Virus record (IMG/VR): IMGVR_UViG_3300032285_004054
Location: 62,001 to 126,000 of that record
Reading direction: 5' to 3' (one strand)
DNA length: 64,000 nt
Shown: piece after piece, positions 1 through 64,000 of the stretch
How positions within the stretch are numbered: position 1 is the first letter of the stretch
Layout of the letters: every line of letters starts with the position of its first letter
Notes under the pieces: model-generated
What the model was told of the DNA's origin: nothing
The model's input: the letters and a program-made list of their open reading frames with translations, nothing else
The model's database searches: none
Program-made: the position numbers and the translations under genes

Positions 1-120
1 CCGCCGGATATTGCTGAAAGATATCTTGTAGAAGAGTATACAGGTGTTCAGCCTTTAACAGCTGTTCTCGCAGAAGACTTTGGTGGTCAATACGAAGGTG
101 ATCTAATTTTTGTACCTTAG
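1..120 (+). CDS. 3' end of a gene starting before the window
   Basis: Frame 1 is open from base 1 (PPDIAERYLVEEY...DLIFVP) to TAG at 118-120; not in the ORF track. Confidence 0.6.
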   Translation, partial: PPDIAERYLVEEYTGVQPLTAVLAEDFGGQYEGDLIFVP

Positions 121-128
121 TATAAATA
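121..128 (+). promoter_or_regulatory. T4-type late promoter TATAAATA
   Basis: Exact T4 gp55 late consensus, 9 nt before ATG 138. Confidence 0.75.
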
Positions 129-137
129 ATATATAAT

Positions 138-2186
138 ATGCCTGGCGTAAAAATTTCTGATCTTACACCTTCTCCTGATAATAAAATAGACATAGGTGAT
201 GCTATCCCTATGGCAAGATCAGGTACGACATATCAAGTACCTGGTGGTGCGTTTATAAATACTGTAACAAACGCTACTTCACAAGGAACCTCTCTTGTTA
301 AATCTCAAACATACGCTTCAAATACAGGGTATAATACACAAGTTAAAACCTTATCTGCTAACTCACCTATCGTATTAACGGATTCAGGTAATACAATTTC
401 ATATGACTTACCTTACGATAGTTCGTTAACTGTAACAAACGGACAATTAGGTATAAATTTTTCTACAGGTGGTGGTCTAGAGCTAGGAGCAGGAGGTGTT
501 AAGCTTGCAACTCAATCAGCTCCAGCGGCTGTTATAGCTGTCCGTCCTAGTGATACTAGCTCCCCTGCAGGCGCTGCAACAGATGATCAATGGGTAACAA
601 GAGTTAAGGTAACAACCGGTAATGATCAAGACACATTACAGCCGTATTTTAAAACATTTACAGGAGCTGCTAATTACGCGAATAATAATTTTTCAAGTAA
701 TTGTACAATTTATATTGACGAAAATACTATAGAAGGTACCCCGTCTCCTAACGGGCAGTCTCAGCTTGCAGGTAATTTTGGTAATCAATTAACAGGTCAG
801 TTTTTTACCCAAGCCCAAGTTGATGCAGCCTTTGGTGCCGGTAGCGGTCTTTTAGCGGGTATTTACTGTTTTAATAATCAATACAATGTTGCTAATTCAC
901 CTTATAGTGGGTTTCCTTGGGGAACATCTCTCTATACGCAAGGTGCAACAAACGTTTTTGCACGATATTATAGGTCTAGTATTAATCAGTGGAAAACAGA
1001 ACGCTATTATAACGAAGCTCCAAGAAGGATTTCAAGAAGACATTACCATGATACATCTGCTGTATTAACACCTCCAACATATAACGGTACTACCGGGGTT
1101 TGGTCAGGTGGAAATTTAGGTACAAACGCAAATAACTGGTTAAAATTTTTACCTGATAATTATCCTACAGGTAGAGGTGCCTATCAAGGTGTAAGAAGTT
1201 TTAACTTTAACACACCTAACGCTAGTGTATACAATATATGTTTTGAGGTAATAACAAATGGCGCTGATTGTACAGCTATAGAGTTTAACTCACAGGCTGG
1301 TATATCATTCCGTAACTGTACAGTTGCAGTAGGTGGAAGCGGATGCTTTAATTGGGGATTTTTAAATATTGATCAAAAAGCTAGAGTTTACGCGAGTGGT
1401 TCACCTTTAAGAGATCCAGGAAGTACTAACGATAGTTCTCCTGTTATGTCATTTCCTGGATACGGCTTTGTGTTATATGGTATTAATACAGTAACACCTT
1501 CTAATGTTGGTCACGGTGTAAAGCTTGACAACGACGGAGGTAGTGCTTTTTTCTCTAACTGGTCATATGACGCTTTCGTCTACACAACGGGTGGAGGTTC
1601 CGGTCTTCAAGGTAATCTTATATTAGCTGGTAAAATTAACTTACCGTATGGTGTGTTTTCTGTTAGTCGTAGTAACCAATTAACAACCGGCGGTATCGTA
1701 TTACAAGATAACTTAACAATTTCAACAAGCGCACTTGATCAAAGCTCTGCGCTTGGTTACAGTAATAATAAACAAAACATACCTGCTATTATTCTTGATC
1801 AAACTGCCCAGGTTGCGCAAATAAGTGATTACATTTCTAACTGGACATACCACATTAATAAAGGACCGAGTGTTACAAGTTATACCCAGCCTTCGATATT
1901 TTATCCGTGTACACTCTGGTGTTCAACAACTGCTAATAATACTGCACTAAATTCTGCTGTTGTAAATGGAGGAATAGTAACATATAATTCAAACGTAGTA
2001 AACAGCTCGAATATTAGTATACCTACTTACGCGCAGCAGCCTGCTAGAAGTTCGGTTGCAAATTTAGGTACGGCTAGAGGTGGTTCAGCACCATATGCGG
2101 GTAACACATTCTTAAATCTCACAGATTTATACACATTAACATCACCGTATAACAATACAGCTTATACAAAGCCGACATATTACTAA
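138..2186 (+). CDS. Tail fibre/tailspike-like virion protein
   Basis: 682 aa, N-terminal VKISDL fibre-type motif, G/N/S/T-rich beta-helix-like C-half, followed directly by a fibre chaperone gene. Confidence 0.6.
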   Translation: MPGVKISDLTPSPDNKIDIGDAIPMARSGTTYQVPGGAFINTVTNATSQGTSLVKSQTYASNTGYNTQVKTLSANSPIVLTDSGNTISYDLPYDSSLTVTNGQLGINFSTGGGLELGAGGVKLATQSAPAAVIAVRPSDTSSPAGAATDDQWVTRVKVTTGNDQDTLQPYFKTFTGAANYANNNFSSNCTIYIDENTIEGTPSPNGQSQLAGNFGNQLTGQFFTQAQVDAAFGAGSGLLAGIYCFNNQYNVANSPYSGFPWGTSLYTQGATNVFARYYRSSINQWKTERYYNEAPRRISRRHYHDTSAVLTPPTYNGTTGVWSGGNLGTNANNWLKFLPDNYPTGRGAYQGVRSFNFNTPNASVYNICFEVITNGADCTAIEFNSQAGISFRNCTVAVGGSGCFNWGFLNIDQKARVYASGSPLRDPGSTNDSSPVMSFPGYGFVLYGINTVTPSNVGHGVKLDNDGGSAFFSNWSYDAFVYTTGGGSGLQGNLILAGKINLPYGVFSVSRSNQLTTGGIVLQDNLTISTSALDQSSALGYSNNKQNIPAIILDQTAQVAQISDYISNWTYHINKGPSVTSYTQPSIFYPCTLWCSTTANNTALNSAVVNGGIVTYNSNVVNSSNISIPTYAQQPARSSVANLGTARGGSAPYAGNTFLNLTDLYTLTSPYNNTAYTKPTYY

Positions 2187-2187
2187 T

Positions 2188-2412
2188 ATGAACTTAAATT
2201 ATTTTACAAATACAGTAACTGTTGATTCTAAATGGGCTGAAATTAGACAACTACGAGATGATCTTTTGAAGCAAACAGACTGGACACAATTACCTGACGT
2301 ACAGCTAGATGATGCTACTAAAGCAGCTTATACTGCTTATAGACAAGCTTTAAGAGAATTACCTCAAAATAATACTGATCCTTTTAATATTGTATTACCT
2401 AGTAAGCCGTAG
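2188..2412 (+). CDS. Tail fibre assembly chaperone
   Basis: WAEIRQLRDDLLKQTDWTQLPD...YRQALRELPQ signature. Confidence 0.85.
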   Translation: MNLNYFTNTVTVDSKWAEIRQLRDDLLKQTDWTQLPDVQLDDATKAAYTAYRQALRELPQNNTDPFNIVLPSKP

Positions 2413-2438
2413 AATTTAGAATTAAATAATACTAGCAT

Positions 2439-3896
2439 ATGGCTAGTGTTAATTTTATACCTTTTACAGCTCTTCAACCAGTTGAGCTAAAGTACCAGTA
2501 TAACGTTAATGAACCGTTAAACTCTGAAGTTGTGAGTTATGATGACGGTTTAAGTTTTAAGAAACTTAACGGGTTACAAAACTATCAGGACGTCTCTATT
2601 AATAAAGGTTCGTGTTTTGCTTTAACAACAGCTATTAGTCTTAGTACCTTTTTTTCAACGAATCAAAGCATTGATATAAATCAAATACCTGGTACTGTTT
2701 ATCTACAATCTAGTTATAGTCAAAGCTACTATTTAGTGCATGATGGTTCTACTGATACAGTTAAATTATCTGCTACACCTAATTTAGTTTATATAAACCC
2801 TGTACGTGGTACAGGTTATTCGGAAATAGTTATTAACGGTAACTATTTACAGGTTGATGATTATTACCCTTATACAGTAAGAGCAAATAGTATACCTCTT
2901 GTAGGTGATAACGCTTATAGACAACAGTTTTATTGTAATTTTACAAACGGAACCGCAACTATATACAATTATATCGTTACAGGAGAAAAGAGATATCTAT
3001 CAATTAATACAATTGATAACACATTAAGAGCAACAGGAGTGATATTGAATAATAGTGTTGTAAATGATTATATTTTTCTTGTAACAGATCTAACTGTAAA
3101 CCAAATAAGTTACGGACATTTACCTAATAATAAATGGATTACGTATTATATGGATAATGAAAGTGCTGCAGGTAATAAAAGTATTGAAGTTAATAAAACT
3201 ATTAACGATAACGCAATTAACTTTCTTGTCGATTTTCCATACGATACTGCTATTAACACAGGGGTTGCAAATATTAATATAGCTAACTTAAAAACTGATT
3301 ATACACCAGGCGGAGGACCTGCTCCTGTTGATAATTCATATATACCTACTACTGTTACGTCGAATTTTGTTGTACCTGTAACAGCACCTGGAACTACTCA
3401 AATACCTCAATTGATTAATCCTTTTAGAATAACAAGTAGAGAATTTAGTACATCTCCATTCACTATACCTACCCCTACCTCTACATCAGAACTACCTGTA
3501 TCGTTAAGCGCTATAGGACCCGTTTACGTACGCGGTACAACAATACATACGTTAGGGGTTGGTACAGTTACAATAATCGCAACACAAGATGGTAATCTTG
3601 ACTTTTATCCTGCTGCACCATACTCTACTTCATTCGATATCTTACAGGCTAGCCAGGCTATAGCACCTTTTAGTGTAGATGATCAACTGTATACTGTAAT
3701 ACCGTTTAACATTACAATACCGGTAGCTACTTCTAATTTACCTGTCGTCGTTACTGTACAATCAGGCCCGGCGACCATTAGTGGTAATACTATTACTATG
3801 ACAGGTACAGGTAGAGTTGTACTAGCAGCTAATCAAGCAGGTAGTGCTTTATACACAGCTGCACCAACAGTAACAACTAGCTTTAATATTGCTTAA
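2439..3896 (+). CDS. Virion structural protein with two C-terminal Ig-like repeats
   Basis: Two ~78 aa repeats (PF.I..P..TS.LPV...GP....G.TI...G.G.V...A.Q.G...Y.AAP..TSF.I) at ~3406-3893; TAAATA at 2423-2428. Confidence 0.6.
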   Translation: MASVNFIPFTALQPVELKYQYNVNEPLNSEVVSYDDGLSFKKLNGLQNYQDVSINKGSCFALTTAISLSTFFSTNQSIDINQIPGTVYLQSSYSQSYYLVHDGSTDTVKLSATPNLVYINPVRGTGYSEIVINGNYLQVDDYYPYTVRANSIPLVGDNAYRQQFYCNFTNGTATIYNYIVTGEKRYLSINTIDNTLRATGVILNNSVVNDYIFLVTDLTVNQISYGHLPNNKWITYYMDNESAAGNKSIEVNKTINDNAINFLVDFPYDTAINTGVANINIANLKTDYTPGGGPAPVDNSYIPTTVTSNFVVPVTAPGTTQIPQLINPFRITSREFSTSPFTIPTPTSTSELPVSLSAIGPVYVRGTTIHTLGVGTVTIIATQDGNLDFYPAAPYSTSFDILQASQAIAPFSVDDQLYTVIPFNITIPVATSNLPVVVTVQSGPATISGNTITMTGTGRVVLAANQAGSALYTAAPTVTTSFNIA

Positions 3897-3911
3897 AATT
3901 AAATAACAACA

Positions 3912-6386
3912 ATGGATAATCTTCAACAGCGTAACTACTACAGAATTTTTTCTGGTACAAATCAAGCCGATGGTTATGAGAATATCCATTTAGGATATAG
4001 TGCTAGTACTACTGAAATAACTTTTACGAGAGATCAATACACATATTTTCACGTACCGTTTTTTACTACAGTTGCAAAATTATCTGAAAGTACTTTATTT
4101 GCAGATGGTGCTGAACCGGGTGTTATTCCTGCAGCATCCGACCGTATTCTTAAAAAGCAAGGCAATTATGGTCAACATACCAATTGGGGGTACAATACAG
4201 GTATTCAAGACGGCACATGGTTATGTAGCTGGTTATGTTCACTAACCGGTGAGACACCTCGTTGGTTAGATCGTTATTATAATCCGGGTAGATTAGCGTA
4301 CGACGAAGCTTTAAACGGTATTACGTCTATTATGGATTCTCTTTCGTATATTAACTCTAACCCAGCGTTTGTTGATATACCTTCTCAAATGACACTTGAA
4401 CCTGGTGTACTATATCAGTACTACCACATGGGTGAAAATACCTCTAGTTTTATTGTTGATACGTTAGCAGGAGATAATAAAGATAAATTAAGACTACAAG
4501 TAGATACGTTTACATCTACGATTTTAGATAAATCTATTTATAATAATGTAGGTTATATTGATAACTATAACCCTGATTGGCAAGGTTATAACACAGATAC
4601 TAACTACGTGTCAGGTGTGTATCTTGATTTTGAAAACCAAGATCTTATTAACGCTAGAATATTGTATAGTGATAACTATAACTTAACTGGTAATTTTACA
4701 TTTAACTTTTTTGTTAAACATAATGATTGGGCTAATGCACAAAGTAGTCAATTAGTTGGTAACTATTATGAAAGCGGTTTTGGTATATTTTATAATAACC
4801 TACACAACTACCCCTATTTTGTAATACCTGAAAATACATACGGTCATATATTATATTTTAATAACGAAGCATATTCATTTCTTGATCAACCTATTGCATC
4901 AAATCCTTTACTTACAGCGAGTCCTATTCAGATATCACTAAACGGTGAAAGAGAAATACTTGTACTTGACGGTTCTGTCGATAACAATAAAGGTAAATAT
5001 TTTGCTAAGTTTAATTCGTATGGTGATATTATTAGTTTTCCTCATGATGATCAAAACGCCTATGTACCGTTAAGTGGTATACCGAAACATTTTGCTGTAG
5101 ATAGAGATAATAATATCTTTATGTATACAACTCAAGGGCAGTATGTATTCGATAAGGATCTCACTTTTGTTAGTTTTATAACTGGTAATGCATACGTTGC
5201 ACATCAAAAGCTCTGTTTGAATAATGAAGGTATCATACATCGGGAGTATAACTGTCTTGACGTATTATACGATAATAGCGGTCAAAAGTGGGTTATACAG
5301 TTAGACGGAACTTTACGCGTTAACGGTGTTTATTATTCTGTATTACCTACTTCAGCTACTAAATTAGCTGTAGATCCTGATAGTAATATCTGGGTACTAA
5401 ACGGTACTAATCAGGTAGTAGTTGTTGACCCTGTTACCTATAATACTATTAATACATTTGCTGTTGGTAGTTCACATATAGATGGATCTACGGAGAGAAA
5501 CGTAAGCTTTATACGTAACTATGATCGTTCTAAAAATGCATTTACTTGGTATTCATTAATATATCAAAATTTTGATAAAATATTATTTGTAACTACTCTA
5601 AAAGGTAATATTGTTCGAACTATATTTTTAAATGATAGTGTTGATATAGTACCTAATAGTCCTAACCCTATTGATGTTAATCGGTTAAGTTACACCGGTG
5701 AAGGTGACTTCACAGGGTATGAATGGAGCCGTATATGTAACCCTGTTGTGTACGACAACAATCCTCAAATACAGTTTAAAATAGCTACGGCTGATATCAC
5801 ACCTGAAACACCTTATAAGAGTTTTTATAAGTGGTATACGTTATCTATACCTGTACAATACTTTATTGATAACTCTTGGTATTTAATAACAGGTATATAT
5901 AATAATCATACATTATCATTATATGTAGATAAAACATTAAGAGATATCCTCCATATACCTTATAATGTTGATATAACGTATAAACGTGAAAACGATATAT
6001 ACATCGGTTGTCCTAACGGTAAAGCTACAAACATTAATAAAGAAATTAATTCAACTGCAATTATCTTTAACGGTCAGATTAGTAATATAAAAATATACGA
6101 TTACGCTTTACCTAGTGAGTTTATTCAGTATTTCTTACGTTCAAAAGTTGTAGGTCAAAATCTAACATGGGATATAAATACAGCTAATTTACAATACGTT
6201 GAAAAGATTGATCGATTCTTTAAGCATAAAATGCCCGGTAGTAAGAGTAATTACTTTAATTTAAAAATAACCGGTACCCAGATTCAAGATCCTAACACAC
6301 GTGCTATTATTGAGAATTATATAAGATCAGTAGCAAAACAAACAAAACCCGGTCATACTGAACTTCTTTCTATTGAATGGGTATAA
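3912..6386 (+). CDS. Virion protein, LamG/concanavalin-like domain with inserted beta-propeller
   Basis: NFTFNFFVK...WYLITGIYNNHTLSLYVD...FNGQISNIKIYDYAL LamG motifs flank FAVDRDNNIF/LAVDPDSNIWV propeller blades; TAAATA at 3900-3905. Confidence 0.6.
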   Translation: MDNLQQRNYYRIFSGTNQADGYENIHLGYSASTTEITFTRDQYTYFHVPFFTTVAKLSESTLFADGAEPGVIPAASDRILKKQGNYGQHTNWGYNTGIQDGTWLCSWLCSLTGETPRWLDRYYNPGRLAYDEALNGITSIMDSLSYINSNPAFVDIPSQMTLEPGVLYQYYHMGENTSSFIVDTLAGDNKDKLRLQVDTFTSTILDKSIYNNVGYIDNYNPDWQGYNTDTNYVSGVYLDFENQDLINARILYSDNYNLTGNFTFNFFVKHNDWANAQSSQLVGNYYESGFGIFYNNLHNYPYFVIPENTYGHILYFNNEAYSFLDQPIASNPLLTASPIQISLNGEREILVLDGSVDNNKGKYFAKFNSYGDIISFPHDDQNAYVPLSGIPKHFAVDRDNNIFMYTTQGQYVFDKDLTFVSFITGNAYVAHQKLCLNNEGIIHREYNCLDVLYDNSGQKWVIQLDGTLRVNGVYYSVLPTSATKLAVDPDSNIWVLNGTNQVVVVDPVTYNTINTFAVGSSHIDGSTERNVSFIRNYDRSKNAFTWYSLIYQNFDKILFVTTLKGNIVRTIFLNDSVDIVPNSPNPIDVNRLSYTGEGDFTGYEWSRICNPVVYDNNPQIQFKIATADITPETPYKSFYKWYTLSIPVQYFIDNSWYLITGIYNNHTLSLYVDKTLRDILHIPYNVDITYKRENDIYIGCPNGKATNINKEINSTAIIFNGQISNIKIYDYALPSEFIQYFLRSKVVGQNLTWDINTANLQYVEKIDRFFKHKMPGSKSNYFNLKITGTQIQDPNTRAIIENYIRSVAKQTKPGHTELLSIEWV

Positions 6387-6410
6387 TTTTAGTTTAAATA
6401 ATTACTAAGA

Positions 6411-9400
6411 ATGTCTATAGCATTAAGCAGTGTATTAGTTTCAGCGATTGCATTTAACAATGAACCGTTTGTACGTTCATTAACGGCTGCACTTGTTTGG
6501 AATCCGATTGTAGGTAGCCCTGATGTATTTTTACCTTTTAAGGCAACTAATATAACTAATGTATATACAGGTCAGTGGGCTATTGATATAACAACAGCGC
6601 CTGGTGCTCTTTCAGCTTATGTAGGGGCAAACCGTACACCTTATACATTCGATCAACAGCTATCTATTGATAGTATTACACCTATTGTCGTAGAGTTTTC
6701 TACTGATACATATGACCCTACGTACGTACCTCTTGAAGGCCCTAATGAAGATACTATACCTACCCGTACATTATACAATCTATCGCTAACAGGTGTTTGC
6801 GGTAATTGGTACTTAGGAGGTTCGAGTTCTTCTATAACCGTTACGTATGACAATTTTCCAGGATTAAATGCTGATTTTTTAGTAAATTACGAAAGTACAA
6901 CCCGTAATACTAGTTTCTATCGGTTAGTAAGTACAACACCATTTCCTATCACAGTAAATTTAAGTTCAGGTTATTTTCCTTTAAAAACAAAACTAAAAGA
7001 TTGGTATTTCACAACAGACATTGTTTTAAATAGATCTCATCTTAAATATAACTCAATAGCTGAATTTAATCTCGCTTATCCTAATTTTAACTGTAGTACT
7101 CCTACTGTTTGTTCGTTACAAGTATTTGTATCTGCTGTATCCTGTGTAGGTGCTTTAACAGGCTTTTTTACGCCGCATATTATAAACCTTCAGAGGATGG
7201 ATGCGCATTTCATAAATGCGTTTCCTGTTGCTGATTTCGCTGCATACCCGACATATCATTTTAAAAATAGTGTAAGTTATGAAGTACTTGATGCAACAAA
7301 TTACACTAACAGCCCTGGTGTATGTTTTTACGGTGAAGGTCATACAGAAGTTATAAACTTATCTGCTCGTTATGTCGATAGTATGACTAACTACATCTGG
7401 AGTGTAGGTAATAACAATACTGGTATATTCAACGTAGCAGGTAATTTACAAAGTAATACTAATAGTGTATCTATTACTTCAGCGTTATACAACTACCCTG
7501 TTATACCTATAACACTACAAGTATGTAACACTACAATACCGTCATCGGCTCCTATTATTGGGTATAACGATTATAACGGTACGCCTTTTTATTACCCGTA
7601 TTATATAACTACTGTTGATTTTAGCGGTAACCTATTACCTACTAATACAACATTTAGAAATAGTATTAGTGTAGTACCGTACGATGCGACTATAACAATA
7701 TTTAATCCTGGTATAACATCGCAAAATGTCTTCTTAAGCCCTGATGGTAGTATATCGTATTTTACTGCTACATTTACAGCAGGGCTATGTGGCGAGATAA
7801 CTACTGACCCTTGTTATGACAAGTATGGTTTAGTATGGAAGTGGGGTAATTTTACAAACTGTGATACTAATTATTCTTCATTTGTAAATCATCCTTCTTC
7901 TTGGAGAACAACAATGAGATCGGGAGCGTTCCCTAAGAAGTGGAGAAAAGAAGGCGCAGTTCTTGTTGATGGCAGTCAAAATTCATCTCCTATTCAGTGT
8001 TTAGGTGATACGAATTTCTGGACGCTTTCAACATCCGTATGGCCGGGCGTGGTTTATGGTGTAACGGATGTTTATAAATACAACCTTAGAGTCGATAGAA
8101 ATCTACCTCAGGCTTACTACACAGTTCCTCCAGGAACCGTAACCCATGCTAATTTAACCGTAACTAAAAGTGTAACATGTAACGTTAACAATTTAGGTAC
8201 ATTTACAAACGATTGGCAAAATAAAACAACCTTATTACAAGCTACAACATCTTTTAATATTTACGGTACACCGTTAATAAGAATCTACACTCCTAATAGG
8301 TATGTTAAATTAGGTGAAAGTATATTCTTTCAGAACTTAATAGAAGGTGCTAATTTCCTTACTCAATTAACTATTGATTTTGGAGATTCAGATATACCTA
8401 CAACAATTTATACCGGTAAGAATGTTGTTAATAACTTCACTGTGCAGTATAAATCTACAGGACCTAAAACAATTACTGTTACAGGTACTATTGATTACGG
8501 TTATGGTGTTATAGGTTCTGTAACTCAAACATTTACAAATATAGTAACTATAGTTAATGAGTACGATCAAATTGATGAATCTAAATTCATAACACAAGAC
8601 TCTGCTCTTACTATACCATACCCTGATGAACCATTAATAGCTCCAAACGATAATGTTGTAGCGGATAATATTAATAGTATACTAACTAAAATATACGACA
8701 ATTTATTGTACTTAGAAGGTAGAGGTTACGTATACCCTAACACTACAGCAGAATCATTTGGTTGGTTAGGTACTGCATTATATACAACAGCAGCTCCTGC
8801 AACAGGTCTTACCTGGCAGTCTCAAGATTGTACAACTAATCCTTTTGGACTAACATGGACAGAACTATCGTGTGCAACAAATAATGTTCCTATTGTTGTA
8901 GCTCCTAAACCGGTTCAAGCACCGGTAGTTGAAACTGTTACACACGTAAATGTTTTTGCAAAGCCGGTATATATAATTGATGTAAAACAAGACACTTACA
9001 ACTTCAGTCTCATGAATGAGCTTATTCTGAGAGACTGGGATCAGGTGATCGCTATTGATGTAATAGTAAATGTGTGGCCGGGTGTAACTGTTGCGAGTCA
9101 GGACACATCAAGCCCTGCTATGAACCTTCAACCTTTACCTTCAATATCCACTCTTACCTTAAACAATAGCGGCACGATTGTTGGAGCGCAAGGAGCCTCT
9201 TCTACTACAACATACGCTAACAGTACAACATGGAAGGTACTTAAAAATGTAGGTAGTATTTCTGTAACGCTTGTTGGAGCTGGCGGTGCTGGTGGTTCTG
9301 CTGAAGAAGTGGATGCTGGTGGTGCTGGTGGCGGTGGTGGTGGCGGTGGTACATCATCAGGTACTATTGAGGTTACACCAGGTGAAACAGTAACTATTAC

Positions 9401-9932
9401 GGTAGGATCTGGTGGTACATGCCTTGGAGGAAAAAGAGGTTCTGTAAATAATGGCGGTTCAGGTGGTTCTACATATGTAAAATACGGTACCACAACATTA
9501 GTCGCCGGAGGCGGTGGCGGCGGTGGTGGTGGTAGTGATTATTCTGGAGGACGCGGTGGCGGTGGTGGATCTGGTAACGTTACTAAAGGTGCTGATGGTT
9601 CCCCTGGTGGTGCAGGTACAGGTGACCATTCAAGTAGTACAGGTGGTCGTGGTGGTGGTAATGGCGGTCAAGGCGCTTCGGCTTTTGATAGAACCGGACC
9701 GTTATATTGGTCTGGTGCTAGTGGTGGTAACGGTTCGGTAACACTCAGCTATTACTACAACGGTGGTACCGCAATACTACTTGACGAAAATACTACAATT
9801 AACAATAAAAATGGTTCTATTAAAGGTGGTGCTGCTGGAGGAGGTGCAAGTCAGGTCGGTAGTGCTATTGTAGGTATTAGTCATGTTCTAAATTCACCAT
9901 TAGCAGGTACTGTAACTGGAGGTACCTCATAA
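6411..9932 (+). CDS. Large virion protein with PKD-like domain and C-terminal glycine-rich adhesin region
   Basis: 1173 aa; IDFGD...YKSTGPKTITVT PKD-like segment; polyglycine tract ~9270-9860; TAAATA at 6395-6400. Confidence 0.6.
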   Translation: MSIALSSVLVSAIAFNNEPFVRSLTAALVWNPIVGSPDVFLPFKATNITNVYTGQWAIDITTAPGALSAYVGANRTPYTFDQQLSIDSITPIVVEFSTDTYDPTYVPLEGPNEDTIPTRTLYNLSLTGVCGNWYLGGSSSSITVTYDNFPGLNADFLVNYESTTRNTSFYRLVSTTPFPITVNLSSGYFPLKTKLKDWYFTTDIVLNRSHLKYNSIAEFNLAYPNFNCSTPTVCSLQVFVSAVSCVGALTGFFTPHIINLQRMDAHFINAFPVADFAAYPTYHFKNSVSYEVLDATNYTNSPGVCFYGEGHTEVINLSARYVDSMTNYIWSVGNNNTGIFNVAGNLQSNTNSVSITSALYNYPVIPITLQVCNTTIPSSAPIIGYNDYNGTPFYYPYYITTVDFSGNLLPTNTTFRNSISVVPYDATITIFNPGITSQNVFLSPDGSISYFTATFTAGLCGEITTDPCYDKYGLVWKWGNFTNCDTNYSSFVNHPSSWRTTMRSGAFPKKWRKEGAVLVDGSQNSSPIQCLGDTNFWTLSTSVWPGVVYGVTDVYKYNLRVDRNLPQAYYTVPPGTVTHANLTVTKSVTCNVNNLGTFTNDWQNKTTLLQATTSFNIYGTPLIRIYTPNRYVKLGESIFFQNLIEGANFLTQLTIDFGDSDIPTTIYTGKNVVNNFTVQYKSTGPKTITVTGTIDYGYGVIGSVTQTFTNIVTIVNEYDQIDESKFITQDSALTIPYPDEPLIAPNDNVVADNINSILTKIYDNLLYLEGRGYVYPNTTAESFGWLGTALYTTAAPATGLTWQSQDCTTNPFGLTWTELSCATNNVPIVVAPKPVQAPVVETVTHVNVFAKPVYIIDVKQDTYNFSLMNELILRDWDQVIAIDVIVNVWPGVTVASQDTSSPAMNLQPLPSISTLTLNNSGTIVGAQGASSTTTYANSTTWKVLKNVGSISVTLVGAGGAGGSAEEVDAGGAGGGGGGGGTSSGTIEVTPGETVTITVGSGGTCLGGKRGSVNNGGSGGSTYVKYGTTTLVAGGGGGGGGGSDYSGGRGGGGGSGNVTKGADGSPGGAGTGDHSSSTGGRGGGNGGQGASAFDRTGPLYWSGASGGNGSVTLSYYYNGGTAILLDENTTINNKNGSIKGGAAGGGASQVGSAIVGISHVLNSPLAGTVTGGTS

Positions 9933-9947
9933 ATATTTTTTAACAAT

Positions 9948-11384
9948 ATGTCTATTTCTAATAAACAGTGGGATGATTTTACATGTACGAATGCTCGTAT
10001 TAATCCTAATTGTGTAGGTAAATATTGTGAATCTTGGAGTTGGAGATCTCGAAAATCGGTTAACGCAAAAGATCCTATTACATGGGCTGATACTAAAAAC
10101 GGTCATAAGTATGCTGCTACATGGATTCCTCGATTGGCGGATTGCCCTGATGTTGTTGTAGGTGCTCCTTGTTCGACTGGTATCTGGCATGTAAATATAC
10201 CTAATATTGACGATAACTGGAATAATCTTATTACAACACCTGTAACACAAGATTGCTATTATACTGGTGTAGTTAGTAAGGATAATATTATATATCTAAC
10301 AACATCTACGCAAATTAAGGTTCTTTCATCTAATTATGAAGCAACACTTTTTGACGGTAGATTATTTTTCAGTACTGGTTTTAACTATGTTAATATACAA
10401 GGTATAGGTATTGATAGTAAAAATAAAATTTACGTTTTAGATAAAGGGTTAAATAAAATAGCGTGTTACTTAAACAGTAAGGCAATACCGCTTAATAACG
10501 AACAACCGTTTACTACATGGGGCGGGTTTGGAGGTAGAAGATCATCTACAAGATTTAATCAACCGAGTGATTTACATATTGATAATATTGATTATATATG
10601 GGTCGCAGATACAGGTAACGCTTGTATAAAGAGATATACAAATACAGGTGCTTGGGCGCAAACAATTATCGATGATGTAAATATGGGGTATAGTAATCCA
10701 CCTATTAGTATGTCAGTCGATGTAAGTGGTAACTGTCACGTATTAACTAATAACGGTGTCTACGTTTATAATAGTAGTACATCATCTATCACACTAACAG
10801 GTACACCTATTTATAGTTATAAGTTTAGTCAATATACAACCCAAACACCTAAAAAAATAACAAATAACTATAAAAGAGAAATGATGTATATAGTGTTTGA
10901 TGACATAGTTTTAAAGTATTTTAGAACAGGTGTTTTTGCTAGTAAGATAATTAACACAGTACCAGGGTTAAGCGGTATACAAGCTCTATATCATGATGAG
11001 CATAGAAATTTATTGGTTACATTTCAAGATAATATCTACAAAGATATTGACTTAATGATATTAAAACATAATAAAGGCGTTCTACCGGATAATTTCTGGT
11101 CAAAAGAACAGTTACTAATTAATAAGGAAGAGTATGTACAGAATTGGGTCTATAATAAATCGTTTCAACGCTTATGGGATGATATAGAATTTATGAGACA
11201 TACCATATTCTATAAAAATACTAATAAATGCAATACATACGTGCCACCTATTTACAGTAAAGAGGAGGTTACAGTAGGGCAAAACGAAATTGTTACATCT
11301 ACTGTTATAAACCGTTGTATTGATAAGCTTTGGGCAAATTACGAAACACTAATAAATTACTTTGATCCGAATTGTAAAAGCTAA
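9948..11384 (+). CDS. NHL-repeat beta-propeller virion protein
   Basis: FNQPSDLHIDNIDYIWVADTGNACIKRY and GIGIDSKNKIYVLDKG NHL motifs. Confidence 0.7.
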   Translation: MSISNKQWDDFTCTNARINPNCVGKYCESWSWRSRKSVNAKDPITWADTKNGHKYAATWIPRLADCPDVVVGAPCSTGIWHVNIPNIDDNWNNLITTPVTQDCYYTGVVSKDNIIYLTTSTQIKVLSSNYEATLFDGRLFFSTGFNYVNIQGIGIDSKNKIYVLDKGLNKIACYLNSKAIPLNNEQPFTTWGGFGGRRSSTRFNQPSDLHIDNIDYIWVADTGNACIKRYTNTGAWAQTIIDDVNMGYSNPPISMSVDVSGNCHVLTNNGVYVYNSSTSSITLTGTPIYSYKFSQYTTQTPKKITNNYKREMMYIVFDDIVLKYFRTGVFASKIINTVPGLSGIQALYHDEHRNLLVTFQDNIYKDIDLMILKHNKGVLPDNFWSKEQLLINKEEYVQNWVYNKSFQRLWDDIEFMRHTIFYKNTNKCNTYVPPIYSKEEVTVGQNEIVTSTVINRCIDKLWANYETLINYFDPNCKS

Positions 11385-11411
11385 TTTATAGTATAAATAA
11401 TTTACACACAT

Positions 11412-11882
11412 ATGTCTTGTACTGCTATTTCAAATATACCTGCAACAGAATGTATAGGTAATTCGTTAGCTACTATTAACGGTAATTTTACTTCGTTACA
11501 TACAGATGTTTGTAGTAAAGTGGACCGCGCAGGCGATACTTTAACGGGGCCTTTAAACTTTGATGGTCAACAAATACAACGATTTTCCGCTAATGTTATT
11601 ACAAAAGCATCAGATTTTATACTTGATGCAACTCATAACGGAGCAATAATTTTAGTTGATAGTGGTGCTACTGTAACTGTTACATTCCCTCAAGGTGTTT
11701 TATCTGTTGGTTTTAATTTAGTTTTAATACAGATGGGAGTAGGTACAATAAAAATGGGTACAACAGGCTCTGCAGCAATTATTAACGTAAATAATGCTCT
11801 AGCTACACGTAAGCAATACGCTCAATTAAACTTAGCAGTAGTCCGTGCGGATGTAGCTTGGATATCTGGTGATATTGTCTAA
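11412..11882 (+). CDS. Short fibre protein, 'CIGxSL..IN.NF' anchor family
   Basis: ECIGNSLATINGNFTSL anchor, KVDRAGDTLTG fibre motif, C-terminal beta domain ending WISGDI; TATAAATA at 11392-11399. Confidence 0.6.
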   Translation: MSCTAISNIPATECIGNSLATINGNFTSLHTDVCSKVDRAGDTLTGPLNFDGQQIQRFSANVITKASDFILDATHNGAIILVDSGATVTVTFPQGVLSVGFNLVLIQMGVGTIKMGTTGSAAIINVNNALATRKQYAQLNLAVVRADVAWISGDIV

Positions 11883-11884
11883 TT

Positions 11885-12997
11885 ATGTTTGGGGTATATA
11901 CTTTAAGAGCGACATCAAACAATACGTTTGTAATGCCTGACCCTCTTAATAAGTTTACCTTACAAGGGGAAGGAGGGTATCAATCATACGCATACACTTT
12001 TGTTGATAGAGGTACTTGCTATTTTAGTGCCCAAGAAAAAAACGGATATATTAGTGATATAATTAGTAACCAAAATCTAATAAAAACTTTAACACTTGGT
12101 TCGTATACCTATTATTATGTTGAAAACATATTAAAAATTGCCTCTGGTAATGCAAATAAAGTAATGATATATCAAGACGGTAGTATTGATATCGGGGGTA
12201 AGAGAACAAAATTTCCTTGGATAGCAGATAATCTATATAATTTTGCAGATATTTTTTGTCCGTCGAATTACGCTGCGTATTATACACAGTTTTTTCTTAT
12301 GAAGACTGGTGAATTATATGAAGTTAATTGTAATACGAAAACAAAAACTTTATTATTATCAGATGTTAATAATATTTTATGTAGAAACCCTTCACATGCT
12401 TGTGATATCTTAGTAGCAAAAAATAACGGTGAAGTCTGGCATGCTTGGCTTAAAAATAGTGGTGGTAATAGAAACAGCGGGCAAGCATCAGGTGTTTGTC
12501 AGGTTGTAGGGCTGAACGTACAGGATATCTATTTTTCAACTATAGCAGATAATCCTTGGGGGGCTTTTATCTGTTATAGTAGTGATAAAAGAAAACTTTA
12601 CAGATTAACAACAGATAGTGTAGGTCGTCATACAAGTGTAGATCCTACACCGTATATAACACTCACCGATCCAGACGAACATTACTTACATGGTCAAGGT
12701 AATGAATTTCATACTGTAGTTATTACTAATAAAAAACTATATGATTATCATGATAGAGGATGGAATGCAGATTACTACGACGTACATACGTATGATTTTC
12801 TAAATGGTGTACAGATATCTACACCTACTGCTTATTCTATGATGATTGAAGCAACAGACGGTTACTACTTTATGGATCAAACTGGAGCAGAACAGCAAAA
12901 TGTTACTGAGAGAGAAAAATACGGCTTAAACGCACCTATTAAATATGATTTCTATAACACTTTAGTAACTTATTTGAAGGCAAAACGAACTCTTTAA
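11885..12997 (+). CDS. Hypothetical beta-repeat (RCC1-like) protein
   Basis: FFLMKTGELY, ILVAKNNGEVW and GNEFHTVVIT blade-like motifs. Confidence 0.4.
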   Translation: MFGVYTLRATSNNTFVMPDPLNKFTLQGEGGYQSYAYTFVDRGTCYFSAQEKNGYISDIISNQNLIKTLTLGSYTYYYVENILKIASGNANKVMIYQDGSIDIGGKRTKFPWIADNLYNFADIFCPSNYAAYYTQFFLMKTGELYEVNCNTKTKTLLLSDVNNILCRNPSHACDILVAKNNGEVWHAWLKNSGGNRNSGQASGVCQVVGLNVQDIYFSTIADNPWGAFICYSSDKRKLYRLTTDSVGRHTSVDPTPYITLTDPDEHYLHGQGNEFHTVVITNKKLYDYHDRGWNADYYDVHTYDFLNGVQISTPTAYSMMIEATDGYYFMDQTGAEQQNVTEREKYGLNAPIKYDFYNTLVTYLKAKRTL

Positions 12998-13014
12998 TAT
13001 AAATAATCTTATAT

Positions 13015-13971
13015 ATGTCTTGTGACGGAACAACATACACATCTCAAATACCCGAAACCGACTGCATAGGTGATTCGTTAACTACTATTAATAGTAATTT
13101 CAGTGCACTAGACGTTAGCGTATGTTCATTAAGTGCTGCGATCGGTAGTATTGCAGGAATTGACATTGATAATGTTTATGATGCAACACCAATCGGTACT
13201 GTCGTTTATTTTGCTGCTTCTGCTGCTCCTGTCGGTTGGTTTGAGTGTTACGGACAATCTTTAGATAAAACACTTTATAAACCACTCTTTGATGTTATCG
13301 GTTATACATATGGTGGTTCTGGAAACAATTTTAATCTTCCTGATTTAAGAGGTCAATTCGTAAGAGGCTGGGACCATGGAGCTGGTGTTGATAGTGGAAG
13401 AGCTTTTGGTAGTTCGCAAGATGATGCGTTTAAATCTCACGCTCACGGATTTTCGCTTCCAGATGGAACCGTTGGTGGTGGTGACGCTTATGCAAGCACA
13501 TATACTAGAATAAACGATTACGGTAGAACAACAGGCGCTGAAGGTGATACCGAGACTCGCCCCAAAAACGTAGCACTTCTTCCTTGTATCAAATACGCTC
13601 AAGTTCAAGCGTTAACACAAGTTGGCTTAAGTGCTCAAAATGTTTTAAATGTAGTTAATAATTTAAGCCCAGGGGTTGCTAAAGCTTGGGTGAATTTTGA
13701 CGGTACAACAGGTGTGTATAGAGGTACACCATATAACGTTTCAGGCATTACAAAAAACGGGTCCGGAGACTGGACAGTACATTTTGCAAATAATTTAGCT
13801 GATGCAAATTATACCGTAACAGCTCAATGGGGCAACGCGACTCATACAAGTGATACCGGTATATATGTTAGTTTGGGATCTTTATCAGCTAGTGGATTTG
13901 AAATATTTTCTCAAACTTCTGGTTCTATGTATAACCCTGCAGTTTTTTGTATACAGGTTTTTGGTAGTTAA
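13015..13971 (+). CDS. Tail fibre protein with tail-collar domain, anchor family
   Basis: DCIGDSLTTINSNFSALD anchor; PIGTVVYFAASAAPVGWFEC...FNLPDLRGQFVRGWD collar; ETRPKNVALLPCIK; C-terminal AKAWVNFDG domain. Confidence 0.85.
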   Translation: MSCDGTTYTSQIPETDCIGDSLTTINSNFSALDVSVCSLSAAIGSIAGIDIDNVYDATPIGTVVYFAASAAPVGWFECYGQSLDKTLYKPLFDVIGYTYGGSGNNFNLPDLRGQFVRGWDHGAGVDSGRAFGSSQDDAFKSHAHGFSLPDGTVGGGDAYASTYTRINDYGRTTGAEGDTETRPKNVALLPCIKYAQVQALTQVGLSAQNVLNVVNNLSPGVAKAWVNFDGTTGVYRGTPYNVSGITKNGSGDWTVHFANNLADANYTVTAQWGNATHTSDTGIYVSLGSLSASGFEIFSQTSGSMYNPAVFCIQVFGS

Positions 13972-13979
13972 TTAATGTT

Positions 13980-14399
13980 ATGTCATTTATATTATATCCA
14001 CAAGTTAATAAACAATTAGCAGTAGTAACACCTACAGGCATTCTTTCTATTGAAGAAGTTATTGTACAAACTGTTCCTCCTGATACATCCTATAAAGTTG
14101 TTGATACACTTAATGTTGATCATTACTTTTTTGATGCTTACGAATATGACGAAGAACTAGGAGCTGTAGTTAATTTTGAAAAAGCTAAAGAAATACAGCG
14201 TAATAGATGGAGAGCTGCTAGAACACCGCTTCTACAACAACTCGATATAGAATTTCAAAGAGCACAAGAGTCAGGTGAAACAGCAGCGTTACAGCGTGTT
14301 GTAGCTAAGAAAATAGCACTAAGAGGTGTTACTGACACGCCACTACCTGATGATCTTGAAGGTATAAAAAATACCTGGCCTGACGTATTAAATAGTTAA
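13980..14399 (+). CDS. Putative tail fibre assembly protein
   Basis: RAARTPLLQQLDIEFQRAQE...KIALRGVT chaperone-type motif, directly after a fibre gene. Confidence 0.65.
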   Translation: MSFILYPQVNKQLAVVTPTGILSIEEVIVQTVPPDTSYKVVDTLNVDHYFFDAYEYDEELGAVVNFEKAKEIQRNRWRAARTPLLQQLDIEFQRAQESGETAALQRVVAKKIALRGVTDTPLPDDLEGIKNTWPDVLNS

Positions 14400-14434
14400 A
14401 ATTCTAACAAATTAGCATAAATATAAATACATAT

Positions 14435-15163
14435 ATGAGCAATCCTCTATCGGACATCTACTCCAAAATCCTTTTAAACGAAACCGAATCCAATGTCGTA
14501 GTACCTGCTGGCAAATTAGAAATCGCCAAGGGAGGTAAAGAACCTCTTATCAAGGACGGCGGAGATGAGAAGGCCAAGAAGAACCTCAACAAGCCTGAAG
14601 AAGGCAAGGTTGAGGATGGCGAACTCGAGGAACTTAAAGATTCTATGAACACCCCAACAACAAAGAGCGCCTTCGAAGGTACGTTCGAAAAGCTCTTCAA
14701 AGCCACGCTCACAGAAGACGTAGCCGAAGACGCTGCTTCCGCTGTTGAGCCTGAAGTACCAACAACCCCTGAAGATTCTCACGAAGAGATCGAAGACACT
14801 CATGATGAGGTCGGTGATCTTGCTAGTGATCTTCGCGATATCATTGACAAGCTAGAAGCAATTCTTGACAAGGTCGGTGGTGTTGATCACACAGAAGGTG
14901 AACACGATGAAGACATGGAAACCGAACTCGGTGAAGCCGTTTCTGAGCCTGAATTAAAGCCTCTCGGTGATAAGACAGCCTCTTTAAAGAGCACCAAGAA
15001 GTTCACAACTTCCAATGTCAAGCCTCATGGTGGTAAGGCCTCTCATGGAGATATCTCCGAAGAGCCTGAACTCAAGCCTCTCGCTGACAAGTCTGCTGCT
15101 CTAAGAAGCACAAAGAAGTTTGCTGCTAACTCCTCCGTTAAGGTTGGCGATTTCTTCAAATAA
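14435..15163 (+). CDS. Acidic, probably abundant head-internal/scaffold-like protein
   Basis: E/D-rich; C/G-ending codon bias like gp22/gp23; several L/I-x-E protease-type sites; duplicated EPELKPL.DK.A.L.STKKF; tandem late promoters at 14418-14429; strong terminator. Confidence 0.5.
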   Translation: MSNPLSDIYSKILLNETESNVVVPAGKLEIAKGGKEPLIKDGGDEKAKKNLNKPEEGKVEDGELEELKDSMNTPTTKSAFEGTFEKLFKATLTEDVAEDAASAVEPEVPTTPEDSHEEIEDTHDEVGDLASDLRDIIDKLEAILDKVGGVDHTEGEHDEDMETELGEAVSEPELKPLGDKTASLKSTKKFTTSNVKPHGGKASHGDISEEPELKPLADKSAALRSTKKFAANSSVKVGDFFK

Positions 15164-15185
15164 GACTTAATAAAAGTTAAAATAG

Positions 15186-15215
15186 AAATAGCTCCTAGAA
15201 ATAGGAGCTATTTTT
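15186..15215 (+). terminator. Rho-independent terminator
   Basis: 12 bp stem AAATAGCTCCTA, GAAA loop, TAGGAGCTATTT, then T run. Confidence 0.9.
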
Positions 15216-15242
15216 GTATACCTAAACGGCATAAATACTATT

Positions 15243-15830
15243 ATGAATTTGTTCGAAAACTCTTATAAAGACGGCTATTTAAAATACCATAACAATTATA
15301 TTGTGCCTAATAGTTTAGATCCTAGAACATTCTATTATCCTCCTGAAGGCGGAGACCCTGTATTACACCCTGAAATTAAATTACAAGTATTAACAGATAT
15401 CGCTAGATTCAATACTCTTGAGGGAGACTTTGGGACAACAAGAGTTAAAGAGTATTATCTAATAGGACCTATACTTAAACCCGGTGCTTCTGATCGCTGT
15501 CCTATTTTTATTAAAGTACAGCTTGAAGAGAATAATCTAACAGATGTACTAAAAGAAAAGATTTTAAATTGTATGAAGGATATTGACGGTAGATTAGCTA
15601 CCGGTACCCAACATCCTGTTATGTATATACCGACAGTTAGACCTTTAAACCCAGATGATTATGATTCTGCCTATCACCCTTATACAGATAAATGGGTTAA
15701 GAAAGTTAGATCATTAGGTGAAGGTGTTAGCTCACTTGAAGGGTTAGCAAAAGACCCTGCTAAAAAGAAAAAGAAGCACGCTTTAGTTCGTGGTCAATTA
15801 CGTAAACATCTACATCAAACTAAACACTAA
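15243..15830 (+). CDS. Degenerate nucleotidyltransferase-fold protein
   Basis: LHPEIKLQVL, YLIG, GTQHPVMY and AYHPYTDKWVK resemble phage Pol-beta-type NTases, but GS/DxD is absent (LIGPILKPGASDRCPIFIKV). Confidence 0.4.
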   Translation: MNLFENSYKDGYLKYHNNYIVPNSLDPRTFYYPPEGGDPVLHPEIKLQVLTDIARFNTLEGDFGTTRVKEYYLIGPILKPGASDRCPIFIKVQLEENNLTDVLKEKILNCMKDIDGRLATGTQHPVMYIPTVRPLNPDDYDSAYHPYTDKWVKKVRSLGEGVSSLEGLAKDPAKKKKKHALVRGQLRKHLHQTKH

Positions 15831-16507
15831 TGAACAAAGTTCGTTATTTAAATAAAAGTCTTAACGCCAACGAAAGAGAAAATTACTCTAAATGGTGGAA
15901 AGAGCAGATTGAACACTACGGTGTTTCTACGACCTACTATACAAACGGTTTTGGTTTAACCTCCCAAGATTTAATTTACGGAGAAGATCCTACATCAACA
16001 TATCTTAGTTCTGGACCTGTAATTATGGTTACAGATATTACTAACGATTCTATTTTATTATCTAAGTTTGGTATTATGGCTGATTGTGATATGACAGCCG
16101 TTATACATATATCTTCTTTCTATGAAACGTTTGGTTTCGGGGCTGAACCTAAATCTGGTGATCTTATTGAATTAAAAGAATACGGAGGTTTTGGTGATAG
16201 ACCAGGCGGGAGAGGAGCTCCTATCTATCAAATAACCGAGCGTGATGATCAATACTTACCTTTAACTAATCACCTTATGGGTCATTATGTTTGGTATATC
16301 AAGTGCAAGCGCTTCGAGTACTCATCAGAGCCTGGCGTTCACGCTGAACCTGTTAATACCCAACCTGATGATAGTGGCGGATATGGCAGATTACCAGAAG
16401 GTGTTAACCCTGCCGAGCTTACAGTATCAGAACCTGATAGCGCTGATGCTGAAGCCGGAAAGATATTTGAGTATGGTGATCTTAGTAACCCTTACGGTAA
16501 CTATTAA
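15830..16507 (+). CDS. gp14: Neck protein (T4 gp14-like)
   Basis: IYGEDPTS, LSKFGIMADCDMT, EPKSGDLI and CKRFEYSSE motifs. Confidence 0.8.
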   Translation: MNKVRYLNKSLNANERENYSKWWKEQIEHYGVSTTYYTNGFGLTSQDLIYGEDPTSTYLSSGPVIMVTDITNDSILLSKFGIMADCDMTAVIHISSFYETFGFGAEPKSGDLIELKEYGGFGDRPGGRGAPIYQITERDDQYLPLTNHLMGHYVWYIKCKRFEYSSEPGVHAEPVNTQPDDSGGYGRLPEGVNPAELTVSEPDSADAEAGKIFEYGDLSNPYGNY

Positions 16508-16797
16508 TCAACTTTATCTGCAAGCGCAGCAATATAGTTTACTAGATCAATAGCTGTATCTTTACGATACCCGCCTGCAAACCGTGAATACTTTTGATCG
16601 ATAAAGGTAGCAAGCGCTATCACTTTACACACGTCATCAGTAATTTCAGCATTTTGATATTGCTTCAATAATGACTTTGTAAGATGCCAACAGCCATCCT
16701 TGCCCCAGGTATCAGCGTATTGATCGCCTCGTTCTTGCATTGTCTTTGCAACCTCTTTAAGAGTATTGGTTGCAGAAGAAATAAATTCGTTAGCCAT
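16504..16797 (-). CDS. Small all-helical nucleotide-modification-associated (DUF6378/Nmad1-like) protein
   Basis: ERGDQY...KYSR...DTAIDLVNY pattern. Confidence 0.5.
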   Translation of the reverse strand: MANEFISSATNTLKEVAKTMQERGDQYADTWGKDGCWHLTKSLLKQYQNAEITDDVCKVIALATFIDQKYSRFAGGYRKDTAIDLVNYIAALADKVD

Positions 16798-17066
16798 TAT
16801 CGGTTACCGAGCCAGTCGATAGTATTAGCGGATGTTACTTCAGTAATGTCAAAATATAGACTATGAGTGGTGCCTCCTGCCTCCACTGCGTAAGCTTTAA
16901 TCTTACGTGGAGTCTTAGAATAAGGTACTACTCTGTCTAAAGTAGATTCACTTACAATGTTGTAATTAGTACCGAACTCAGCTGCAATAGCTGCATTTAA
17001 GAACTGATTAATATCAGTACCTTGTACTTGATGTGGCTTTACTTGAAAGATAGTAGGTGTAGTCAT
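16797..17066 (-). CDS. Hypothetical protein
   Basis: 89 aa ORF; TAAATA (minus strand) at 17072-17077; TAATG coupling to the next gene. Confidence 0.7.
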   Translation of the reverse strand: MTTPTIFQVKPHQVQGTDINQFLNAAIAAEFGTNYNIVSESTLDRVVPYSKTPRKIKAYAVEAGGTTHSLYFDITEVTSANTIDWLGNR

Positions 17067-17074
17067 GATTCTAT

Positions 17075-17260
17075 TTAGTTCTTCTTGTTTTTATTAGCAA
17101 CCTCTTTCTTTTCCTTCTTAATAAGACCGAGCATAGTATGCTTAAAGTCACGTGTTTCATTGTACCAGTTCTCAAGATCCTTACCTCCGAGACCCTTTGG
17201 AGGCTGTAGATTCCAGATCTTGCTTGTTTTTAACATTTGTTTAGATGGCCAGATATGCAT
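17075..17260 (-). CDS. Hypothetical small basic protein
   Basis: ORF track 17075..17302; ATG 17260 (MHIWPSK) is the more plausible start. Confidence 0.5.
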   Translation of the reverse strand: MHIWPSKQMLKTSKIWNLQPPKGLGGKDLENWYNETRDFKHTMLGLIKKEKKEVANKNKKN

Positions 17261-17304
17261 AAGATTAGAATTAGATATTAAAATAAAAGATAGATATATC
17301 AAGC

Positions 17305-17332
17305 TTGTTTTTTATTTTTTTGCAGGTATAAT
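17305..17332 (+). promoter_or_regulatory. Sigma70-like early promoter of rnh
   Basis: TTGTTT-N16-TATAAT, 6 nt before ATG 17339. Confidence 0.6.
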
Positions 17333-17338
17333 GCTTTT

Positions 17339-18238
17339 ATGAATTTAATTATAGACGGCAGCAACGCTCTTCATCGAGCATTTTGGGTTGCAGAAACTCG
17401 ATCACCGCTTGTTAATACTAAGAATGTATGGACAGGTCCTTTGTTTATCTTTCTTAAGTCATTGAAGTCAAATGTTGATCAGTTTAAACCTGACAATATC
17501 TGGGTAACTTGGGACAAGAGACTTAATTACCCTTCAACTAATTTCCGTAAACAGTTGTCACCTGATAACTACAAACAGAATAGAGATCAAGAAAAGATCT
17601 TACGAGTGCACGAACAGCACGATATCATATCTAAGTTTCTTACCGTACTTGGTGTAAAGCAAATTTACCCTTGGGTACTTGAAGCTGATGATATTATTAG
17701 CTGGCTTGTACGTGAGAAGCTTTCTAACTCTGTTATCGTATCTGTTGATAAAGATTTGCTTCAATTGGTTGATGAGAGTACAAAATTCTTTAACCCTATA
17801 AAGAAGAAGATTATTGATGTTAATAATTTTGAGACTGAAACAAATATTAAGGTAGAACACTTTGTTTATTATAAAGCGCTACTCGGTGATAAATCCGATA
17901 ACCTAGACGGTATACCCGGTTACGGTGTACAGAAGAGTAAGAAGCTTGCTGAACAAGGTCACGATAAAATTATCGAGACTTTAACAGAAGAGGAACAAGC
18001 AGTGTTTAATCATAACATTACTATGATGAACTTATTTGGTTCGTATAATAAAGAACAGGGAGAGGTAGAATGTTACGATAAACAATATAATGAACTTTCT
18101 ACACTAAAGTCAGATATTAAAGCGTTTGAAGCACTATGTGAGGAATATGAATTAAATTCCTTCGCTAGAGATATTGATAAATGGAAGCAAAGTTTTACTC
18201 GTACGAATGCTTTAGTTGATCTTCTTTCGCTTCTTTGA
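17339..18238 (+). CDS. rnh: RNase H / 5'-3' flap exonuclease
   Basis: LIIDGSN, EADDII, SVDKDLLQL and GDKSDNLDGIPGYG FEN-family motifs. Confidence 0.92.
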   Translation: MNLIIDGSNALHRAFWVAETRSPLVNTKNVWTGPLFIFLKSLKSNVDQFKPDNIWVTWDKRLNYPSTNFRKQLSPDNYKQNRDQEKILRVHEQHDIISKFLTVLGVKQIYPWVLEADDIISWLVREKLSNSVIVSVDKDLLQLVDESTKFFNPIKKKIIDVNNFETETNIKVEHFVYYKALLGDKSDNLDGIPGYGVQKSKKLAEQGHDKIIETLTEEEQAVFNHNITMMNLFGSYNKEQGEVECYDKQYNELSTLKSDIKAFEALCEEYELNSFARDIDKWKQSFTRTNALVDLLSLL

Positions 18239-18583
18239 TTTCTTGAGGGAGTTACGTATAAGCTCTGCTTTATAAAGCTTCGAGGTAAACTCCTTTAAGA
18301 ATCGTGCTATCTCAAAAGAAGTACATACGTTAATAATTCTTGATTCTACGTAGAGAACTTTTGTTTCAGACCAGTCTGGGTATATGTAATGCACACATTC
18401 ATGAAACGCAGTTCTAACAAATTCTCTTCTAGGATCAAATTCTAGAATGTCGTTTTCGTAGTCGCATATACCTTGACTTCTACGCATCTTTTTAAACGTA
18501 AAGAACTCTGGAGGTTTACGTTTAACAAGCTTAAAGCATTGCTGATATACAACAGCTGTCTGTTTTTTTGTTAGCTTTTGCAT
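18212..18583 (-). CDS. Small HExxH zinc-metallopeptidase-like protein
   Basis: GICDY...TAFHECVHYIYPDWSE; TAAATA at 18595-18600. Confidence 0.55.
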   Translation of the reverse strand: MQKLTKKQTAVVYQQCFKLVKRKPPEFFTFKKMRRSQGICDYENDILEFDPRREFVRTAFHECVHYIYPDWSETKVLYVESRIINVCTSFEIARFLKEFTSKLYKAELIRNSLKKSKKRKKIN

Positions 18584-18641
18584 ATCTATACTAATATTTA
18601 TTTGTTTAACAGGTATAGAACGTATAAATAATAGATAATAT

Positions 18642-18932
18642 ATGTCAATAGAAGGTATCGGTTTTGATCATCAAATGTTAAGCCAAGCTGGGTTAACACC
18701 GCAGCAAAAGAAGCGTTTACCGTTTCCTCTTGAAAACATAGAGGAACAACTTGCAGATGTATACTTTGATCTCGACTTAATACGTAAACGCATTGAAGTT
18801 ACTAAACGTAACAACGTTACCAATCTTACAAAAGAACGTATTAAGCGTTTACGTAAGATGCAGTATAAGATTAATACTGCAATGTCTGTTATTAAGACAT
18901 TAACGAGAGATCTTGATGATTTTTGGATTTAA
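18642..18932 (+). CDS. Hypothetical coiled-coil protein
   Basis: 96 aa; TATAAATA at 18623-18630. Confidence 0.7.
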   Translation: MSIEGIGFDHQMLSQAGLTPQQKKRLPFPLENIEEQLADVYFDLDLIRKRIEVTKRNNVTNLTKERIKRLRKMQYKINTAMSVIKTLTRDLDDFWI

Positions 18933-19390
18933 TCCAAAGTAGACTTAAGAGGTACGCTCTCGTCAATAGGAAACGTTAGTCTTTCAAGAGGGGTAGTTAT
19001 TTGTGTTGAAATAAACTGCATCTTGACGCCATTTACTTGTTTACAATGTTCGCAGGTAAATCTATTTTCCTGATTCAATTGAATCGGTACAGGGTTTGTT
19101 TGTTTACAATACGCGCACGTTAAGCTTATTGTAAACTTCGAGATAGCTTCTAGTTGCTGTTGTACAATCTGAGAACTCGTAATAGCGTCTTTTCTTAGAA
19201 GAAACGTATTAACTATTGCAAAGATAATAAACTGTATTCCAAAACCTGAAACAAACCCTGTCCAGAAGTGGTTGTTGTAAAGGTAGAATGCTAATCCAAA
19301 AACTAACGATACAGTGCAGGTTATTAGCAATGATATAGCAATAACTCTAATGAGAGGGTTTTCTAGAATTGCTTTGAGTTTATTAAACAT
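18929..19390 (-). CDS. Two-TM membrane protein with zinc ribbon
   Basis: Two hydrophobic helices, then CAYC-x15-CEHC. Confidence 0.7.
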   Translation of the reverse strand: MFNKLKAILENPLIRVIAISLLITCTVSLVFGLAFYLYNNHFWTGFVSGFGIQFIIFAIVNTFLLRKDAITSSQIVQQQLEAISKFTISLTCAYCKQTNPVPIQLNQENRFTCEHCKQVNGVKMQFISTQITTPLERLTFPIDESVPLKSTLD

Positions 19391-19402
19391 ATAGTAATTA
19401 TA

Positions 19403-19636
19403 TTAGGTTGTAGAAATTTTCTCGTAGATAATATCGGTTGCATTGTCTACGTACTTTAGGATATCAAGAGGTTTAAGTTCAACTGTTTCGAAATCGATAT
19501 TTCTTTCCTCGCATTTTTCACCGATTAGATTAACTGCTTCTTCAAGCGCTGTCCATCGACATAGCTCATAAAGAGACAACTTTGTGATATCAACATCGGA
19601 GACTTTTGGCAATCGTTTATTGTTATGTGTTTTCAT
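19403..19636 (-). CDS. Hypothetical protein (early)
   Basis: 77 aa, downstream of a sigma70-like promoter. Confidence 0.7.
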   Translation of the reverse strand: MKTHNNKRLPKVSDVDITKLSLYELCRWTALEEAVNLIGEKCEERNIDFETVELKPLDILKYVDNATDIIYEKISTT

Positions 19637-19644
19637 ACAACACC

Positions 19645-19673
19645 AATATACAAAAAACTACTTTTACAGTCAA
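19645..19673 (-). promoter_or_regulatory. Sigma70-like early promoter
   Basis: TTGACT-N17-TATATT, 8 nt before ATG 19636. Confidence 0.65.
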
Positions 19674-19681
19674 GAAAAAAA

Positions 19682-19966
19682 TTAAATTTTTTCTAGTTCA
19701 TTGATATTTGCAGCACAAACAGAGAAAACATCTACCGGTACCTGTTCCACAAAATCGAGTAACTTTGTAGATATAGCTGCTGTATATTCTTCTTTAGAAA
19801 GAGATAATTTATATCTATCCGGTATCTGCATAAACTCTAAAACATCATTATCCCGTTTTAGAAATAAAAGAAACTCTCCTCTTCTATGCTTAGTAAAAGC
19901 GTACATACCTCTTTCCTGAGGTAGAACAATAGGTACTTTTATCTTCTTTTTAAAGAAGTTGAACAT
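19682..19966 (-). CDS. Hypothetical protein
   Basis: 94 aa ORF filling the gap between neighbours. Confidence 0.65.
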   Translation of the reverse strand: MFNFFKKKIKVPIVLPQERGMYAFTKHRRGEFLLFLKRDNDVLEFMQIPDRYKLSLSKEEYTAAISTKLLDFVEQVPVDVFSVCAANINELEKI

Positions 19967-19988
19967 CTAATAAATTTAGATTCTTTTA

Positions 19989-22046
19989 TTAGAAGTTCCA
20001 GAGTTGAATAGCTCTTTGCTTACCGTTGATCGTCAGTACTAAGAAATCTCCTGTTGCTGTAATCGGATCAGCAAATGTTTGTACTTGAGCTCCTGTAAAT
20101 ACTACATTACTTAGTGTAGCAGTATTTGTTGAACTAATTGTACCTACAACTGTTAATGTGTTGTTCGGATTAGATGTATTAATACCGACATTACCACCTG
20201 ATTTAATTCTTAAGCGTTCATTAGGTGTTGCAGCAGGAGACCCTGTTGTTGTACCGCTCAACGCACCTCCTGTGAATAATACTAAATCACCTGTTGTAGA
20301 TTGTGTACCTAAAACAAAGTTATTTGCTGTTGAATTTGTATAGATGTACCCGTCATTAGCATTTGTAATATTAAATGTAGGGCTATACGAATTTCCGTTA
20401 TACGCATCACTATTAATACCTACATCAATATAGGCATTAGCACTATTGTATATAGAAAGATCTGTTGAAGCGGATATACCTGTATATTGATTTTGTATAC
20501 TTACATATCCAGAAGCTGTACTACTACTTTGTATGTTAAGTGTTTTATCGTTACCGTTTATATTGACACTCTTACCATATGAGCTATCTATAACTCCGTA
20601 TCTACTGTAAATTGTACCTGTATTAGAAGCACTAATATCACCGTAAACTGTTAATTGCTTATTAGGATATGCTGTATTAACCCCTACATTACCTGTTGAC
20701 TTAACTCTAATACGTTCATTGCCGCTGTTAATAGACGTACCGCTTAACGTACCTCCTGCGAAAAGTATTAAGTCACCTGAACTACTTGAAGTACCTAAAG
20801 CTAAATCATTAGCTGTTGAACTGCTATATGCATAAGCATCTCTAGGACCTGCTATTGTAAAAGCTGGTCCGTAACTGGCACCAACCCAGCCAGAGCTGTT
20901 AATACCTATATCAAAAAAGTCTCCTAAATTGTTTGTTGCGGTGAAATCAGCAGAAGCTGAAACACCGTTATTTGTAGATTGCACTTTTACATACCCTGAT
21001 TGTGTAGTGTTACTTTTAACGTAAACAACAGCATCATTACCGCTTGTGACCTGTCCTATAACAGTTAACTGATTGGTAGGGTTGTTTGTATTGATACCAA
21101 CATAACCGTCGTTTGTTTTTGTTGAATCACCTGCGATAAACAGTTTAGTTACACCGTCATCTTTGAAATTAATTACATCAGCGTCTCCTGCTTGATTAAC
21201 AGCTAATGCGACACCCCAACCGTAATTTGTTACGTCAATACTTACTGAACTTAATACCTTTTCGAATGATTGTAATCTTGTTGCGGAACCTATAACGTTT
21301 AGATTACCGTAAATGGTGACATCACCGTAATCGGTAAACCCGCCACTAATAGTATTAGTACCTACAATTACGTTTGTACCTGTTATGGTATTTGTACCGT
21401 TAAGAGTGTTAGTACCATAAGCAGATAGTGTACCCCAACCGGTAATTGTGTTGTTACCGTTAATAGTGTTTGTACCTCTAAGGGTGTTTGTACCATAGGA
21501 TGATAATTCACCCCAACCAGTAATTGTGTTGTTACCGTATATAGTATTGATACCCGTTAAAGCGTTTGTACCGTGCGCAGTAAACGTGCCTTCTTGAAGA
21601 AAATTGCCATCTGAGCTTACATCACCGTATATAGTGAGAGTAGTAGTGTTACCGAGAATATGTCCTAGGTAGTTAGGAGGACCTTGTAGGAATACACTAC
21701 CGTAATTTAAAATATCACCTGCTCCGTAAAAATTACCTGTTGATGAAATACTACCTACACTGACTATATTCCCTACTGATGATACAGCAAAGGAAGACAG
21801 ATTCATATTTTGTAAGTCAAAATTCGGATTGCTGATTATTACAGCTGTAGATAGGTTGAAAAAGTATGCAGCGTAAGAACTTAACGGTGAGAAGCAAGAT
21901 AAGGGCCCTAGTAACACAAAATCACCAAAGAAGGGAGATTCCTTTGAAGCAATTGGATCGTGACTACTATCAGGATATCTAGGATCTAAACTTCCATAAG
22001 TGTGGTGATTATGTCTGTGGAATTTATTATGTAATCTTGAGGACAT
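19989..22046 (-). CDS. Tail fibre-like protein with beta-helix and GNVGINT repeats
   Basis: G[NY]VG[IV]NT..P...LTV.G x3 and ERIR/ERLRI motifs; GTNT hexapeptide repeats; His-rich N-terminus; TAAATA at 22055-22060. Confidence 0.7.
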   Translation of the reverse strand: MSSRLHNKFHRHNHHTYGSLDPRYPDSSHDPIASKESPFFGDFVLLGPLSCFSPLSSYAAYFFNLSTAVIISNPNFDLQNMNLSSFAVSSVGNIVSVGSISSTGNFYGAGDILNYGSVFLQGPPNYLGHILGNTTTLTIYGDVSSDGNFLQEGTFTAHGTNALTGINTIYGNNTITGWGELSSYGTNTLRGTNTINGNNTITGWGTLSAYGTNTLNGTNTITGTNVIVGTNTISGGFTDYGDVTIYGNLNVIGSATRLQSFEKVLSSVSIDVTNYGWGVALAVNQAGDADVINFKDDGVTKLFIAGDSTKTNDGYVGINTNNPTNQLTVIGQVTSGNDAVVYVKSNTTQSGYVKVQSTNNGVSASADFTATNNLGDFFDIGINSSGWVGASYGPAFTIAGPRDAYAYSSSTANDLALGTSSSSGDLILFAGGTLSGTSINSGNERIRVKSTGNVGVNTAYPNKQLTVYGDISASNTGTIYSRYGVIDSSYGKSVNINGNDKTLNIQSSSTASGYVSIQNQYTGISASTDLSIYNSANAYIDVGINSDAYNGNSYSPTFNITNANDGYIYTNSTANNFVLGTQSTTGDLVLFTGGALSGTTTGSPAATPNERLRIKSGGNVGINTSNPNNTLTVVGTISSTNTATLSNVVFTGAQVQTFADPITATGDFLVLTINGKQRAIQLWNF
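21340..21580 (-). repeat. Coding tandem repeats (GTNTL/GNNTI hexapeptides, 78 bp higher-order unit)
   Basis: accccaacc.gtaattgtgttgttaccgt recurs at ~21432 and ~21510. Confidence 0.75.
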
Positions 22047-22094
22047 CTTTAATATATTTATGCCTCAAAGAGAATAAATAACATTACATAATAT

Positions 22095-22754
22095 ATGAGT
22101 TTGTGGTTTACTATAGAGAGTGAAATAATAAAGCTCCTTCCTTTAATTTCTGCCGTACTAATAGGTATACTAGGGCCTGTTGGTGTTGTATATTATAAAC
22201 ATTGGCTATATCGTAAAACATCTGCTATTAGACGTAAAAAGGAAGACTTCGATCATGCTCTTGTTATCCAGCAAAGTATTAACGATTCATTTAATAAACT
22301 ACAAGCACGTTTTGATTTAGATAGATTATGGATATCACTCTTTCACAATGGAGGTAATTATTACCCAGGTAATAAATCTATGAAAAAGATGTCTGTAGCT
22401 TTTGAATCTACAGCACCAGGTGTAGCAGCAGACATACTAAAAATGCAAAATTTACCTATTTCATTTTTTAGTAGTTACTTACAAAAACTTAATACAGATA
22501 ATACAGGTAGCGGTATAATGGTGGATGTATATAAGGAAGAAGATTACGCTTTAAAGAGTTATTGGGAAACAAAAGGTGCAAATACAGTTTATCTATTCCC
22601 TATAAAAAGCTTAGATGGTTTGTTTATTGCAGTACTAGGTGTCGAGTTTGTTAAAAGAGATGGTGAGTTATCTCCTGACGTGTACAGAGAAGTAGCAGAT
22701 GAAGCTAAACTTTTAAGCGGTTACGTAGCTGCAATTTCTGTAGATAAGAGCTAA
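22095..22754 (+). CDS. Single-TM GAF-domain protein, candidate T4 T-type holin
   Basis: N-terminal TM; DRLWISLFHNGG...FE...PGV...YLFPIKSLDGLFIAVLGVEF GAF-like fold; 219 aa; TAAATA at 22075-22080. Confidence 0.5.
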   Translation: MSLWFTIESEIIKLLPLISAVLIGILGPVGVVYYKHWLYRKTSAIRRKKEDFDHALVIQQSINDSFNKLQARFDLDRLWISLFHNGGNYYPGNKSMKKMSVAFESTAPGVAADILKMQNLPISFFSSYLQKLNTDNTGSGIMVDVYKEEDYALKSYWETKGANTVYLFPIKSLDGLFIAVLGVEFVKRDGELSPDVYREVADEAKLLSGYVAAISVDKS

Positions 22755-22762
22755 ATAGTTTG

Positions 22763-23095
22763 GTGACAGCTTTTGAACTAAACGAAGAACTAAAAGAGCG
22801 TTGTGTAAAGTTAGGTGCTAGTAAAGCTGTTACTACTTTTTATAAAAAAGGTGTACCTATAATACCGGAAACGTTTTACGAAACTATAATTGATATACCT
22901 AGTTCATTATCGAATAATGAAATAACTAAAATAGTACAATTGGTTTTAGGGTATAAATTTATCTTCGACGAAGAGTACGAATTTACTGATCCTTTATTAG
23001 AAGGTAATAAAGGAGATTTTAGAATAGCATATGCTATATTCTTAAACGATAAACCTTTTAACTCAGAGATTAATTTTGTTGGTAAATTACCTTAA
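22763..23095 (+). CDS. Hypothetical protein
   Basis: ORF after TAAATA at 22752-22757; GTG 22763 or TTG 22760 start. Confidence 0.6.
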   Translation: MTAFELNEELKERCVKLGASKAVTTFYKKGVPIIPETFYETIIDIPSSLSNNEITKIVQLVLGYKFIFDEEYEFTDPLLEGNKGDFRIAYAIFLNDKPFNSEINFVGKLP

Positions 23096-23108
23096 ATAAA
23101 AAAATATT

Positions 23109-23291
23109 ATGACTCCTAGTAAAAAACAAGAAATAGAAGTTATTGTCGATCAAGCTATTGAAGCTTTAATTTTTGAAATTTTTGACGGTAACCTAAGTAA
23201 CGAAGAAGAAGTTGAATACGGTTTACGTATTTTAAAGCATAAGATTGATAATCTTGATGCTAGCGATTTCGATCACTTAATTGATTACTGA
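23109..23291 (+). CDS. Hypothetical small acidic protein
   Basis: 60 aa; TAAATA at 23093-23098. Confidence 0.65.
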   Translation: MTPSKKQEIEVIVDQAIEALIFEIFDGNLSNEEEVEYGLRILKHKIDNLDASDFDHLIDY

Positions 23292-23794
23292 AGACCTTTC
23301 AGGTAGTTACTTGTATTAGTAGTACCTGGTGTACCGGCTGGAGCTGTTCCTCCGGGAAGAGCGGAAGGTTCTTGGCTTGTTTGTAGAGGTTTTTCACTGT
23401 CACCTTTAGCCTTTTTAACTACCTCGTTAAACTTATCAACAACGGCGTCGAATGTCTCTTCGTCATGCTGATCTATTGTAGTAATATCTGTTTTATCTTT
23501 TGTATTGATAATTCTTACCTCAAAGTTACCATCAGCTGTAGGAATTACCTTTACTAGGTAGGAAAGTTTATATGTCGGGTTATCCCATATAAAGTAAAAG
23601 TTCTTATTGATATCGTCTCCTGCAATAAGCTCTCTTACATCAACAGGCTTCATTAAGCCTGTATCAATTAACTTTTTAACTAACTCTACAGTGAAATCAT
23701 ACGCACTTGTACTTGCTCTGTTAACCATAGACGGTATAACACCTGTATTATCTTCAGTAAGGAATTTCTCTACGTAGTAATCAAATCGGCTCAT
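23285..23794 (-). CDS. Hypothetical protein with capsid-targeting-like leader
   Basis: MSRFDYYVEKFLTE start; TAAATA at 23802-23807. Confidence 0.65.
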   Translation of the reverse strand: MSRFDYYVEKFLTEDNTGVIPSMVNRASTSAYDFTVELVKKLIDTGLMKPVDVRELIAGDDINKNFYFIWDNPTYKLSYLVKVIPTADGNFEVRIINTKDKTDITTIDQHDEETFDAVVDKFNEVVKKAKGDSEKPLQTSQEPSALPGGTAPAGTPGTTNTSNYLKGLQ

Positions 23795-23819
23795 TGTGTA
23801 TTATTTATTAAATAAAATA

Positions 23820-23951
23820 GTGAAAGGCTTCTTATATTATTTCTGGTTAGTATATTTTTTTATTAAGAGAGCTCCAGAGTTAATTTGTTTATTAATTTAC
23901 AGAGAGTATCTTTATATTTTACTCTTTATTCAGAGCCTTTTTGAAGATTAG
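23820..23951 (+). CDS. Possible 43 aa hydrophobic peptide
   Basis: GTG...TAG ORF MKGFLYYFWLVYFFIKRAPELICLLIYREYLYILLFIQSLFED after TAAATA at 23809-23814; below the track cutoff. Confidence 0.35.
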   Translation: MKGFLYYFWLVYFFIKRAPELICLLIYREYLYILLFIQSLFED

Positions 23952-24253
23952 CACTTCCAGCGTCTTCTAGCAGCACACCCTCTTGTATTTTTACCAGCAC
24001 AGCCCCCTGCTGGAATCCAAGCTTTACTTCTAGCACAAAAACTCTTTCTACGTTTAGAAGCTTTAGAGCCTTTTTTAACTTTACCGGTAACTGGAGCTTT
24101 GAGATGGGATCCTGTAGCACGGTTATATTTTGCTCTACCTTTTGCAGTTAAACCACCTCCACGGTTTACAGAAAGCTTTTCTCCTCTTTTTACAGAAAGA
24201 CTAGGTCCGTTTTTTTCTTCCAGTAATTGTTCTACTAATAATGTAAAATTCAT
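23948..24253 (-). CDS. Small basic conserved phage protein (DUF6321-like) with capsid-targeting-like leader
   Basis: MNFTLLVEQLLEE then GGLTAKGRAKYN...LKAPV...RRKSFCAR...RRWKC. Confidence 0.7.
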   Translation of the reverse strand: MNFTLLVEQLLEEKNGPSLSVKRGEKLSVNRGGGLTAKGRAKYNRATGSHLKAPVTGKVKKGSKASKRRKSFCARSKAWIPAGGCAGKNTRGCAARRRWKC

Positions 24254-24257
24254 ATCA

Positions 24258-24515
24258 TTATATAATAGCTGCTAATTCTCTTAATGCGTCTTCAAATGAA
24301 ACAACATCAACATTGTTTGTTTTAGTATCTAGTTTAGTTTGCTCTTCTACAGGTATAACAGATCTTAACCGTTCAAATACACCTCTTTCAAATGCATTAG
24401 CTTCAGGATCTCTTATTATGGTAGGAGAGTGTCTTCCATGACTTAAACTGGGGAGATGAATGGTCTCCTTAGGGACACACTTAGTATAAACGTCTTCTAA
24501 ATTCATATTAAGCAC
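24258..24515 (-). CDS. Hypothetical protein
   Basis: 85 aa ORF downstream of the endolysin. Confidence 0.6.
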   Translation of the reverse strand: MLNMNLEDVYTKCVPKETIHLPSLSHGRHSPTIIRDPEANAFERGVFERLRSVIPVEEQTKLDTKTNNVDVVSFEDALRELAAII

Positions 24516-25119
24516 AGCTTTCTACTAGTTTTGCTTCTGCTTCTCGTCTAGCTAGTAAACCATCGAGACCTTTGCCTTCCCAGATACGTTTCATAGAACG
24601 GAGTTCTTCAGCAATTCCTTTATAATCTTTCTTAGGTACAAGCTCTCTTATTACTCTCATTTCTGATCTACTAGGACCTGATAAGCTAGATCCTCTATTG
24701 AATACCAACGATACAATAGCGCCGTAAGCATCATCGCATAATTGATCTAAACCAGGGAATGCTTTTTCTGCTAATTTAGCAAACTTAGCCCAGATGAGCT
24801 TATTAAACATTTCAATTGCTTGATCCCAAGTAACAACTATACCGCTGTTTTTATGTTGTTGTGTATATGCTTTACCTGCTTGACCTGTCTTACCAGATGC
24901 TCCTTTAACAATATCTAATTGTTCTTTAGGTAGAAAGTAAAATAGCTTTTCGAGTTCGGTTGGTGTATAGTAACCACAATCAACACCGATACCTAATGTA
25001 AAGCCTGATGCCCCGCCTGGCCACTCCGGCTTTGTTAAATGTCTTTCGTAATAAGATTTACCGCCACCGACTTCGTATTCTAAAATTAAGTCTAATGCTT
25101 TTGGTGATGGCTGTTTCAT
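24508..25119 (-). CDS. Endolysin, lysozyme superfamily (GH24-like)
   Basis: ILEYEVGG...WPGGASGFTLGIGVD, AIVSLVFNRG and GLLARREAEAKL. Confidence 0.85.
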   Translation of the reverse strand: MKQPSPKALDLILEYEVGGGKSYYERHLTKPEWPGGASGFTLGIGVDCGYYTPTELEKLFYFLPKEQLDIVKGASGKTGQAGKAYTQQHKNSGIVVTWDQAIEMFNKLIWAKFAKLAEKAFPGLDQLCDDAYGAIVSLVFNRGSSLSGPSRSEMRVIRELVPKKDYKGIAEELRSMKRIWEGKGLDGLLARREAEAKLVESCA

Positions 25120-25469
25120 ACTTCTATCTCCGATATATGATAATCTTCTTCTTTTGCGTTATTTGTTAATCTCTCTTCCTTAATATTGATATCTTTTCTT
25201 TCATAGCTACGTTCATTAGTATTTTGATTCTCTGTCGTAGAATCCGCTCTAAACAGCTTCATTGTTTCTGTACCTGAATAACCGAGAATAAACGAACCAG
25301 CACAGAAGGTTAAGAACGTAAGATAGGGTGTCGGATCTTTAAGAACATTTAAGGCATCAACAATAAGAACTAATAAACCAAAACACAAAAAAACAACAAG
25401 CCATTTCTGACGATTGCCTTCAAGAAATCGTTCTTTAGTAAATAACTTTCTTCTCTGTTGATACGCCAT
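25116..25469 (-). CDS. Putative holin (2 TM)
   Basis: Two TM helices and a charged C-tail; ATGA overlap with the endolysin; TAAATA at 25477-25482. Confidence 0.6.
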   Translation of the reverse strand: MAYQQRRKLFTKERFLEGNRQKWLVVFLCFGLLVLIVDALNVLKDPTPYLTFLTFCAGSFILGYSGTETMKLFRADSTTENQNTNERSYERKDINIKEERLTNNAKEEDYHISEIEV

Positions 25470-25479
25470 TTAAAATTAT

Positions 25480-25590
25480 TTATCTCAAATAATAATACAT
25501 AACATGAGCCATACCATAGCCGAATAATAAGCTATAGATACAGATCCAGATAGGAGGATAGGAAGAGTGTGGTCGGTATTCGTCCGTCAT
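25480..25590 (-). CDS. 36 aa single-TM peptide
   Basis: MTDEYRPHSSYPPIWICIYSLLFGYGMAHVMYYYLR; below the track cutoff. Confidence 0.45.
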   Translation of the reverse strand: MTDEYRPHSSYPPIWICIYSLLFGYGMAHVMYYYLR

Positions 25591-25607
25591 AATCTTAAAC
25601 TTAAAGA

Positions 25608-25736
25608 TTAGAATAAAAGACCAGCAATAAAGCCGAGCACGAAAATAAGAATAACTAATGCGGCTTTAGGATGGGTTTCAATCCACGAAAACGTAGTATT
25701 GAAAGCAGATGAAATTATTTGTTTTAATTTATCCAT
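25608..25736 (-). CDS. 42 aa C-terminal-TM peptide
   Basis: MDKLKQIISSAFNTTFSWIETHPKAALVILIFVLGFIAGLLF; TAAATA at 25742-25747. Confidence 0.65.
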   Translation of the reverse strand: MDKLKQIISSAFNTTFSWIETHPKAALVILIFVLGFIAGLLF

Positions 25737-25769
25737 ATTATTATTTATGGATAAATTAAACAGAAACCA

Positions 25770-26351
25770 CTATAAAAGCAGGAACCTACTGGCTCTCAAC
25801 CAGATATAACCACCGATAAGAGCAGATAGAGCAAGGATAATTACATTACGCTTCCAGATAGCAGCGTCTTTCTTATAAATTTCTGACTGCAGATGATTGA
25901 GATCTGCTACCATCTTATCACTCATTTCTTTTTGCTTAACTAATTCGTTTTGATTTACAATCAACTGATTAGCCATATTTTTATTATCTGTCTCCAGCTG
26001 CTTTTTAATCTCTCTATCTTTTAGAAGTGTTTGATATTCGGTAGAACCTACTACAACTACCTTGTCGTTTTTATAAACATCGGGTACAATAACTACTCTT
26101 GTCTTGTCAGTGTTTTTTGAATTCTTAACGACTTGACCTGCTTCGTAGATTGCACTAATTTTAATAGGTTGTTTAGGAGGCTTAATAAACTTTGTAGTTT
26201 CGTTTGAATAGAAGAACGCTAAATCAACTCTTGCTTTTGCAAGAGAATCATTAGTAGCATAAACATTCTGGCTAACTGCTTGAGATTGTTTTTCGGTGTA
26301 CAATGTACAACCTGCTATTAATAGCACTGCTGTTAGTATAATCTTTTTCAT
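25770..26351 (-). CDS. Lipoprotein with C-terminal TM, candidate unimolecular spanin
   Basis: MKKIILTAVLLIAG-C lipobox, coiled coil, C-terminal VIILALSALIGGYIWL TM; upstream of the holin and endolysin. Confidence 0.65.
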   Translation of the reverse strand: MKKIILTAVLLIAGCTLYTEKQSQAVSQNVYATNDSLAKARVDLAFFYSNETTKFIKPPKQPIKISAIYEAGQVVKNSKNTDKTRVVIVPDVYKNDKVVVVGSTEYQTLLKDREIKKQLETDNKNMANQLIVNQNELVKQKEMSDKMVADLNHLQSEIYKKDAAIWKRNVIILALSALIGGYIWLRASRFLLL

Positions 26352-26359
26352 TTTTTTAT

Positions 26360-26920
26360 TTATAAAATAGGTTTGGATATATCAAGTATGGTATTATAGA
26401 TAATATCTCTGGCTCGTTCAACGGTCATTTCACCAAAAAGTGTAGATCTTGGATGTATTCGTACTTCTGGAAACTCTGGTGGCTCGTAAGGAGAATCGAT
26501 ACCTGTAAAGTCTTTTATCTCCCCTGCACGTGCTTTTTTATACAAACCTTTAGGATCTCTTAACTCGCAAGTACGTAAAGGTGTATCCATATACACTTCA
26601 ATAAATCTAGCGCTAGCGTATTTCTCTAGCATATCTCGAGCTTCATCTCGCATTGATCGGAGAGGGGAAATCATAGCTACAATAACAAGATTAGCCTTTT
26701 GAAAAGTAAGCATATTTTTAGCACAATAAATAGCTTCAGATACCATTCTCTGTCTACTCTTCATATCAAAGCCTTTTGGTATATCATAACTAGCTCTCAA
26801 AGCATCACCATCAATAAGACCTGTCCGGAATTGAAATATACACTTGTTATACAAAGCATTTGCAACGGTTGTTTTGCCAGCTCCAGATAAACCTGTAATC
26901 CAAACAACAGTAGGTTTCAT
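26360..26920 (-). CDS. cysC: Adenylyl-sulfate (APS) kinase
   Basis: WITGLSGAGKTT, DGDALR, ISP and RDPKGLYKKARAGEIKDFTGIDSPYEPP; start probably ATG 26920 (ATGA overlap). Confidence 0.93.
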   Translation of the reverse strand: MKPTVVWITGLSGAGKTTVANALYNKCIFQFRTGLIDGDALRASYDIPKGFDMKSRQRMVSEAIYCAKNMLTFQKANLVIVAMISPLRSMRDEARDMLEKYASARFIEVYMDTPLRTCELRDPKGLYKKARAGEIKDFTGIDSPYEPPEFPEVRIHPRSTLFGEMTVERARDIIYNTILDISKPIL

Positions 26921-27147
26921 CGATTTAAGTCGAGATGGTAAGACTCTAACAAGTTCCAAAGTTCTTGTCTCGCTGCTTCCATAGCATTAGTATACTCTTC
27001 ATGAGCATCCTCTGCTGGATACTTGACTTTGTTTCTAAGATATTGATCTAGTTCCCAAAGAACAGAATAGAACTTTCCGCCATTGTTGGCAAAGTCAAAG
27101 TCGTCTTGTTCTTCTGGTAGGTCGTAGGTTATGGTTGCTTTTGGCAT
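26917..27147 (-). CDS. Hypothetical phage protein
   Basis: 76 aa, MPKATITYDLPEEQ...WELDQYLR. Confidence 0.7.
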   Translation of the reverse strand: MPKATITYDLPEEQDDFDFANNGGKFYSVLWELDQYLRNKVKYPAEDAHEEYTNAMEAARQELWNLLESYHLDLNR

Positions 27148-27150
27148 ATA

Positions 27151-27627
27151 TTACAAATTATCCCATTCTCTACGAGATTCAAGGTTATTCTTTTTACAAA
27201 TATTACAAGGGCACTTCCATTCTTCTTCCTCCCTAGTCCATCCTCCCCAATGAATAGGGTATGAAGAATGATAAGGTTTAGGTTCTTTTTCTACGGTGTT
27301 ATTAACAATATGATTCTTTAACTTTGCAATTTCTTCTATTAGCCTGACATTCTCTTCTTTAAGATGTCTCAAATTAATAACTTCTTTTAAGAGTTCATTG
27401 TTTTTGTCTACTACTTCTTGATAAAGATTCATCCAATTTTTATTGCCCTTTTTATATTCAAGAATTTCATCTTTTAGTTCTCGATTCTCTTTATAGAACT
27501 TCTCAGACTCTCCTTTAAAGTACTCTGCTGTCTCGATAGGTACATATTGCCAACCAAATGGATTAGTACCTAGAGCATCATCAATAATTTCTTGTTCGTT
27601 TTTATTAGATCCGAATAGATTGAACAT
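27151..27627 (-). CDS. Hypothetical coiled-coil protein (early)
   Basis: Heptad region, C-terminal CPCNIC. Confidence 0.7.
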   Translation of the reverse strand: MFNLFGSNKNEQEIIDDALGTNPFGWQYVPIETAEYFKGESEKFYKENRELKDEILEYKKGNKNWMNLYQEVVDKNNELLKEVINLRHLKEENVRLIEEIAKLKNHIVNNTVEKEPKPYHSSYPIHWGGWTREEEEWKCPCNICKKNNLESRREWDNL

Positions 27628-27634
27628 AAGCTTG

Positions 27635-27662
27635 ATTATAGAGCAAAAGAAAGGTAAGTCAA
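27635..27662 (-). promoter_or_regulatory. Sigma70-like early promoter of the cysC-containing operon
   Basis: TTGACT-N16-TATAAT, 7 nt before ATG 27627. Confidence 0.7.
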
Positions 27663-27675
27663 ATAAATAGTATAG

Positions 27676-28347
27676 ATGTCCAATATTCTAGTCATTTCAG
27701 ACATTCATCTCGGAAGCCCTATTTCTAAAGTTAAATCGTTAGTTAAAGTTCTTAAGAATGAGAAGTATAATCATTTAATTCTTAACGGAGATATATTCGA
27801 TAACAAGCATATTCATAGATATAAGAAAAGACACTGGAATATTCTGAGTTTGTTAAGAAAGATATCAAAGAAGAAAAGGGTAACTTTTATTCTCGGTAAT
27901 CACGATATAAAGTCAAAGAACATTATCAAGATTCTAGGCCTGGAGTTTGTTGAAAGATTAGAACTAGAAGTAAATGGAAAGAAGATGCTGTTTATTCATT
28001 TTCATCAGTTCGATCCTTTTATCTTTAAACACCCTTGGATAACAGATATAGCAGAACAGATTTATTATTTTTTCCAGAGCATAGATAGATCAAAGAGATT
28101 CAGTAGATGGTTAAAGAGAACATCTAAAAGGTTCTTAAAAATCAAAACCAATATAAGAGACAAGGCTCTAAACTATATCAAAGACAAAAACTATGATGCC
28201 ATTTTTGGAGGACATATCCATTTTGCCGAAAGCTTTGTATGCCTAGAATCAGGAAAAGAGTATCACAACTCAGGCTCTTTTTGTGATGAACCTTGTCACT
28301 ATCTAATAATTGACAAGGAAGGTAAGGTTACTTTGAAAGAGATTTAA
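27676..28347 (+). CDS. Calcineurin-like metallophosphoesterase, LpxH-like
   Basis: SDIHLG, GDIFD, GNHD, HFHQFD and GHIH; TAAATA at 27664-27669. Confidence 0.85.
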   Translation: MSNILVISDIHLGSPISKVKSLVKVLKNEKYNHLILNGDIFDNKHIHRYKKRHWNILSLLRKISKKKRVTFILGNHDIKSKNIIKILGLEFVERLELEVNGKKMLFIHFHQFDPFIFKHPWITDIAEQIYYFFQSIDRSKRFSRWLKRTSKRFLKIKTNIRDKALNYIKDKNYDAIFGGHIHFAESFVCLESGKEYHNSGSFCDEPCHYLIIDKEGKVTLKEI

Positions 28348-28700
28348 GCAGTTGTATCGTCGTTGTTGAACCTACCTGCAGCCTGCACACCTTTACCAAA
28401 TGTTTTAAGTTCTCTTGCTCCTGAAATTGCAGCTTTAGCAACAGGTTTTACTTTACGTAATTTTAATAAATTAATTAATGAAGCAAAAGGTATTATTGCA
28501 ATAGCACTAATACCGGCATTTATAATATGCTTCTTTCTTTCATCAGAAGTATCTGCAGCAGCAGCTCGAAATGTAGAAATAACTGTGTTAGCGATATCAG
28601 CAGGAGCTCCTACTTCTGGAACCGCACCGACAAGATCTAAAGCTGCTTGTACTTTATTAACTGAATCTTCGTTGCTCTTATAAAAATCCTTAAAAGACAT
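28344..28700 (-). CDS. Small protein: capsid-targeting-like leader plus pre-toxin-like helical module
   Basis: MSFKDFYKSNE then LDLVGAVPEVGAPADIAN...AGISAIAIIP; TAAGTA at 28711-28716. Confidence 0.55.
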   Translation of the reverse strand: MSFKDFYKSNEDSVNKVQAALDLVGAVPEVGAPADIANTVISTFRAAAADTSDERKKHIINAGISAIAIIPFASLINLLKLRKVKPVAKAAISGARELKTFGKGVQAAGRFNNDDTTA

Positions 28701-28717
28701 AGTGTGTTATTACTTAA

Positions 28718-28915
28718 TCAAATTTCATAGAACCAATTCTTCTTAAACTCTTCAAACTTTTTTTTCCATAGAGTATACTTCTTAAATCTCTTTCCAGCTT
28801 TTCTGCCTTTCTTTTTTACTTTCTTAACCCCTTTAAAGATCATCCAAAAGAACCCAAGCATTCCTAGAGCAAAGAGAGCCATAGTGACATGACCTATGAG
28901 TTGAAAAGGTGTCAT
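28718..28915 (-). CDS. Small TM protein with lysine-rich tail
   Basis: One TM helix followed by a poly-basic segment; TAAATA at 28921-28926. Confidence 0.6.
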   Translation of the reverse strand: MTPFQLIGHVTMALFALGMLGFFWMIFKGVKKVKKKGRKAGKRFKKYTLWKKKFEEFKKNWFYEI

Positions 28916-28919
28916 AGTA

Positions 28920-29777
28920 TTATTTAATATTCAATATATCGGAAATAAACTTTTTAGCTGTTTGAGAAGTTGTATTGTTGTTTAAGAAATGATTCTCAAA
29001 ACGTTCAATATATTTTTCATATACTGTTTCGTATTTCTCGTTTAGAATATCTTTATTTACATTAATACATAGTTCTTTAGGAAAAGAAGTCATTGTGTTA
29101 GTAGGACATAGTTCGATATTTTTAAACAACGGTATACAACCATTACCTAAAATTTCGTAATGCCTCATACAATCCCAGCCTGCTTTTTTACATGTAACTC
29201 CGAACCGAGCATCATTATAGTCTTTATAATAATCTGTTTCATTATTATAAATGTATGTTGTTTTGTCTAGCGGTGTTATGTATGATGTATCTTTTATTTT
29301 CTTCTTATTAAAGTTTACTTTACTAGTTGGTAATCCAAACGAAATCGGTAGTAGTCGTTCTTTTGTGTATATTAATTCTCTCTTAAAATAGCAAATTCCT
29401 AAATCATATACAGGGTGTATATTAACTTCATCTTCACCGTCTACACAAATAATTTTATCTTTTGAATAATACTCTAGAATATTTTCTATATAGTCGTTAC
29501 ATCTCCAAATAGAGCCGTATACTATTAAATCGAAGTATTTGTTTTTAATTTTATTTGTTATATCCGTTCTATCTACTTCTAAATCCTCTAGTACTCTTGT
29601 TACGGTCATACCTTTACCGTACATTTGTTTAGCAACGTTCTCGCTGTAGCTTAGATAGCTGTGTTGTTGCTTTTGTATATCTACAACATTAGCCCCGTAC
29701 AACTCTTTTAACCCTATTAAAAGACAATCGTTTTGATAATCAAGATGATCACCTTTTGTGAAGTACAATATTTTCAT
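28920..29777 (-). CDS. Glycosyltransferase-like protein (GT-B, exostosin-like C-terminal motif)
   Basis: YFKRE and KAGWDCMRHYEILGNGCIP. Confidence 0.55.
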   Translation of the reverse strand: MKILYFTKGDHLDYQNDCLLIGLKELYGANVVDIQKQQHSYLSYSENVAKQMYGKGMTVTRVLEDLEVDRTDITNKIKNKYFDLIVYGSIWRCNDYIENILEYYSKDKIICVDGEDEVNIHPVYDLGICYFKRELIYTKERLLPISFGLPTSKVNFNKKKIKDTSYITPLDKTTYIYNNETDYYKDYNDARFGVTCKKAGWDCMRHYEILGNGCIPLFKNIELCPTNTMTSFPKELCINVNKDILNEKYETVYEKYIERFENHFLNNNTTSQTAKKFISDILNIK

Positions 29778-29778
29778 A

Positions 29779-29949
29779 TTAATATAATTCTTTGTACTCT
29801 ATATAGCTCTCTAAAATCTTGTCTTCAAACTTAAATTGAAGACACTCTTTACCGTCTTGTGTATATCTTTGAATAAAGATAACTTGTGTCAAGGGTACCC
29901 ATTGTTTGATATCCTCTACCCATACTGATGCTATTCTTACACCATACAT
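29779..29949 (-). CDS. Hypothetical 56 aa protein
   Basis: MYGVRIASVWVEDIKQWVPL...KELY; TAATG-coupled to the upstream ORF; below the track cutoff. Confidence 0.55.
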   Translation of the reverse strand: MYGVRIASVWVEDIKQWVPLTQVIFIQRYTQDGKECLQFKFEDKILESYIEYKELY

Positions 29950-30140
29950 TATTTGTTGCAGTGATAATTTATAAAGCGTTGAGCGGCTTTTGCAACATTA
30001 CTACCTTTATTCTTTTGCCCTGCTTTAATAGAACGAGCTTTTGAACAAGTAACCTTACCAGATACTCTACGCTTGAGTATACCTGGTCTTACTGGGTCAT
30101 TAATATTCTTTTCCAGTAGGTATTGTTTGAACGTTTGCAT
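29949..30140 (-). CDS. Small basic protein with capsid-targeting-like leader
   Basis: MQTFKQYLLE then a K/R-rich body. Confidence 0.7.
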   Translation of the reverse strand: MQTFKQYLLEKNINDPVRPGILKRRVSGKVTCSKARSIKAGQKNKGSNVAKAAQRFINYHCNK

Positions 30141-31401
30141 TTGGATGTTTAATAGCTATTTTCGGTCCACCGAGTGATATAGTTGCGATAGTAATATATT
30201 TTTCTAAATCATTATGAGGTACGTAAATATAACCTGCTGGCGATACAACGAATAGACCTGTAAGATGAGAAGGAAATAAACTCTTAATGCTTTCAGGACT
30301 CTTAATCATTTCCTGAATATCATTTACTTTATCAAGTATGTTTAGTTTTGAAACGGATTTAAAAAATTCTCTCCAACTAGATTCTCCTTCACCTGTAATA
30401 TGTACTTTAGCTTTTGAAAGTTTTTTGTCAACTATTTTAGCTGTCTTTTCAATTTCTTGATCTAAAGCTGAAGCTTTTTCGGAATTTGGTGCACTGTAAT
30501 AGCTCTTAAAGGTCTTTTTAAGAGCAGCGACTCTAGGATTATCTTCTTGAGATTTATGATCACTAGGTTCTTCACCTGCTTCTACTTGTTCATTTTCTTC
30601 TATATTGTTAATAATTGTACCGAACGTTTTAACAGACATTAAAACTCTAATACCGCCTCTAGTAAGTGCAGGTTCTTTATCAGAGTAAATAAGTGAAAAA
30701 GGAAACTCTTTTGTGTCAGATAAAATACCTTTAACCCATTTTTCAATAGACCAGCTTGTTCTTCTAAGCATTAGTTTATCGTACTGTGCACGTCCTTTAA
30801 CTGCTCTTTTACCGGGTTCTTTAACTTCTGGTAAATGAGAAACAATATAGTTGTTGATATAGGTCTTATCTTCCTCGCTTAATAGATCATATTCATCTAA
30901 AATATCGTTTAAAACATGCTTAACTTCACTAAAAAATTTCTTTGTAAAATTGGCGCCATGTTTCGCAATACGTACAGACCCTTCTTCAATCATTTTAACC
31001 TCGAAAGTATATTCAGGATGTTCTTTTGTAGGCCAAGAAACATCATAAGATTTGTTCTGTCCTGAAATAAGCTTCAAACACTGATTAGGATCTGTTATAC
31101 CTGTAATAACAGATGCAACAGCTAATTCACCCGGACCTGCGCCTGACTTTTCCTCTTCGAGTTCTGGGTAATCACTTGTTGTTTCTATCTGTTTACTAGC
31201 TGTAAGATTGTACAGATTTTGCTGTACTGGTGTCCAGGGTACAACATTTAGTATTGGTTTTGTTACATCTATACGAATACCTTCTTGAGCCTCTTCGTGT
31301 ATAGAGGTATATGCTTCATTGAGGGTACGATATTGAGATTTGTAATTGGTGTCACCAATAACTTTTTCGTATGTCTGTGTTAAAAAATGATTTTGTGACA
31401 T
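30100..31401 (-). CDS. PD-(D/E)XK restriction-endonuclease-like protein
   Basis: GAGPGELAV...SYDV-x10-FEVK; start probably ATG 31401 after TAAATA at 31412-31417. Confidence 0.5.
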   Translation of the reverse strand: MSQNHFLTQTYEKVIGDTNYKSQYRTLNEAYTSIHEEAQEGIRIDVTKPILNVVPWTPVQQNLYNLTASKQIETTSDYPELEEEKSGAGPGELAVASVITGITDPNQCLKLISGQNKSYDVSWPTKEHPEYTFEVKMIEEGSVRIAKHGANFTKKFFSEVKHVLNDILDEYDLLSEEDKTYINNYIVSHLPEVKEPGKRAVKGRAQYDKLMLRRTSWSIEKWVKGILSDTKEFPFSLIYSDKEPALTRGGIRVLMSVKTFGTIINNIEENEQVEAGEEPSDHKSQEDNPRVAALKKTFKSYYSAPNSEKASALDQEIEKTAKIVDKKLSKAKVHITGEGESSWREFFKSVSKLNILDKVNDIQEMIKSPESIKSLFPSHLTGLFVVSPAGYIYVPHNDLEKYITIATISLGGPKIAIKHPNANVQTIPTGKEY

Positions 31402-31490
31402 TTGTGTATAGTATTTAAGGTCGAATATAAAGGAAAATGCTGTGATGTGCAAGTCCAAAAGTTACTCTAACTTTGAATAAATATTAATAG

Positions 31491-32285
31491 ATGAGCAAAA
31501 AAAGCTCTCGTCGAAAGACGAATAAGCAAGACGGGTCTACCCAGATGGTAACAGTATCTGGTGGTGATCACTCCCCTTACGTGTTCCAACGCGATAAGAT
31601 AAACTTCGACCTCATTATAAGAGAACTACCCTGGACGGAAAAACAGAGAGAGATAATAAACCTGTTTTTAGACAAATCCTGTAAAGTATTGTTTTTAAAA
31701 GGTGTGGCTGGTTCTTCCAAGACATTGTTATCAATGTATCTCGGATTACAGCTTTTAAATACTAGAAAGGTATCAGATATTGTTTTAGTTCGTTCAGCTG
31801 TTGAATCTGCTGATTCAAAACTTGGTTTCTTACCAGGAGATCTTGTAGATAAGTTTAACGTCTATTTGACACCTTTTAACGAAAAGTTCTCTGAGCTTTT
31901 ACCAAAACCTATTATCGATAAACTTGAAAAAGATAATAGATTAACAATGTGCCCGGTTAATTTTGCTAGAGGGTTGCACTTCTCAGCTAAGTTCGTTTGC
32001 TGTGATGAAGCTCAAAACTTAACACGTAAAGAACTATTAACTGTGTTAACACGTTTAGGTTTATTTACAAAAACAATTATTTGTGGGGATCCTGATCAGT
32101 CTGACTTACCTACAGGTAGATCAGGCTTTAAAGAAGTGTATAACTTATTTGATTGCGAAGAAGCAAAAGAAATGGGAATACATTGTATTGAATTAACAGA
32201 ACTAGATGTAGTTAGATCTGAACTATGTAAGTTTGTTGTTAAGAAGTTTAAAGAGCTTCCTCAGGTAGTAATTAAACACCACTAG
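31491..32285 (+). CDS. phoH: PhoH-family ATPase
   Basis: GVAGSSKT, RSAVE, LGFLPG, ARG, DEAQN, GDPDQSD and DVVRS. Confidence 0.92.
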   Translation: MSKKSSRRKTNKQDGSTQMVTVSGGDHSPYVFQRDKINFDLIIRELPWTEKQREIINLFLDKSCKVLFLKGVAGSSKTLLSMYLGLQLLNTRKVSDIVLVRSAVESADSKLGFLPGDLVDKFNVYLTPFNEKFSELLPKPIIDKLEKDNRLTMCPVNFARGLHFSAKFVCCDEAQNLTRKELLTVLTRLGLFTKTIICGDPDQSDLPTGRSGFKEVYNLFDCEEAKEMGIHCIELTELDVVRSELCKFVVKKFKELPQVVIKHH

Positions 32286-32318
32286 CATCTGTTATTTTTT
32301 AACATAAGTAGTAGTACT

Positions 32319-32873
32319 ATGTTAAACGATGACCTGACGTTTGTACCTCATTTATCAACAGTATTTGGGGAGGAAGTATTTACCTACTCCCCAGAACTTA
32401 CAAGTGCTTTACATTCTGCACTTACTGCTAATAACTTCTTTGATCATTTAACAACTATCCAGTCCTTTCTGTCGAGTTTCAGAGGTATACCTGAACATCC
32501 ATGGGAAGCGTTAAAGTATCAACATCTAGGCCCTGATTGGACTCCTCCTGCTCTTTCAAGTCTTGAAGTACCGGAAGACTTTAAACCGCACGAGCATATT
32601 AAAATAATGAATAATATTTCAACGAAGTATCATAATGTCTTAATGGACGAGATACAAAATGCTGAAGGAGGGTTACTTGATACTAATAAACTATCTAATG
32701 TACATTATACGGTTCTTTCGGCAGATGAACATGTTTACCATCCTGATGTACATCGTAACTATATCGGGTTTATAGAGACATTACGTTCTATTGAAACAGC
32801 TGATATTAAAGCAGATCCTCACACGGTAGCTAAAAAATTAATACATCACTATACATCCGGGTTTAGTGTTTAA
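32319..32873 (+). CDS. Hypothetical protein
   Basis: 184 aa; TAAGTA at 32305-32310. Confidence 0.65.
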   Translation: MLNDDLTFVPHLSTVFGEEVFTYSPELTSALHSALTANNFFDHLTTIQSFLSSFRGIPEHPWEALKYQHLGPDWTPPALSSLEVPEDFKPHEHIKIMNNISTKYHNVLMDEIQNAEGGLLDTNKLSNVHYTVLSADEHVYHPDVHRNYIGFIETLRSIETADIKADPHTVAKKLIHHYTSGFSV

Positions 32874-34816
32874 ACTGCGTATGTATCTGTAGCTTTTGCT
32901 ACAACTATCTTGAGAGGCTGTAAGATAGGCTCTAAGAACCCTGGTCTGTCTTGATCTGGGTTTGCTGTTGCAGGTATTTTCTCTTTCTTAGCAGATGAAT
33001 TTTCTCGAACTGATTTAGCGTCATCTAATAACTTAATATTAGGTGCTTCAAATTCGTGAGTATGGAACATATCAGGTAACTGATGCTGGTGAGGGAAGTT
33101 GTTTAAATCACATGGTCCAACTGCTTCAATAGTAGCAGGGTAACCATCTATTAATACTGACCATGTAGTACCCGGTATAATCCAGCCTGTAGGTTCCTGT
33201 TCATAAGGATTACACAGATATGATAAATGCTTCATATGATCATTTAACTTCTGTTGACCCTTAGGAGATGCAAGAGATAAGGAAGGATCTGTAGCCCATA
33301 TAGCAACATCTCTCTGCATATTTTCGATATGTTTAGATATTGCTTTTACAGCTATACCTCCCCAGGCAGCCATACCTGAATTCATATCAGGTGGACCAGA
33401 AAATTTTGTACGCTTAATAGTTGAAGGAGCTGATGCGGATATAAACGACAAGTCTCCTTCAACGTGAGCGCCGCCACCTACAACCATATTACTTGCTACT
33501 CCTAACGTACCCTGAACAACAACTTGACTGTCGCCGTCAGTTGCATTTAATGCAAGTGTTTTACCTGTTAATTGTAAATGATGACCTGAAACTGTAACAG
33601 GCCCTGACTGCGAACCTATTGTTACTTCTGGCCCTGTAATCTTAGTTATACCTCCTGCAATATTAACAGGACCGTGAGTAACAAGTTCAATACCTTGTGC
33701 TCCACTAAAAGCAGTAAATTTATTACTGCATTTAATAACGTAATGGCCTCCGGGAGTTGAAGGAGGATTTGTACCATAAACAGCTGGTGACTTCTTATTA
33801 ACAGTAACTTGCGCAACATCAGTACCGTGATATCCTGGAGCCTGAGTACCTTCAGGATCAACACGATAAGAGGTAGCGTTATTCATACCTAGTCCTACTT
33901 CCAAGCAATCATGACCTGCAATAATAGAATAACGGTTACCGCAACCTGATGGAGCACCAGCATTAGCTTCATGTTTCATTATCTCATCTTTTTTACTATC
34001 TAAATGCTGAGCGGCTTTTTTAGCATTTATACCTGATTGACCAGACGAATCTTTAACCTTATTTTTACCTTCGCATGTAGGACACTTACCTTTTTTAAAT
34101 AGTGAAGTAACATCTACTGCGTGTATTGTACCGTTAATGAAATCATCAATACCACCTACAACAGATCTTATTGCAAGAGGCGCACGAGGAAAGAAAGCTG
34201 TTAAATCGATATACTTTTTACCTGCTTTATTTTCTAGTGTTTTCTTCTTACCGCCATCACAAGTTGGGCAAGGAATTGTTAGAAGTTCCCAAGGAAAAGT
34301 ATCGCATAAGTTACTATTAACGCTATGTTTTCTATTGGGGTTGTTTAGAGGATCGTTAGGACCAAATGATGGTATATTAGGGTCATCAATAGGAGGACCA
34401 AAACGATAATAAGCAGCGTACGTACCTGATCTTGAACCTGTTTGTGTTCTAGGTACATCGTATACACTAACAGTTGAAGACGGGCTAGGTATCGTTGTAT
34501 GTAAATTTTGATCAAAAACCGGTACAGGTGTCTGAGAAATATCTGCTATTTTTGTACGTATTATGTCATTACCTACATTCGGAGAAGGAGTAGATACACT
34601 CTCTACTGATATACCTGAAGGTCCTAAGTTACTATAGTTACCTGCTAAATTAGATGCAGCTTGTGTAACCGGTATAACCGGAGCTGCAGTATTACCTGTT
34701 GCACACGGTTCTACAGATAACGCTACATTAAACGTTCCTGTAATATCGGTTGAGTTTAAAAGTGAAGCGTTTATATTTTGATCTTCAAACGCTGTATAAT
34801 TGTTACTAATGTCCAT
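32870..34816 (-). CDS. Baseplate central spike, C-terminal part (gp5C-like beta-helix with HxH apex and CxxC pairs)
   Basis: Beta-strand repeats; CPTCDG and CPTCEG; PHQH...HTHE near the C-terminus; directly follows the gp5-like OB gene. Confidence 0.6.
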   Translation of the reverse strand: MDISNNYTAFEDQNINASLLNSTDITGTFNVALSVEPCATGNTAAPVIPVTQAASNLAGNYSNLGPSGISVESVSTPSPNVGNDIIRTKIADISQTPVPVFDQNLHTTIPSPSSTVSVYDVPRTQTGSRSGTYAAYYRFGPPIDDPNIPSFGPNDPLNNPNRKHSVNSNLCDTFPWELLTIPCPTCDGGKKKTLENKAGKKYIDLTAFFPRAPLAIRSVVGGIDDFINGTIHAVDVTSLFKKGKCPTCEGKNKVKDSSGQSGINAKKAAQHLDSKKDEIMKHEANAGAPSGCGNRYSIIAGHDCLEVGLGMNNATSYRVDPEGTQAPGYHGTDVAQVTVNKKSPAVYGTNPPSTPGGHYVIKCSNKFTAFSGAQGIELVTHGPVNIAGGITKITGPEVTIGSQSGPVTVSGHHLQLTGKTLALNATDGDSQVVVQGTLGVASNMVVGGGAHVEGDLSFISASAPSTIKRTKFSGPPDMNSGMAAWGGIAVKAISKHIENMQRDVAIWATDPSLSLASPKGQQKLNDHMKHLSYLCNPYEQEPTGWIIPGTTWSVLIDGYPATIEAVGPCDLNNFPHQHQLPDMFHTHEFEAPNIKLLDDAKSVRENSSAKKEKIPATANPDQDRPGFLEPILQPLKIVVAKATDTYAV

Positions 34817-34825
34817 TTTATATTA

Positions 34826-37021
34826 TTAGTTTTGTTTCATTATTTCGTTTGCTTGATTAAGAATATCTTGTATACCTTTAACAGCATCAAACGCTTTTTG
34901 TGTTATATTACCAACTTTAACAAAGTGATCGCCCATAGTTACCATATTGTGATCTCCTTGTGTGTAATGTTCTCTATTACCTAAGGCAGCATCAAAAGAA
35001 TGTCCATCAGATTGTTTATAAAAATCATCTGGTGAATATAATACGGTGTGATCATTTTGAAATGCTAAGTGGGCACCATTATGATTAGCAATTTTAATGC
35101 CTCGTTGATCACCAATAGAATCTCCTGACGAATCATTGAATAAAATAGCTCCTGAACCGTTCGGTCTAAAGACAGAAGACTGCGTATATACTTTATTATC
35201 ACTACTATCGTTTGCGTTAGGGTAGTAAAGTGGTGGCGAGCTACCATGATATGCACTCGCCCATTCAGTAGGCCCGAAGCTTGCTGCAAAATAAACTGGG
35301 AATAACGGATTACCTTCTTGGAAGAATACCCATAAAAACGCTCCTTCATTGGGTACTGCAAACATACCTTGTGCCATACCGTTAGTATCTGTCGGAGAAG
35401 GTCCTTTACCTGTTGTTGTTTGAATTACATTTGAACTCGGTGCTTTACCACCTGTGCCCTTTGAACCGCCTCCGCCGTCACCAACGGTCTTATCAGACAT
35501 TGGCTGTCCGCCATAAGCGGCTTGCGCTTTTCTATACTGACTATTTGTTTTAGACCCTAAACTCTGAACAGCACAAAATAGATTACTCAATTTACCTTCA
35601 TACGCTGCAGGTGTATTAGTAAAGAAGTCAAAATGGAAATAACAACGCTCAGCGTTACCGGTATCAGTAACAGTGTATGTACCTGCAGGATTATTACCTG
35701 AAGGATTAAACGGTGATTTATCGTTATTGAATATACTTAAAACAGTACCTCCGGGGTAGTGAGTTGAGCCTACAGTGTGATCTGCATTTAATGGTCCGTA
35801 ACAACCGTTGTAAGCGTCTGCAAGGTTCAGGGTACCTGTTCTCATACCTCGGGCGTTCATACTAGCTTCCTGTCTTGCAATAAATTCAGGTGAATATTTT
35901 GCTAAAATTTCAGGAGGTCGCTGAGACGGTTTAATATCAAGAAGAGTGGTAAGATCGGTTTCTGGTCCTCCGTAGGTTGTACCGCTACAAGGTTCAAGAG
36001 ATGAATTAGGAAATTGAGGTGTAACACCTTTTGTATCTGGTTTAGCGTCTTGTCCTTCTTGACCTTGTAAAGCAGGTGCACCCTCAGGGTTTTTAAAAGG
36101 CATTGCAGCAGGTCTTAGCCCTTGGGCACTACCATCTGGAGCAGCAGTTGTAGCATTAGCTGTTGTAGGGGCTTGATCTGTTGCAGTTGAGTTATTCGTA
36201 ACAGCTGTAGGATCAATTTGAGCACCAGGTTCAGCTCGTTGATACATTTCCTGTGAAGGTAGGTATACCTGAATGTTTGAAGCATTACCGTTATACGCAT
36301 TACCTGGCCCTGCTTCACTCCAAACCCATTTACCGGTACCATCTGATAATTCCATATGGCCGTTTTCACCGCCATTAGAAACCTTTACAGCACCAGGAGG
36401 ATATGTTGCATTAGGATCATATGCTACAGGCTGAAAACCTGCTTTGACTAAATTTGGACCAAAATCTTTAGCAGATGCTGTTGGTGCAATATTAACACCG
36501 AATGTCTTATTAAGAGCGTTTGTACTAATAGCTGCACAATACGTACTAGCACCTGTTGTACCTGTTTTAGGGTTATAATGCTTTGGGTAGTTGGTTGCAG
36601 CTATAATTTTTTGACCTAACGAAGAAGCTGACGAAGAATCTAGTAATGATTTACCTGCTGCAAGAGCACCAGAAGCAAGATTTGTTGCACCTGCTACTGC
36701 TCTACCTAGTACATCTTTTGCACTTTGTAGCCAATTACCTGTACTGGAATCTCTGTGCCCTGCAGTACATGAACCAATAATCGGTGAAGCTGCTTCGCAC
36801 CAGGGAAGAATTTTCTGTAATGTTTTTAAAACATTGTCATCTAATGCTCCGTTTAAATTTGCACCTAATGATTTTATATTAATATCAGTACCTGCTTGAT
36901 TCCATTTTTCATATAGAGCAGGCATGATATGAGGAATGAATACCTTAACACGACCTCTAAATTCAGGGTCTTTGTTATAAACACAAACTCCCAAATAATT
37001 ACCGTAATATTCTTTCATCAT
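34826..37021 (-). CDS. gp5: Baseplate hub gp5-like OB-fold protein with inserted CHAP-like and 3D domains
   Basis: YLGVCVYNKDPEFRGRVKVFIP...LPWCE and GMFAVPNEGAFLWVFFQEGNPLFPVY OB halves flank the catalytic domains. Confidence 0.75.
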   Translation of the reverse strand: MMKEYYGNYLGVCVYNKDPEFRGRVKVFIPHIMPALYEKWNQAGTDINIKSLGANLNGALDDNVLKTLQKILPWCEAASPIIGSCTAGHRDSSTGNWLQSAKDVLGRAVAGATNLASGALAAGKSLLDSSSASSLGQKIIAATNYPKHYNPKTGTTGASTYCAAISTNALNKTFGVNIAPTASAKDFGPNLVKAGFQPVAYDPNATYPPGAVKVSNGGENGHMELSDGTGKWVWSEAGPGNAYNGNASNIQVYLPSQEMYQRAEPGAQIDPTAVTNNSTATDQAPTTANATTAAPDGSAQGLRPAAMPFKNPEGAPALQGQEGQDAKPDTKGVTPQFPNSSLEPCSGTTYGGPETDLTTLLDIKPSQRPPEILAKYSPEFIARQEASMNARGMRTGTLNLADAYNGCYGPLNADHTVGSTHYPGGTVLSIFNNDKSPFNPSGNNPAGTYTVTDTGNAERCYFHFDFFTNTPAAYEGKLSNLFCAVQSLGSKTNSQYRKAQAAYGGQPMSDKTVGDGGGGSKGTGGKAPSSNVIQTTTGKGPSPTDTNGMAQGMFAVPNEGAFLWVFFQEGNPLFPVYFAASFGPTEWASAYHGSSPPLYYPNANDSSDNKVYTQSSVFRPNGSGAILFNDSSGDSIGDQRGIKIANHNGAHLAFQNDHTVLYSPDDFYKQSDGHSFDAALGNREHYTQGDHNMVTMGDHFVKVGNITQKAFDAVKGIQDILNQANEIMKQN

Positions 37022-37046
37022 GTTAGTTACTTAATTTTGTTATCAA

Positions 37047-39419
37047 TTATTCTCCAAGGAATTGTTTACGTGCATTCATTTTTTGTTGGTACTGAGCAGC
37101 GGTTGCTTTATCGAATGTTGCAGGTTCTTGGCTAGCGCTACCTGCTGGTTGAGGGGCTTGTGCGCTACTATTACCTAAGAACTGATCAGCTGCTGCATTT
37201 GACGATGCAGTACTATTACCTAAGAACTCATCTGTAGCAGGATTTGTTGGTGTTGGTGTACTATTACTGTTACCTAAGAATTGTTCTGCTGCCGCACTAG
37301 AAGGTGTACTACTATTTCCTAAGAACTGATCTGCTCCTGCACTTGACGGTGCACTACTGTTACCGAGGAACTGATCTGCTCCTGCACTCGAAGGAGCGCT
37401 CTCATTACCTAAAAATTGATCTGCGGATTGTGTACTCGGTGTAGGGGTAGTATCAGCATTATCATCATTGTAAATGCCTGAACTTGTTGCACTTGCTCCT
37501 GTACCTAACGATTCTTCAGTGTCAGCATATGTTATAGGTGATTCTTCACCCGCTAAATCATTAGCAGCAGATGTGGGTTCGGGTTGAGCTACATCCATAC
37601 TACCGGGAGAAGCAAGATCTGTCATATTGAATGCAGCATCAGACATATTATTATAAATTCTTTCTTGATTGTTGAATGTTTCTTGACCGTTATCAGCCAT
37701 AGCTAACTCAACAGGTGATAATGTTGCAGCTTCAATCGGGCTTGTTACATTGCTGTAATCTAGATTGAAAGGTTTGTCTGCTGCAGCAGTTGCAGCTGCG
37801 GAAGCATCTCCGTATGTTTTTTGAGCATCAGCTGCATTACTCGGAGCATTTGCTGTAGATGTAGCAGGATCAAGTGAGTAAGGTGCTTTAGGTGCACCGA
37901 GACAGGGATCCTTAACAACCTGTCCACTTCTATCTGTGTTATAATTAGGACGACCAGGGGCAGATACGTTATTGTATTTGTAGCTAAAAGCCGGTGGAAC
38001 AGGAGGAGCAGTAGGTTTAAAAATAGAATTTAAAATTTGAAATTGACTACTAAAAGCGCCTATTATGCCTGCAAGTACACCACCTTTAATTTGGTCTAAA
38101 GCAGTAGTGAGACCATACCCCATATTGTAGTTATAACCGTATCCGGATATCTTATTAAGAATACATAGTATCGTACTAAACGGCGGTGGTAATGCGCTTA
38201 CCAAAGCTTCAGGATTATTTAAAAACGCCATTCCTTGTTGAACTTGCGGTGGTAGGAAACGAGCAGCTAATGCAGCAGGGTTGGAAATAATAGACCCTAG
38301 CTGTCCTGTAACATTTGTTAATTGGCTTGTAAATTGTGTTATTTGGTTTAAACCTCCAAATGCGCTTGCTATAGAACCTACACTACCTGCGATCTGGGTA
38401 ACAGCTTGTAAAAAGCCTAATACCATATTAAGAGGTATCAATTCATTTATAATCATGAATACAAATTTTTGTAACATGTAAAATAAATCATTAATAAATT
38501 TACCGATGCTTTTGATAATATTCATAGCACCTAGATACATGTCCTTAATAAACTGTACAGGTCCGAATAACTTACCTCCTGCCATAGCGCTTTGTAAGTG
38601 TTGAATACTACCGTATATATTACCTGGTAGATGGGATATCTCCTCCATCTTAATAGCTAGAAAAGAAGCTTCATGGGATTGAGCAAATTTTGGATTTACC
38701 TTGTTAATAACCCCGCCTATTGTAGGTATAATACCATGGGCACCTAAAGGATCTCTTAGCATACCAGTTAAACCGTATAAAGTTGAACCGATAAACTTAT
38801 TAACAGGTTTAAACTTGTCATGCATTATCTGTACTGCTTGACCAAGTGATGATGCAATACCTGCTTCAGCACCAGCTAACCCGTTAGCAATACTACCTAC
38901 TGCACAATTTATAGAATTATTAGCGGTATTAACAAATAGATTAGCGTATTGATTACGTACAATAGCGTGTACATCCTGGGTTAAAGCACCAGGTGCGGCT
39001 TGAATACCAGCACCGTTTAACATTGCATTTGATTGCATCAACGCAGCTTCCATACCGGAATTTGTTGCTTGTGCTTGATTTAGCATGTTAAATGCATTAT
39101 CAAAAAGACCTAAATGAGGTATAACTTTATCCTTTTTAGCAGGGTCTAGTATACCGGTTAACCAAGTATCAGGCCCGTTTAAGTAAGTAGTACCTTTACC
39201 GCTAGCAGATGATGGTGTACTACTTTCTCCTAAGAACTGATCTGCTCCAGCACTCGAAGGAGCGCTACTATTGCCAAGAAATTGGTTCGCTCCTGTACTT
39301 GATGGTGCGCTGCTATTGCCAAGAAATTGGTTTGCTCCAGCACTTGAAGCAGCGTTCCGAGCAGCAAGTTGATCAAACTGCGCTCTAGCAGCATCTCCAG
39401 TTAGTTTTTGTACAGACAT
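37047..39419 (-). CDS. Large helical protein with terminal QFLGN repeats (baseplate hub, tape-measure or ejection candidate)
   Basis: Ala/Gly amphipathic-helix core and low-complexity repeated ends; upstream of gp5; TAAATA at 39431-39436. Confidence 0.5.
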   Translation of the reverse strand: MSVQKLTGDAARAQFDQLAARNAASSAGANQFLGNSSAPSSTGANQFLGNSSAPSSAGADQFLGESSTPSSASGKGTTYLNGPDTWLTGILDPAKKDKVIPHLGLFDNAFNMLNQAQATNSGMEAALMQSNAMLNGAGIQAAPGALTQDVHAIVRNQYANLFVNTANNSINCAVGSIANGLAGAEAGIASSLGQAVQIMHDKFKPVNKFIGSTLYGLTGMLRDPLGAHGIIPTIGGVINKVNPKFAQSHEASFLAIKMEEISHLPGNIYGSIQHLQSAMAGGKLFGPVQFIKDMYLGAMNIIKSIGKFINDLFYMLQKFVFMIINELIPLNMVLGFLQAVTQIAGSVGSIASAFGGLNQITQFTSQLTNVTGQLGSIISNPAALAARFLPPQVQQGMAFLNNPEALVSALPPPFSTILCILNKISGYGYNYNMGYGLTTALDQIKGGVLAGIIGAFSSQFQILNSIFKPTAPPVPPAFSYKYNNVSAPGRPNYNTDRSGQVVKDPCLGAPKAPYSLDPATSTANAPSNAADAQKTYGDASAAATAAADKPFNLDYSNVTSPIEAATLSPVELAMADNGQETFNNQERIYNNMSDAAFNMTDLASPGSMDVAQPEPTSAANDLAGEESPITYADTEESLGTGASATSSGIYNDDNADTTPTPSTQSADQFLGNESAPSSAGADQFLGNSSAPSSAGADQFLGNSSTPSSAAAEQFLGNSNSTPTPTNPATDEFLGNSTASSNAAADQFLGNSSAQAPQPAGSASQEPATFDKATAAQYQQKMNARKQFLGE
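37160..37427 (-). repeat. Six ~45 bp coding repeats (ADQFLGNSSAPSSAG)
   Basis: Visible in both DNA and translation. Confidence 0.9.
39204..39338 (-). repeat. Three 45 bp coding repeats (GANQFLGNSSAPSST)
   Basis: Visible in both DNA and translation. Confidence 0.9.
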
Positions 39420-39459
39420 TGGTTAATAAATATTTAACCGTTAATTTTAAAAATTAAAG

Positions 39460-39487
39460 TTGAATATATACTGTTCTAATATAAAAT
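39460..39487 (+). promoter_or_regulatory. Sigma70-like promoter of the glycosyltransferase-sulfotransferase operon
   Basis: TTGAAT-N16-TAAAAT, 6 nt before GTG 39494. Confidence 0.55.
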
Positions 39488-39493
39488 TAATAC

Positions 39494-40426
39494 GTGAACG
39501 AATATGAATATATTATACTACATATTGATGGAGGTATGGGTAAAAACGTTGCTGCAACTGCTGTTGCGCATGCAATTAAAAAACAACATTTTGTAAGTAA
39601 GTTAATTATTGTTACAGCATGGCCTGAAGTATGGATACATAATCCAGACGTACATAGGGTTTATAAGTTTGGTACTTTGCTATATTTTTACGAGGATTAC
39701 ATTAAGGATAAAAAGACTAAAATAATGCGTCTTGAGCCTTATCATTCTGAAGATCTTCTTCTAAAGAGAAAGCATCTTGCAGAGGTTTGGTGTGATCTTT
39801 ATGATATTCCCTGTGATAGCGTACAGCCTAGAATTTATCTAAGTAACAGGGAATTAATGGCTGCAAACGCTCTGGTTAAAAAGCAAGGACCTATACTTGT
39901 TGTTCAGTCCTCAGGTGGTGCAGATGGTCAAGGATACCCCTATTCATGGGCTAGAGACCTACCACCTCAGGTAGCTCAAGAAACCGTAAATCTTGTTAAA
40001 TCACAATTTAGTAAGGTATATCAAATAAGACGAGATAATCAGATTGTAATCGATGGTACGGAACAATTAACAGGTAATCTTCGAGACATTATTAGTGTTA
40101 TTGCATTATCTGATAAGTTTTTAGGTATTGATTCACTTATGCAGCATGCTTGTGCTGCTCTTAATAAGCCTGCTACCGTAGGATGGATTGCTAATTCGCC
40201 AACTGTGTTTGGTTATAAGTTGCATAATAATATAATTGCAAAAGGTAGTACTGAGTTTAAGCATTACGTTGAATCGTATTTAGAAGAGTATGACTGGGTA
40301 GGTAGTCGATTCCATGAATGTCCTTATACTGATGTAAATAGTATTTTTGATATTAAAGAATTAGCTAATTCTTTGCTTGAACCTGGTACAAAGTTAGTAG
40401 ATAATAATGGTCTGCTTTTAAACTAA
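39494..40426 (+). CDS. Glycosyltransferase, GT9 (heptosyltransferase)-like
   Basis: IDGGMGKNVAAT, NPDV and FLGIDSLMQHACAAL GT9 motifs. Confidence 0.75.
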   Translation: MNEYEYIILHIDGGMGKNVAATAVAHAIKKQHFVSKLIIVTAWPEVWIHNPDVHRVYKFGTLLYFYEDYIKDKKTKIMRLEPYHSEDLLLKRKHLAEVWCDLYDIPCDSVQPRIYLSNRELMAANALVKKQGPILVVQSSGGADGQGYPYSWARDLPPQVAQETVNLVKSQFSKVYQIRRDNQIVIDGTEQLTGNLRDIISVIALSDKFLGIDSLMQHACAALNKPATVGWIANSPTVFGYKLHNNIIAKGSTEFKHYVESYLEEYDWVGSRFHECPYTDVNSIFDIKELANSLLEPGTKLVDNNGLLLN

Positions 40427-41250
40427 TGAAAAATATATTCTTTAATTCATCAATGCCTAGAAGTTGTTCTACCCTTCTTCAGTGCATTTTTAATCAGCAT
40501 CCGGAGATTCAAGCTACACAAACCGACCCTGTACTTGAATATCTTTATGGTGCTAGGATGAATTATACGAGTACACCAGAGGTTAAAGCTATGGATAAAG
40601 ATCTAGCTTTGAATACCTGGCGTGGGTTCTGTTGGGGTGGTCTTCAAGGATATGCTGATGCTTATACCGATAAACCTAATCTTTGTATTAAGACGAGAGG
40701 CGCTTCAATTCATTATTCTTGGTTTAATGCTTTTATGCCCTATCAGCCTAAAATGATCTGTATGGTAAGAGACCTTAAAGGTATAATTGCTTCTATGGAA
40801 AAGCTCTATAGAGCAAATCAAGAACATCATCAGGAGATACAAAATCATAGAGATATGAAAGGTACATCTACAGCAAAGAGAGTAGATGCTTGGTTTGCCT
40901 CCCCACCTGTTGGTTTAGCATTAGAACGTTTACAGCAATGCGTACACGAAGGTATTAATAAGAATATACTTTATGTACGAGCAGAAGATCTTTCTTCTAA
41001 TCCTTCCGAGCAAATGGAACGAATTTATAGTTATCTTGATCTACCTAATTTCGAACACGACTTTAAAAACGTCGAGCAGTCTATTAAGGAAGATGACTCT
41101 GTTTATGGTTTAACAGATACTCTTCACACAATACGCAGAGAGGTAAAAGCACTTAAGGATGATTCAAGGGAGATCCTGGGAGAACCAGTTTGTACTTGGA
41201 TTGATAATACCTTTCAATGGTACCAGAAAGGCTTTGGATACCTTAAATAA
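40426..41250 (+). CDS. PAPS-dependent sulfotransferase
   Basis: 5'-PSB SMPRSCSTLL, 3'-PB MVRD...IIAS, VRAEDL..NP; TAATG-coupled to the GT. Confidence 0.85.
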   Translation: MKNIFFNSSMPRSCSTLLQCIFNQHPEIQATQTDPVLEYLYGARMNYTSTPEVKAMDKDLALNTWRGFCWGGLQGYADAYTDKPNLCIKTRGASIHYSWFNAFMPYQPKMICMVRDLKGIIASMEKLYRANQEHHQEIQNHRDMKGTSTAKRVDAWFASPPVGLALERLQQCVHEGINKNILYVRAEDLSSNPSEQMERIYSYLDLPNFEHDFKNVEQSIKEDDSVYGLTDTLHTIRREVKALKDDSREILGEPVCTWIDNTFQWYQKGFGYLK

Positions 41251-41350
41251 AACGCTTTATATAAGCTGTTACTTTCTGTAGGAAAGTTTTCTTTTTACTG
41301 GCTGTTTGTACATGAACAGTTCTGTACTTTCTTTGACTATAATTAGCCAT
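41243..41350 (-). CDS. Possible 35 aa basic peptide
   Basis: MANYSQRKYRTVHVQTASKKKTFLQKVTAYIKRFI begins 1 nt after the upstream stop. Confidence 0.4.
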   Translation of the reverse strand: MANYSQRKYRTVHVQTASKKKTFLQKVTAYIKRFI

Positions 41351-41351
41351 A

Positions 41352-42113
41352 TTAACCTACTTTCCAGAGTTTTATCCAAACACGCTTATCGAGTGTGGTT
41401 GTGCTATTGTTTATTTGGTTGCCGTACTGATCACCAGATTTAATAAAGACATATCCTGCGGGGTCTGCAAAATCTTGACCTACCATTCTCAAAGTCAATG
41501 ACGCCTGAGTATTGAATGTTACTACGCCCTTCATTGAACAGGTTCCTGAATTAAAAGTTGAACCGGCTACAGTACCGTCTTGATTACCTATCAACGTACT
41601 ACCATTATAAAGTAATAATTTTGCATCGTAGTTGTGTAATGATCCGGTCTCCGCACCTGCTTCATAAGAATAAGTACCTGGATCAACAGTTATTGTGCTA
41701 TTAACGGGGTCATATCCTATACCTTGCGTATCAACAATTTTTGTTGTACAGCTTAGAGTGGTTACTGTGTTACGGATGTTTTGAGGTGCTGCGTTCAGTG
41801 CAGTAACCCAGCCGTACTCAAGATAAGGATAATTTCCAATGTTTTGCATATCGCTTGTTAATTTTCGTACTAAAGAGTATAAATTACTTATATCACCTCC
41901 AATATAATCAGCAGATAATTTAGCTACATTTGCAGTTTGTGATAATGTTAAATTAATTGTAGGTGAATCAATAACCTGTAACGTAAAAGGGTGTGTCGAT
42001 AAATTACAAACAGCTACGTCTAAATTATTAAAGTTAGCATTAATAACCGGTAATGTATCACCTATACATTGATTACCTGAAATGGCAGTTGTTAAATTAC
42101 AAAGCGTTGACAT
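41352..42113 (-). CDS. Anchor-family fibre/decoration protein
   Basis: QCIGDTLPVINANFNNLD anchor; C-terminal beta-sandwich (ITVDPGTY); TAAATA at 42123-42128. Confidence 0.6.
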   Translation of the reverse strand: MSTLCNLTTAISGNQCIGDTLPVINANFNNLDVAVCNLSTHPFTLQVIDSPTINLTLSQTANVAKLSADYIGGDISNLYSLVRKLTSDMQNIGNYPYLEYGWVTALNAAPQNIRNTVTTLSCTTKIVDTQGIGYDPVNSTITVDPGTYSYEAGAETGSLHNYDAKLLLYNGSTLIGNQDGTVAGSTFNSGTCSMKGVVTFNTQASLTLRMVGQDFADPAGYVFIKSGDQYGNQINNSTTTLDKRVWIKLWKVG

Positions 42114-42128
42114 ATTGTTTATTATTTA

Positions 42129-42917
42129 TTAGGAGGGTGGAGTGTAGTCCTGTATTTTTTGTATATTAATAAAAGCAAAATATAAATTAGGGGTTGTCTT
42201 AGTTAAAACGCTACTCATACCGTTTGCTGAAGCATGGGAGAATGTATAACCTAACCCGGTGTAAAGACTCGCATCTTTATTATTAACAACAGTTTTTATG
42301 TATTGTTTAATACGTATTTTCGTTTCTGTCGGAAACACTAACCTACCATGCATTTTTGAATACGTCGTTGTAGTAGGATAATAAGCTGTGTCAGAATACT
42401 CAGCGGTACCATATAATAATACATCATCGGTTACTGCATTAACTAAATTAGAAATATGAGTATCTGTATAGTATGCTGATACTTCACTATCTACTCTATA
42501 GATACCTGCTGGTACAGTTACAATACCCGTGGACGGGTCGAGTGTATAAAAACCGTTATTACCTGTTGTGAGAGTACCGTCTGCTTTACAATTATAATCG
42601 GCAGCATTAAGCTGTCTATATATAAGATTCGTGGTAGGTCTAAGAGGGTTTGATCCTGTAGGTGGGTATATGTTAGCAAACGATATACCATAATCACTAG
42701 CTAACGCAGATCGATTTTCAACAAATCTTGCTGAAAAGTATACACTATGATCAAGACTAGTAATACCAATAGCGCGTGAACCAAACGCACTACTTAATGT
42801 ATCTAAAAACGTTAATATATTACATAATTCTCCGCTTATGTTTCCAAAATTATTAAAAATTTTTGAATAAGAATCTCCTATATATTCAGTAGCTGAAATA
42901 GTTTGTATAGTTGTCAT
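42129..42917 (-). CDS. Anchor-family fibre/decoration protein
   Basis: EYIGDSYSKIFNNF anchor; IVTVPAGIY...YGTAEY...GRLVF...NIQKI. Confidence 0.6.
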   Translation of the reverse strand: MTTIQTISATEYIGDSYSKIFNNFGNISGELCNILTFLDTLSSAFGSRAIGITSLDHSVYFSARFVENRSALASDYGISFANIYPPTGSNPLRPTTNLIYRQLNAADYNCKADGTLTTGNNGFYTLDPSTGIVTVPAGIYRVDSEVSAYYTDTHISNLVNAVTDDVLLYGTAEYSDTAYYPTTTTYSKMHGRLVFPTETKIRIKQYIKTVVNNKDASLYTGLGYTFSHASANGMSSVLTKTTPNLYFAFINIQKIQDYTPPS

Positions 42918-42918
42918 A

Positions 42919-43620
42919 TTATATACTCTTAATTTTTTGTATACCTAAATACGCGAGATAAAATTTATCAAAATTAGTTGGAGGTGTTGTGTTAGGTGAA
43001 ACACCTACATATCCTTTTTGCGCAAAATAATGCTTAATAAATACAGTTGTGTCTTGGTTAAATACAACTCTACCTCTTATTTTAACATTATTGGATGAAC
43101 CGAATGAATCACCTGTTGAAGAATACTCAGATGAACCATATAAAAGTGGTAAAGGTGTTGTGATAGATGCAGTTGTATACATTATATTTGCAGTATGAGC
43201 AAAACAATAATACCCTGAACATCCTGCATTAATATCGTAAATACCTTTAGGTATAAAGATTTTACTGTTATTAAGTTTGTAATATGAAGTATTATTATTT
43301 GTAGTTGCTTGACCGTTTATATCTACATTGTAATTTACAGTATTAAGATTTCTTATAATAGGATTAGTACCATATAAAGTATCAATCGCGAGACTACTTT
43401 GGGAAATAGTAGCCGGGTATGTCTCTGTAAAAAAAGCTCCATAAGGACCGCAGTTATCAATGCTTGTAATACCGACTATACGGGTACTGAATGCAGCACT
43501 TAATGCAGCAGCAGCTGTTTCGAGAAATTGAAGACTACTATAAAGATTATTAAAATTACCATTAATAATCGGTAGCGTATCCCCTATATACTGTTGCGGG
43601 TTAATATTAGTAACACTCAT
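42919..43620 (-). CDS. Anchor-family fibre/decoration protein
   Basis: QYIGDTLPIINGNFNNL anchor; IFIPKGIY...YGSSEY...GRVVF...GIQKI. Confidence 0.6.
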   Translation of the reverse strand: MSVTNINPQQYIGDTLPIINGNFNNLYSSLQFLETAAAALSAAFSTRIVGITSIDNCGPYGAFFTETYPATISQSSLAIDTLYGTNPIIRNLNTVNYNVDINGQATTNNNTSYYKLNNSKIFIPKGIYDINAGCSGYYCFAHTANIMYTTASITTPLPLLYGSSEYSSTGDSFGSSNNVKIRGRVVFNQDTTVFIKHYFAQKGYVGVSPNTTPPTNFDKFYLAYLGIQKIKSI

Positions 43621-44396
43621 ACGTCTTTAATTTTTTGTATGTTGAAAAAAGCATAATACATTAACGGTATATCATCTGTAAATCCTGGTAGAGAGTTATT
43701 AATATTATCTCTTGTATATGATGTACCTGCTGTAAAACATCTACCTTTTGCAGCTAGATTAACACCTGCATTAATATAATGTACTATATGCATATCAGTG
43801 TAATCTGTAAATTTTACTCTACCTCTCATTTTACACCAAATAGGTGCCCATTCTCCTGTGTGCCTTGGTAATACACCTTGCTCAGTATATTCTGATGAAC
43901 CTTGTAATATAACATCATCAGGTGAATTTTGTACACGGTTATAAACAAGATTTGCACAATGGGATTCTGTTCTCATTGCAGAAGCTTCTGCATCGATATC
44001 ATAAATACCTGGAGGCACTGTTATAACACCTGTAGTTGTATTAAGCTTATAATATCCTTGTGAAGCGTCACCTGTAAGTATTTGATTACCGTCTGTATCG
44101 CAGTTATAATCAACATGATTTAAAATGCGGTTGTTTGTTGCACCTCCTGTTAAACCTAACTTTGAATTATCAAATGGGTCGTAAGCTTCTGTAAAACGCG
44201 CATAATATAATATACTTTTATCGATACTTACTAAACCGGGTGTAAATGCTCCAAAATCTCTTTGAAGTTTATTAAACATATCTTGAGCTAGTGCAATACC
44301 AGCATCCAATGCTGAAAAATTATTGTTAAGTGTTGTTAGAGAATCACCTAAACATGTTCTAATATCAAAGGTGTTAACAAAATTACAATCAATCAT
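43617..44396 (-). CDS. Anchor-family fibre/decoration protein
   Basis: TCLGDSLTTLNNNFSALD anchor; VITVPPGIY...QGSSEY...GRVKF...NIQKI; TATAAATA at 44404-44411. Confidence 0.6.
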   Translation of the reverse strand: MIDCNFVNTFDIRTCLGDSLTTLNNNFSALDAGIALAQDMFNKLQRDFGAFTPGLVSIDKSILYYARFTEAYDPFDNSKLGLTGGATNNRILNHVDYNCDTDGNQILTGDASQGYYKLNTTTGVITVPPGIYDIDAEASAMRTESHCANLVYNRVQNSPDDVILQGSSEYTEQGVLPRHTGEWAPIWCKMRGRVKFTDYTDMHIVHYINAGVNLAAKGRCFTAGTSYTRDNINNSLPGFTDDIPLMYYAFFNIQKIKDV

Positions 44397-44414
44397 TGTA
44401 AGTTATTTATACAT

Positions 44415-44449
44415 AAAAAAGAAAAGAGCCAACTTTTGAGGTTGGCTCT
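44415..44449 (-). terminator. Rho-independent terminator
   Basis: AGAGCCAAC/GTTGGCTCT stem with a minus-strand T tract. Confidence 0.8.
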
Positions 44450-44475
44450 AATCAGTATTAATTTATTAGTATATT

Positions 44476-44829
44476 TTAGAACTGCTCTAAGTGGCGAAGT
44501 CTACGCTCTGTAGGACCCCATGCATTAAACCCGTTAGCAGTTAATGTAATTGTACTACTGGTACCAGGTAATGTACCAGCAAAGGATGTACGGTCATTTA
44601 AAATAAAATATACAACGTCGCCTGCGTAAGCAGTATCATAAACAAGTTTACCAGCTCCAGAGGAGAGAGTTGCACCAGCTGTATTAACGAATGTTGATGT
44701 TAAAGCAACATTGTTAAGTGTACCAGAGTCATTGAAGAGAACTCTTGTTGCGTTAGTTGCGGAAAGTAAGTTAACACCGTTTGTTGCAGGGCTACCTACT
44801 GCGTCTTCGTATTGATATACAATTGCCAT
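44476..44829 (-). CDS. Small virion protein, candidate capsid decoration
   Basis: 117 aa directly after gp23, with its own TAAATA (44839-44844) and terminator. Confidence 0.5.
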   Translation of the reverse strand: MAIVYQYEDAVGSPATNGVNLLSATNATRVLFNDSGTLNNVALTSTFVNTAGATLSSGAGKLVYDTAYAGDVVYFILNDRTSFAGTLPGTSSTITLTANGFNAWGPTERRLRHLEQF

Positions 44830-44876
44830 ATGTACATATATTTATTCTACTCAGTAGTATTTTTAGTGTTTAATAC

Positions 44877-44907
44877 AAAAAGAAAACCCCATTCTTTCGA
44901 ATGGGGT
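44877..44907 (-). terminator. Rho-independent terminator of the major capsid gene
   Basis: ACCCCATTC-GAAA-GAATGGGGT plus T tract on the minus strand. Confidence 0.9.
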
Positions 44908-44934
44908 CTCTTTTGATTGTTTGCGATCTCAGTA

Positions 44935-46404
44935 TTAGAGATAGACAGCGGCGGATCCAGGTGTGAAGGACTGGCCCAGACCGGTGCAGATTACTAAGTG
45001 ATAGTAAAGGTTAGCACCGAAAATGTGGTCAACAACACCGTAACGGGTTAAGAGACCAACACGAGGACTGAAGTCATTCGGACCGATTGTACGCTGAACC
45101 ATTACAGGGATGTAAGGGCAGTATACGATACCGGTATCATAATACTCAGGGCCCTTATAGCCGAGCAGGGCGTAATCGACCTGTCCGACGGGACGCTTGT
45201 TACCACCAGCACTGTAGCCAGCGCCTGCGGGATTGTACCCAGCGTTGACTTGTGCCTCTGTACGAGTATCACGATAGATCTGGAAACGACCACCAACGGC
45301 ACCAACTTTAGCAATACCAACGGGTGTGGTATTTACTGAGCCAGTAACGGGCTGCCATGTGAATGTGGGCAGTGACTCAAGAATAGCGCAAATACGAGGT
45401 GTAGCAATAATGAAATTGGCTGCACCACGGCGGTTGCGGATAGCGACACGATTGGCCTCAACAACAATTCTGTTGTAGAAGTCACGAGCGCGCTCACCGG
45501 ACCAGCGACCGTCAGCAGAAATTGCTGACCATGTGCTGTAACCAACACCGGCGCCTGCGGTTAAGCAGGTCTGAATCATACGTGAAATCATTTCACGGTC
45601 AATTTCAGCCTGAATTTCGTAGGACATGGCGTTTGTGAGCTCGGCATCGATGTCGATACCATTCATATTCTTAAGATCCTGCTCTAATTCGACAGACCAC
45701 TTAGCGGCGAGACGGCGTGTGCCGGCCTCGACAGCGGTCTTCTCAAATGATACTGTTACCTGAGGGATGTTGGAGCTGAGTTCAAACTGGCTGAGGATCG
45801 CGGCTACGCCGGCGTCTTCAGGCAGAATGGCCCAATCATCGTTACCGGTTAAGTTACCACTGGTAACGCCTGTGAAGGCGGTATTCAGATAGTTGTAACC
45901 GATTTCCTTACCCTTGCTAGCACTAGCAGGTCCATACATTGATGTTGCCTGAGCCCCACCGAGGGTGAGATCATTACGGCCATCACCGTATGTGCTATTA
46001 CCGAGGGAAGATGCCTCGTAGCGGTAACGCATGGCGAATGCCAGACCAACGGGTCCTGTCATGGGCTGTACACCAACGATCTCATTTGTGATGAGTTCGG
46101 GGAATGTACGGCGGATCATGGGGATCAGAACCTTAGGAAGACGAGCATCACCGTTTGCGTATGTGTCGCTGTTAGGAATGGTACCAGGGTTAACCTGATA
46201 GGCATTACCACCAAAGACACCACCACTAGCAGTGTTGGAAGACTCAAAGCACCACTTCTCCTGGTTTTCCAGAAGGATGGCGGTATTGAGACGTGTGTTA
46301 TCATTTTCGATAGCAGCTACCTTGTCAGAAGAGTAGTCCAGAACTGGAGCCCACTTTTCAACTAAAGATGTAGCCTTGGATTTATCGATATGCAGAAGTT
46401 CCAT
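44935..46404 (-). CDS. gp23: Major capsid protein
   Basis: EKWAPVL, LLENQ, GVQPMTGPVGLAFAMR, RRLAAKWSVELEQDLK, YCPYIP and PRVGLLTRYG. Confidence 0.97.
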   Translation of the reverse strand: MELLHIDKSKATSLVEKWAPVLDYSSDKVAAIENDNTRLNTAILLENQEKWCFESSNTASGGVFGGNAYQVNPGTIPNSDTYANGDARLPKVLIPMIRRTFPELITNEIVGVQPMTGPVGLAFAMRYRYEASSLGNSTYGDGRNDLTLGGAQATSMYGPASASKGKEIGYNYLNTAFTGVTSGNLTGNDDWAILPEDAGVAAILSQFELSSNIPQVTVSFEKTAVEAGTRRLAAKWSVELEQDLKNMNGIDIDAELTNAMSYEIQAEIDREMISRMIQTCLTAGAGVGYSTWSAISADGRWSGERARDFYNRIVVEANRVAIRNRRGAANFIIATPRICAILESLPTFTWQPVTGSVNTTPVGIAKVGAVGGRFQIYRDTRTEAQVNAGYNPAGAGYSAGGNKRPVGQVDYALLGYKGPEYYDTGIVYCPYIPVMVQRTIGPNDFSPRVGLLTRYGVVDHIFGANLYYHLVICTGLGQSFTPGSAAVYL

Positions 46405-46461
46405 AGTTATAAATTTTCCTTTTTGTTAAAAGATTTTCGACCTTGTTGAGTATGAAAAATT

Positions 46462-47436
46462 TTAGTGATTGAAACGGATACTAGATCCGTCAATCTTTTT
46501 CATCTCATTCAGATATCCGCCTACTCCTGTACTTGATACAGGTCTTGGAGCAGAAATTTCTTCTGAAAGAACCTCGGTTTCTGGACGGTCGATTGATTCA
46601 ACAATGCGAGCGGTCAGACCTTCTTTGGCGGTTTCTTCCAGTTCGGAAACTTCTTTCTCGAACATCTCAACTACGTACTGATAGTTCTCATTAATATACT
46701 CAGGGGTCTTACCCTTGAGAAGCTTAGTTACATAAGCTTTAGCAGACCCAGGTAAATCCTTTGTCTTGCTTTCAAGCAATAAGGAAGCTTCTGTACGGCT
46801 TAACTTGTGGTTAAGATCGGTGTTAGCTTCTATTGCTTCGTTTAACTCCTTCTTTAAGGAATCGATTGTTCTCTTGCCGTCAAGAAGAGCTTCTTTGATT
46901 TCATTATCAATGTACTCTTCATTAACTGCAACAAGCTGACGAATGGCGTCAAGAGTCTTACGAGCCTTGATGTTTTCAACAGCTTCATTGACTTGATCGA
47001 CAGGTACTGTCTTATCAAGGTAAAGATCTAGGTAATTGGAAACCTCATCAACGATACGGTTACTGAAAGCTTCAGCACTTTCAGATAATTCAACCTTAGC
47101 ATCGGCAAGCTTGGCTTCATAAGACTCGATGATCTGCTGAAGCATGCCTGTGTGGTTTTCGTCAATTTTAGCAAGTACTTTTTGAAGCTTATTGGAGTGA
47201 TCAAAATCAATTGTCTCGACGAGCTTCTGGAGCTTGGCGGTGTGATCCTCATCAATAGCTTCAACTAAGGCTTTAAGTTTCTCAGCATGATCATCGTCAA
47301 TTTTAGCGATGGCTGCTTCGGTTTGAAGATTGGCTTTTTCTTTAACAGCTGTTTCGAAAGCTTCGTGAACGGCTGAGAGTGTTTCTTCGGTAATAAGATC
47401 TTTAAATTGATCTTTTAGAATTTCCTTAAAGTTCAT
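46462..47436 (-). CDS. gp22: Prohead core scaffold protein
   Basis: Acidic coiled coil, FETAV and VSNYLD motifs, position between gp21 and gp23. Confidence 0.85.
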   Translation of the reverse strand: MNFKEILKDQFKDLITEETLSAVHEAFETAVKEKANLQTEAAIAKIDDDHAEKLKALVEAIDEDHTAKLQKLVETIDFDHSNKLQKVLAKIDENHTGMLQQIIESYEAKLADAKVELSESAEAFSNRIVDEVSNYLDLYLDKTVPVDQVNEAVENIKARKTLDAIRQLVAVNEEYIDNEIKEALLDGKRTIDSLKKELNEAIEANTDLNHKLSRTEASLLLESKTKDLPGSAKAYVTKLLKGKTPEYINENYQYVVEMFEKEVSELEETAKEGLTARIVESIDRPETEVLSEEISAPRPVSSTGVGGYLNEMKKIDGSSIRFNH

Positions 47437-47466
47437 AAGTGTTGTATATTTATTTAATCTAATTGG

Positions 47467-47619
47467 TTACTTTTTCACCTGTTCGTTACTAATACTTGAA
47501 CGAATTCTTGATTTTAATTTTTCAGCTACTGCACTTTCTAAGTTAGTACGAGCCTGGGAGTAATCTTTACTAACTAAACTGTTAATAAATGTTTGGATTG
47601 CTTGTTTTTCGTTTGACAT
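47467..47619 (-). CDS. Small prohead-core-like protein (50 aa)
   Basis: MSNEKQAIQTFINSLVSKDYSQARTNLESAVAEKLKSRI..., between gp21 and gp22; below the track cutoff. Confidence 0.6.
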   Translation of the reverse strand: MSNEKQAIQTFINSLVSKDYSQARTNLESAVAEKLKSRIRSSISNEQVKK

Positions 47620-47622
47620 AAA

Positions 47623-48297
47623 TTAAGCTCTTTTTATTAGATTAATAAAGTTGAGTAATGACTCTTTTAAGAAAGCATCTGTTTCGTGCTTAGGTAAATG
47701 TGATAAACTCTTTTCTAATTTATTGTATGCATTCTTAATGTACTCAACAATTCTACCGTCGTTACCGATCATCCATTCTTTTGACTCCATGACGGATTCA
47801 AGCATTGCATTCTGAACAGAAGGTTGATGAACAACGTCAAGACAGATAAGATGGAAATTAGATACGTGCTTAGCATCAGATGACTCTGTAACGTTACCAA
47901 GAGCACGAGAAGAGATACCCATTCTTACACCATCGGTGATGAGAGACTTGAGAAGTTTACCCATGGGTGTATCTAATACTTTAGACTTACCTACGAAGTA
48001 GTTACCGTTTTGTTTTAATTCAGTAACAATATGACAGGCGTTAATTGGATTAACTTCTGTTGACTGAGGGTGATTCATCTCACCGATAGCACGGTTTGTT
48101 ACAACCATGTCCTTTGTGTAACGTTCTACTTCCTTAACCATTTCGTCAAGTTTGTAGATACGACCGTTTTGATTTTTTTGTTCAGCCATCATGAAAGGGC
48201 CTGTAATGTAAACATTACGATCGGCGCCGCGCTTCTGCTCCTCAACTAAAAAGTCGAGGCCTTCGTGATAGTCTTCTACTAAGAATTTAAGTCCCAT
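47623..48297 (-). CDS. gp21: Prohead protease
   Basis: YITGPFM, NQNGRIY, GEMNHP, TPMG, GISSRALG and DVVHQPS; TATAAATA at 48311-48318. Confidence 0.95.
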   Translation of the reverse strand: MGLKFLVEDYHEGLDFLVEEQKRGADRNVYITGPFMMAEQKNQNGRIYKLDEMVKEVERYTKDMVVTNRAIGEMNHPQSTEVNPINACHIVTELKQNGNYFVGKSKVLDTPMGKLLKSLITDGVRMGISSRALGNVTESSDAKHVSNFHLICLDVVHQPSVQNAMLESVMESKEWMIGNDGRIVEYIKNAYNKLEKSLSHLPKHETDAFLKESLLNFINLIKRA

Positions 48298-48363
48298 AGA
48301 TTGATAACATTATTTATACCGGTTAGTCACAATTTCACCTGTAGATTAATAAATACTTATGTT

Positions 48364-49170
48364 ATGTTTATATTTTTATTATCACTATCATCTTTACTGG
48401 TTGCAGGTACTGCTGCGCTGTTTTCAGTATTAGGTATAGCTACTCTCTTTTCTGGTAGTTACTATCAAGTAATGGTAATGGCTGGTGCTCTTGAATTTGG
48501 TAAACTAATAGCAACATCTTTTCTTTATCGTTATTGGAATAAAACAAATGTATTATTAAGAACATATCTATTAATAGCTGTTGCCGTTCTTATGGTAATT
48601 ACATCTGCAGGTATTTTCGGTTACTTGTCTGCAGCATACGAAAAGAATGCTTCATTAAGCACGTTAGGGGATAATAAAATTACTTTAATTGAATCTCAAA
48701 AAGCATCTGTTGATAGCGAGATACAACAAATACAAGGACGTATTAATACCCTTAATGAAGCTCGTAAAGCACAAGAAGCAAGACTACCTAGTATGACATC
48801 CCGTAATGCTAGAATTGTTTATGAGGATATTAAACAATCAAGCAGTGAAATAAAAACACTTACTGAACGCCTACAAACACTTCAAACAACTAAGTTTGAA
48901 AAAGATAATGAACTTATAACCATTAAAACTGATTCTGGTAAAGCTAATGATATCGGTACATTTAAGTTTATTGCTAAATCTTTTAATGCACCTCTTGATA
49001 GCGTTGTTAAGATTTTTATCTTAATACTTGTATCGGTATTTGATCCGTTATCGGTTAGTTTAGTTTTAGCACTTAATATAGCATTAACTGGTGGTATGTT
49101 AAAAGAACCTAAAACAGAAGAACCTAACAATAAAGGTTTTGTAGGTATAGGTAAAATTAAAAGTAAGTAA
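48364..49170 (+). CDS. Conserved phage multi-TM coiled-coil membrane protein
   Basis: Three N-terminal TMs (ALEFGKL, ITSAGIFGYLS), coiled coil, C-terminal TM (VFDPL); start probably ATG 48364 after TAAATA at 48350-48355. Confidence 0.75.
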   Translation: MFIFLLSLSSLLVAGTAALFSVLGIATLFSGSYYQVMVMAGALEFGKLIATSFLYRYWNKTNVLLRTYLLIAVAVLMVITSAGIFGYLSAAYEKNASLSTLGDNKITLIESQKASVDSEIQQIQGRINTLNEARKAQEARLPSMTSRNARIVYEDIKQSSSEIKTLTERLQTLQTTKFEKDNELITIKTDSGKANDIGTFKFIAKSFNAPLDSVVKIFILILVSVFDPLSVSLVLALNIALTGGMLKEPKTEEPNNKGFVGIGKIKSK

Positions 49171-49629
49171 CTATATACCGAGTTCTTTTTCGGTTAGTAT
49201 AGTGAATGTGTAGTTGTGCTTTTTAGCCCACTCATTAGCTGCTTTCCATTTTGCCTGATTCTTAATATACTCTGCCTGCTTTCGTAGCAAACCTTTTGTA
49301 TGTCTTTTTGCTACAGGCGGTCTTGTTTGTATAGACGGTTTCACCTCTATTAAAAATTTTTGTAGTTTACCTTCTTTGTTTTTTATAGTAATATTATTAT
49401 CGACAAAATATCTACTAAGGTTACCTGTTAAAGGGTTTTGATACGGTATTATAATCGATTCTGAACCCCATGTAACTACACTCGGGTTATGATCACACCA
49501 ACGAAATAATTTTAACTCGTACGATGAACGATAGATGATAGGATGAGTACCTTTATACTTGTCAGGGTTTGTAGGTGTGAAGAGCCCCTGTTTAAACTTT
49601 CTAGACTTAGTTATACCCGCGGGGTTCAT
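49171..49629 (-). CDS. gp4: Head completion nuclease
   Basis: NPDKYKG, YRSSYE, WGSE, RYFVD, IEVKP, NQAKWKAA and LTE. Confidence 0.92.
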   Translation of the reverse strand: MNPAGITKSRKFKQGLFTPTNPDKYKGTHPIIYRSSYELKLFRWCDHNPSVVTWGSESIIIPYQNPLTGNLSRYFVDNNITIKNKEGKLQKFLIEVKPSIQTRPPVAKRHTKGLLRKQAEYIKNQAKWKAANEWAKKHNYTFTILTEKELGI

Positions 49630-50489
49630 TAACCTCTAAAGAACATAGGAGGCTGTGCATCAATATAACTTGTTTCAAGTTCTACTTCAAGATCATCTCT
49701 TTCTTTTATACCCTGTCCCATTAAATCAGAATAGTTAACATTACCACCTCCAAAGAGAGAAGTACCTGAATATTTACCACGAACATTTGCTACGGTTATC
49801 TTACATAACGCAAGTGTATATTTGTAAATCCAACGTTCGTCGATTAGCTCTCTAATAGGTCTTTCAATGTAACAACCTACAACACCTACGTATTGATTTT
49901 CAGGAATTGGTTCAGGTATAATCTTTAAGACTTGAGTCTTAGGATCAAATCTAAAACGAGGTCTCATTGCAAGAACAACATCTCTAACTTTAATAAACTC
50001 TTTTAATACTTCCCAGGATGTTAAATCGAAACCAAAATTACCGATCATATACGATGAGTAAATTTGCTGAGCCATTGACTGTTCAAGTGTAAAGAGTGTA
50101 TTAATACCGGTTGACTCACCGTAATTAAATTCAAAGCAATCTATTACTCTTCTGTAATCATTTAAATCATAATCAAAATCAGCTGATAGACCTGCTGAGT
50201 TAGTTGTATTAAGTTCTGGTGTTTGGTTAACTAGTAAAGATACATCTAAACCGTAATTAGGTTTATATAAACTAGATTGAAATACAAGATATTCTTCTGA
50301 GAATCCTGCCCACTTTGTAAAAATTTCTATAGCAGTATTAATGTTGTCATAAATTTGTTCGTTAGCTATTTCAACATTGATGAGTGGTTCACCTAACTGT
50401 CTACGAATGCGCTGAGCTAAAGCATCATAACTATCAATAGTACTATTAAGGCTTGTTGAACCTCTTACGTTTCTAGGGAGTGTGCTCAT
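49629..50489 (-). CDS. gp13: Neck protein (T4 gp13-like)
   Basis: RRQLGEPLINVEI, WIYKYTLA, GKYSG...GGG and PPMFFRG. Confidence 0.88.
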   Translation of the reverse strand: MSTLPRNVRGSTSLNSTIDSYDALAQRIRRQLGEPLINVEIANEQIYDNINTAIEIFTKWAGFSEEYLVFQSSLYKPNYGLDVSLLVNQTPELNTTNSAGLSADFDYDLNDYRRVIDCFEFNYGESTGINTLFTLEQSMAQQIYSSYMIGNFGFDLTSWEVLKEFIKVRDVVLAMRPRFRFDPKTQVLKIIPEPIPENQYVGVVGCYIERPIRELIDERWIYKYTLALCKITVANVRGKYSGTSLFGGGNVNYSDLMGQGIKERDDLEVELETSYIDAQPPMFFRG

Positions 50490-50528
50490 TACGTATTATT
50501 TAATACAGTACACTGATAAATATTATAC

Positions 50529-51953
50529 ATGTCAAGCGTTTTAACAGGTAAAAACGGTATCGTATTAGCACAGACTCCTGTTACCCAGCCTTCTAATTTT
50601 TCATTTGTTCATCCAGGTATTCCTCATACCATACAACAGCTTAATACGCTTAAAGTTAATTTAACAGCCGAACCTTGGAGAACCGGGTATGCTGCATTAA
50701 CAGCTACGTATGAAGCTTCACCAACTTATCTATTTAAAACAGTACCTACTACATGGAGTAGAAACCCTGATTCGTATTTGAATCAGTTTTATTCTGAAAT
50801 GTTAGCTATTTACTTGTATGCTTTACAGTGGTACTTTACAGGTAATGATACATGGGCTCAAGCCGCTCGAGACGCTCTTATAAGATGGGCGACTACTAAT
50901 ACTTCTATGGGCGGTGCTGAACCATATCTTGCAATTGGTTTTACATCATGGAATATATTTGGAGGAGCTGAAATTCTTAGATATACATGGCCTGGATGGA
51001 CTGATGCGGATTCTAAAATCGTGGAGAATTATTTTCTTACTGTATTTTGGGGTAAAGGAGGTAATGGTATAATTGATTCAACAAGCCCGCTTCGTGGCGG
51101 TAATCAAGGTTTAGCTTGTCTTGCAGCTGCATTAGGCATAGCAATCTTTTGTAATGATAGAAATAAATTTGATCAATGCGTTCAGCAATTTAGAATGGAT
51201 CTTAATGCCGGGATAGGTGAGAACTCGTCAGTTGGTTTTGATGGCGAAGCAGGAAGAGATCAAGGTCACCACTATGATCACGTACTATTGATGGCATGGA
51301 TTGCTGAAGTTTTATATACTCAAGGGGTTGATGTTTATTCTGAACTTGATAATAGAATTCTTGCAACATGTGAAATGTTTAGTAGATACAATTACGGGCA
51401 AAATACAATCTGGCCCTTTTCTGGTTACGGTCAACAGATGGGGTATTATTCTGGTTGGGGAGGTGCACCAAATAGTTCTCCCCAACCTCCTGATATGTTA
51501 AACATGGTTTATAGTCACTATGTTACAAGAAAAGGATTACCTGCACCTTGGACAAGCCTTTATAGAGATACACGACCTGAAGGACGATCAAGCTTTATGT
51601 ACAGGTTGTCAGCTAATGATGGTAGAACAGCTAAAACTCGAAAACCTGTTCCTTATCCGTCTACATCATCTGTTACAAAAAGTTTATCAGTTGCAAATAT
51701 TGGTGGATCTGCACCAGCTGGTGTTGCTACATACAATAACACTTCCCAAACTTGGACTCTATCAGCTGGTGGTACAAATATTTGGCAAACTCAAAACTTT
51801 AGTTTCTTCTATCTTCCTATAAAAGGAGATTGTACAGTTATAGCAAAATTAAATTCACTTTATCTAAACGATACAAACTATACAAGAGCTGGTGTGATGA
51901 TAAGAAATTCGCTTGATACGAACGCTGCTGAATTACTAATTAAATTACTATAA
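50529..51953 (+). CDS. Alginate-lyase-family polysaccharide lyase, C-terminally truncated
   Basis: FVHPG, ALQWYFTG, AEILRYT, NQG and EAGRDQGH motifs, then the start of a beta-sandwich (IWQ...GDCTVIAK...AGVMIRNSL); TAAATA at 50517-50522. Confidence 0.7.
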   Translation: MSSVLTGKNGIVLAQTPVTQPSNFSFVHPGIPHTIQQLNTLKVNLTAEPWRTGYAALTATYEASPTYLFKTVPTTWSRNPDSYLNQFYSEMLAIYLYALQWYFTGNDTWAQAARDALIRWATTNTSMGGAEPYLAIGFTSWNIFGGAEILRYTWPGWTDADSKIVENYFLTVFWGKGGNGIIDSTSPLRGGNQGLACLAAALGIAIFCNDRNKFDQCVQQFRMDLNAGIGENSSVGFDGEAGRDQGHHYDHVLLMAWIAEVLYTQGVDVYSELDNRILATCEMFSRYNYGQNTIWPFSGYGQQMGYYSGWGGAPNSSPQPPDMLNMVYSHYVTRKGLPAPWTSLYRDTRPEGRSSFMYRLSANDGRTAKTRKPVPYPSTSSVTKSLSVANIGGSAPAGVATYNNTSQTWTLSAGGTNIWQTQNFSFFYLPIKGDCTVIAKLNSLYLNDTNYTRAGVMIRNSLDTNAAELLIKLL

Positions 51954-52519
51954 GCAGTATTCCAATTACCACTAACACTTAAAAAGCTAAGATCTACTGA
52001 AGATAAGTAAGCAGCACTATTAGTTACTAGGTTTGTATAAGCTGTATGACCACCAACCCATCCTGAAGTTAAAGATTTTAAATCTGTACCTTGATAGTTC
52101 CACGCTGTAGCAGAATTAGACCGAACAGTTGAATAAGCACTATTCCAATTACCACTAACACTTAAAAAACTAAGATCGACTGATGATAGGTAAGCGGCGC
52201 TGTTTGTTAATAAATTAGTGTAAGCACTATTCCAATTACCTGAATTGCTATTTAATAATGTATTATGTCTGTTTGTAGTAGATGAGACAGATAATAAATC
52301 AGTTTGTTGCGCTTTAGCTGTTAGAGCGTTTTTTAAATCGGTTTGTAAGTTTATGTTACCAATAATATTACCCCAAAGAGTAGGGGTACCTGCTTCATTA
52401 ATTGTAATATTAACGTTATCAGTGCTTACTGTTAGTGTGATTGTTTCATTAATTGCACTTGTTGCGATTGTGACAGTTTCATTAACTGCGCTTGTTACAA
52501 CTGTAATTGAGTCGCTCAT
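51878..52519 (-). CDS. Fibre-like repeat protein, probably truncated
   Basis: WGNIIGNINLQTDL motif and NSAAYLSSVDLSFLSVSGNWN repeats; 3' end overlaps the lyase. Confidence 0.6.
   Translation of the reverse strand: MSDSITVVTSAVNETVTIATSAINETITLTVSTDNVNITINEAGTPTLWGNIIGNINLQTDLKNALTAKAQQTDLLSVSSTTNRHNTLLNSNSGNWNSAYTNLLTNSAAYLSSVDLSFLSVSGNWNSAYSTVRSNSATAWNYQGTDLKSLTSGWVGGHTAYTNLVTNSAAYLSSVDLSFLSVSGNWNTAYSNLISNSAAFVSSEFLIITPALV
51960..52225 (-). repeat. Two ~83 bp direct repeats 183 bp apart, plus a partial third
   Basis: ttccaattaccactaacacttaaaaa.ctaagatc at 51960 and 52143. Confidence 0.85.
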
Positions 52520-52860
52520 TATTCAGTAATATCAGCTATAATTGTCCAACTACCTTCAATATATGTTTTATTAAACGTACCGTCAAAAGAGGTTACTTGT
52601 AAATCATATTTGTATGTACCAGGTAGTATGTTTATAATTTGTGGTGGTATTTGTAAGGAATTATTATTATCGTTGTATAATATTTTACCATTCTCAATCG
52701 AGAGTTCTAATACAACAGGAGAGTCAATATCTTCTCTTAATTGCATTTTTGCTGTTTTATCAGCAAGATTAAAAGGTAAATCGTTTCTACTGATAGAGAT
52801 AGAAGATATACCATCCCATGTATCACCTCGACGGTGTGTAGGTATATTATATAAAGCCAT
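52519..52860 (-). CDS. BppU-N-like fibre adaptor protein
   Basis: RRGDTW, MQLR, NGKI, GTYKYDLQ and TYIEG...DITE; TAAATA at 52867-52872. Confidence 0.6.
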   Translation of the reverse strand: MALYNIPTHRRGDTWDGISSISISRNDLPFNLADKTAKMQLREDIDSPVVLELSIENGKILYNDNNNSLQIPPQIINILPGTYKYDLQVTSFDGTFNKTYIEGSWTIIADITE

Positions 52861-52879
52861 ATAGCTTATTTAAGCTAAA

Positions 52880-54802
52880 TTATGCTGCTCCTGGAGAACC
52901 TACTGCTGGAGAAGAACCTTGTGTAGGTGCTAAACCTGGAGTCTCAGATGGTGCTCCTGCGCCTGGAGGAGGAGGACTAGCTGTACCTACGTTAGCACTA
53001 CCTTCTTCACCGCCTGGAGATGGCGACGATCCTCCAAATTCAGGTATTGCGGAACCTCCACCGCCACCACCACCTCCAGAGGTTAGAGGTGGTAGACCAC
53101 CAGCTCCTTCTTCCCCTGTACCGAGACCGGCTTGAGCTGCTAATTGCTCTCTGAAGTTAGGTCCTGAAGTTTGTATTTGTGTTAATTCCCATAAGAGTGC
53201 GGCATCTTTCTTCTGCCACTCTCTATTTTCTTTCATTAAATCGTCAGATAAACCTAGATAATATTTTTGAGCATATGACTTAGATATAGACTCGTTGCCT
53301 GTAATCTTAAGGAAATTATCAAACTTGAGATCAAGCAGCTGTTGCTCTCTCATCGCCATGAACGATGTAGGTATATTAAACTCTACATGCATTGAACGTT
53401 CACGTAACTTAAATTGCTTCCAAAGACCTTTTAACTTGAGATGCGCTATAAATGTATCTCTAATGCTAGTGGCAAACTGGCGCTGAAGACGAATAACGAA
53501 TCTAGCAAATCTTAATTCATCTCTTGTTATTTCAGTACCGTCTTTAAATGGTGAATCAGCTACAAGGAATCTACTTACAGGTATCTTTAGAGAGTTATAA
53601 AGCTTCTTTAAGAAATAATTTAAATCATCTAACTGACCTAAATTAGCACCACCTTGCATCATTTCAACATCTGTACCTTTTCCTTGGGCGTCTACAGGGA
53701 ACCAATATGAATCTAACATCGACTGTGGATCGTAAACGTTAGTCATTGAGCCTTTTTCTCCGTGAGATGTGTCAAAGTTTTTCTTTGACCAGTACTGCTG
53801 CATTAATCTCTTAACGTATGCTTCTGCTTTAGGTGCAGGCATTGTACCTGTATATACTTTAAACTTAAGACGTTCAGGTGCTCTAACTAAACGATAGATA
53901 ATAATAGAATCCTCAAGTAATGATAACTGACGATAAGCACGTTTTGAGTTCTCAATATAAGGTAAACGAATTGTCTTAAACTCATTCCAAATACCAGAGT
54001 GAACATATGTTACCTGAGCTTTCTGCATAAAGAAAAGCTCTTCCTGGTCTTTCTTATTAATTGATGAAGCGGGTGCTTTGACTGTCTTTCTTAATAAGAA
54101 CCCCTTTACAAGTTCGTTCTGTACGTTAGAATAAACAGGGTTAATAATTTCAGATGGTATGCTAACTAAACCAATTATACCTAGTTCAGGTTTATCGTTA
54201 TCTATAATATTTTCCCAGAACAGTTCACCGTCAATTAAGAACTGTCTAAAATACTCCCAACCAGAGTCTTCTAGATCATAGATAACTACGTGTTTTTGGA
54301 ATTCTTTTTCGATTAAATCTTTAACTTCTTTTGTATATTCACCTCTTAATTGGAAGTTGACAATAATATCATTTTCGTCTTTTACAACACATTCATCGCA
54401 AATTTCATCTAAACAATCTGCAAGTTCAGCGTATGCAGCCATACGTCTATAATCTTGCAAGCGGCGTGTTTTGTCTTTATCAACACTTGCATAGATAAAG
54501 GCCTGATAATCTTTGTTAATTAAGATGTTACCTGGAGCAGAACTATCACCGATACCTGCACCTGCAGGGTCTTGTAAAAAGACGGACTGTGCTTGTATAA
54601 ACTCTTCTCTCTTAGGAGCTACACCCTTAAAGTCATAAAACTTAGGATTACGCTGAATCATCGAATCAATGATCTGGTATGCGTAAGGGAGTCTCGATAT
54701 AAACGCGCCTAGGAGAGATGTTGACGGATAGGCCTGATCCTGAACAGGACCTGTAGAACTTCCCGGGATAGCGTTGTTATATGTTTGCTGATTGTAAATC
54801 AC
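52880..54802 (-). CDS. gp20: Portal vertex protein
   Basis: YRRMA, IDGELF, QLSLLEDSIIIYRLVRAPER, DSYWFP, LKIPVSR and EITRDELRF; GTG start after TAAATA at 54809-54814; long G/P tail. Confidence 0.95.
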   Translation of the reverse strand: MIYNQQTYNNAIPGSSTGPVQDQAYPSTSLLGAFISRLPYAYQIIDSMIQRNPKFYDFKGVAPKREEFIQAQSVFLQDPAGAGIGDSSAPGNILINKDYQAFIYASVDKDKTRRLQDYRRMAAYAELADCLDEICDECVVKDENDIIVNFQLRGEYTKEVKDLIEKEFQKHVVIYDLEDSGWEYFRQFLIDGELFWENIIDNDKPELGIIGLVSIPSEIINPVYSNVQNELVKGFLLRKTVKAPASSINKKDQEELFFMQKAQVTYVHSGIWNEFKTIRLPYIENSKRAYRQLSLLEDSIIIYRLVRAPERLKFKVYTGTMPAPKAEAYVKRLMQQYWSKKNFDTSHGEKGSMTNVYDPQSMLDSYWFPVDAQGKGTDVEMMQGGANLGQLDDLNYFLKKLYNSLKIPVSRFLVADSPFKDGTEITRDELRFARFVIRLQRQFATSIRDTFIAHLKLKGLWKQFKLRERSMHVEFNIPTSFMAMREQQLLDLKFDNFLKITGNESISKSYAQKYYLGLSDDLMKENREWQKKDAALLWELTQIQTSGPNFREQLAAQAGLGTGEEGAGGLPPLTSGGGGGGGGSAIPEFGGSSPSPGGEEGSANVGTASPPPPGAGAPSETPGLAPTQGSSPAVGSPGAA

Positions 54803-54842
54803 TTAAGATATTTAATTTGAAGTTTTGATAAAACAAATAGTT

Positions 54843-57800
54843 TTATGTAGGCTGATAGACGTTAAAGTTAATTATTGTAGGTGTTGAGGTATCGCTAATT
54901 TTTAACTCAAACAAGTACTTTACGTGTGTAATGCTCGTTCCTAAGAACGCAAGTACATACTCTCTAGCAACAGAATTGTGACTAATAATAGGCGGATCAA
55001 CAGAAATAATCTGTAAGAATGATAAGCTTTGAAGAATATCAAAATCCTGCTGTAGTGTTGGAAATGTTTTTGTTAAGGAGATAGTATTAATATTATACTG
55101 ATATAATTCAGGTGCAATAATATAATCTTTAACGTCATTAAATGACAACACGATGATTTTTTCCTGAGGTAGGAACCAAGTCTCACCTGCATTACCCCTA
55201 AATGGGTAGAGCTGTTTAAAGTTATTTTCGTTATTAATTGGTACGGTTGCTAACTCTCTTGTTATAGATGGTGTAATAGGTGTTGCGAGAGATATGTGGC
55301 GAGAATTATCTGCAATACTTGTTATAATATCATTATTATAATCGTATTGTAGTTTCTCGAGATAAACAACACCTGGTGTTTGTATTAACAACGTATCAAA
55401 GAATATATCAATTTTTGTTATACCACCTGTGAGGTAGTTATATAAAAATGTACTTTCATACGATTTAAAGGTGCTTGATAAAGCAATATAGGCCGGTGAA
55501 ACAAAACGTGAATTTTTCTTTATCCAAATATCACCAGTTACTTTATTACGGTCACTAGGGTAAACACCATCTAGTTTTTTATATAAACCGTACTGGTTGC
55601 CAAAAATATCTGATGCCCAGCAATCTAATTGCTTATTTGTTTCTTTTAAAATTTGTGTATTTGTCCAGTTATCGACGTTTACCTGACCTGTAAAGCTTAC
55701 AGGTTTATTGTAGTAATCTGTCCACTCGGCGTCGTTTACGCCTCCCCAGGGAGACATTCTACTTGTAGGGGTTATTAATCCTAATTCGTAATATGATGTT
55801 GTTTCGTTACTAGACTGATACGGTATAAACTTTTGATATTTTTTAGTAATACTTTTTTTAATATTACCTGCTGCAGAGCCTGATGTTACAGGTTCCTTTA
55901 ACCAAGCGTTATTTTCTTCTGTTATAATGTACGGTGAAATCTGGTCCTGCATTGTTAACCCTCTGCCTCCAATATGGATATAAGGGTTATTAAACAGGCC
56001 TGTTAAGCTTGTAGATGATGTTACAATTGAAGCGGTGTAGTCTTTGTTTATGTAATATGACGCTCCTAGATTAGAAGGGCAAAAGAAGCCACCGAATTGG
56101 GAAATACTAGATAATGAACCTACAAAAGGTAGTACTGCAAAAGTAGGATAAAAGGTATTGGTTAAATTAGTCCAAGGATTCGCTACGGTAATTTCGGTTT
56201 TAACAGCAGGTGTTGCATACTCATTTATTAGTAATTCAGGTACTGCAGTAATATTCCATATAAAATTATTAACAGAGTTATAATAAACCTCAACGGGTTG
56301 ATTATTAATATGGTTGCGTAACAACATTGTTGATGGTGTTGTTAGCGGTGTTGTTATTAATGTTGTATTAATATTTTTTGATAATCCCGATAATGTCGGA
56401 ATAGCAGTTGTATTAAACAATAATGTACACCAAGCTTTGCTGTTTACATAGTAAGATAACGGTAAAGGCTCTGACCAAGTAAATGGTTGATTATAATTTC
56501 TCTCATACCTAATATAATTACCTGCACTGAGCACTATTGTGCTTATATCTGGCTGAGTTATAAGGTTATGGCCATCGACGAATTTTTGTGGTGTACCGTA
56601 ACTAATAAAACCTTTATATTGGGTTTTTGCATCTTTAGAGTTGTTACCTATAGCCCAGAAAGGACGTGCACCTTGATTTATGCTTCCATTAGTATCGTAG
56701 TTACTTGTATTGTAATTCCAACCATTGAGAGGTACATTTAAAACATACCCTGGTGTTGGTACGAGATACGTCGTGAGAGTTGTTGTATTAGTGTATGGTG
56801 AAACAACAGACAATACAGGTATGTTTGTAAACAGTGCGTTTGGTACTGTATTTACAATATCTGTTGTTGTGTTGTAAGATGTAACACCGTTATTAACAGT
56901 TTTTGTTGTTGTTGTTACAGCGGAAACATTTGCATTATAAGTCGTACCTGTAAGGGCGTGTAATGTTATTGTATAATGCCCTGTAACGGTAGGGCTAAAT
57001 GAAAAGCTCGGGACATTATTATATGTTGTTGTTTCAGATGTTTCGTTATTTGTAACAGTCCATTGTATAAACTGATTTACAATAATATTACTATCGTACG
57101 GGTAAGATACATATACGGTTTGCTTTGCATCGACATAGTCATATGTCATCCATGACGTACCGTTAATATTGTTAGTTATTTGAGATGGTACGATATGATA
57201 AGTATATTTTGTAAATGTAGAAAGACCGGGTCGTTCAAATCGTAGAACATCTCCAGCTCTGATGATCATATCAGACGGTAAATTAGAATTAATCCAAGTA
57301 CCGTCAGGCTGTTTAGTACCTTTTAACCAAACAGTTTTATTATTACTGTATGGGTAGCGTGTGACTAAAGCAGGTAAAGTTATCTTACTAGGATCGACAT
57401 TGAAAACATTTGCACGGCCATAGACATAGACTCTGTTTGGCTTAAAACCGAAGTACGGGTTTACCCAATATCCGTCTCCCCAACCTATTGTATTGTTTGT
57501 TCTAAACCAAGTAAAATCTGGACTGGTTGTATAGTCATTACCGTCGTCGTCTACCCATGTGTTTAAATCGAAACTATTATGCTGATCGGTGTTTGCAAGC
57601 GCTATAAAATCAGCTAACTGATTATTATCAGTTAAATTATCTCCAGGATGACCGAACGGTGTAAATAAAACTGATCTGCAAGTACATGCATTACCGCTAA
57701 GATATGTCAAGTTTGAAGTAATATAACTACAATTCGATTGATGATTTATAGATGGAAAAACTTTATTAGCAGATGGATATGTTGTGTCCTGCCAAATAAA

Positions 57801-59612
57801 CTGTGTATTAAAACCTGCTTGAAAATAGCAATTTAAACCTGGTTGATAGCAACCTGTAACATCTCCTGTGTCGAAAGGAGCACCTGATAACCAAGCACAC
57901 TCAGTAGCCTGTGTAGAATCGCTTGTGTAGTTAGCTAATTTAAAAATTTTATCAGCTGTTTTTATATCATTCGAAGCAGTTGCATGACGTATATTAATAT
58001 CTGATAACCTAACTGGTGAGCATGATTTAGTTATATCGCTAGGTATATTTGTAGGAAATGTACTTGTAGGTACTATTCGTTGATATGGCCATAAAACAGT
58101 ACTAACTGTATTATTACCTGCAATAGGTATATCAGTATTATACATACTGTACAGCCATGCTTCTTGTACATCTCCTGAAAAAATATTATCCGTGTATGCC
58201 GGTACTTTTGTTTGTACTTTTATTTTATCTGCTGCGTTATAATCTTTACTAGCATACGCTGCACCGTTACCGTTATTGTAAATAAGCTGTGTGTCATTTA
58301 TATTAACCGGATTTACATAAGAGAGTAAAGTTGTATTACTCCAATACGCACGCTGTACAGCGTTTTTATATACTTCTTCAAGATAGTTATAACCTTGTGT
58401 TGTTGATGTACTATAACCAGTCCATTCGACGTCTTCTCCTGACAGCCCGTAACCCGGAAAAGGATATCTAAAAACGGTTTGACTGTTAGAGTTGAACACA
58501 GCATTCATTGTACCTTGACCTGTTGTATAGTCTGTGCGTTTATACCAAGCACCTTCAATACCTAATGCATGTTTTATAAAAATTGTATCTGCTGTCGTAA
58601 TATCACTACCTGCAGTAGCGTCTTGTAGTCCTGCGCTTGATAGAGGTATCGGGTTGTAATACGGCGTGTTTAACGCTTGATCGTAATATGTGCTACCTGG
58701 CCAGTAGAAGAAATTATTACCTTTTAAAACCGATAAACTATAATAATCGGTATTCGTAGAAACTGGAGGTACAGAAGATGAATATTTATTTTCACCTAAA
58801 TATTTTGATGTAATGAAATTTTGTACTTGTGCTATATTCAGACCTAACGTATCAATGTATATTGGATCAGCGCTTAAGTCAAGATTACCTGCACTATAAA
58901 TCCATTCACTAGAGCTTAAAGATAAACCTAAATCAGCAAAATAGTTAGTAGTTGCTTCATCAGTCAGATTAAAGTAACTACTTACAGATACTGTCGGGCT
59001 TTGTCCGAGATAAGTTTGAAAATCATATAAATCTTCAATAGTTAAAGATATTGTATCTTTAATAGCACTTAGCTGAGGTATAGCATTCCACACTGAAGCA
59101 GGTACTGTAATTGAGCTATTTGGTCTTTGTGTGTAGTTTGTTAAAATATCTGTGATGATATTTTGATATAAGCCTATATTTGAACCAACAAGGTTGTACT
59201 GTAGTTTTGTTTTTTGGAGTTTGTCTCTTAACTGACAGTAATAAAGTGCAATATCGCGTAATTTTTTTGCGTAATACGGAATTGCTAACAGCAATTCTTT
59301 TTCATCATATATATTAACCTGGTTATACCATTCTTCTAGTTCTTGATTAGGTATAAAAAGATGTAATTGCTTTAGTAACAGTAAATAATTTTGACGTATT
59401 TGATCAGCTGTAGTAACACGATCAGTTGTTTTATTTTTATACCAATTAGTTAGATAGTCATTATACTGTCTGTATTCTTGACCTGGTATTAAATTACGAT
59501 ACGCTGCATACCAATCTTGATACGATAACGGACTAGCTAAATCAGAAGTATACCCTGCTATACTTGTAGGGGCTGAGTAACGGTTTAGCTGCTGGGTACT
59601 ACTAGTTTCCAC
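54843..59612 (-). CDS. Very large virion (baseplate-region) protein
   Basis: 1589 aa, T/N/Y-rich beta protein, co-oriented downstream of baseplate wedge genes. Confidence 0.5.
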   Translation of the reverse strand: METSSTQQLNRYSAPTSIAGYTSDLASPLSYQDWYAAYRNLIPGQEYRQYNDYLTNWYKNKTTDRVTTADQIRQNYLLLLKQLHLFIPNQELEEWYNQVNIYDEKELLLAIPYYAKKLRDIALYYCQLRDKLQKTKLQYNLVGSNIGLYQNIITDILTNYTQRPNSSITVPASVWNAIPQLSAIKDTISLTIEDLYDFQTYLGQSPTVSVSSYFNLTDEATTNYFADLGLSLSSSEWIYSAGNLDLSADPIYIDTLGLNIAQVQNFITSKYLGENKYSSSVPPVSTNTDYYSLSVLKGNNFFYWPGSTYYDQALNTPYYNPIPLSSAGLQDATAGSDITTADTIFIKHALGIEGAWYKRTDYTTGQGTMNAVFNSNSQTVFRYPFPGYGLSGEDVEWTGYSTSTTQGYNYLEEVYKNAVQRAYWSNTTLLSYVNPVNINDTQLIYNNGNGAAYASKDYNAADKIKVQTKVPAYTDNIFSGDVQEAWLYSMYNTDIPIAGNNTVSTVLWPYQRIVPTSTFPTNIPSDITKSCSPVRLSDINIRHATASNDIKTADKIFKLANYTSDSTQATECAWLSGAPFDTGDVTGCYQPGLNCYFQAGFNTQFIWQDTTYPSANKVFPSINHQSNCSYITSNLTYLSGNACTCRSVLFTPFGHPGDNLTDNNQLADFIALANTDQHNSFDLNTWVDDDGNDYTTSPDFTWFRTNNTIGWGDGYWVNPYFGFKPNRVYVYGRANVFNVDPSKITLPALVTRYPYSNNKTVWLKGTKQPDGTWINSNLPSDMIIRAGDVLRFERPGLSTFTKYTYHIVPSQITNNINGTSWMTYDYVDAKQTVYVSYPYDSNIIVNQFIQWTVTNNETSETTTYNNVPSFSFSPTVTGHYTITLHALTGTTYNANVSAVTTTTKTVNNGVTSYNTTTDIVNTVPNALFTNIPVLSVVSPYTNTTTLTTYLVPTPGYVLNVPLNGWNYNTSNYDTNGSINQGARPFWAIGNNSKDAKTQYKGFISYGTPQKFVDGHNLITQPDISTIVLSAGNYIRYERNYNQPFTWSEPLPLSYYVNSKAWCTLLFNTTAIPTLSGLSKNINTTLITTPLTTPSTMLLRNHINNQPVEVYYNSVNNFIWNITAVPELLINEYATPAVKTEITVANPWTNLTNTFYPTFAVLPFVGSLSSISQFGGFFCPSNLGASYYINKDYTASIVTSSTSLTGLFNNPYIHIGGRGLTMQDQISPYIITEENNAWLKEPVTSGSAAGNIKKSITKKYQKFIPYQSSNETTSYYELGLITPTSRMSPWGGVNDAEWTDYYNKPVSFTGQVNVDNWTNTQILKETNKQLDCWASDIFGNQYGLYKKLDGVYPSDRNKVTGDIWIKKNSRFVSPAYIALSSTFKSYESTFLYNYLTGGITKIDIFFDTLLIQTPGVVYLEKLQYDYNNDIITSIADNSRHISLATPITPSITRELATVPINNENNFKQLYPFRGNAGETWFLPQEKIIVLSFNDVKDYIIAPELYQYNINTISLTKTFPTLQQDFDILQSLSFLQIISVDPPIISHNSVAREYVLAFLGTSITHVKYLFELKISDTSTPTIINFNVYQPT

Positions 59613-59624
59613 GGTTGTCTATTA

Positions 59625-62600
59625 TTAATTAATGATAAGATTCTTAGTTAGATAGTAACTAAACATACTTTCTATAATACCTCCATCAGCATATAAATCA
59701 TCAGCTGTAGATAGCGTTCTATTAATAGTTGTAAAAGGACTATTCCAATCTATAACACTTTCAATAAAACGTTCATTAAAGCTTACATCAGATAATTTAG
59801 CATATAGCGCTGCACCTGTTAAATTAGGATATAATGTATTAAGCGTTAGTAACGGGTTAGGGTAATAGACAGGATGATACTCATAAAAACGGTATTTTGT
59901 AGGGTCTGATATATTTTGCAATAAACCAAAGGAAGGGTATAGGTTTAACGGGTAGTGTTGTTGATGTTCTTCGGGTAAGAATGTATTAACAGGTACTACA
60001 TTTAAAACAGGTCTAGAATCGTAAATACTTTGTATGTATATTCTTTGACCCGCTGTTACAAAAGCAGTATTAACATCTAACGGATATTTCATACTTTCGT
60101 TTATACTTTCAGATGATAAAGGAGTACTATCTAATATACCCCATAATTTTGTACGAGGTATTGAAGCAATATCAATCATGTTTTGTACTTCAGCAGGATA
60201 TACATTGCTAAAATTAATAGCTGAAACATCCATTGAGCGTGCTAGAGACATTAATTGTGTTATATTACATGTATCAACATCGCTGTGATTGGGTACGAAA
60301 TTCGCAATTCGTTCGTATGTCTTTTGACCTATATCTTCGTAACCGCTAGGGGCTGCAGTACCTACCATAGCGCCTAAATAGCTATCAAAAAGTTTGTCAT
60401 TTTGAGATAAAATATCCGGTAAAGCAAGAGATTTATAATAATCTGCTGTACTAAAACTTTCATTAAGTCTTCTTAAACCAAACGATTTATTAAAGTTATA
60501 GATGTTAAAGTTGTTAGATGCACCGCTTATTGTATCTGTAAAATTAGCATATTTCTGAAACCATTTATTACCTGTCCAGTCTCCAGTAGCTTGAGCAGAT
60601 TTGTAAGGAGGGGCTGTCTGGGTGTATGTAAAAGTGTTTTCGAGGTTATTAAGATACCCGATACTTGTCCATGGTTGTATTTTAAAATAACGAGGGCGAA
60701 TTGACTTTTCTAAAGATGGTGTAGCTGATAATAAAAATACATTATTCATCTTCGAATCAATAACCCAAAGACGATTATAAGGGTCAACAGCTATACCGCC
60801 TAATTCTTCATCATAACCTTTTGCAAAATCAGGATTTAATTCTTTATTTGTAAAATCATCATCACCAGCATTATCATAATAGAAAATATTATTACTAGAG
60901 TCTATATTATTAAATGATAAAAACGCCTTACTAACGTCAAGGTAACTCAATTTTAAATCATTATTGTAAACTGTGGGGTATGTTTCTTTAGGCGGTATAT
61001 ACCAGGAGGATACAGCTGCTGTTGCTCTATCAATAAAACCTATATTTCGTATACCATGTGTAAACCAAATATTATTGTGTTTGTCAAGGCACATATTATT
61101 AGGTCTTGAAAACCAAGTAGGTGTTAGAGGCGGACCGCTACTTACTGTGCTTAAGAGTGTGTACTTTGTATTAACGTATCCTTTAACACTACCTTTACTG
61201 TAATAAACATTAGGGTCACCGTATAGTCTAAAACAACCACCGAAATCCGTGTCATGCATTTCGTCCATTACCCATACCTGATTTTTTTTGTTAATAGCTA
61301 TACCTAGTGTTGTACTTGTATTACCGAGATTAATTTGGTTGAGTACATCCCCTGTTGGACTATATTGTACTAGTAAACTACAAACAGGGTGAGTGTATGT
61401 AACCCAAGCGTTACTATTTGAATCTGTTTCAACAATAGACGGTCTTAATAATTCGTCACCGGTAAAGTTATTATAAGGGGCATCAAATGTATAGTTTATA
61501 GGTATACCTGAGGGAGCAGCAATAGCAGATAAATTGAAATGATAGTCAAGCTTAATTACAGATGCTGTATCAAATAATGTAATCCATGTATTACCGCATC
61601 TATCAATACTTGTATAAGCTGGGGTACAACCTGCTGTGAGATTATTAATACCTGTTATACTTGAAAGTGAAACTGAGCATAAAATTGTACCGGTTGTGTC
61701 TATACGATATAATCTGTCTAATTCAGCATCAGCAGCAACAACGGTATGATCACCCGGAAATAACGATATACTATAGATACCCGAATAACCAGACATTCCG
61801 TAGTTAAACGTATTACCTGGTGTATCTACCCAAGGAGTATCTGTAATAGTTATTGTTGTATCAATTAACGTTCCGTTGCTCTTGTAAATATCAATAGTTG
61901 TACATCCTTCAGGATAAGGCATTGATAATATTTGATATAAGTTTTTATTTTCAGCATTTGAAATCCAAGCTATTGGTGTTGGACCGTAACCACCCGCGTA
62001 GGGAAAATCCCATTCAGCTAAATAAGGATTTTCGTTCGGAACAGTATACGCAACTATAGTAGCGTTTTCAGCAGTAGCGGTAGCTGCAGGTGTAATTGTT
62101 GTAAATACGTAACCGCCTGTATCAAACCCGTTGACATCGGTACGTTGAAAATGTATAGCGTCAGGATCAGTAGTGTAGGGTGTTGTAGCAGAAACATTAA
62201 TCACAGAAGGTACTATATTACCATCTTGATCTATTATATCTAAATTTAAGACTGTTGATAACCCTGTAGGATTATCTACAGGGAAATTGTAAATTATACC
62301 ACTACTTGTTGTCGGTACACCAGTATAACAAAAACGATTTGCAAGATTTGAATGACCGGTTATTAATACCGGTATGGGGTAACCAGCCCATTTACTTGTT
62401 GATATACCGTCAATATAATTACCTGTTACTTTAAAATAATCAGGCTTATAATCATAGAACTGCCAGGCAATAGTAGCACGGGTTACTGTTGTATTACTAT
62501 AACTAAAATATTTGTATGTATTGGTTTCAAGCGGTACAGGTAGTGCTGATGTCTGCAATGTAGCGATAATAACTAACGGGCAATTTTCTGTAGGGTTACC

Positions 62601-63227
62601 TATACTTTGATCATCTCTAAATTTGAATTGACCGGAACCTGAAACAGCTACAACGTTACCGTCTTTATTATACAGATTAACAGTTTCAATATTTAGAGTA
62701 TCAATGGCGTTACCACTTAAATCGTAAAAACTCCAAGTAGGTGTTAAGAATTTCCATTTACCAGTAGCAAAATCAAGCGGTATAGAAGGAGAGTTTGCCG
62801 CAAATAATTTTACTTTAATGGGTTCATTTATTTGAGCAGATATTATGTTAACAGTAAACGGTTCAGGAGAAATTTCTCCGGGTGTACCGAACTGTTTCGG
62901 GTAATTTGCAAACGATATATAATCTCTATAAACGTAGTCAACAGAAATACTCGCAGTATTAGTACTATAGGTATTATCATACCCAAAAGCAGATAATGTA
63001 ACCGTATATATACCTGGAAATTTATATACATGAGACGGGAACAATGTATCGTATGCAATATTACCGTCACCGAAATTCCATATAACTTGTTTTACATTAG
63101 GGTCATACGCGGAAATACTCGTATATGTAGGACCGTTAAAATAAAAAACAGTACCATATACGTCTCCTGATAATTGAGGAACACCTGTAAGTGATGTTGA
63201 GTATATACTAATAGGAGGCGTAACCAT
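59625..63227 (-). CDS. Baseplate-region protein with PKD domain and beta-propeller
   Basis: WNFGDG...PSHVYKFPGIYTVTL PKD; GIAINKKNQVW and GIAVDPYNRLW blades; helical C-terminal part. Confidence 0.65.
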   Translation of the reverse strand: MVTPPISIYSTSLTGVPQLSGDVYGTVFYFNGPTYTSISAYDPNVKQVIWNFGDGNIAYDTLFPSHVYKFPGIYTVTLSAFGYDNTYSTNTASISVDYVYRDYISFANYPKQFGTPGEISPEPFTVNIISAQINEPIKVKLFAANSPSIPLDFATGKWKFLTPTWSFYDLSGNAIDTLNIETVNLYNKDGNVVAVSGSGQFKFRDDQSIGNPTENCPLVIIATLQTSALPVPLETNTYKYFSYSNTTVTRATIAWQFYDYKPDYFKVTGNYIDGISTSKWAGYPIPVLITGHSNLANRFCYTGVPTTSSGIIYNFPVDNPTGLSTVLNLDIIDQDGNIVPSVINVSATTPYTTDPDAIHFQRTDVNGFDTGGYVFTTITPAATATAENATIVAYTVPNENPYLAEWDFPYAGGYGPTPIAWISNAENKNLYQILSMPYPEGCTTIDIYKSNGTLIDTTITITDTPWVDTPGNTFNYGMSGYSGIYSISLFPGDHTVVAADAELDRLYRIDTTGTILCSVSLSSITGINNLTAGCTPAYTSIDRCGNTWITLFDTASVIKLDYHFNLSAIAAPSGIPINYTFDAPYNNFTGDELLRPSIVETDSNSNAWVTYTHPVCSLLVQYSPTGDVLNQINLGNTSTTLGIAINKKNQVWVMDEMHDTDFGGCFRLYGDPNVYYSKGSVKGYVNTKYTLLSTVSSGPPLTPTWFSRPNNMCLDKHNNIWFTHGIRNIGFIDRATAAVSSWYIPPKETYPTVYNNDLKLSYLDVSKAFLSFNNIDSSNNIFYYDNAGDDDFTNKELNPDFAKGYDEELGGIAVDPYNRLWVIDSKMNNVFLLSATPSLEKSIRPRYFKIQPWTSIGYLNNLENTFTYTQTAPPYKSAQATGDWTGNKWFQKYANFTDTISGASNNFNIYNFNKSFGLRRLNESFSTADYYKSLALPDILSQNDKLFDSYLGAMVGTAAPSGYEDIGQKTYERIANFVPNHSDVDTCNITQLMSLARSMDVSAINFSNVYPAEVQNMIDIASIPRTKLWGILDSTPLSSESINESMKYPLDVNTAFVTAGQRIYIQSIYDSRPVLNVVPVNTFLPEEHQQHYPLNLYPSFGLLQNISDPTKYRFYEYHPVYYPNPLLTLNTLYPNLTGAALYAKLSDVSFNERFIESVIDWNSPFTTINRTLSTADDLYADGGIIESMFSYYLTKNLIIN

Positions 63228-63235
63228 ATAAAGTA

Positions 63236-64000
63236 TTAATTTATAACAATGTAATTAGTTATATTATTGAGATTATTATAGTAAGGAAATTCAAAATAAT
63301 TTAACGAGACGTTGTTTGATGTTGATATGGCATCCTGATAAGGATAGTTAGGGTTCCAGACATATATAGATAGTCCTTCAACTTTAACATCAGGAACGTC
63401 TGTACGGGCCGTGTAAAATGTTTGTACACCATCTACAGCTAAAATTTCTTGTGTTAAGCCTCTAACATCGAGTGTCATACCTAATGATAATCTTAGATTG
63501 CTAAAATAATTTGTAAAAATATTTAGAATGTCGTTTGCAATGGCTTGCTTATTACGTAAAGAATTAGGTAACTGCTTAACTTGTAATTGAATACAGGATT
63601 GATCTCCTGCAGGGTATAACAGCTTACCGGGATTTGCTATACCGATACTAACAGCTTTGTAAACAGGGTCAATAAAGACAATCTCAGCTGTTGTTAAAGC
63701 AGTATCAGATAATGATGATTTTATTAACTGTTTTTGTGCAGGTGCTAAATAGTTAAATGTTGTGTTGGTAGCGCGAGGTGCAACAACTAGATATATATTG
63801 TTAAAGTTACAACTATCAGCGTATAATACCTGATTTATTAAAGCTCTATCTGTTAGGTTAGGGTTATTAACACCAAGCTTATAAAAATATTGTAAATATT
63901 GAGATACGTAATCGGTATTGTTTACAACTCTAACGTCGGTAATAAGATTTGCAAAGTTTGTTTGTATAAACGTTTGAAAATCTTTGGTAGTTACAAGGCG
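63236..64000 (-). CDS. gp6: Baseplate wedge protein (gp6-like), 3' part
   Basis: Frame open from 64000 (RLVTTKDFQTFI..., matching the R[AL]VT..D[YF] wedge motif) to the stop at 63236; the 80 aa track ORF is only its tail. Confidence 0.7.
   Translation of the reverse strand, partial: RLVTTKDFQTFIQTNFANLITDVRVVNNTDYVSQYLQYFYKLGVNNPNLTDRALINQVLYADSCNFNNIYLVVAPRATNTTFNYLAPAQKQLIKSSLSDTALTTAEIVFIDPVYKAVSIGIANPGKLLYPAGDQSCIQLQVKQLPNSLRNKQAIANDILNIFTNYFSNLRLSLGMTLDVRGLTQEILAVDGVQTFYTARTDVPDVKVEGLSIYVWNPNYPYQDAISTSNNVSLNYFEFPYYNNLNNITNYIVIN

What the first reader, a model, noticed from the sequence alone, without database searches (positions are those of the whole stretch)
121..54814. Nearly every late gene has its own TAAATA promoter just before the start codon, without Shine-Dalgarno
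Seen: more than 30 genes on both strands have TAAATA (or TATAAATA, or the variant TAAGTA) ending about 5-14 nt before the start. Examples are 121, 2423, 3900, 6395, 9930, 11392, 12998, 14422, 15232, 18623, 22075, 27664, 31478, 48350 and 50517 on plus, and 17072, 22055, 31412, 39431, 44404, 48311, 50497, 52867 and 54809 on minus. Some overlap the previous gene's TAA. Purine-rich SD motifs are not evident there. Known: T4 gp55 late promoters are TATAAATA -10 elements. Inference: transcripts are leaderless or have very short leaders, so each gene is a portable unit. That would explain the scrambled two-strand gene order.
Basis: partly seen in the sequence, partly recalled or inferred. Interest (0 to 1): 0.6.

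Follow-up and report, generated by a model that had tools for sequence, protein, structure and literature searches.

The report
Start-codon-abutting late promoters, T4-like phage
An uncultured 218-kb T4-like phage places its late-promoter box (TAAATA) and its ordinary early promoters only 5-14 bases before start codons, so most of its messages probably begin at or next to the AUG and need no ribosome-binding site, which is unlike T4.

Summary
In the window, 33 of 65 genes have an exact TAAATA ending 5-14 nt before the start. Composition-matched shuffles give 2.2 +/- 1.5. Eight more genes carry variants, and 14 of the rest are tightly coupled operon-internal genes.

The window is part of a complete 218.4-kb T4-like virus genome that encodes a gp55 late-sigma homolog. 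The motif matches the T4-type late box. It has no -35 element, is followed by an AT-rich stretch, sits before virion genes, is absent before replication genes, and is depleted inside genes on both strands.

Its position differs from T4. In T4 and cyanophage Syn9 the box lies 21-30 nt before the ATG, ahead of a Shine-Dalgarno site. Here and in about 40 related contigs it lies 5-6 nt before the ATG, which puts the predicted start of transcription on the A of the ATG.

Canonical sigma-70-type early and middle promoters (TTGnnn-N16-18-TAnnnT) sit at the same distance. Leaderless expression therefore appears to be genome-wide, not only late.

Pelagibacter phage HTVC008M shows the same late geometry.

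No RNA data exist, gp33 and gp45 were not found, and the host is unknown. The "portable unit explains scrambling" idea remains untested.

The parts
123..128 (+). late box TAAATA, 9 nt before ATG of gene 138-2186 (fibre-like protein)
2423..2428 (+). late box, 10 nt before ATG of 2439-3896
3900..3905 (+). late box, 6 nt before ATG of 3912-6386 (Laminin_G_3 domain)
6395..6400 (+). late box, 10 nt before ATG of 6411-9932 (glycine-rich fibre-like protein)
9930..9935 (+). late box, 12 nt before ATG of 9948-11384; its TAA is the stop codon of gene 6411-9932
11394..11399 (+). late box, 12 nt before ATG of 11412-11882
13000..13005 (+). late box, 9 nt before ATG of 13015-13971 (phage tail collar domain)
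14424..14429 (+). late box, 5 nt before ATG of 14435-15163
15232..15237 (+). late box, 5 nt before ATG of 15243-15830
17072..17077 (-). late box, 5 nt before ATG of 16797-17066
18595..18600 (-). late box, 11 nt before ATG of 18212-18583; back to back with the box at 18625
18625..18630 (+). late box, 11 nt before ATG of 18642-18932
22055..22060 (-). late box, 8 nt before ATG of 19989-22046; divergent partner of the box at 22075
22075..22080 (+). late box, 14 nt before ATG of 22095-22754
23093..23098 (+). late box, 10 nt before ATG of 23109-23291
23802..23807 (-). late box, 7 nt before ATG of 23285-23794
25477..25482 (-). late box, 7 nt before ATG of 25116-25469
26357..26362 (-). late box, 5 nt before ATG of 25770-26351
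27664..27669 (+). late box, 6 nt before ATG of 27676-28347
28921..28926 (-). late box, 5 nt before ATG of 28718-28915
31412..31417 (-). late box, 10 nt before ATG of 30100-31401; divergent partner of the box at 31478
31478..31483 (+). late box, 7 nt before ATG of 31491-32285
39431..39436 (-). late box, 11 nt before ATG of 37047-39419
42123..42128 (-). late box, 9 nt before ATG of 41352-42113
44404..44409 (-). late box, 7 nt before ATG of 43617-44396
44839..44844 (-). late box, 9 nt before ATG of 44476-44829
47447..47452 (-). late box, 10 nt before ATG of the scaffold-like gene 46462-47436, which lies upstream of the capsid gene
48311..48316 (-). late box, 13 nt before ATG of 47623-48297 (gp21 prohead protease homolog); divergent partner of the box at 48350
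48350..48355 (+). late box, 8 nt before ATG of 48364-49170
50497..50502 (-). late box, 7 nt before ATG of 49629-50489 (head-tail adaptor, phrog_211); divergent partner of the box at 50517, in a 39-bp intergenic region
50517..50522 (+). late box, 6 nt before ATG of 50529-51953 (alginate lyase domain)
52867..52872 (-). late box, 6 nt before ATG of 52519-52860
54809..54814 (-). late box, 6 nt before the GTG start of the gp20 portal gene 52880-54802
13969..13974 (+). variant box TAATTA, 5 nt before ATG of 13980-14399
19395..19400 (-). variant box TAATTA, 4 nt before ATG of 18929-19390
19973..19978 (-). variant box TAAATT, 6 nt before ATG of 19682-19966
24259..24264 (-). variant box TATATA, 5 nt before ATG of 23948-24253
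28711..28716 (-). variant box TAAGTA, 10 nt before ATG of 28344-28700
32305..32310 (+). variant box TAAGTA, 8 nt before ATG of 32319-32873
37028..37033 (-). variant box TAAGTA, 6 nt before ATG of 34826-37021 (weak, sub-threshold Pfam match to a gp5/VgrG-type OB domain)
63238..63243 (-). variant box TAAATT, 10 nt before ATG of 59625-63227 (PKD-domain protein)
17327..17332 (+). sigma-70-type -10 hexamer TATAAT, 6 nt before ATG of 17339-18238, with a TTG-type -35 element 16-18 nt upstream
19645..19650 (-). sigma-70-type -10 hexamer TATATT (with TTGACT, 17-nt spacer), 8 nt before ATG of 19403-19636
27635..27640 (-). sigma-70-type -10 hexamer TATAAT, 7 nt before ATG of 27151-27627
44935..46404 (-). 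gp23 major capsid gene. This is the exception: it has no abutting box and a conserved SD-like AAAGGAGAAA about 10-18 nt before the ATG

Best explanation
The TAAATA hexamers, consensus (A/T)TAAATA(A/T)T, are T4-type late promoters. They are -10-only boxes read by host RNA polymerase carrying the phage's gp55-family sigma.

They lie about 20 nt closer to the coding sequence than in T4. The commonest spacing is 5-7 nt in this phage and 5-6 nt in its relatives, which puts the predicted +1 on or 1-2 nt before the A of the AUG. The longer spacings (8-14 nt) would give leaders of 3-9 nt. Late messages are therefore leaderless or nearly so and cannot use a Shine-Dalgarno site.

A 5'-terminal AUG can serve only the first cistron. 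Each gene therefore needs its own promoter unless it is translationally coupled (stop and start overlapping, or no more than 12 nt apart) or has an SD. That is the pattern observed.

Intrinsic terminators are not enriched. The likely output is nested, overlapping transcripts, each translated mainly from its own 5' AUG.

The same logic holds for early and middle genes. They carry canonical TTGACA-N17-TAnAnT promoters with the -10 hexamer 6 nt before the ATG.

Shown: the motif statistics, their conservation, the gp55 gene, and the contrast with T4 and Syn9.

Inferred: the transcription start positions, the dependence on gp55, and leaderless translation.
For: - Enrichment and position. The window has 33 of 65 genes with the motif, against 2.2 in shuffles.
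- Conservation across the clade: in 38 related IMG/VR loci (capsid protein 65-82% identical) the motif start peaks at -11 (58 genes) and -12 (41 genes). Pooled over 1231 genes, TAAATA at spacer 4-8 occurs 246 times against 3 at control positions. Positions 1, 2, 5 and 6 are strict and position 4 is tolerant.
- gp55 homologs are present here and in relatives G001 and G002.
- Promoter-like context: there is no conserved -35 element, and the 5 nt after the box are 72-90% A/T. This matches the description of T4 late promoters (PMC2988020).
- The T4 late box lies at -13..-6 (PMC1524935).
- Gene class: the motif precedes the protease, scaffold, portal, sheath, tube, adaptor and fibre-like genes. It is absent before the gp43, gp41, uvsX, gp32, gp44, gp46, gp47 and gp55 homologs.
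- Depletion inside genes: TAAATA is the most depleted of the 15 A4T2 hexamers inside coding sequence, on the sense strand (0.39x) and on the antisense strand (0.47x). That is expected for a DNA-level signal.
- Controls with the same script: in T4 and Syn9 the box lies 21-30 nt before the ATG, and SD-like sites precede 63% and 31% of genes. Here they precede 9%.
- Sigma-70-type promoters: the full pattern peaks at spacer 6 (20 genes against about 1 background). Relatives give 30 genes at spacer 6.
- A Pribnow box 6-8 nt from starts is the accepted genomic signature of leaderless transcription (PMC6028130; PMC12340547).
- Genes without a promoter are mostly coupled: 78 genes, median gap -1.
- Terminators are not enriched: 10 found against 9.4 expected.
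Against: - No 5'-end data exist. The only public run that holds the sequence is DNA.
- gp33 and the gp45 sliding clamp, which are the co-activators of T4 late transcription, were not detected by PHROG or Pfam models, phmmer or hhalign.
- The C-terminus of the gp55 homolog shows no obvious clamp-binding tail.
- About half of this phage's boxes have spacers of 8-14 nt. Those messages would be short-leadered rather than strictly leaderless.
- The motif lies where a ribosome-binding element would also lie.
- The capsid gene uses a leader with an SD-like site, so the host can read SD sites.
Confidence: 0.7

Rival explanations
1. TAAATA is a non-Shine-Dalgarno translation signal on the mRNA, such as an A/U-rich ribosome or S1 binding element like the non-SD sites of Bacteroidota. 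Transcripts would start further upstream and be polycistronic.
For: - The motif sits 5-14 nt before starts, where ribosome-binding sites lie.
- SD sites are rare.
- The phage encodes a ribosomal protein bS21, which sits beside the anti-SD.
- GeneMarkS-2 authors note that promoter and RBS signals can occupy the same distance from starts (PMC6028130).
Against: - The hexamer is sequence-specific (T1, A2, T5 and A6 are strict) and identical to the T4-family late box. In T4 and Syn9 that box lies upstream of the SD.
- It is absent before early and replication genes. Those instead carry complete -35/-10 promoters at the same distance.
- It is absent before the 78 coupled internal genes.
- It is depleted on the antisense strand of genes as well, which an RNA-level signal would not require.
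- The host-type promoters here are TTGACA/TATAAT-like, not the Bacteroidota type.
Confidence: 0.12
2. TAAATA marks an endoribonuclease processing site that cuts long late transcripts into units beginning just before each AUG.
For: - It would also yield short-leader messages and explain the lack of terminators.
- It cannot be excluded without RNA data.
Against: - It does not explain the identity with the gp55-type box, the presence of gp55, or the antisense depletion.
- It does not explain why sigma-70 promoters occupy the same position before early genes.
- No candidate nuclease was sought or found.
Confidence: 0.05
3. The pattern is a by-product of AT-rich intergenic DNA, stop codons (TAA) and the way starts were called.
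For: - The genome is 64% A+T.
- In 10 cases the TAA is the upstream stop codon.
- Starts were called by a crude first-ATG rule.
Against: - Composition-matched shuffles give 2.2 genes against 33 observed.
- Other A4T2 hexamers are far less enriched.
- The commonest spacings (5 and 7 nt) put the TAA out of frame with the gene.
- The same script gives a different distribution in T4, Syn9 and PAU.
- In HTVC008M the sites fall at the starts annotated by the depositors.
Confidence: 0.01

Closest known systems
Bacteriophage T4 late promoters (gp55 sigma, gp33, gp45 clamp; TATAAATA at -13..-6)
   Same: - A gp55-family sigma is encoded.
- The core box is the same (A/T)TAAATA, with no -35 element.
- The stretch after the box is AT-rich.
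- The box lies before virion genes, and there are many promoters per late region.
   Different: - In T4 the box lies 21-30 nt before the ATG and is followed by a strong SD (63% of genes). Here it lies 5-14 nt before the ATG with no SD (9% of genes), so the predicted start is at the AUG.
- gp33 and gp45 were not detectable here.
- The first two bases of the octamer are weakly conserved, as in RB49, KVP40, S-PM2 and Aeh1 (PMC1524935).
T4-like cyanophage late promoters (e.g. Syn9)
   Same: - These are the nearest cultured relatives by capsid and portal protein (about 30-35% identity).
- They share the ATAAATA box, gp55, and accessory genes such as Hsp20, 2OG-Fe(II) oxygenase and ThyX.
   Different: - Syn9 has the box 21-30 nt before starts, and its sigma-70-type promoters are also 21-30 nt away.
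- Its genes lie almost all on one strand.
Pelagibacter phage HTVC008M (pelagimyophage)
   Same: - Found here: (A/T)TAAATAG followed by exactly 5 nt and the ATG at 11 genes (16 genes at 4-8 nt). These include the annotated starts of the head closure, tail tube cap and baseplate wedge genes.
- It encodes gp55 and bS21 (PMC6375957).
   Different: - Its sigma-70-type promoters are not at leaderless distance, and SD-like sites precede 54% of genes.
- It is collinear.
- It shares only about 31% capsid protein identity with this phage.
- The published search for late promoters in pelagimyophages failed (PMC7029224).
Leaderless genes of Actinobacteria and Deinococcus-Thermus (GeneMarkS-2 'group C')
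   Same: - A -10 box lies 6-8 nt before the start of first genes in operons.
- Internal genes have an SD or are coupled.
- No 5' UTR is predicted (PMC6028130, PMC12340547).
   Different: - Here the pattern is in a phage.
- It involves two promoter classes, one of which depends on a phage sigma.
- The host is unknown.
Poxvirus late promoters (TAAATG overlapping the start codon). This comparison is from my own knowledge and is an analogy only.
   Same: A short A/T-rich late box lies directly at the start codon of nearly every late gene, on both strands of a large virus genome.
   Different: The polymerase and host domain are unrelated, and poxvirus late mRNAs carry 5' poly(A) heads. There is no homology.

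Membership tests
T4-type (gp55-dependent) late promoter | The phage encodes a gp55-family late sigma factor | tested here: met
   Genome 169825-170385 (-): phrog_234 E 6.7e-25 and 2e-24; T4 gp55 2.4e-7. It lies next to the gp47 homolog. It is also present in relatives G001 and G002.
T4-type (gp55-dependent) late promoter | Conserved (T)ATAAATA box | tested here: met
   TAAATA is the top hexamer (81 genes against 4.1 expected). A precedes it in 51 of 83 cases. The first T of the octamer is not conserved, as in several T4 relatives.
T4-type (gp55-dependent) late promoter | No -35 element; AT-rich segment just downstream of the box | tested here: met
   Column counts show no conserved position from -25 to -3. 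The five positions after the box are 72-90% A/T (description in PMC2988020).
T4-type (gp55-dependent) late promoter | Found before late (virion) genes and not before replication genes | tested here: met
   The motif precedes the protease, scaffold, portal, sheath, tube, adaptor and fibre-like genes. None precedes the gp43, gp41, uvsX, gp32, gp44, gp46, gp47 or gp55 homologs.
T4-type (gp55-dependent) late promoter | Box at -13..-6 relative to a mapped transcription start | not testable with these tools
   No RNA run holds the phage. A metagenome contig scan gave 8 loci, none informative.
T4-type (gp55-dependent) late promoter | gp33 co-activator present | tested here: inconclusive
   phrog_254, T4 and Syn9 gp33 by phmmer, and hhalign with and without relatives found nothing. 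The protein is small and fast-evolving, so absence is not shown.
T4-type (gp55-dependent) late promoter | gp45 sliding clamp as activator | tested here: inconclusive
   PF02916, phrog_223, phmmer and hhalign found nothing. A gp44 clamp-loader homolog is present, and the DNA polymerase C-terminus has a clamp-binding-like tail, so a clamp is expected.
Leaderless-transcript gene organisation (GeneMarkS-2 group C pattern) | -10 box about 6-8 nt before the start codon of first genes | tested here: met
   The late box has a modal spacer of 6 nt here and 5-6 nt in relatives. Full sigma-70-type promoters peak at spacer 6.
Leaderless-transcript gene organisation (GeneMarkS-2 group C pattern) | No SD before these genes; internal genes use an SD or coupling | tested here: met
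   SD-like sites precede 9% of genes. 78 promoter-less genes are coupled (median gap -1), and 29 have SD-like sites, mostly operon-internal.
Leaderless-transcript gene organisation (GeneMarkS-2 group C pattern) | Transcript 5' end coincides with the start codon | not testable with these tools
   No RNA data. Three contig ends at or near ATGs are only suggestive.
Non-SD ribosome-binding motif (Bacteroidota-type, group B) | The same motif precedes all genes, including operon-internal ones | tested here: not met
   The motif is missing before the 78 coupled genes and before early and replication genes.
Non-SD ribosome-binding motif (Bacteroidota-type, group B) | Host-type promoters of the Bacteroidota kind (TTTG / TAnnTTTG; from my own knowledge) | tested here: not met
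   Early promoters read (C)TTGAC/A, then 17 nt, then TATACT, TAGACT or TATAAT.

The most novel reading that the evidence does not exclude
This phage clade, and the pelagimyophages for their late genes, run a dedicated leaderless translation programme. Nearly all messages would begin at the AUG, and the phage-encoded ribosomal protein bS21 (present here and in HTVC008M) would remodel the platform and anti-SD region of host ribosomes. Under that model 5'-AUG phage messages out-compete SD-led host messages. That would be host take-over at the level of translation initiation, written into promoter geometry.
Probability: 0.12. Interest if true: 0.85.

Novelty: new variant of a known kind. Interest (0 to 1): 0.62.

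Why it matters
T4 late transcription is a textbook system, and its promoters have always been described with SD-bearing leaders.

- **Extent.** A large, mostly uncultured clade uses the same sigma and box, moved so that transcription and translation would start at the same nucleotide. At least 598 related capsid loci are in IMG/VR.
- **Prediction tools.** This would explain why T4-derived promoter and operon prediction failed for pelagimyophages (PMC7029224).
- **Annotation.** The box fixes gene starts in these phages. It gives the GTG start of the portal gene here.
- **Gene organisation.** It gives a mechanistic reason for "one promoter per gene".
- **Testable system.** Leaderless translation and phage bS21 can be studied in a cultured pair, HTVC008M on Pelagibacter.
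- **Host.** It constrains the unknown host. The host should have sigma-70-type promoters, and the SD-like sites before the capsid gene and operon-internal genes suggest it can use SD pairing. It should also translate 5'-terminal AUGs efficiently.

Tried and rejected
- **RNA evidence.** The look-up of sequencing runs found one DNA metagenome and no RNA.
- **Metagenome contigs.** A scan with the scaffold protein gave only 8 loci, and all extend past the start.
- **Contig ends as proxies for transcript ends.**
  - L023 and L033 begin 2-3 nt before the scaffold ATG, and L057 begins at an ATG.
  - A general test of 104 contig ends was not significant, with 4 hits against 3.6 expected.
  - I could not verify that those samples are RNA.
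- **gp33 and gp45.** These searches all found nothing: PF02916, phrog_223, phrog_254, phmmer with the T4 and Syn9 proteins, and hhalign with small profiles, with and without relatives.
  - One candidate next to the DNA polymerase (genome 158560-159414) looked by eye like a TIM-barrel transglycosylase-type enzyme rather than a clamp. It has no Pfam hit, so I did not fold it.
- **Host inference.**
  - The GMP reductase gene is about 50% identical both to freshwater Comamonadaceae and to Bacilli, so it is uninformative.
  - bS21 finds only itself in the word search, mostly viral clusters in the Atlas, and at most 31% identity in five bacterial genomes.
  - No WhiB was found.
  - Relatives cannot be drawn for a virus record.
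- **Bacteroidota host idea.** I rejected it because the early promoters are TTGACA/TATAAT-like. Sphingomonas phage PAU, whose host is a Bacteroidota member by my recollection, shows no such geometry.
- **Near-identical DNA.** Megablast found none in the GenBank phage collection.

Full report
**What the window is.** The 64-kb window is bases 62001-126000 of a 218,400-bp IMG/VR virus record that CheckV rates complete. Its G+C content is 36%.
- It is a distant T4-like myovirus.
  - The window holds a gp23 capsid gene (Pfam E 7e-90) and a gp20 portal gene (E 1e-96). It also holds a gp21 protease homolog, a scaffold-like gene, a tail-collar domain protein, several fibre-like proteins and a head-tail adaptor. 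One protein has a weak, sub-threshold match to a gp5/VgrG-type OB domain.
  - The rest of the genome holds homologs of gp17, gp18, gp19, gp32, gp41, gp43, gp44, gp46, gp47, uvsX and uvsW, plus 14 tRNA genes.
- The nearest cultured relatives are cyanomyoviruses, at only about 30-35% capsid and portal protein identity. No near-identical DNA is in the GenBank phage collection.
- IMG/VR holds at least 598 contigs with a related capsid gene. The best 80 are 65-100% identical.

**The observation.**
- All 24 listed coordinates check out.
- I used a uniform crude gene call: the first ATG of each open frame, 308 genes in the genome.
- The start of TAAATA piles up at -20..-10 relative to the A of the ATG, with the mode at -12.
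- TAAATA is the most enriched of all 4096 hexamers in the 26 nt before starts. It occurs at 81 genes against 4.1 expected (p 3e-78). Of its 279 genomic occurrences, 87 lie just before a called start.
- In the window, 33 of 65 genes have the exact hexamer 5-14 nt before the start. Composition-matched shuffles give 2.2 +/- 1.5.
- The remaining window genes divide as follows:
  - 8 carry single-base variants.
  - 14 are coupled to the upstream gene (gap of 12 nt or less).
  - 4 have sigma-70-type promoters.
  - 2 have SD-like sites.
  - 4 have nothing.
- The aligned consensus is (A/T)TAAATA(A/T)T. It has no conserved -35 region and is followed by an A/T-rich stretch.
- In ten cases the TAA of the motif is the stop codon of the preceding gene.
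- SD-like tetramers precede 9% of genes.

**Conservation.**
- In 38 related loci of at least 8 kb (613 genes, G+C 33-46%) the motif start peaks at -11 (58 genes) and -12 (41 genes).
- Two long relatives, G001 (139 kb) and G002 (125 kb), behave like the window's genome and also encode gp55.
- Pooled over 1231 genes, TAAATA at spacer 4-8 occurs 246 times against 3 at control positions.
  - Tolerated variants are TAAGTA (37), TAATTA (34), TAAATT (24), TATATA (22) and TTAATA (18).
  - Substitutions at positions 1, 2, 5 and 6 otherwise do not rise above control positions.
- Inside coding sequence TAAATA is the most depleted of the 15 A4T2 hexamers, on the sense strand (0.39 of expectation) and on the antisense strand (0.47). 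This fits a DNA-level signal that must be avoided on both strands.

**What it is.**
- The box is the core of the T4-family late promoter. In T4 the promoter is TATAAATA at -13..-6. The first T is poorly conserved in many relatives, and Aeh1 uses CTAAATA (PMC1524935).
- T4 late promoters have no -35 element and an AT-rich segment after the box (PMC2988020).
- The genome encodes a gp55 homolog at 169825-170385 (-), next to the gp47 homolog.
- The box precedes virion genes and is absent before the replication genes and before gp55 itself.
- These four tests for a T4-type late promoter are therefore met.
- The co-activators gp33 and gp45 were not found by any sequence method.
  - A gp44 clamp-loader homolog is present.
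  - The DNA polymerase ends in a clamp-binding-like tail.
  - I treat the presence of gp33 and gp45 as unresolved, not as absence.

**How it differs, and how it probably works.**
- The same script places the box 21-30 nt before the ATG in T4 and in cyanophage Syn9. There it is followed by SD sites, in 63% and 31% of genes respectively.
- Here it lies 20 nt closer. With TAAATA at -11..-6, a 5-nt spacer puts +1 on the A of the ATG.
  - Relatives peak at spacers of 5-6 nt.
  - In this phage, 17 of the 33 window boxes have spacers of 5-7 nt, giving leaders of 0-2 nt.
  - The other 16 have spacers of 8-14 nt, giving leaders of 3-9 nt.
- The feature is not restricted to late genes. Small early genes (genome 190-218 kb and 0-9 kb) and replication genes (gp32, uvsX, gp44 and others) carry canonical promoters.
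  - These read (C)TTGAC/A, then 16-18 nt, then TATACT, TAGACT or TATAAT, then 6 nt, then ATG.
  - The full pattern TTGnnn-N16-18-TAnnnT peaks sharply at spacer 6. There are 20 genes here against about 1 per background position, 30 genes in the related loci, and 32 and 22 genes at spacers 4-8 in G001 and G002.
- A Pribnow box 6-8 nt before starts is the accepted genomic signature of leaderless transcription (PMC6028130; PMC12340547).
- I therefore read the whole genome as organised for 5'-terminal AUG messages. This gives a reason for "a promoter per gene": only the first cistron of a leaderless message can be initiated this way.
  - Genes without a promoter are almost all stop-start coupled (78 genes, median gap -1) or have SD-like sites (29 genes).
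  - Terminators are not enriched (10 found against 9.4 expected in window 1-20000).
  - Nested read-through transcripts are therefore likely.

**An exception.** The capsid gene has no abutting box.
- In this phage and 35 relatives it has a conserved SD-like AAAGGAGAAA and an upstream conserved element.
- The host ribosome can therefore evidently use SD pairing. The absence of SD elsewhere is a property of the phage's promoter placement, not of an SD-blind host.
- Together with the TTGACA-type early promoters, this argues against a Bacteroidota-like host.
- The host remains unknown.

**An unexpected parallel.** Pelagibacter phage HTVC008M has (A/T)TAAATAG followed by exactly 5 nt and the ATG at 11 genes.
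- These sites include the depositors' annotated starts of the head closure, tail tube cap and baseplate wedge genes.
- Its sigma-70-type promoters are not at that distance, and SD-like sites are common.
- A published attempt to predict late promoters in pelagimyophages with cyanophage-derived rules failed (PMC7029224). The abutting geometry may be the reason.
- HTVC008M encodes ribosomal protein bS21 (PMC6375957).
- So does the window's genome, at 190721-190936 (-). The match is PF01165 at 41.7 bits, and the gene lies beside a tRNA cluster behind a leaderless-type sigma-70 promoter.
- bS21 supports the anti-SD region, and its loss favours leaderless translation in E. coli (PMC10491246).
- Others have proposed that phage bS21 biases ribosomes toward phage messages (PMC9723584).
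- A functional link to leaderless expression is speculative. I found bS21 in neither of the two incomplete relatives.

**The "portable unit" idea.**
- This clade switches strand 18-24 times per 100 genes. T4 switches 6.3 times, HTVC008M 6.5, Syn9 12.4 and PAU 2.8.
- Ten of 28 divergent gene pairs have back-to-back TAAATA boxes, nine of them in intergenic regions of 38-89 bp.
- This is compatible with self-contained gene units that tolerate inversion.
- HTVC008M has the abutting late boxes without the scrambling. The arrangement is therefore not sufficient, and causality is untested.

**Rivals.**
- A non-SD ribosome-binding motif is the main alternative (about 0.12). The evidence against it:
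  - The class specificity of the motif.
  - Its identity with the gp55-type box.
  - Its depletion on the antisense strand.
  - The full promoters at the same distance before other gene classes.
- An RNA-processing site (about 0.05) cannot be excluded without RNA data.
- Chance or a calling artefact is excluded by the controls.

**Novelty.**
- The promoter type is known.
- I did not find the following described in the searchable literature, which is incomplete:
  - The start-codon-abutting placement.
  - Its conservation across a large uncultured T4-like clade.
  - Its extension to sigma-70-type promoters.
  - Its occurrence in a cultured pelagimyophage.
- I rate it a new variant of a known kind. 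Direct 5'-end mapping is the decisive missing piece.

Noticed in passing
genome 190721-190936 (-), outside the window (L232:1456-1671): The phage encodes a 71-aa ribosomal protein bS21 homolog (PF01165, 41.7 bits). It lies next to a cluster of 7 tRNA genes and sits behind a leaderless-type sigma-70 promoter. Its nearest Atlas clusters by features are viral bS21 families.
   Followed up: partly
window 46405-46500 (-), and the equivalent region in 35 related loci: The capsid gene alone has a conserved SD-like AAAGGAGAAA about 10-18 nt before the ATG. Further upstream lies a conserved element, TTCATACTCA, 3-8 nt, AAGGTCGAAAA. This may be a distinct promoter, a processing site or a leader element for the most abundant protein.
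   Followed up: partly
Pelagibacter phage HTVC008M (NC_020484), e.g. starts at 18943, 19456, 31132, 49760: The cultured pelagimyophage has (A/T)TAAATAG followed by exactly 5 nt and the ATG at 11 genes, including annotated structural genes. The published late-promoter prediction for this group had failed.
   Followed up: partly
genome 190-218 kb and 0-9 kb (L105, L111, L112); in the window e.g. 17327-17332 and 27635-27640: Early and middle genes carry canonical TTGAC/A, 17 nt, TA(T/G)ACT promoters whose -10 hexamer ends 6 nt before the ATG. Many also share a (T/C)CCTAAAG stretch in the spacer between the two hexamers.
   Followed up: yes
genome 7.3-9.1 kb and 195.3-199.0 kb: There are two tandem arrays of about 14 paralogous small genes (94-211 aa) that overlap by about 11 nt. 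The conserved TGGAGG 'SD' before each start is also the codons for the conserved C-terminal ..TFGGLL(D) tail of the preceding paralog. These genes account for most of the genome's SD peak.
   Followed up: no
related IMG/VR contigs L023, L033 and L057: Two short contigs from different samples begin 2-3 nt before the scaffold gene's ATG, and a third begins exactly at the ATG of the small ORF upstream. If those samples are metatranscriptomes, these ends could be transcript 5' ends. I could not verify the sample type, and a general test of contig ends was not significant.
   Followed up: partly
genome 150.8-159.4 kb (L109): A cluster holds two GTP cyclohydrolases (a folE2-type and a second one), a formyl transferase domain protein, AAA_28 proteins and a conserved 284-aa protein. 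That protein's motifs look by eye like a transglycosylase-type TIM barrel. Glycosyltransferases lie nearby. Together these suggest DNA base hypermodification.
   Followed up: no
genome 159642-161441 (-): The gp43 DNA polymerase homolog is called at only 599 aa, and an unassigned gap and a 54-aa ORF follow upstream. The gene may be split or interrupted. Its C-terminus (..TDLFDLLS) resembles a clamp-binding tail, although no clamp gene was recognised.
   Followed up: no
window 15186-15213: This is the only strong hairpin in the first 20 kb: a 12-bp palindromic stem between genes 14435-15163 and 15243-15830. It could act as a terminator in both directions. Overall, terminator-like sites are not enriched.
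   Followed up: no
window 50490-50528, 22047-22094, 48298-48363 and others: Very short divergent intergenic regions (38-89 bp) hold two late boxes in opposite orientation. Ten of the 28 divergent gene pairs in the genome have such back-to-back late boxes.
   Followed up: partly
genome 186309-187250 (-) (L111:309-1250): A GMP reductase/IMPDH-family gene is about 50% identical both to freshwater Comamonadaceae and to Bacilli. ThyX, Hsp20 and 2OG-Fe(II) oxygenase genes are also present, as in cyano- and pelagimyophages.
   Followed up: partly

What the first reader, a model, noticed from the sequence alone, without database searches (positions are those of the whole stretch)
11412..44396. Six paralogues share an N-terminal 'CIGDSL..IN.NF..L' anchor with interchangeable heads
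Seen: the ORFs at 11412, 13015, 41352, 42129, 42919 and 43617 all begin I...[EDQT][CY][IL]G[DN][ST]L..IN.NF..L, often with a second Cys, and then diverge. Heads are a tail-collar fibre, a small beta domain and four beta-sandwich domains. Known: similar GD.L...IN.NF.L segments start trimeric T4-like baseplate and fibre proteins. Inference: a common docking module lets many different appendages bind equivalent virion sites, giving a modular display system.
Basis: partly seen in the sequence, partly recalled or inferred. Interest (0 to 1): 0.65.

Follow-up and report, generated by a model that had tools for sequence, protein, structure and literature searches.

The report
Shared N-terminal knob on phage fibres
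An uncultured 218-kb T4-like phage encodes seven short trimeric fibre proteins that all begin with the same roughly 36-residue cysteine-bearing coiled-coil module, and this undescribed module heads hundreds of different fibre proteins in one clade of large uncultured phages, most likely as their common attachment end.

Summary
Six ORFs at the stated coordinates start with [CY][IL]G[DN][ST]x3[IL][NF]xNF (6 hits in six frames, 0 in shuffles). A seventh copy lies just outside the window.

A profile of the module finds 870 protein clusters in 1.84 billion, almost always at residues ~3-48. These carry at least 45 unrelated C-terminal parts, including tail Collar, C1q/TNF jelly-roll, pectate-lyase-like, RCC1 propeller and CBM.

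All 30 IMG/VR records tested carry 2-9 copies. The five compared have major capsid proteins 78-83% identical to this one, so they form one clade of ~215-kb phages. Cellular genomes lack the module.

A homotrimer model puts the conserved I/L/I/F/L residues on heptad core positions. Two flanking cysteines co-occur strongly, as expected if a folded-back N-terminal arm is stapled to the helix.

The genes sit behind T4-type late promoters. They cluster after the capsid gene and before the neck genes.

The likeness to T4 gp9/gp10 is only a short motif. PF07880 and profile searches fail to link them.

Docking to equivalent virion sites is plausible but untested. Verdict: a new domain family of a known kind, the conserved N-terminal end of modular phage receptor-binding fibres.

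The parts
11412..11882 (+). P0001, 156 aa: module (residues ~1-37, three Cys) followed by a GDTLTGPL motif and a small all-beta tip
   Evidence: ESM-Atlas neighbours Phage_phiTE_241_C, PTL_trimer, Mtd_N, DUF2793
13015..13971 (+). P0002, 318 aa: module (three Cys), tail Collar domain (residues 61-116), and a C-terminal tail-fibre tip domain (about 208-318)
41352..42113 (-). P0003, 253 aa: module (three Cys) plus a diverged C1q/TNF-like head; has its own late promoter
42129..42917 (-). P0004, 262 aa: module with Tyr in place of Cys2 and with Cys3 only; C1q/TNF-like head; starts 1 nt after the P0005 stop
42919..43620 (-). P0005, 233 aa: module without cysteines (Tyr at Cys2); C1q/TNF-like head; start overlaps the P0006 stop (ATGA); modelled as a homotrimer
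43617..44396 (-). P0006, 259 aa: module with Cys1 and Cys2 only; helix 16-49, then a C1q/TNF jelly-roll head; first gene of the P0006-P0005-P0004 unit
11392..11399 (+). TATAAATA late-promoter-like element 12 nt before the P0001 start
12998..13005 (+). TATAAATA late-promoter-like element 9 nt before the P0002 start
44404..44411 (-). TATAAATA late-promoter-like element 7 nt before the P0006 start
42123..42129 (-). ATAAATA element 9 nt before the P0003 start, overlapping the P0004 stop
44415..44448 (-). Terminator-like hairpin (GAGCCAAC / GTTGGCTC) plus a T-run, separating the capsid-gene transcript from the fibre operon
   Evidence: read from the sequence
44476..44829 (-). Conserved small ORF (117 aa) that always lies between the capsid gene and the fibre array in relatives; function unknown; listed as context

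Best explanation
The six proteins, plus a seventh outside the window, are late-expressed, short, trimeric virion fibres. Each has a shared N-terminal module of about 36 residues and a different receptor-binding-type head.

The module consensus is M-S-x-C-N-F-T-x-x-I-x-x-x-E-C-I-G-D-S-L-x-x-I-N-x-N-F-x-N-L-D-T-x-x-C. I read it as an extended N-terminal arm followed by the first three heptads of a parallel triple coiled coil. The arm folds back along the helix and is stapled by Cys1 and Cys3. Together these form a compact trimeric knob.

This knob is the constant, virion-proximal end of the fibre. It sets the trimer register. Through its invariant surface residues (G-D-S, N-x-N) and the near-invariant Cys2, it plugs the fibre into the particle, most likely at the baseplate periphery or the neck.

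The variable heads engage host surface structures. They include Collar, C1q/TNF jelly-roll and a small beta tip here, and pectate-lyase-like, RCC1 propeller and CBM domains in relatives.

Shown: the motif, its family-wide spread, the head diversity, the multi-copy state, the late-promoter context and the cysteine co-occurrence. Predicted: the trimer and the coiled coil. Inferred: the arm staple, docking, and the site.
For: Motif and copies.

Family spread: 870 cluster representatives at E<=1e-3 and 53 at E<=1e-10, with the match at residues ~3-48 in nearly all of the 150 listed, in proteins of 46-1551 aa. Among 139 of these there are at least 45 head clusters not linked by BLAST. Pfam heads in 35 representatives include Collar, RCC1, pectate-lyase-like and CBM_4_9.

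Copy number and clade: every one of 30 IMG/VR records holds 2-9 copies, and one complete 217-kb genome holds 9. The same clade is shown by capsid protein identity of 78-83% and neck gp14 identity of 63-73%. Only one hit was found in 185,579 species genomes.

Trimer: the P0005 homotrimer scored ipSAE 0.90 against a best control of 0.00. That mark was reached by 21 of 30 proteins solved as pairs and 0 of 23 solved as single chains; the calibration used two copies, so the counts hold only roughly. The runs agree in at least 94% of contacts, and the partner pLDDT is at least 84. Interface residues 12, 16, 19, 23, 26, 30, 33, 37, 40, 44, 47 and 51 follow a 3-4 heptad spacing. The monomer model shows helix 16-49.

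Conservation: I(-5) 99%, Cys2 93%, G 95%, D 84%, S 96%, N 98%, N 99%, F 94%, L 94%. D, S and the second N are absent from the predicted trimer interface.

Cysteines: Cys1 and Cys3 are both present in 103 proteins, both absent in 36, and mixed in 12 (Fisher 2e-22, not corrected for relatedness). The pairing is kept in internal repeats that have lost Cys2. By my arithmetic, the 11-residue arm and the 20 helical residues are each about 30 A long.

Late genes: ATAAATA occurs 82 times in the genome. Of these, 46 lie 4-21 nt before gene starts, against 1.3 expected. They precede P0001, P0002, P0003, P0006 and the 7th copy, and also the protease and scaffold genes. A gp55 late-sigma homologue is present.

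Position: copies lie right after the capsid gene, and right before gp13/gp14, where T4 has gp9-gp12 and wac.

Heads: they match tips of known tail fibres, namely the cyanophage A-1(L) short tail fibre CBD 8ke9, the S-RIP1 tail fibre and the CampHawk tail fibre.

Precedent: multi-RBP phages assemble fibres through conserved N-terminal domains (PMC10253068, PMC6872550).
Against: There is no direct evidence that any of these proteins is in the virion, and no partner or site was identified.

The module also occurs two or three times inside single chains in some relatives. So it is a general structural unit and not only a terminal plug.

The trimer model was made without an alignment, and TNF-like heads trimerise readily in models. 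It may therefore say little about the module itself.

Cytoplasmic assembly is reducing, so a disulfide would have to form after release.

The cysteine statistics ignore phylogenetic relatedness.

The three C1q/TNF-like paralogues are each conserved as separate orthologue groups. That argues for fixed, non-equivalent roles and not free interchange.
Confidence: 0.6

Rival explanations
1. The module is only a trimerisation and register-setting nucleus (a foldon-like cap) for coiled-coil fibres. Attachment to the virion is made by other parts or other proteins.
For: Core heptad positions carry the conserved hydrophobic residues. The module can sit internally and in tandem within one chain, where it cannot be a terminal plug. 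PDB profile searches pick up only trimeric coiled coils, such as coronavirus HR1 and P22 gp26, at non-significant E-values.
Against: The most conserved residues include positions outside the predicted trimer interface: D, S and N at 84-99%. Conservation also extends into the non-helical arm, with I(-5) at 99%. That is more than a register signal needs. In 144 of the 150 listed hits the module is at the extreme N-terminus, the end by which known phage fibres attach.
Confidence: 0.2
2. The module is a strongly diverged homologue of the N-terminal coiled-coil domain of T4 gp9/gp10. The fibres would then dock on a gp7-like wedge protein as gp9 and gp10 do.
For: T4 gp9 and gp10 start with GD.L..GG.KIN..F..[IL]Y. 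The best phage hit in the PDB is a gp10 with KINNNFDDLYSEL (E 0.29). hhalign gives 39% probability to T4 gp10. P0001 and P0002 lie just upstream of gp13/gp14, as gp9-gp12 do in T4. The gp9 N-terminal domain binds gp7, and gp9 and gp10 share their N-terminal ~200 residues (PMC3004832).
Against: PF07880 finds nothing in the genome at E<=10. The module profile finds nothing in T4 or P-HM2. The spacing differs by four residues. gp9 and gp10 lack the cysteines. The shared stretch is 14-17 columns of a low-complexity coiled-coil start. No gp6, gp7 or gp8 homologue was recognisable.
Confidence: 0.2
3. The fibres, or at least the four C1q/TNF-like ones, decorate the capsid. They would dock as trimers on local threefold sites of the T4-like shell, possibly through the conserved small ORF next to the capsid gene. 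This would give many equivalent sites.
For: The array lies directly after the capsid gene and a conserved 117-131-aa ORF in the window and in several relatives. A trimeric plug suits threefold capsid sites.
Against: In relatives the same array continues into Collar-domain proteins. Family heads include pectate-lyase-like and other tailspike-type domains. Other copies sit by the neck and tail-fibre genes. The small ORF gave no informative fold.
Confidence: 0.15
4. P0006, P0005 and P0004 form one 1:1:1 heterotrimer, as C1q A/B/C chains do. It would be held by an inter-chain Cys1(P0006)-Cys3(P0004) link. They would not be three separate homotrimeric fibres.
For: The three are conserved as separate orthologue groups in the same order in relatives. 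They are translationally coupled behind one promoter. Seven of the 12 exceptions to Cys1/Cys3 co-occurrence are exactly these proteins: the P0006 type has Cys1 only, the P0004 type has Cys3 only, and the P0005 type has neither.
Against: P0005 alone models as a confident homotrimer. Another three-gene array after the capsid gene (L093) shows no such cysteine complementarity.
Confidence: 0.15

Closest known systems
Conserved N-terminal anchor/assembly domains of multi-RBP phages (CBA120 TSP1-4, Klebsiella phages RaK2/phiK64-1, KP32-type anchor-branch systems; PMC10253068, PMC6872550, PMC11721090)
   Same: Several receptor-binding proteins in one genome share an N-terminal part and differ in their C-terminal heads. 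They are trimeric, and their heads are of tailspike or tail-fibre type.
   Different: There is no sequence relation. The module here is much smaller (~36 residues against 100-300). It carries a cysteine triad, is sometimes repeated inside one chain, and is confined to one uncultured clade of ~215-kb T4-like phages. No XD/gp10-like branching domains were detected.
T4 gp9 and gp10 N-terminal coiled-coil domain (Pfam PF07880 T4_gp9_10_N; PMC3004832)
   Same: An extended N-terminal segment followed by a triple coiled coil that begins with GD.L...IN.[ND]F..[LI]. Two different baseplate trimers share it. The gene position just upstream of gp13/gp14 is similar.
   Different: The spacing is four residues shorter. 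There are cysteines, and no gp9-type middle domain. There is no profile-level similarity.
C1q/TNF-headed fibres (BclA / F-BclA 9h38, collagen-like viral fibres, cyanophage A-1(L) short tail fibre tip 8ke9)
   Same: P0003-P0006 have a stalk plus a C-terminal C1q/TNF jelly-roll trimer.
   Different: The stalk is a short coiled coil with the special N-terminal module, not collagen. TM-scores are moderate (0.37-0.41 by query, 0.6-0.7 by target).
T4 gp12 / tail Collar domain proteins (PF07484)
   Same: P0002 carries a Collar domain at 70.9 bits and lies where gp12 and wac lie relative to the neck genes.
   Different: P0002 is much shorter (318 aa against 527 aa). Its N-terminus is the module, not the gp12 N-terminal part.

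Membership tests
Pfam PF07880 T4_gp9_10_N | Match to the family profile above its cut-off (25 bits) | tested here: not met
   There was no PF07880 hit for P0001-P0006 even at E<=1. No match was found anywhere in the 218-kb genome at E<=10.
Pfam PF07880 T4_gp9_10_N | N-terminal motif GD.L..GG.KIN..F..[IL]Y with T4 spacing | tested here: not met
   T4 gp9 and gp10 were read. The window motif has GD-to-IN four residues closer. The module profile finds nothing in the T4 genome. hhalign gives 39% and 6% probability.
Pfam PF07880 T4_gp9_10_N | N-terminal parallel triple coiled coil | tested here: met
   This rests on prediction only. The P0005 homotrimer scored ipSAE 0.90 against a best control of 0.00, with the caveats given. 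The contacts follow heptad spacing.
Pfam PF07880 T4_gp9_10_N | Binds a gp7-type wedge protein | not testable with these tools
   No gp7 homologue was recognised.
Modular phage receptor-binding fibres with a shared N-terminal anchor (functional class) | Several proteins of one genome share the N-terminus and differ in the C-terminal part | tested here: met
   There are seven copies in this genome and 2-9 in each of 30 related records. At least 45 head clusters were found.
Modular phage receptor-binding fibres with a shared N-terminal anchor (functional class) | C-terminal parts are receptor-binding or depolymerase-type domains | tested here: met
   The heads include Collar, C1q/TNF like known tail-fibre tips, and pectate-lyase-like, CBM and RCC1 domains in relatives.
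Modular phage receptor-binding fibres with a shared N-terminal anchor (functional class) | The N-terminal part physically attaches the protein to the virion or to another fibre | not testable with these tools
   Only indirect support exists: late promoters, gene position, and conserved surface residues.
C1q/TNF jelly-roll head | Fold match of the head to solved C1q/TNF trimers | tested here: met
   Foldseek against the PDB gave EDA-A1, 4-1BBL, Caprin-2 C1q and F-BclA at E 6e-5 to 5e-4, with target TM 0.6-0.72. BFVD gave C1q and collagen-like fibres at E down to 5e-10. The model pLDDT is 72.
Phage Tail Collar domain PF07484 | Profile match above the cut-off (24 bits) | tested here: met
   P0002 residues 61-116 score 70.9 bits at E 8.6e-20.

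The most novel reading that the evidence does not exclude
The module is a disulfide-stapled (Cys1-Cys3) trimeric knob that is covalently or tightly plugged through Cys2 into repeated sites on the particle. The three coupled C1q/TNF-like genes would make a C1q-style A/B/C heterotrimer, whose chains are told apart by complementary cysteines. The phage would then display a programmable mosaic of at least seven different heads. Such a plug-and-socket display system has not been described for T4-like phages.
Probability: 0.15. Interest if true: 0.7.

Novelty: new member of a known kind. Interest (0 to 1): 0.45.

Why it matters
Host range in large phages is set by the number and kinds of receptor-binding proteins they mount. 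This work defines a compact ~36-residue sequence tag that marks fibre genes in an entire uncultured clade of ~215-kb T4-like phages: 870 protein clusters, all currently labelled 'hypothetical'.

The tag gives a simple way to list the receptor-binding repertoire of these phages in metagenomes, and to watch head swapping. If the docking role holds, it also gives a very small natural adaptor for mounting foreign heads on such particles.

The cysteine triad and the occasional internal repeats are structural features that known anchor domains do not show.

The general principle, a conserved N-terminus with variable heads, is already well established. The finding therefore extends that picture and does not change it.

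Tried and rejected
- Pfam and PHROG scans of the six proteins: no family covers the N-terminus.
- PDB profile searches with 6 and 36 N-termini: nothing significant, only coiled coils and a gp10 at E 0.29.
- tblastn of a 48-aa canonical module against 50,697 cultured phage records: no match at E<=1. Sensitivity is low for so short a query.
- Megablast of the array against cultured phages: no match.
Closer sets were then used.
- Word search for relatives of P0001: only itself.
- Single-sequence AlphaFold model of P0001: pLDDT 42, unusable and not searched.
- ESM-Atlas look-up of the small ORF beside the capsid gene: uninformative, pLDDT 0.48.
- phmmer of the 485-, 824- and 1173-aa neighbours against the PDB: nothing. 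Baseplate_J is not detectable in the genome, so no docking candidate could be named.
- Sequencing-run search: only the probable source sample and no RNA run.
- Literature search for the motif strings: no paper.
- Gene conversion as the cause of the shared N-termini: rejected, because DNA identity is 37-75% with synonymous differences.
- Chance: rejected.
- Cellular or prophage origin: rejected, because there is one hit on a 7.7-kb MAG contig among 185,579 species.


Full report
**Setting.** The window is bases 62,001-126,000 of a 218,400-bp IMG/VR virus record that CheckV rates complete.
- It is a distant T4-like myovirus. Its major capsid protein (window 44935-46404, minus strand) is only ~34% identical to cyanophage gp23.
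- A gp20 portal (Pfam Portal_T4, 1e-96) and a gp21-type protease are present.
- There are weak matches to a gp22-like scaffold and to a gp14 neck protein.
- A gp55 late-sigma homologue is present.
- No cultured phage is close at DNA level.

**Observation.**
- A regular expression for the motif hits these six N-termini and nothing else in the six-frame translation. There were no hits in 50 shuffles.
- A profile of the six N-termini scores them at E 1e-20 to 1e-23 in the whole genome. It also recovers a seventh member just outside the window (G000:C1:131481-132251, minus strand, 256 aa). That member's C-terminal part resembles P0003.
- DNA identity among the seven module-coding stretches is 37-75%, with many synonymous differences. 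The similarity is therefore old and maintained on the protein, not a product of recent gene conversion.

**The heads.**
- P0002 has a Pfam tail Collar domain (70.9 bits) and a C-terminal tail-fibre tip domain.
- An AlphaFold model of P0006, built on ten relatives (pLDDT 72), shows a disordered first 15 residues, one long helix (16-49) and a beta-sandwich.
- Foldseek places that sandwich among C1q/TNF jelly-rolls: EDA-A1, 4-1BBL, Caprin-2 C1q and F-BclA. It also matches tips of phage and giant-virus fibres: the cyanophage A-1(L) short tail fibre CBD, the S-RIP1 and CampHawk tail fibres, and collagen-like proteins.
- P0004 and P0005 are full-length paralogues of P0006. P0003 is a distant one (hhalign 97%).
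- P0001 has no close relatives, and my single-sequence model failed (pLDDT 42). The ESM-Atlas model of the same sequence resembles phage fibre tip families (Phage_phiTE_241_C, PTL_trimer, Mtd_N, DUF2793).

**The module is a large, unrecognised family.**
- A profile of 18 N-termini was built from this genome and two related contigs. It was searched against 1.84 billion cluster representatives. It found 870 proteins at E<=1e-3 and 53 at E<=1e-10.
- In nearly all of the 150 listed, the match is at residues ~3-48. Their lengths range from 46 to 1551 aa.
- The family consensus is sharper than the six window copies suggest: M-S-x-C-N-F-T-x-x-I-x3-E-C-I-G-D-S-L-x-x-I-N-x-N-F-x-N-L-D-T-x-x-C-x-L-S.
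- The C-terminal parts of 139 of these proteins fall into at least 45 groups not linked by BLAST.
- Pfam recognises Collar, RCC1 propeller, pectate-lyase-like, CBM_4_9 and other beta-propellers in a sample of 35. Most of the sample has no family.
- No Pfam or PHROG family covers the module. Every source name seen is 'hypothetical protein'. No paper in the library contains the motif strings.

**Who carries it.**
- A scan of IMG/VR gave 77 loci.
- All 30 records tested carry 2-9 module ORFs. CheckV completeness values imply they are pieces of ~215-kb genomes. One complete 217,182-bp genome with terminal repeats has nine copies.
- Five such records have capsid proteins 78-83% identical and gp14 63-73% identical to those of the window. 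This is one clade.
- Among 185,579 bacterial and archaeal species genomes there is a single hit, on a 7.7-kb MAG contig. The family is viral.
- The module profile finds nothing in T4 or in Prochlorococcus phage P-HM2.

**Structure of the module.**
- A homotrimer model of P0005 scored ipSAE 0.90 against a best control of 0.00.
  - That mark was reached by 21 of 30 proteins solved as pairs and 0 of 23 solved as single chains.
  - The calibration held two copies, so these counts apply only roughly.
  - The runs agree in at least 94% of contacts, and pLDDT is at least 84.
- Interface residues 12, 16, 19, 23, 26, 30, 33, 37, 40, 44, 47 and 51 follow the 3-4 spacing of a coiled coil. The conserved I, L, I, F and L of the motif are therefore core positions.
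- The first eight residues of each chain also touch neighbouring chains.
- The strongest conservation also falls on residues that are not in that interface: D (84%), S (96%) and the second N (99%). It also falls on I at -5 in the non-helical arm (99%). That is more than trimerisation alone would need.
- Cys2, just before I-G-D, is present in 93% of the proteins.
- Cys1 (11 residues upstream of Cys2) and Cys3 (20 residues downstream) are both present in 103 proteins, both absent in 36, and mixed in 12 (Fisher 2e-22, uncorrected for relatedness).
- By my arithmetic, an 11-residue extended arm and 20 helical residues are each about 30 A long. An arm folding back along the helix would bring Cys1 to Cys3. 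I infer a stapled arm-on-coiled-coil knob; this was not measured.
- Some relatives carry two or three modules in one chain, and the Cys1/Cys3 pair is kept even where Cys2 is lost. The module is therefore an autonomous structural unit.

**Expression context.**
- The heptamer ATAAATA, the core of the T4 late promoter, occurs 82 times in the genome. Of these, 46 lie 4-21 nt upstream of a gene start, against 1.3 expected.
- It precedes P0001, P0002, P0003, P0006 and the seventh copy. It also precedes the protease, scaffold and small-ORF genes.
- P0006, P0005 and P0004 form one translationally coupled unit, with an ATGA overlap and a 1-nt spacer. The unit sits behind one such element and is preceded by a terminator-like hairpin.

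**Gene position.**
- In the window and in relatives, module genes gather at two places.
  - One is directly after the capsid gene and a conserved 117-131-aa ORF.
  - The other is directly before an acidic protein, gp13 and gp14. That is where T4 has gp9-gp12 and wac.
- In two related contigs, one array after the capsid gene holds three C1q/TNF-like genes and two Collar-domain genes. All five carry the module.

**Relation to T4.**
T4 gp9 and gp10 begin with GD.L..GG.KIN..F..[IL]Y.
- Their N-terminal ~200 residues are related. The gp9 N-terminal domain binds gp7 (PMC3004832).
- Every test of homology was negative or inconclusive.
  - No PF07880 match in the six proteins or in the genome.
  - No profile hit in T4.
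  - hhalign 39% and 6% over 14-17 columns.
  - A different spacing, and no cysteines in gp9 or gp10.
- I treat it as 'works like, perhaps distantly related', not as a member of that family.

**Interpretation.**
- The best reading is that these are late, trimeric virion fibres with receptor-binding-type heads and a common virion-proximal knob. This is the known design of multi-RBP phages (PMC6872550, PMC10253068, PMC11721090), realised with a new, very small, cysteine-bearing domain.
- That the knob is the docking element is inferred from four things:
  - its N-terminal position;
  - its conserved surface;
  - precedent in multi-RBP phages;
  - the suggestion that conserved cysteines may tie T4 gp10 to gp7 (PMC3004832).
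- The attachment site (baseplate, neck or capsid) is open.
The module can be internal. And the three C1q/TNF-like paralogues are each conserved as separate orthologue groups.
- Those three paralogues have complementary cysteines. The P0006 type has Cys1 only, the P0004 type has Cys3 only, and the P0005 type has none. Together they account for 7 of the 12 exceptions to co-occurrence.
- That pattern, with the translational coupling, raises the possibility of a C1q-like A/B/C heterotrimer. I could not test this.

**Limits.**
- There are no virion, expression or structural data.
- The trimer is a model made without an alignment.
- The cysteine statistics ignore shared ancestry.
- Neighbouring large structural proteins are too diverged to name.
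- The only sequencing run that holds the locus is the probable source sample.

Noticed in passing
whole genome G000; in the window e.g. 121-128, 11392-11399, 12998-13005, 14422-14429, 18623-18630, 26357-26364(-), 44404-44411(-), 48311-48318(-): The T4 late-promoter core ATAAATA sits only 4-21 nt upstream of 46 of 241 gene starts, against 1.3 expected. This implies very short leaders without an obvious Shine-Dalgarno sequence. A gp55 homologue lies at G000:C1:169945-170202.
   Followed up: partly
G000:C1:50417-52792(+) and 60168-60593(-) (outside the window); L009:5913-7190, L011:4941-6437, L093:4979-5680, L096:2282-4096(-): A second conserved N-terminus (MAILTP.LTGGNGTPTYN.G.AETYSW.P...NRP.FA) heads proteins that follow the module arrays in relatives. 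It may be another shared fibre end.
   Followed up: partly
window 39494-41250 (+): A sulfotransferase (Pfam Sulfotransfer_3, 1e-11) and an unknown 310-aa ORF lie on the opposite strand, between the fibre array and baseplate-hub-like genes.
   Followed up: no
window 49171-49629 (-) and 50529-51953 (+): A TnsA-like endonuclease and an alginate-lyase-domain protein are embedded among the head and neck genes.
   Followed up: no
window 44476-44829 (-): A small ORF (117 aa) is always found between the capsid gene and the fibre array in relatives. No family or confident fold was found. It could be a decoration protein or an adaptor.
   Followed up: partly
proteins P0011, P0037, P0042, P0074, P0136, P0151 (metagenomic relatives): The module is repeated two or three times within one polypeptide, 60-190 residues apart, and the Cys1/Cys3 pair is kept in each repeat.
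   Followed up: partly
window 13980-14399 (+): A 139-aa ORF directly after the Collar-domain fibre gene matches only phrog_20196 (function unknown). Its position suggests a fibre assembly factor.
   Followed up: no
L008, L015 (IMGVR_UViG_3300037189_018651, 93,197 bp): A second IMG/VR record carries P0006 and the P0002 N-terminus at 100% identity. It is probably the same virus assembled again.
   Followed up: no

What the first reader, a model, noticed from the sequence alone, without database searches (positions are those of the whole stretch)
14435..31401. Dispersed set of proteins with T4 capsid-targeting-like leaders: a candidate injected cargo repertoire
Seen: N-termini MQTFKQYLLE (30140), MSFKDFYKSNE (28700), MNFTLLVEQLLEE (24253), MSRFDYYVEKFLTE (23794), MSNPLSDIYSKILLNE (14435, with internal FEKLFKATLTE) and YRTLNEAYTSIHEE (near the start of 31401). 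Most of these genes have their own late promoter. Known: T4 internal proteins carry a ~10 aa leader (MKT[YF]..F...E) that targets them to the prohead, gp21 cleaves it after Glu, and the mature proteins are injected with the DNA. Inference: this phage packages unrelated cargo this way, including basic DNA-binding-like domains, a nuclease and a pre-toxin-like module, as a day-zero effector or anti-defence kit.
Basis: partly seen in the sequence, partly recalled or inferred. Interest (0 to 1): 0.75.

Follow-up and report, generated by a model that had tools for sequence, protein, structure and literature searches.

The report
Capsid-targeting leaders on phage cargo proteins
An uncultured, deep-branching T4-like phage puts short N-terminal tags, almost the same as the tag T4 uses to load proteins into its capsid, on dozens of unrelated proteins, so it probably packages and injects a large protein cargo; this rests on sequence comparison only.

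Summary
All six N-termini are real ORF starts at the stated coordinates. The window belongs to a 218-kb T4-like phage with gp20, gp21 protease, gp22 scaffold and gp23. About 30 of 316 ORFs carry an N-terminal x-F-[KND]-x-Phi-Phi-x-E motif, against about 0.3 expected. Six more carry a Phi-x-E|A-Y leader, against 0.57 expected.

By these tests c63, c118 and c101 are significant, and c452 fits the second class. c169 and c242 are only look-alikes. The motif matches the four functionally mapped T4 CTS positions and is almost the same string as T4 IPI (MKTFKEF). It also occurs twice at the N-terminus of this clade's own scaffold.

Three cargos have homologues elsewhere that lack the leader or carry a different one, and homology begins right after the leader's Glu. 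All six genes lie in units led by the clade's late promoter motif (TAAATA); three have their own copy.

So a T4-type capsid-targeting, gp21-cleaved leader is the best reading (about 0.65). Packaging, cleavage and injection are untested. "Nuclease" (c452) is a weak lead, "pre-toxin" (c118) is not supported by Pfam, and an anti-defence role is speculation.

The parts
29949..30140 (-). c63: 63-aa protein. Leader MQTFKQYLLE (nt 30111-30140) followed by a 53-aa basic module (pI 11.2).
   Evidence: PSSM 17.9 bits. Same length and key positions as the T4 CTS MKTYQEFIAE. Homology to 91 clusters starts at residues 3-14 in all but three, around Glu10, and the module is otherwise at the C-terminus of larger proteins. 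The start overlaps the c452 stop by 41 nt.
28344..28700 (-). c118: 118-aa helical, basic protein with leader MSFKDFYKSNE (nt 28668-28700).
   Evidence: PSSM 15.7. The leader M-x-(x)-F-K-[DE]-[YF]-[YF] is kept in 11 of the 13 homologues. Homologue P0139 is a c118+c63 fusion with junction RFDE|KSIDEP. Pfam PT-TG is not detected. The AF2 model is poor, pLDDT 56.
23948..24253 (-). c101: DUF6321 protein with leader MNFTLLVEQLLEE (nt 24215-24253); mature part pI 11.8.
   Evidence: Pfam DUF6321, E 1e-18, on residues 30-99. PSSM 13.4. Near homologues carry leaders, whereas distant ones (T7-like cyanopodoviruses, HTVC028P, MaMV) start MAxKKRKKGPSLS with no leader.
30100..31401 (-). c452 (433 aa from ATG 31401): conserved 37-40-aa N-terminal region ending RTLNE|AYTSIHEE|, then a variable linker, then a body with a PD-(D/E)xK-like motif.
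   Evidence: Own TAAATA at 31412-31417. Class-2 leader. 16 homologues, with invariant E92, D120, E134 and K136. AF2 pLDDT 78. Only weak fold matches to endonucleases.
23285..23794 (-). c169: acidic 169-aa protein with N-terminus MSRFDYYVEKFLTE (nt 23753-23794). Candidate leader, weak.
   Evidence: Own TAAATA at 23802-23807. PSSM 7.3, p 0.026. Resembles the leader MNRFDRYVNSILE of P0166. No homologues found beyond a near-identical contig.
14435..15163 (+). c242: acidic, largely disordered-looking 242-aa protein with N-terminus MSNPLSDIYSKILLNE (nt 14435-14482) and internal TFEKLFKATLTE. Candidate leader or prohead-core protein.
   Evidence: TAAATA at 14418-14429. PSSM 5.5 at the N-terminus and 9.4 at the internal site. 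A 41%-identical homologue keeps M.N.LSDIY...L.E and EG.FEKLFK.TLTE. It lies next to a gene with a sub-threshold Pfam match to the T4 neck protein (E 3e-4, 20.5 bits, below the 25-bit cut-off).
46462..47436 (-). gp22 scaffold. Its N-terminus M-NFKEILKD-QFKDLITE-E carries the leader motif twice.
   Evidence: 14.5 bits. Relatives have M[DN]FKxILKE|QFKDLITEE or MIKNILNE|QFKDL. The T4 parallel is gp22 MLKEQLIAEA against the CTS ..EFIAEA.
47623..48297 (-). gp21 prohead protease (Peptidase_S77), the presumed leader peptidase.
   Evidence: PF03420, E 5.6e-30. N-terminus MGLKFLVE|D..LDFLVEE|.
44935..46404 (-). gp23 major capsid protein. Predicted maturation site ..ENQEKWCFE|SS.
   Evidence: PF07068, E 1e-90. 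In 75 relatives the conserved N-terminal domain ends at Phi-x-E|[ASG] and is followed by a hypervariable stretch.

Best explanation
The leaders are T4-type capsid-targeting propeptides.

Proposed mechanism: late in infection each tagged protein is made with a 9-40-residue amphipathic N-terminal helix. Class 1 is M-x-(x)-F-[KND]-x-Phi-Phi-x-E and class 2 is ..L-I-x-E|A-Y..Phi-x-E. This helix imitates the N-terminus of the gp22 scaffold, so the protein co-assembles into the prohead core. When the shell closes, the gp21 protease cuts after the Glu of Phi-x-E and the mature protein stays in the head with the DNA.

Shown here: the motif, its enrichment, its identity with the T4 CTS, its modularity, and the presence of the gp21/gp22/gp23 machinery and late-promoter motifs.

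Inferred: core binding, cleavage, retention in the head, and ejection into the host.

The reading is strongest for c63, c118, c101 and c452. It is weaker for c169 and c242, which may be core proteins instead. The same tag marks about 30-40 proteins genome-wide.
For: 1. T4-like head machinery is in the window: gp21 S77 protease, gp22, gp23 and gp20.

2. In T4, CTS residues 4 and 7 direct targeting and residues 8 and 10 direct processing. The class-1 motif has an aromatic, a hydrophobic, a hydrophobic and a Glu at exactly those spacings. c63 MQTFKQYLLE lines up with MKTYQEFIAE residue for residue.

3. Positive control: the same regex on 106 kb of T4 finds IPII, IPIII and gp61.1 (MKTFKEFIKE), and IPI starts MKTFKEF. 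Environmental carriers start MKTFKQFISE, VKTFKQFFIE and MITFKQFLLE.

4. Enrichment: 16 against 0.84 expected, about 30 against 0.3, and class 2 at 6 against 0.57. Relatives G001, G003 and G004 show both classes.

5. The scaffold gp22 of this clade starts with the motif, twice. This parallels T4 gp22 and its CTS.

6. Modularity. DUF6321 homologues outside the clade lack the leader. The c63 module is preceded by at least six different leader 'dialects', each ending Phi-x-E directly before the module. The g174909 homologue starts at MGGNIF, without the 18-aa leader. In the c118+c63 fusion only the first module keeps a leader. Carriers of other dialects sit on contigs with a T4-type portal.

7. 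Selection acts at protein level: codons at the conserved positions vary, for example GAA 8 and GAG 8.

8. The predicted gp23 maturation site in 75 relatives has the same Phi-x-E|small form.

9. All six genes lie in TAAATA-led units.
Against: - There are no proteomic or biochemical data, and the clade has no cultured member. The best gp23 match in the phage collection is 35% identical.
- c169 and c242 do not pass the PSSM test.
- Gene by gene, leader status is not associated with having an own late promoter: 8 of 25 against 73 of 291, p 0.48.
- The tag marks about 10% of ORFs, including a 17-member paralog family. In relatives it sits on a cytidylyltransferase-like enzyme. That is more cargo, and odder cargo, than T4 is known to carry.
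- A few PSSM hits are plainly unrelated N-termini. Examples are the ORF starting MFQGLFVEKYRP, which from its N-terminal sequence I take to be a clamp-loader subunit (not tested), and a hit that starts at residue 15 of another ORF.
- In the more distant relatives G003 and G004, the gp22 N-terminus has no aromatic residue, so scaffold mimicry is not universal.
Confidence: 0.65

Rival explanations
1. The N-terminal helix is a shared tag for some other process, such as self-association, membrane or chaperone binding, or targeting to another intracellular site. Its likeness to the T4 CTS would then be convergence of short amphipathic helices.
For: Short amphipathic helices are common. The tag sits on enzymes (MoxR AAA+, VWA-metallopeptidase, a cytidylyltransferase-like protein in relative G004) that are not classic head proteins. 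There is no per-gene link to an own late promoter. The complex prediction gave no verdict, so it counts neither way.
Against: The leaders are a near string match to T4 IPI and gp61.1. The same motif is on the scaffold itself. The leader always ends in Phi-x-E directly before the homologous cargo, which is what a Glu-specific prohead protease needs. Carriers are found with T4-type portals.
Confidence: 0.15
2. c242 and c169 (acidic, with their own late promoters) are prohead-core or scaffold accessory proteins of the T4 gp67/gp68 kind. They would be degraded by gp21 and expelled, not delivered as cargo.
For: The predicted mature parts are acidic, pI 4.6 and 4.8. c242 has a conserved internal Phi-x-E island, FEKLFKATLTE. 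It also sits beside a gene with a sub-threshold match to the T4 neck protein. T4 gp67 and gp68 are acidic core proteins with N-terminal Phi-x-E.
Against: No homology to gp67 or gp68 was found. These two genes lie far from the gp21-gp23 module.
Confidence: 0.12
3. The motif is a nucleotide-level or gene-cassette feature: A/T-rich codons 2-4 that help translation of short-leader late mRNAs, or a recombination junction of tandem paralog arrays.
For: In the arrays the downstream MSFK codons overlap the upstream ..DVI stop, and the SD GGAGG lies inside the FGG codons. Late genes have 4-14-nt leaders without an SD.
Against: Codons at conserved positions are diverse. The pattern is in amino-acid classes and reaches to a Glu 8-16 residues in. 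Stand-alone genes without the junction carry it too (c63, c118, and g37945 outside the window). Other phages use different leader sequences with the same ending.
Confidence: 0.05
4. Chance resemblance plus paralogy.
For: About half of the class-1 hits belong to one 17-member family, and loose Phi-x-E patterns are common.
Against: Enrichment is 19- to 100-fold with Henikoff weighting of paralogs. Unrelated cargos share the tag. It recurs independently in relatives and in T4.
Confidence: 0.03

Closest known systems
T4 internal proteins IPI, IPII and IPIII and their capsid-targeting sequence (Mullaney & Black 1996, as reviewed in PMC9026906 and PMC3012670)
   Same: A 10-19-aa N-terminal leader with an aromatic at position 4, hydrophobics at 7 and 8, and Glu at the cut site. 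Small basic cargo. Unrelated cargos share one tag. A gp21 protease and gp22 core are present. The string MKTFK[EQ]F is shared.
   Different: The host phage is only about 35% identical in gp23 to any cultured phage. There are about 30-40 tagged ORFs rather than a handful. Two leader classes and longer leaders (up to about 40 aa in c452) occur. The cargo includes enzyme-like proteins and a large paralog family. Nothing has been tested experimentally.
T4 Alt (ADP-ribosyltransferase packaged via a propeptide and cleaved by gp21)
   Same: A large enzyme loaded into the head through a cleaved N-terminal propeptide.
   Different: No Alt homologue was identified among the tagged proteins. The tagged enzymes here are MoxR AAA+, VWA-metallopeptidase, an LRR-like protein and a nuclease-like protein.
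Ejection proteins of giant phages phiKZ and SPN3US with propeptides cut at [SAG]-x-E (PMC5694885)
   Same: Many different head-internal proteins, a Glu-specific prohead protease, and conserved N-termini on diverged paralogs.
   Different: Those propeptides are mostly over 100 residues and no gp22 homologue is known there. Here the leaders are short and T4-like, and they mirror gp22.
Encapsulin cargo-loading peptides
   Same: A short, transferable peptide that loads unrelated cargo into an HK97-fold shell.
   Different: They are C-terminal, bind the shell directly and are not cleaved. This comparison is from general knowledge and was not tested here.

Membership tests
T4-type CTS-tagged head-internal proteins | The phage encodes the T4-type prohead protease gp21 (S77), the gp22 scaffold core and the gp23 shell. 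| tested here: met
   PF03420 E 5.6e-30, PF07068 E 1.2e-90, and a gp22-like ORF between them.
T4-type CTS-tagged head-internal proteins | An N-terminal leader of about 10-19 aa with aromatic and hydrophobic targeting residues (T4 positions 4 and 7) and processing residues Phi(8) and Glu(10). | tested here: met
   Met by c63 exactly, by c118 and c101 on the PSSM, and by c452 through the class-2 motif. c169 and c242 are not significant on their own.
T4-type CTS-tagged head-internal proteins | The leader is a separable module shared by unrelated cargo. | tested here: met
   Homologues without a leader or with other leaders, and homology that starts after the Glu.
T4-type CTS-tagged head-internal proteins | Late (virion-assembly) expression. 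| tested here: inconclusive
   All six genes lie in TAAATA-led units, the motif shared with structural genes. There are no transcript data, and the per-gene association is not significant.
T4-type CTS-tagged head-internal proteins | The leader is removed by gp21 after Glu. | not testable with these tools
   Only the motif is consistent. The gp21+c63 complex prediction gave no verdict.
T4-type CTS-tagged head-internal proteins | The mature protein is present in heads and ejected with the DNA. | not testable with these tools
   There is no cultured relative and no virion proteome.
PD-(D/E)xK nuclease (c452) | A conserved acidic/Lys catalytic motif on a restriction-endonuclease-like fold. | tested here: inconclusive
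   E92, D120, E134 and K136 are invariant in 16 homologues. There is no Pfam hit and no significant Foldseek PDB match. VIA-align gives I-Ssp6803I Z 5.1, and NhoI and HinP1I Z 4.8, all within noise. Atlas neighbours at 0.83 are weak.
PT-TG pre-toxin domain (c118) | A match to PF14449 and a C-terminal toxin module. | tested here: not met
   No Pfam match in c118 or in any of its 13 homologues. The protein ends after 118 aa, or in homologues carries basic tails. The only support is a language-model lead at 0.93.
DUF6321 (c101) | A match to PF19846 above its cut-off. | tested here: met
   68.1 bits against a 28.5-bit cut-off, on residues 30-99.

The most novel reading that the evidence does not exclude
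The CTS may not be a T-even peculiarity. It may be an ancient cargo-loading code that is conserved across the T4 superfamily and has diverged into lineage-specific 'dialects'. Examples are MxFKxFFxE, MNKDxxLIxE|AY, MIKLxDILxE and MKKSELxEIVREVIxE, and they tend to mirror each lineage's gp22 N-terminus. Under this reading, environmental T4-like phages use the code to load tens of different proteins into the head. These would include enzymes, nuclease-like proteins, a mobile basic C-terminal module released at internal Phi-x-E sites, and large paralog arrays. The injected proteome of uncultured phages could then be read directly from genome sequence.
Probability: 0.4. Interest if true: 0.78.

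Novelty: new member of a known kind. Interest (0 to 1): 0.6.

Why it matters
If the leaders work as in T4, genome sequence alone predicts which proteins an uncultured phage carries into the cell at time zero. In T4 that class includes anti-restriction (IPI) and host-takeover (Alt) factors. It would give a simple rule for mining counter-defence candidates from metagenomes: a tag matching the phage's own scaffold N-terminus and ending in Phi-x-E. It would also show that the CTS, used as a T4 engineering tool, is conserved over a very deep divergence. Finally, it would mean that head-internal cargo can be far more diverse in T4-like phages than the few proteins known in T4.

Tried and rejected
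- Complex prediction of gp21 with c63 scored 0.01, so there is no verdict. It is not evidence either way.
- megablast of the region against cultured phages found no match.
- Homologues of c169 and c452 were sought in five large relative contigs and none was found. The contigs are 27-66% complete, so this is uninformative.
- Foldseek of the c452 model against PDB found nothing at E <= 0.001. VIA-align wide gave only helical-bundle noise, with three endonucleases at Z about 5.
- The AF2 model of c118 has pLDDT 56 and was too poor to search.
- Pfam PT-TG for the c118 family gave no match.
- PHROGs for five of the six proteins gave no match.
- The exact T4 late promoter TATAAATA is too strict: only 25 copies in the genome, 14 of them close upstream of genes. 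It was replaced by the empirically enriched core TAAATA.
- A first scan using the TTG start of c452 at 31458 missed its promoter. This was corrected with the ATG at 31401.
- Strict co-variation of leader dialect with the gp22 N-terminus could not be tested within single genomes. The distant relatives G003 and G004 do not fit neatly.
- Literature searches found no description of CTS-like leaders outside the T-even phages and giant phages.

Full report
**What the window is.** The window is bases 62,001-126,000 of a 218,400-bp IMG/VR virus record with 36% G+C. It encodes a T4-type head module:
- portal gp20 (52880-54802, -);
- prohead protease gp21 (47623-48297, -; Peptidase_S77, E 5.6e-30);
- scaffold gp22 (46462-47436, -);
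- major capsid protein gp23 (44935-46404, -; PF07068, E 1.2e-90).

The nearest gp23 in the collection of cultured phages is 35% identical and belongs to cyanomyoviruses. IMG/VR holds hundreds of uncultured relatives at 65-82% identity. So this is a deep, uncultured branch of the T4 superfamily.

**The observation.** All six N-termini are ORF starts at the given coordinates.

**Is it more than chance?** In T4, mutational work places targeting at CTS residues 4 and 7 and processing at residues 8 and 10 of MKTYQEFIAE. I turned that into the pattern ^M.{0,3}[FYW]..[hydrophobic][hydrophobic].E.

- It hits 16 of 316 crude ORFs of the whole genome, against 0.84 expected from the pattern's internal frequency.
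- A paralog-weighted PSSM, iterated from those hits, gives a bimodal result. Thirty proteins score 12.5 bits or more (null p <= 0.0008, about 0.3 expected), nearly all starting at residue 1-4. The next score is 9.1.
- A few hits are clearly unrelated N-termini. One is an ORF starting MFQGLFVEKYRP, which from its N-terminal sequence I take to be a clamp-loader subunit (not tested). Another starts at residue 15 of its ORF.
c169 (7.3) and c242 (5.5; its internal TFEKLFKATL scores 9.4) are not.
- c452 belongs to a second recurrent leader, [LIVMF]-x-E|A-Y followed about 8 residues later by another Phi-x-E. This has 6 N-terminal cases against 0.57 expected. It recurs in relatives as MNKDxxLI[FY]E|AY, and G001 has ..RTLNEAYSVILE in an otherwise distant 514-aa protein.
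- Codons at the conserved positions are diverse (Glu: GAA 8, GAG 8), so selection acts on the peptide.

**Positive control.** On 106 kb of T4 the same pattern finds three ORFs against 0.58 expected: IPII, IPIII and gp61.1 (MKTFKEFIKE). T4 IPI starts MKTFKEFTSTTTPVSTITE|A. Leaders in this clade and in other environmental phages read MQTFKQYLLE, MITFKQFLLE, MKTFKQFISE and VKTFKQFFIE. The likeness to T4 is therefore close to string identity, across phages whose capsid proteins are about 35% identical.

**Link to the scaffold.** gp22 of this phage begins M-NFKEILKD-QFKDLITE-E, which is the motif twice. Close relatives have M[DN]FKxILKE|QFKDLITEE and others MIKNILNE|QFKDL... T4 shows the same relation: gp22 MLKEQLIAEA against the CTS ..QEFIAEA, and its gp21, gp67 and gp68 also start with Phi-x-E. 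In 75 relatives the conserved N-terminal domain of gp23 ends at ..EKWCFE|[AS] or WCL[NR]E|[AG], followed by a hypervariable stretch. That is the expected shape of a gp21 maturation site, and it has the same form as the leader ends.

**Modularity, the strongest comparative evidence.**
- *c101.* The Pfam DUF6321 domain covers residues 30-99. The family has more than 7,900 members. The nearest ones carry leaders: MNFELLVEQILEE|GGPSLS, MxxLFESRFIEVLEE|K, MTNNFDIYVESILLE|KK. More distant ones start directly with a basic stretch, MAxKKRKKGPSLS; these include cultured T7-like cyanopodoviruses, Pelagibacter phage HTVC028P and Microcystis MaMV. In T4-like S-CRM01 the domain ends a 516-aa protein next to gp17.
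- *c63.* A search of 1.8 billion representatives finds 91 clusters. In all but three the match starts at query residues 3-14, around the predicted cut at Glu10, and runs to about residue 61, and the module lies almost always at the extreme C-terminus of proteins of 45-425 aa. In the shortest proteins the module (..[KG][SE][IV]H-DPVRPGILKR..) is preceded directly by quite different leaders, each ending Phi-x-E: MQTFKQYLLE|, MKSLFDKKVEEILE|, MDFQNLIEQILEE|, MNNFPSFKTFFE|, MKKSEIKEIVLEVLYE|. Even in long carriers a Glu is conserved 4-5 residues before the module.
- *Fusion.* P0139, seen on two independent contigs, fuses a c118-like protein to a c63-like module. Only the first part bears a leader, and the junction reads RFDE|KSIDEP.
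- *g174909* (outside the window) reads MLSESFLSFYKNGSYITE|GGNVFG. Its homologue in another phage starts MGGNIF.
- *Other dialects.* Carriers of two other dialects (MIKLIDILNE, MKKSELREIVREVI) lie on contigs with a T4-type portal and terminase. They sit in arrays of small genes, several of which share the local dialect.

**The individual proteins.**
- c63 and c101 are very basic after the predicted cut (pI 11.2 and 11.8), like the T4 internal proteins. c118 has pI 9.7.
- c118's leader is kept in 11 of its 13 homologues. The 'pre-toxin' idea has only a language-model lead. Pfam PT-TG matches none of 14 family members, and the fold model is poor.
- c452 has 16 homologues. They share a strongly conserved 40-residue N-terminus (MSDYFLNKxYDSLL...FRTLSESYxLVYEE), then a hypervariable linker, then a body with invariant E92, D120, E134 and K136. 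That pattern suits a PD-(D/E)xK nuclease. However, Pfam, Foldseek and VIA-align give no clear match, so 'nuclease' stays a lead.
- c169 and c242 are acidic. c242 keeps its N-terminus and the internal FEKLFKATLTE in a 41%-identical homologue. It lies beside a gene with a sub-threshold Pfam match to the T4 neck protein. Either could be a core protein rather than cargo.

**Expression.** The enriched upstream word is TAAATA, 4-14 nt before the ATG and usually without a Shine-Dalgarno sequence. It precedes 81 genes, among them the tail-fibre, baseplate, sheath, portal, protease and scaffold genes; gp23 itself lacks a nearby copy. c242, c169 and c452 have their own copy, and the other three lie downstream in such units. 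Gene by gene, carrying a leader is not associated with having an own promoter (p 0.48), because many tagged genes sit inside operons.

**Conclusion.** The best-supported reading is that these are T4-type capsid-targeting propeptides cut by gp21, and that the phage loads a large and varied set of proteins into its head. The motif, its statistics, its modularity and the presence of the machinery are shown. Binding to the core, cleavage, retention and injection are inferred. The complex prediction of gp21 with c63 returned no verdict. The literature held here describes the CTS for T-even phages and long propeptides for giant phages. It does not describe CTS-like leaders in distant environmental T4-like phages. 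I therefore file this as a new member of a known kind, with a wider, untested possibility set out under the novel case.

Noticed in passing
outside the window: genome 7.3-9.6 kb, 195.3-199.0 kb, 208.2-210.7 kb, plus 37945-39933(-) and 194210-195175(-) (loci L106, L108, L109, L110): A 17-member paralog family is joined by a conserved C-terminal ~35 aa (..AI.DWE.K..LSKDT[KR]DSFGGLLDV[IL]*) with variable middles. Most members, but not all, also carry the MSFKxFFxE leader. The 321-aa member contains the C-terminal motif three times. The function of this C-terminal motif is unexplained; it might be a second targeting or processing signal.
   Followed up: partly
genome 195.3-199.0 kb (L108): In the tandem arrays the gene junction is GAT TCA TTT GGA GGx TTA TTA G ATG TCA TTT AAx. 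The upstream ..DVI stop and the downstream MSFK start are encoded by the same bases in two frames, and the SD GGAGG lies inside the FGG codons. This suggests translational coupling and a possible recombination joint.
   Followed up: partly
whole genome; e.g. window 14418-14429, 23802-23807, 31412-31417, 47447-47456, 48311-48316: The late-promoter-like word TAAATA ends only 4-14 nt before the ATG of 81 genes, usually with no Shine-Dalgarno sequence. This implies very short 5' leaders on late mRNAs. gp23 itself lacks a nearby copy and has an SD-like stretch instead.
   Followed up: partly
outside the window: genome 37945-43796(-) (L106): A late operon holds three large tagged proteins. One is a 662-aa protein that looks leucine-rich-repeat-like by eye (Pfam found no family). 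The second is a MoxR-type AAA+ ATPase with an 85-aa low-complexity N-terminal extension. The third is a DUF2201_N metallopeptidase + VWA protein.
   Followed up: partly
T4 NC_000866 18966-19130(-) (L125): T4 gp61.1 (54 aa, hypothetical) starts MKTFKEFIKE, a CTS-like N-terminus close to that of IPI. I did not check whether it is known to be packaged.
   Followed up: no
window 30100-30140: The c63 start codon lies 41 nt inside the 3' end of c452, in another frame. c63 has no promoter or SD of its own.
   Followed up: no
window 14900-15163: c242 ends in two copies of a ~35-aa repeat (EPELKPL.DK.A.L[KR]STKKF...) and a conserved C-terminus VKVGDFFK, which a 41%-identical homologue (L119) keeps.
   Followed up: partly
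window 11412-13971 and 41352-44396: Several fibre-like paralogs share an N-terminal C[IL]GDSL.T[IL]N.NF motif (six genes in one BLAST cluster).
   Followed up: no
window 26360-26959(-), 27676-28347(+), 31491-32285(+), 17339-18238(+), 24508-25119(-): The candidate genes are interspersed with an adenylylsulfate (APS) kinase (E 4e-45), a calcineurin-like phosphoesterase, PhoH, a 5'-3' exonuclease of the RNase H/FEN type, and a phage lysozyme.
   Followed up: partly
S-CRM01 HQ615693 36814-38364 (L117): In this cultured T4-like cyanophage DUF6321 is the C-terminal domain of a 516-aa acidic protein directly upstream of gp17. Its N-terminus MSNRIQDELLDVFLE|T resembles that of c242.
   Followed up: partly
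relative G004 62921-64785(-) (L096): Two adjacent tagged genes in a relative: MRFDDLVNE|.. on a cytidylyltransferase-like (HxGH) enzyme, and MITFKQFLLE|GGVAGHMAHPFD on a 403-aa protein of unknown family.
   Followed up: partly
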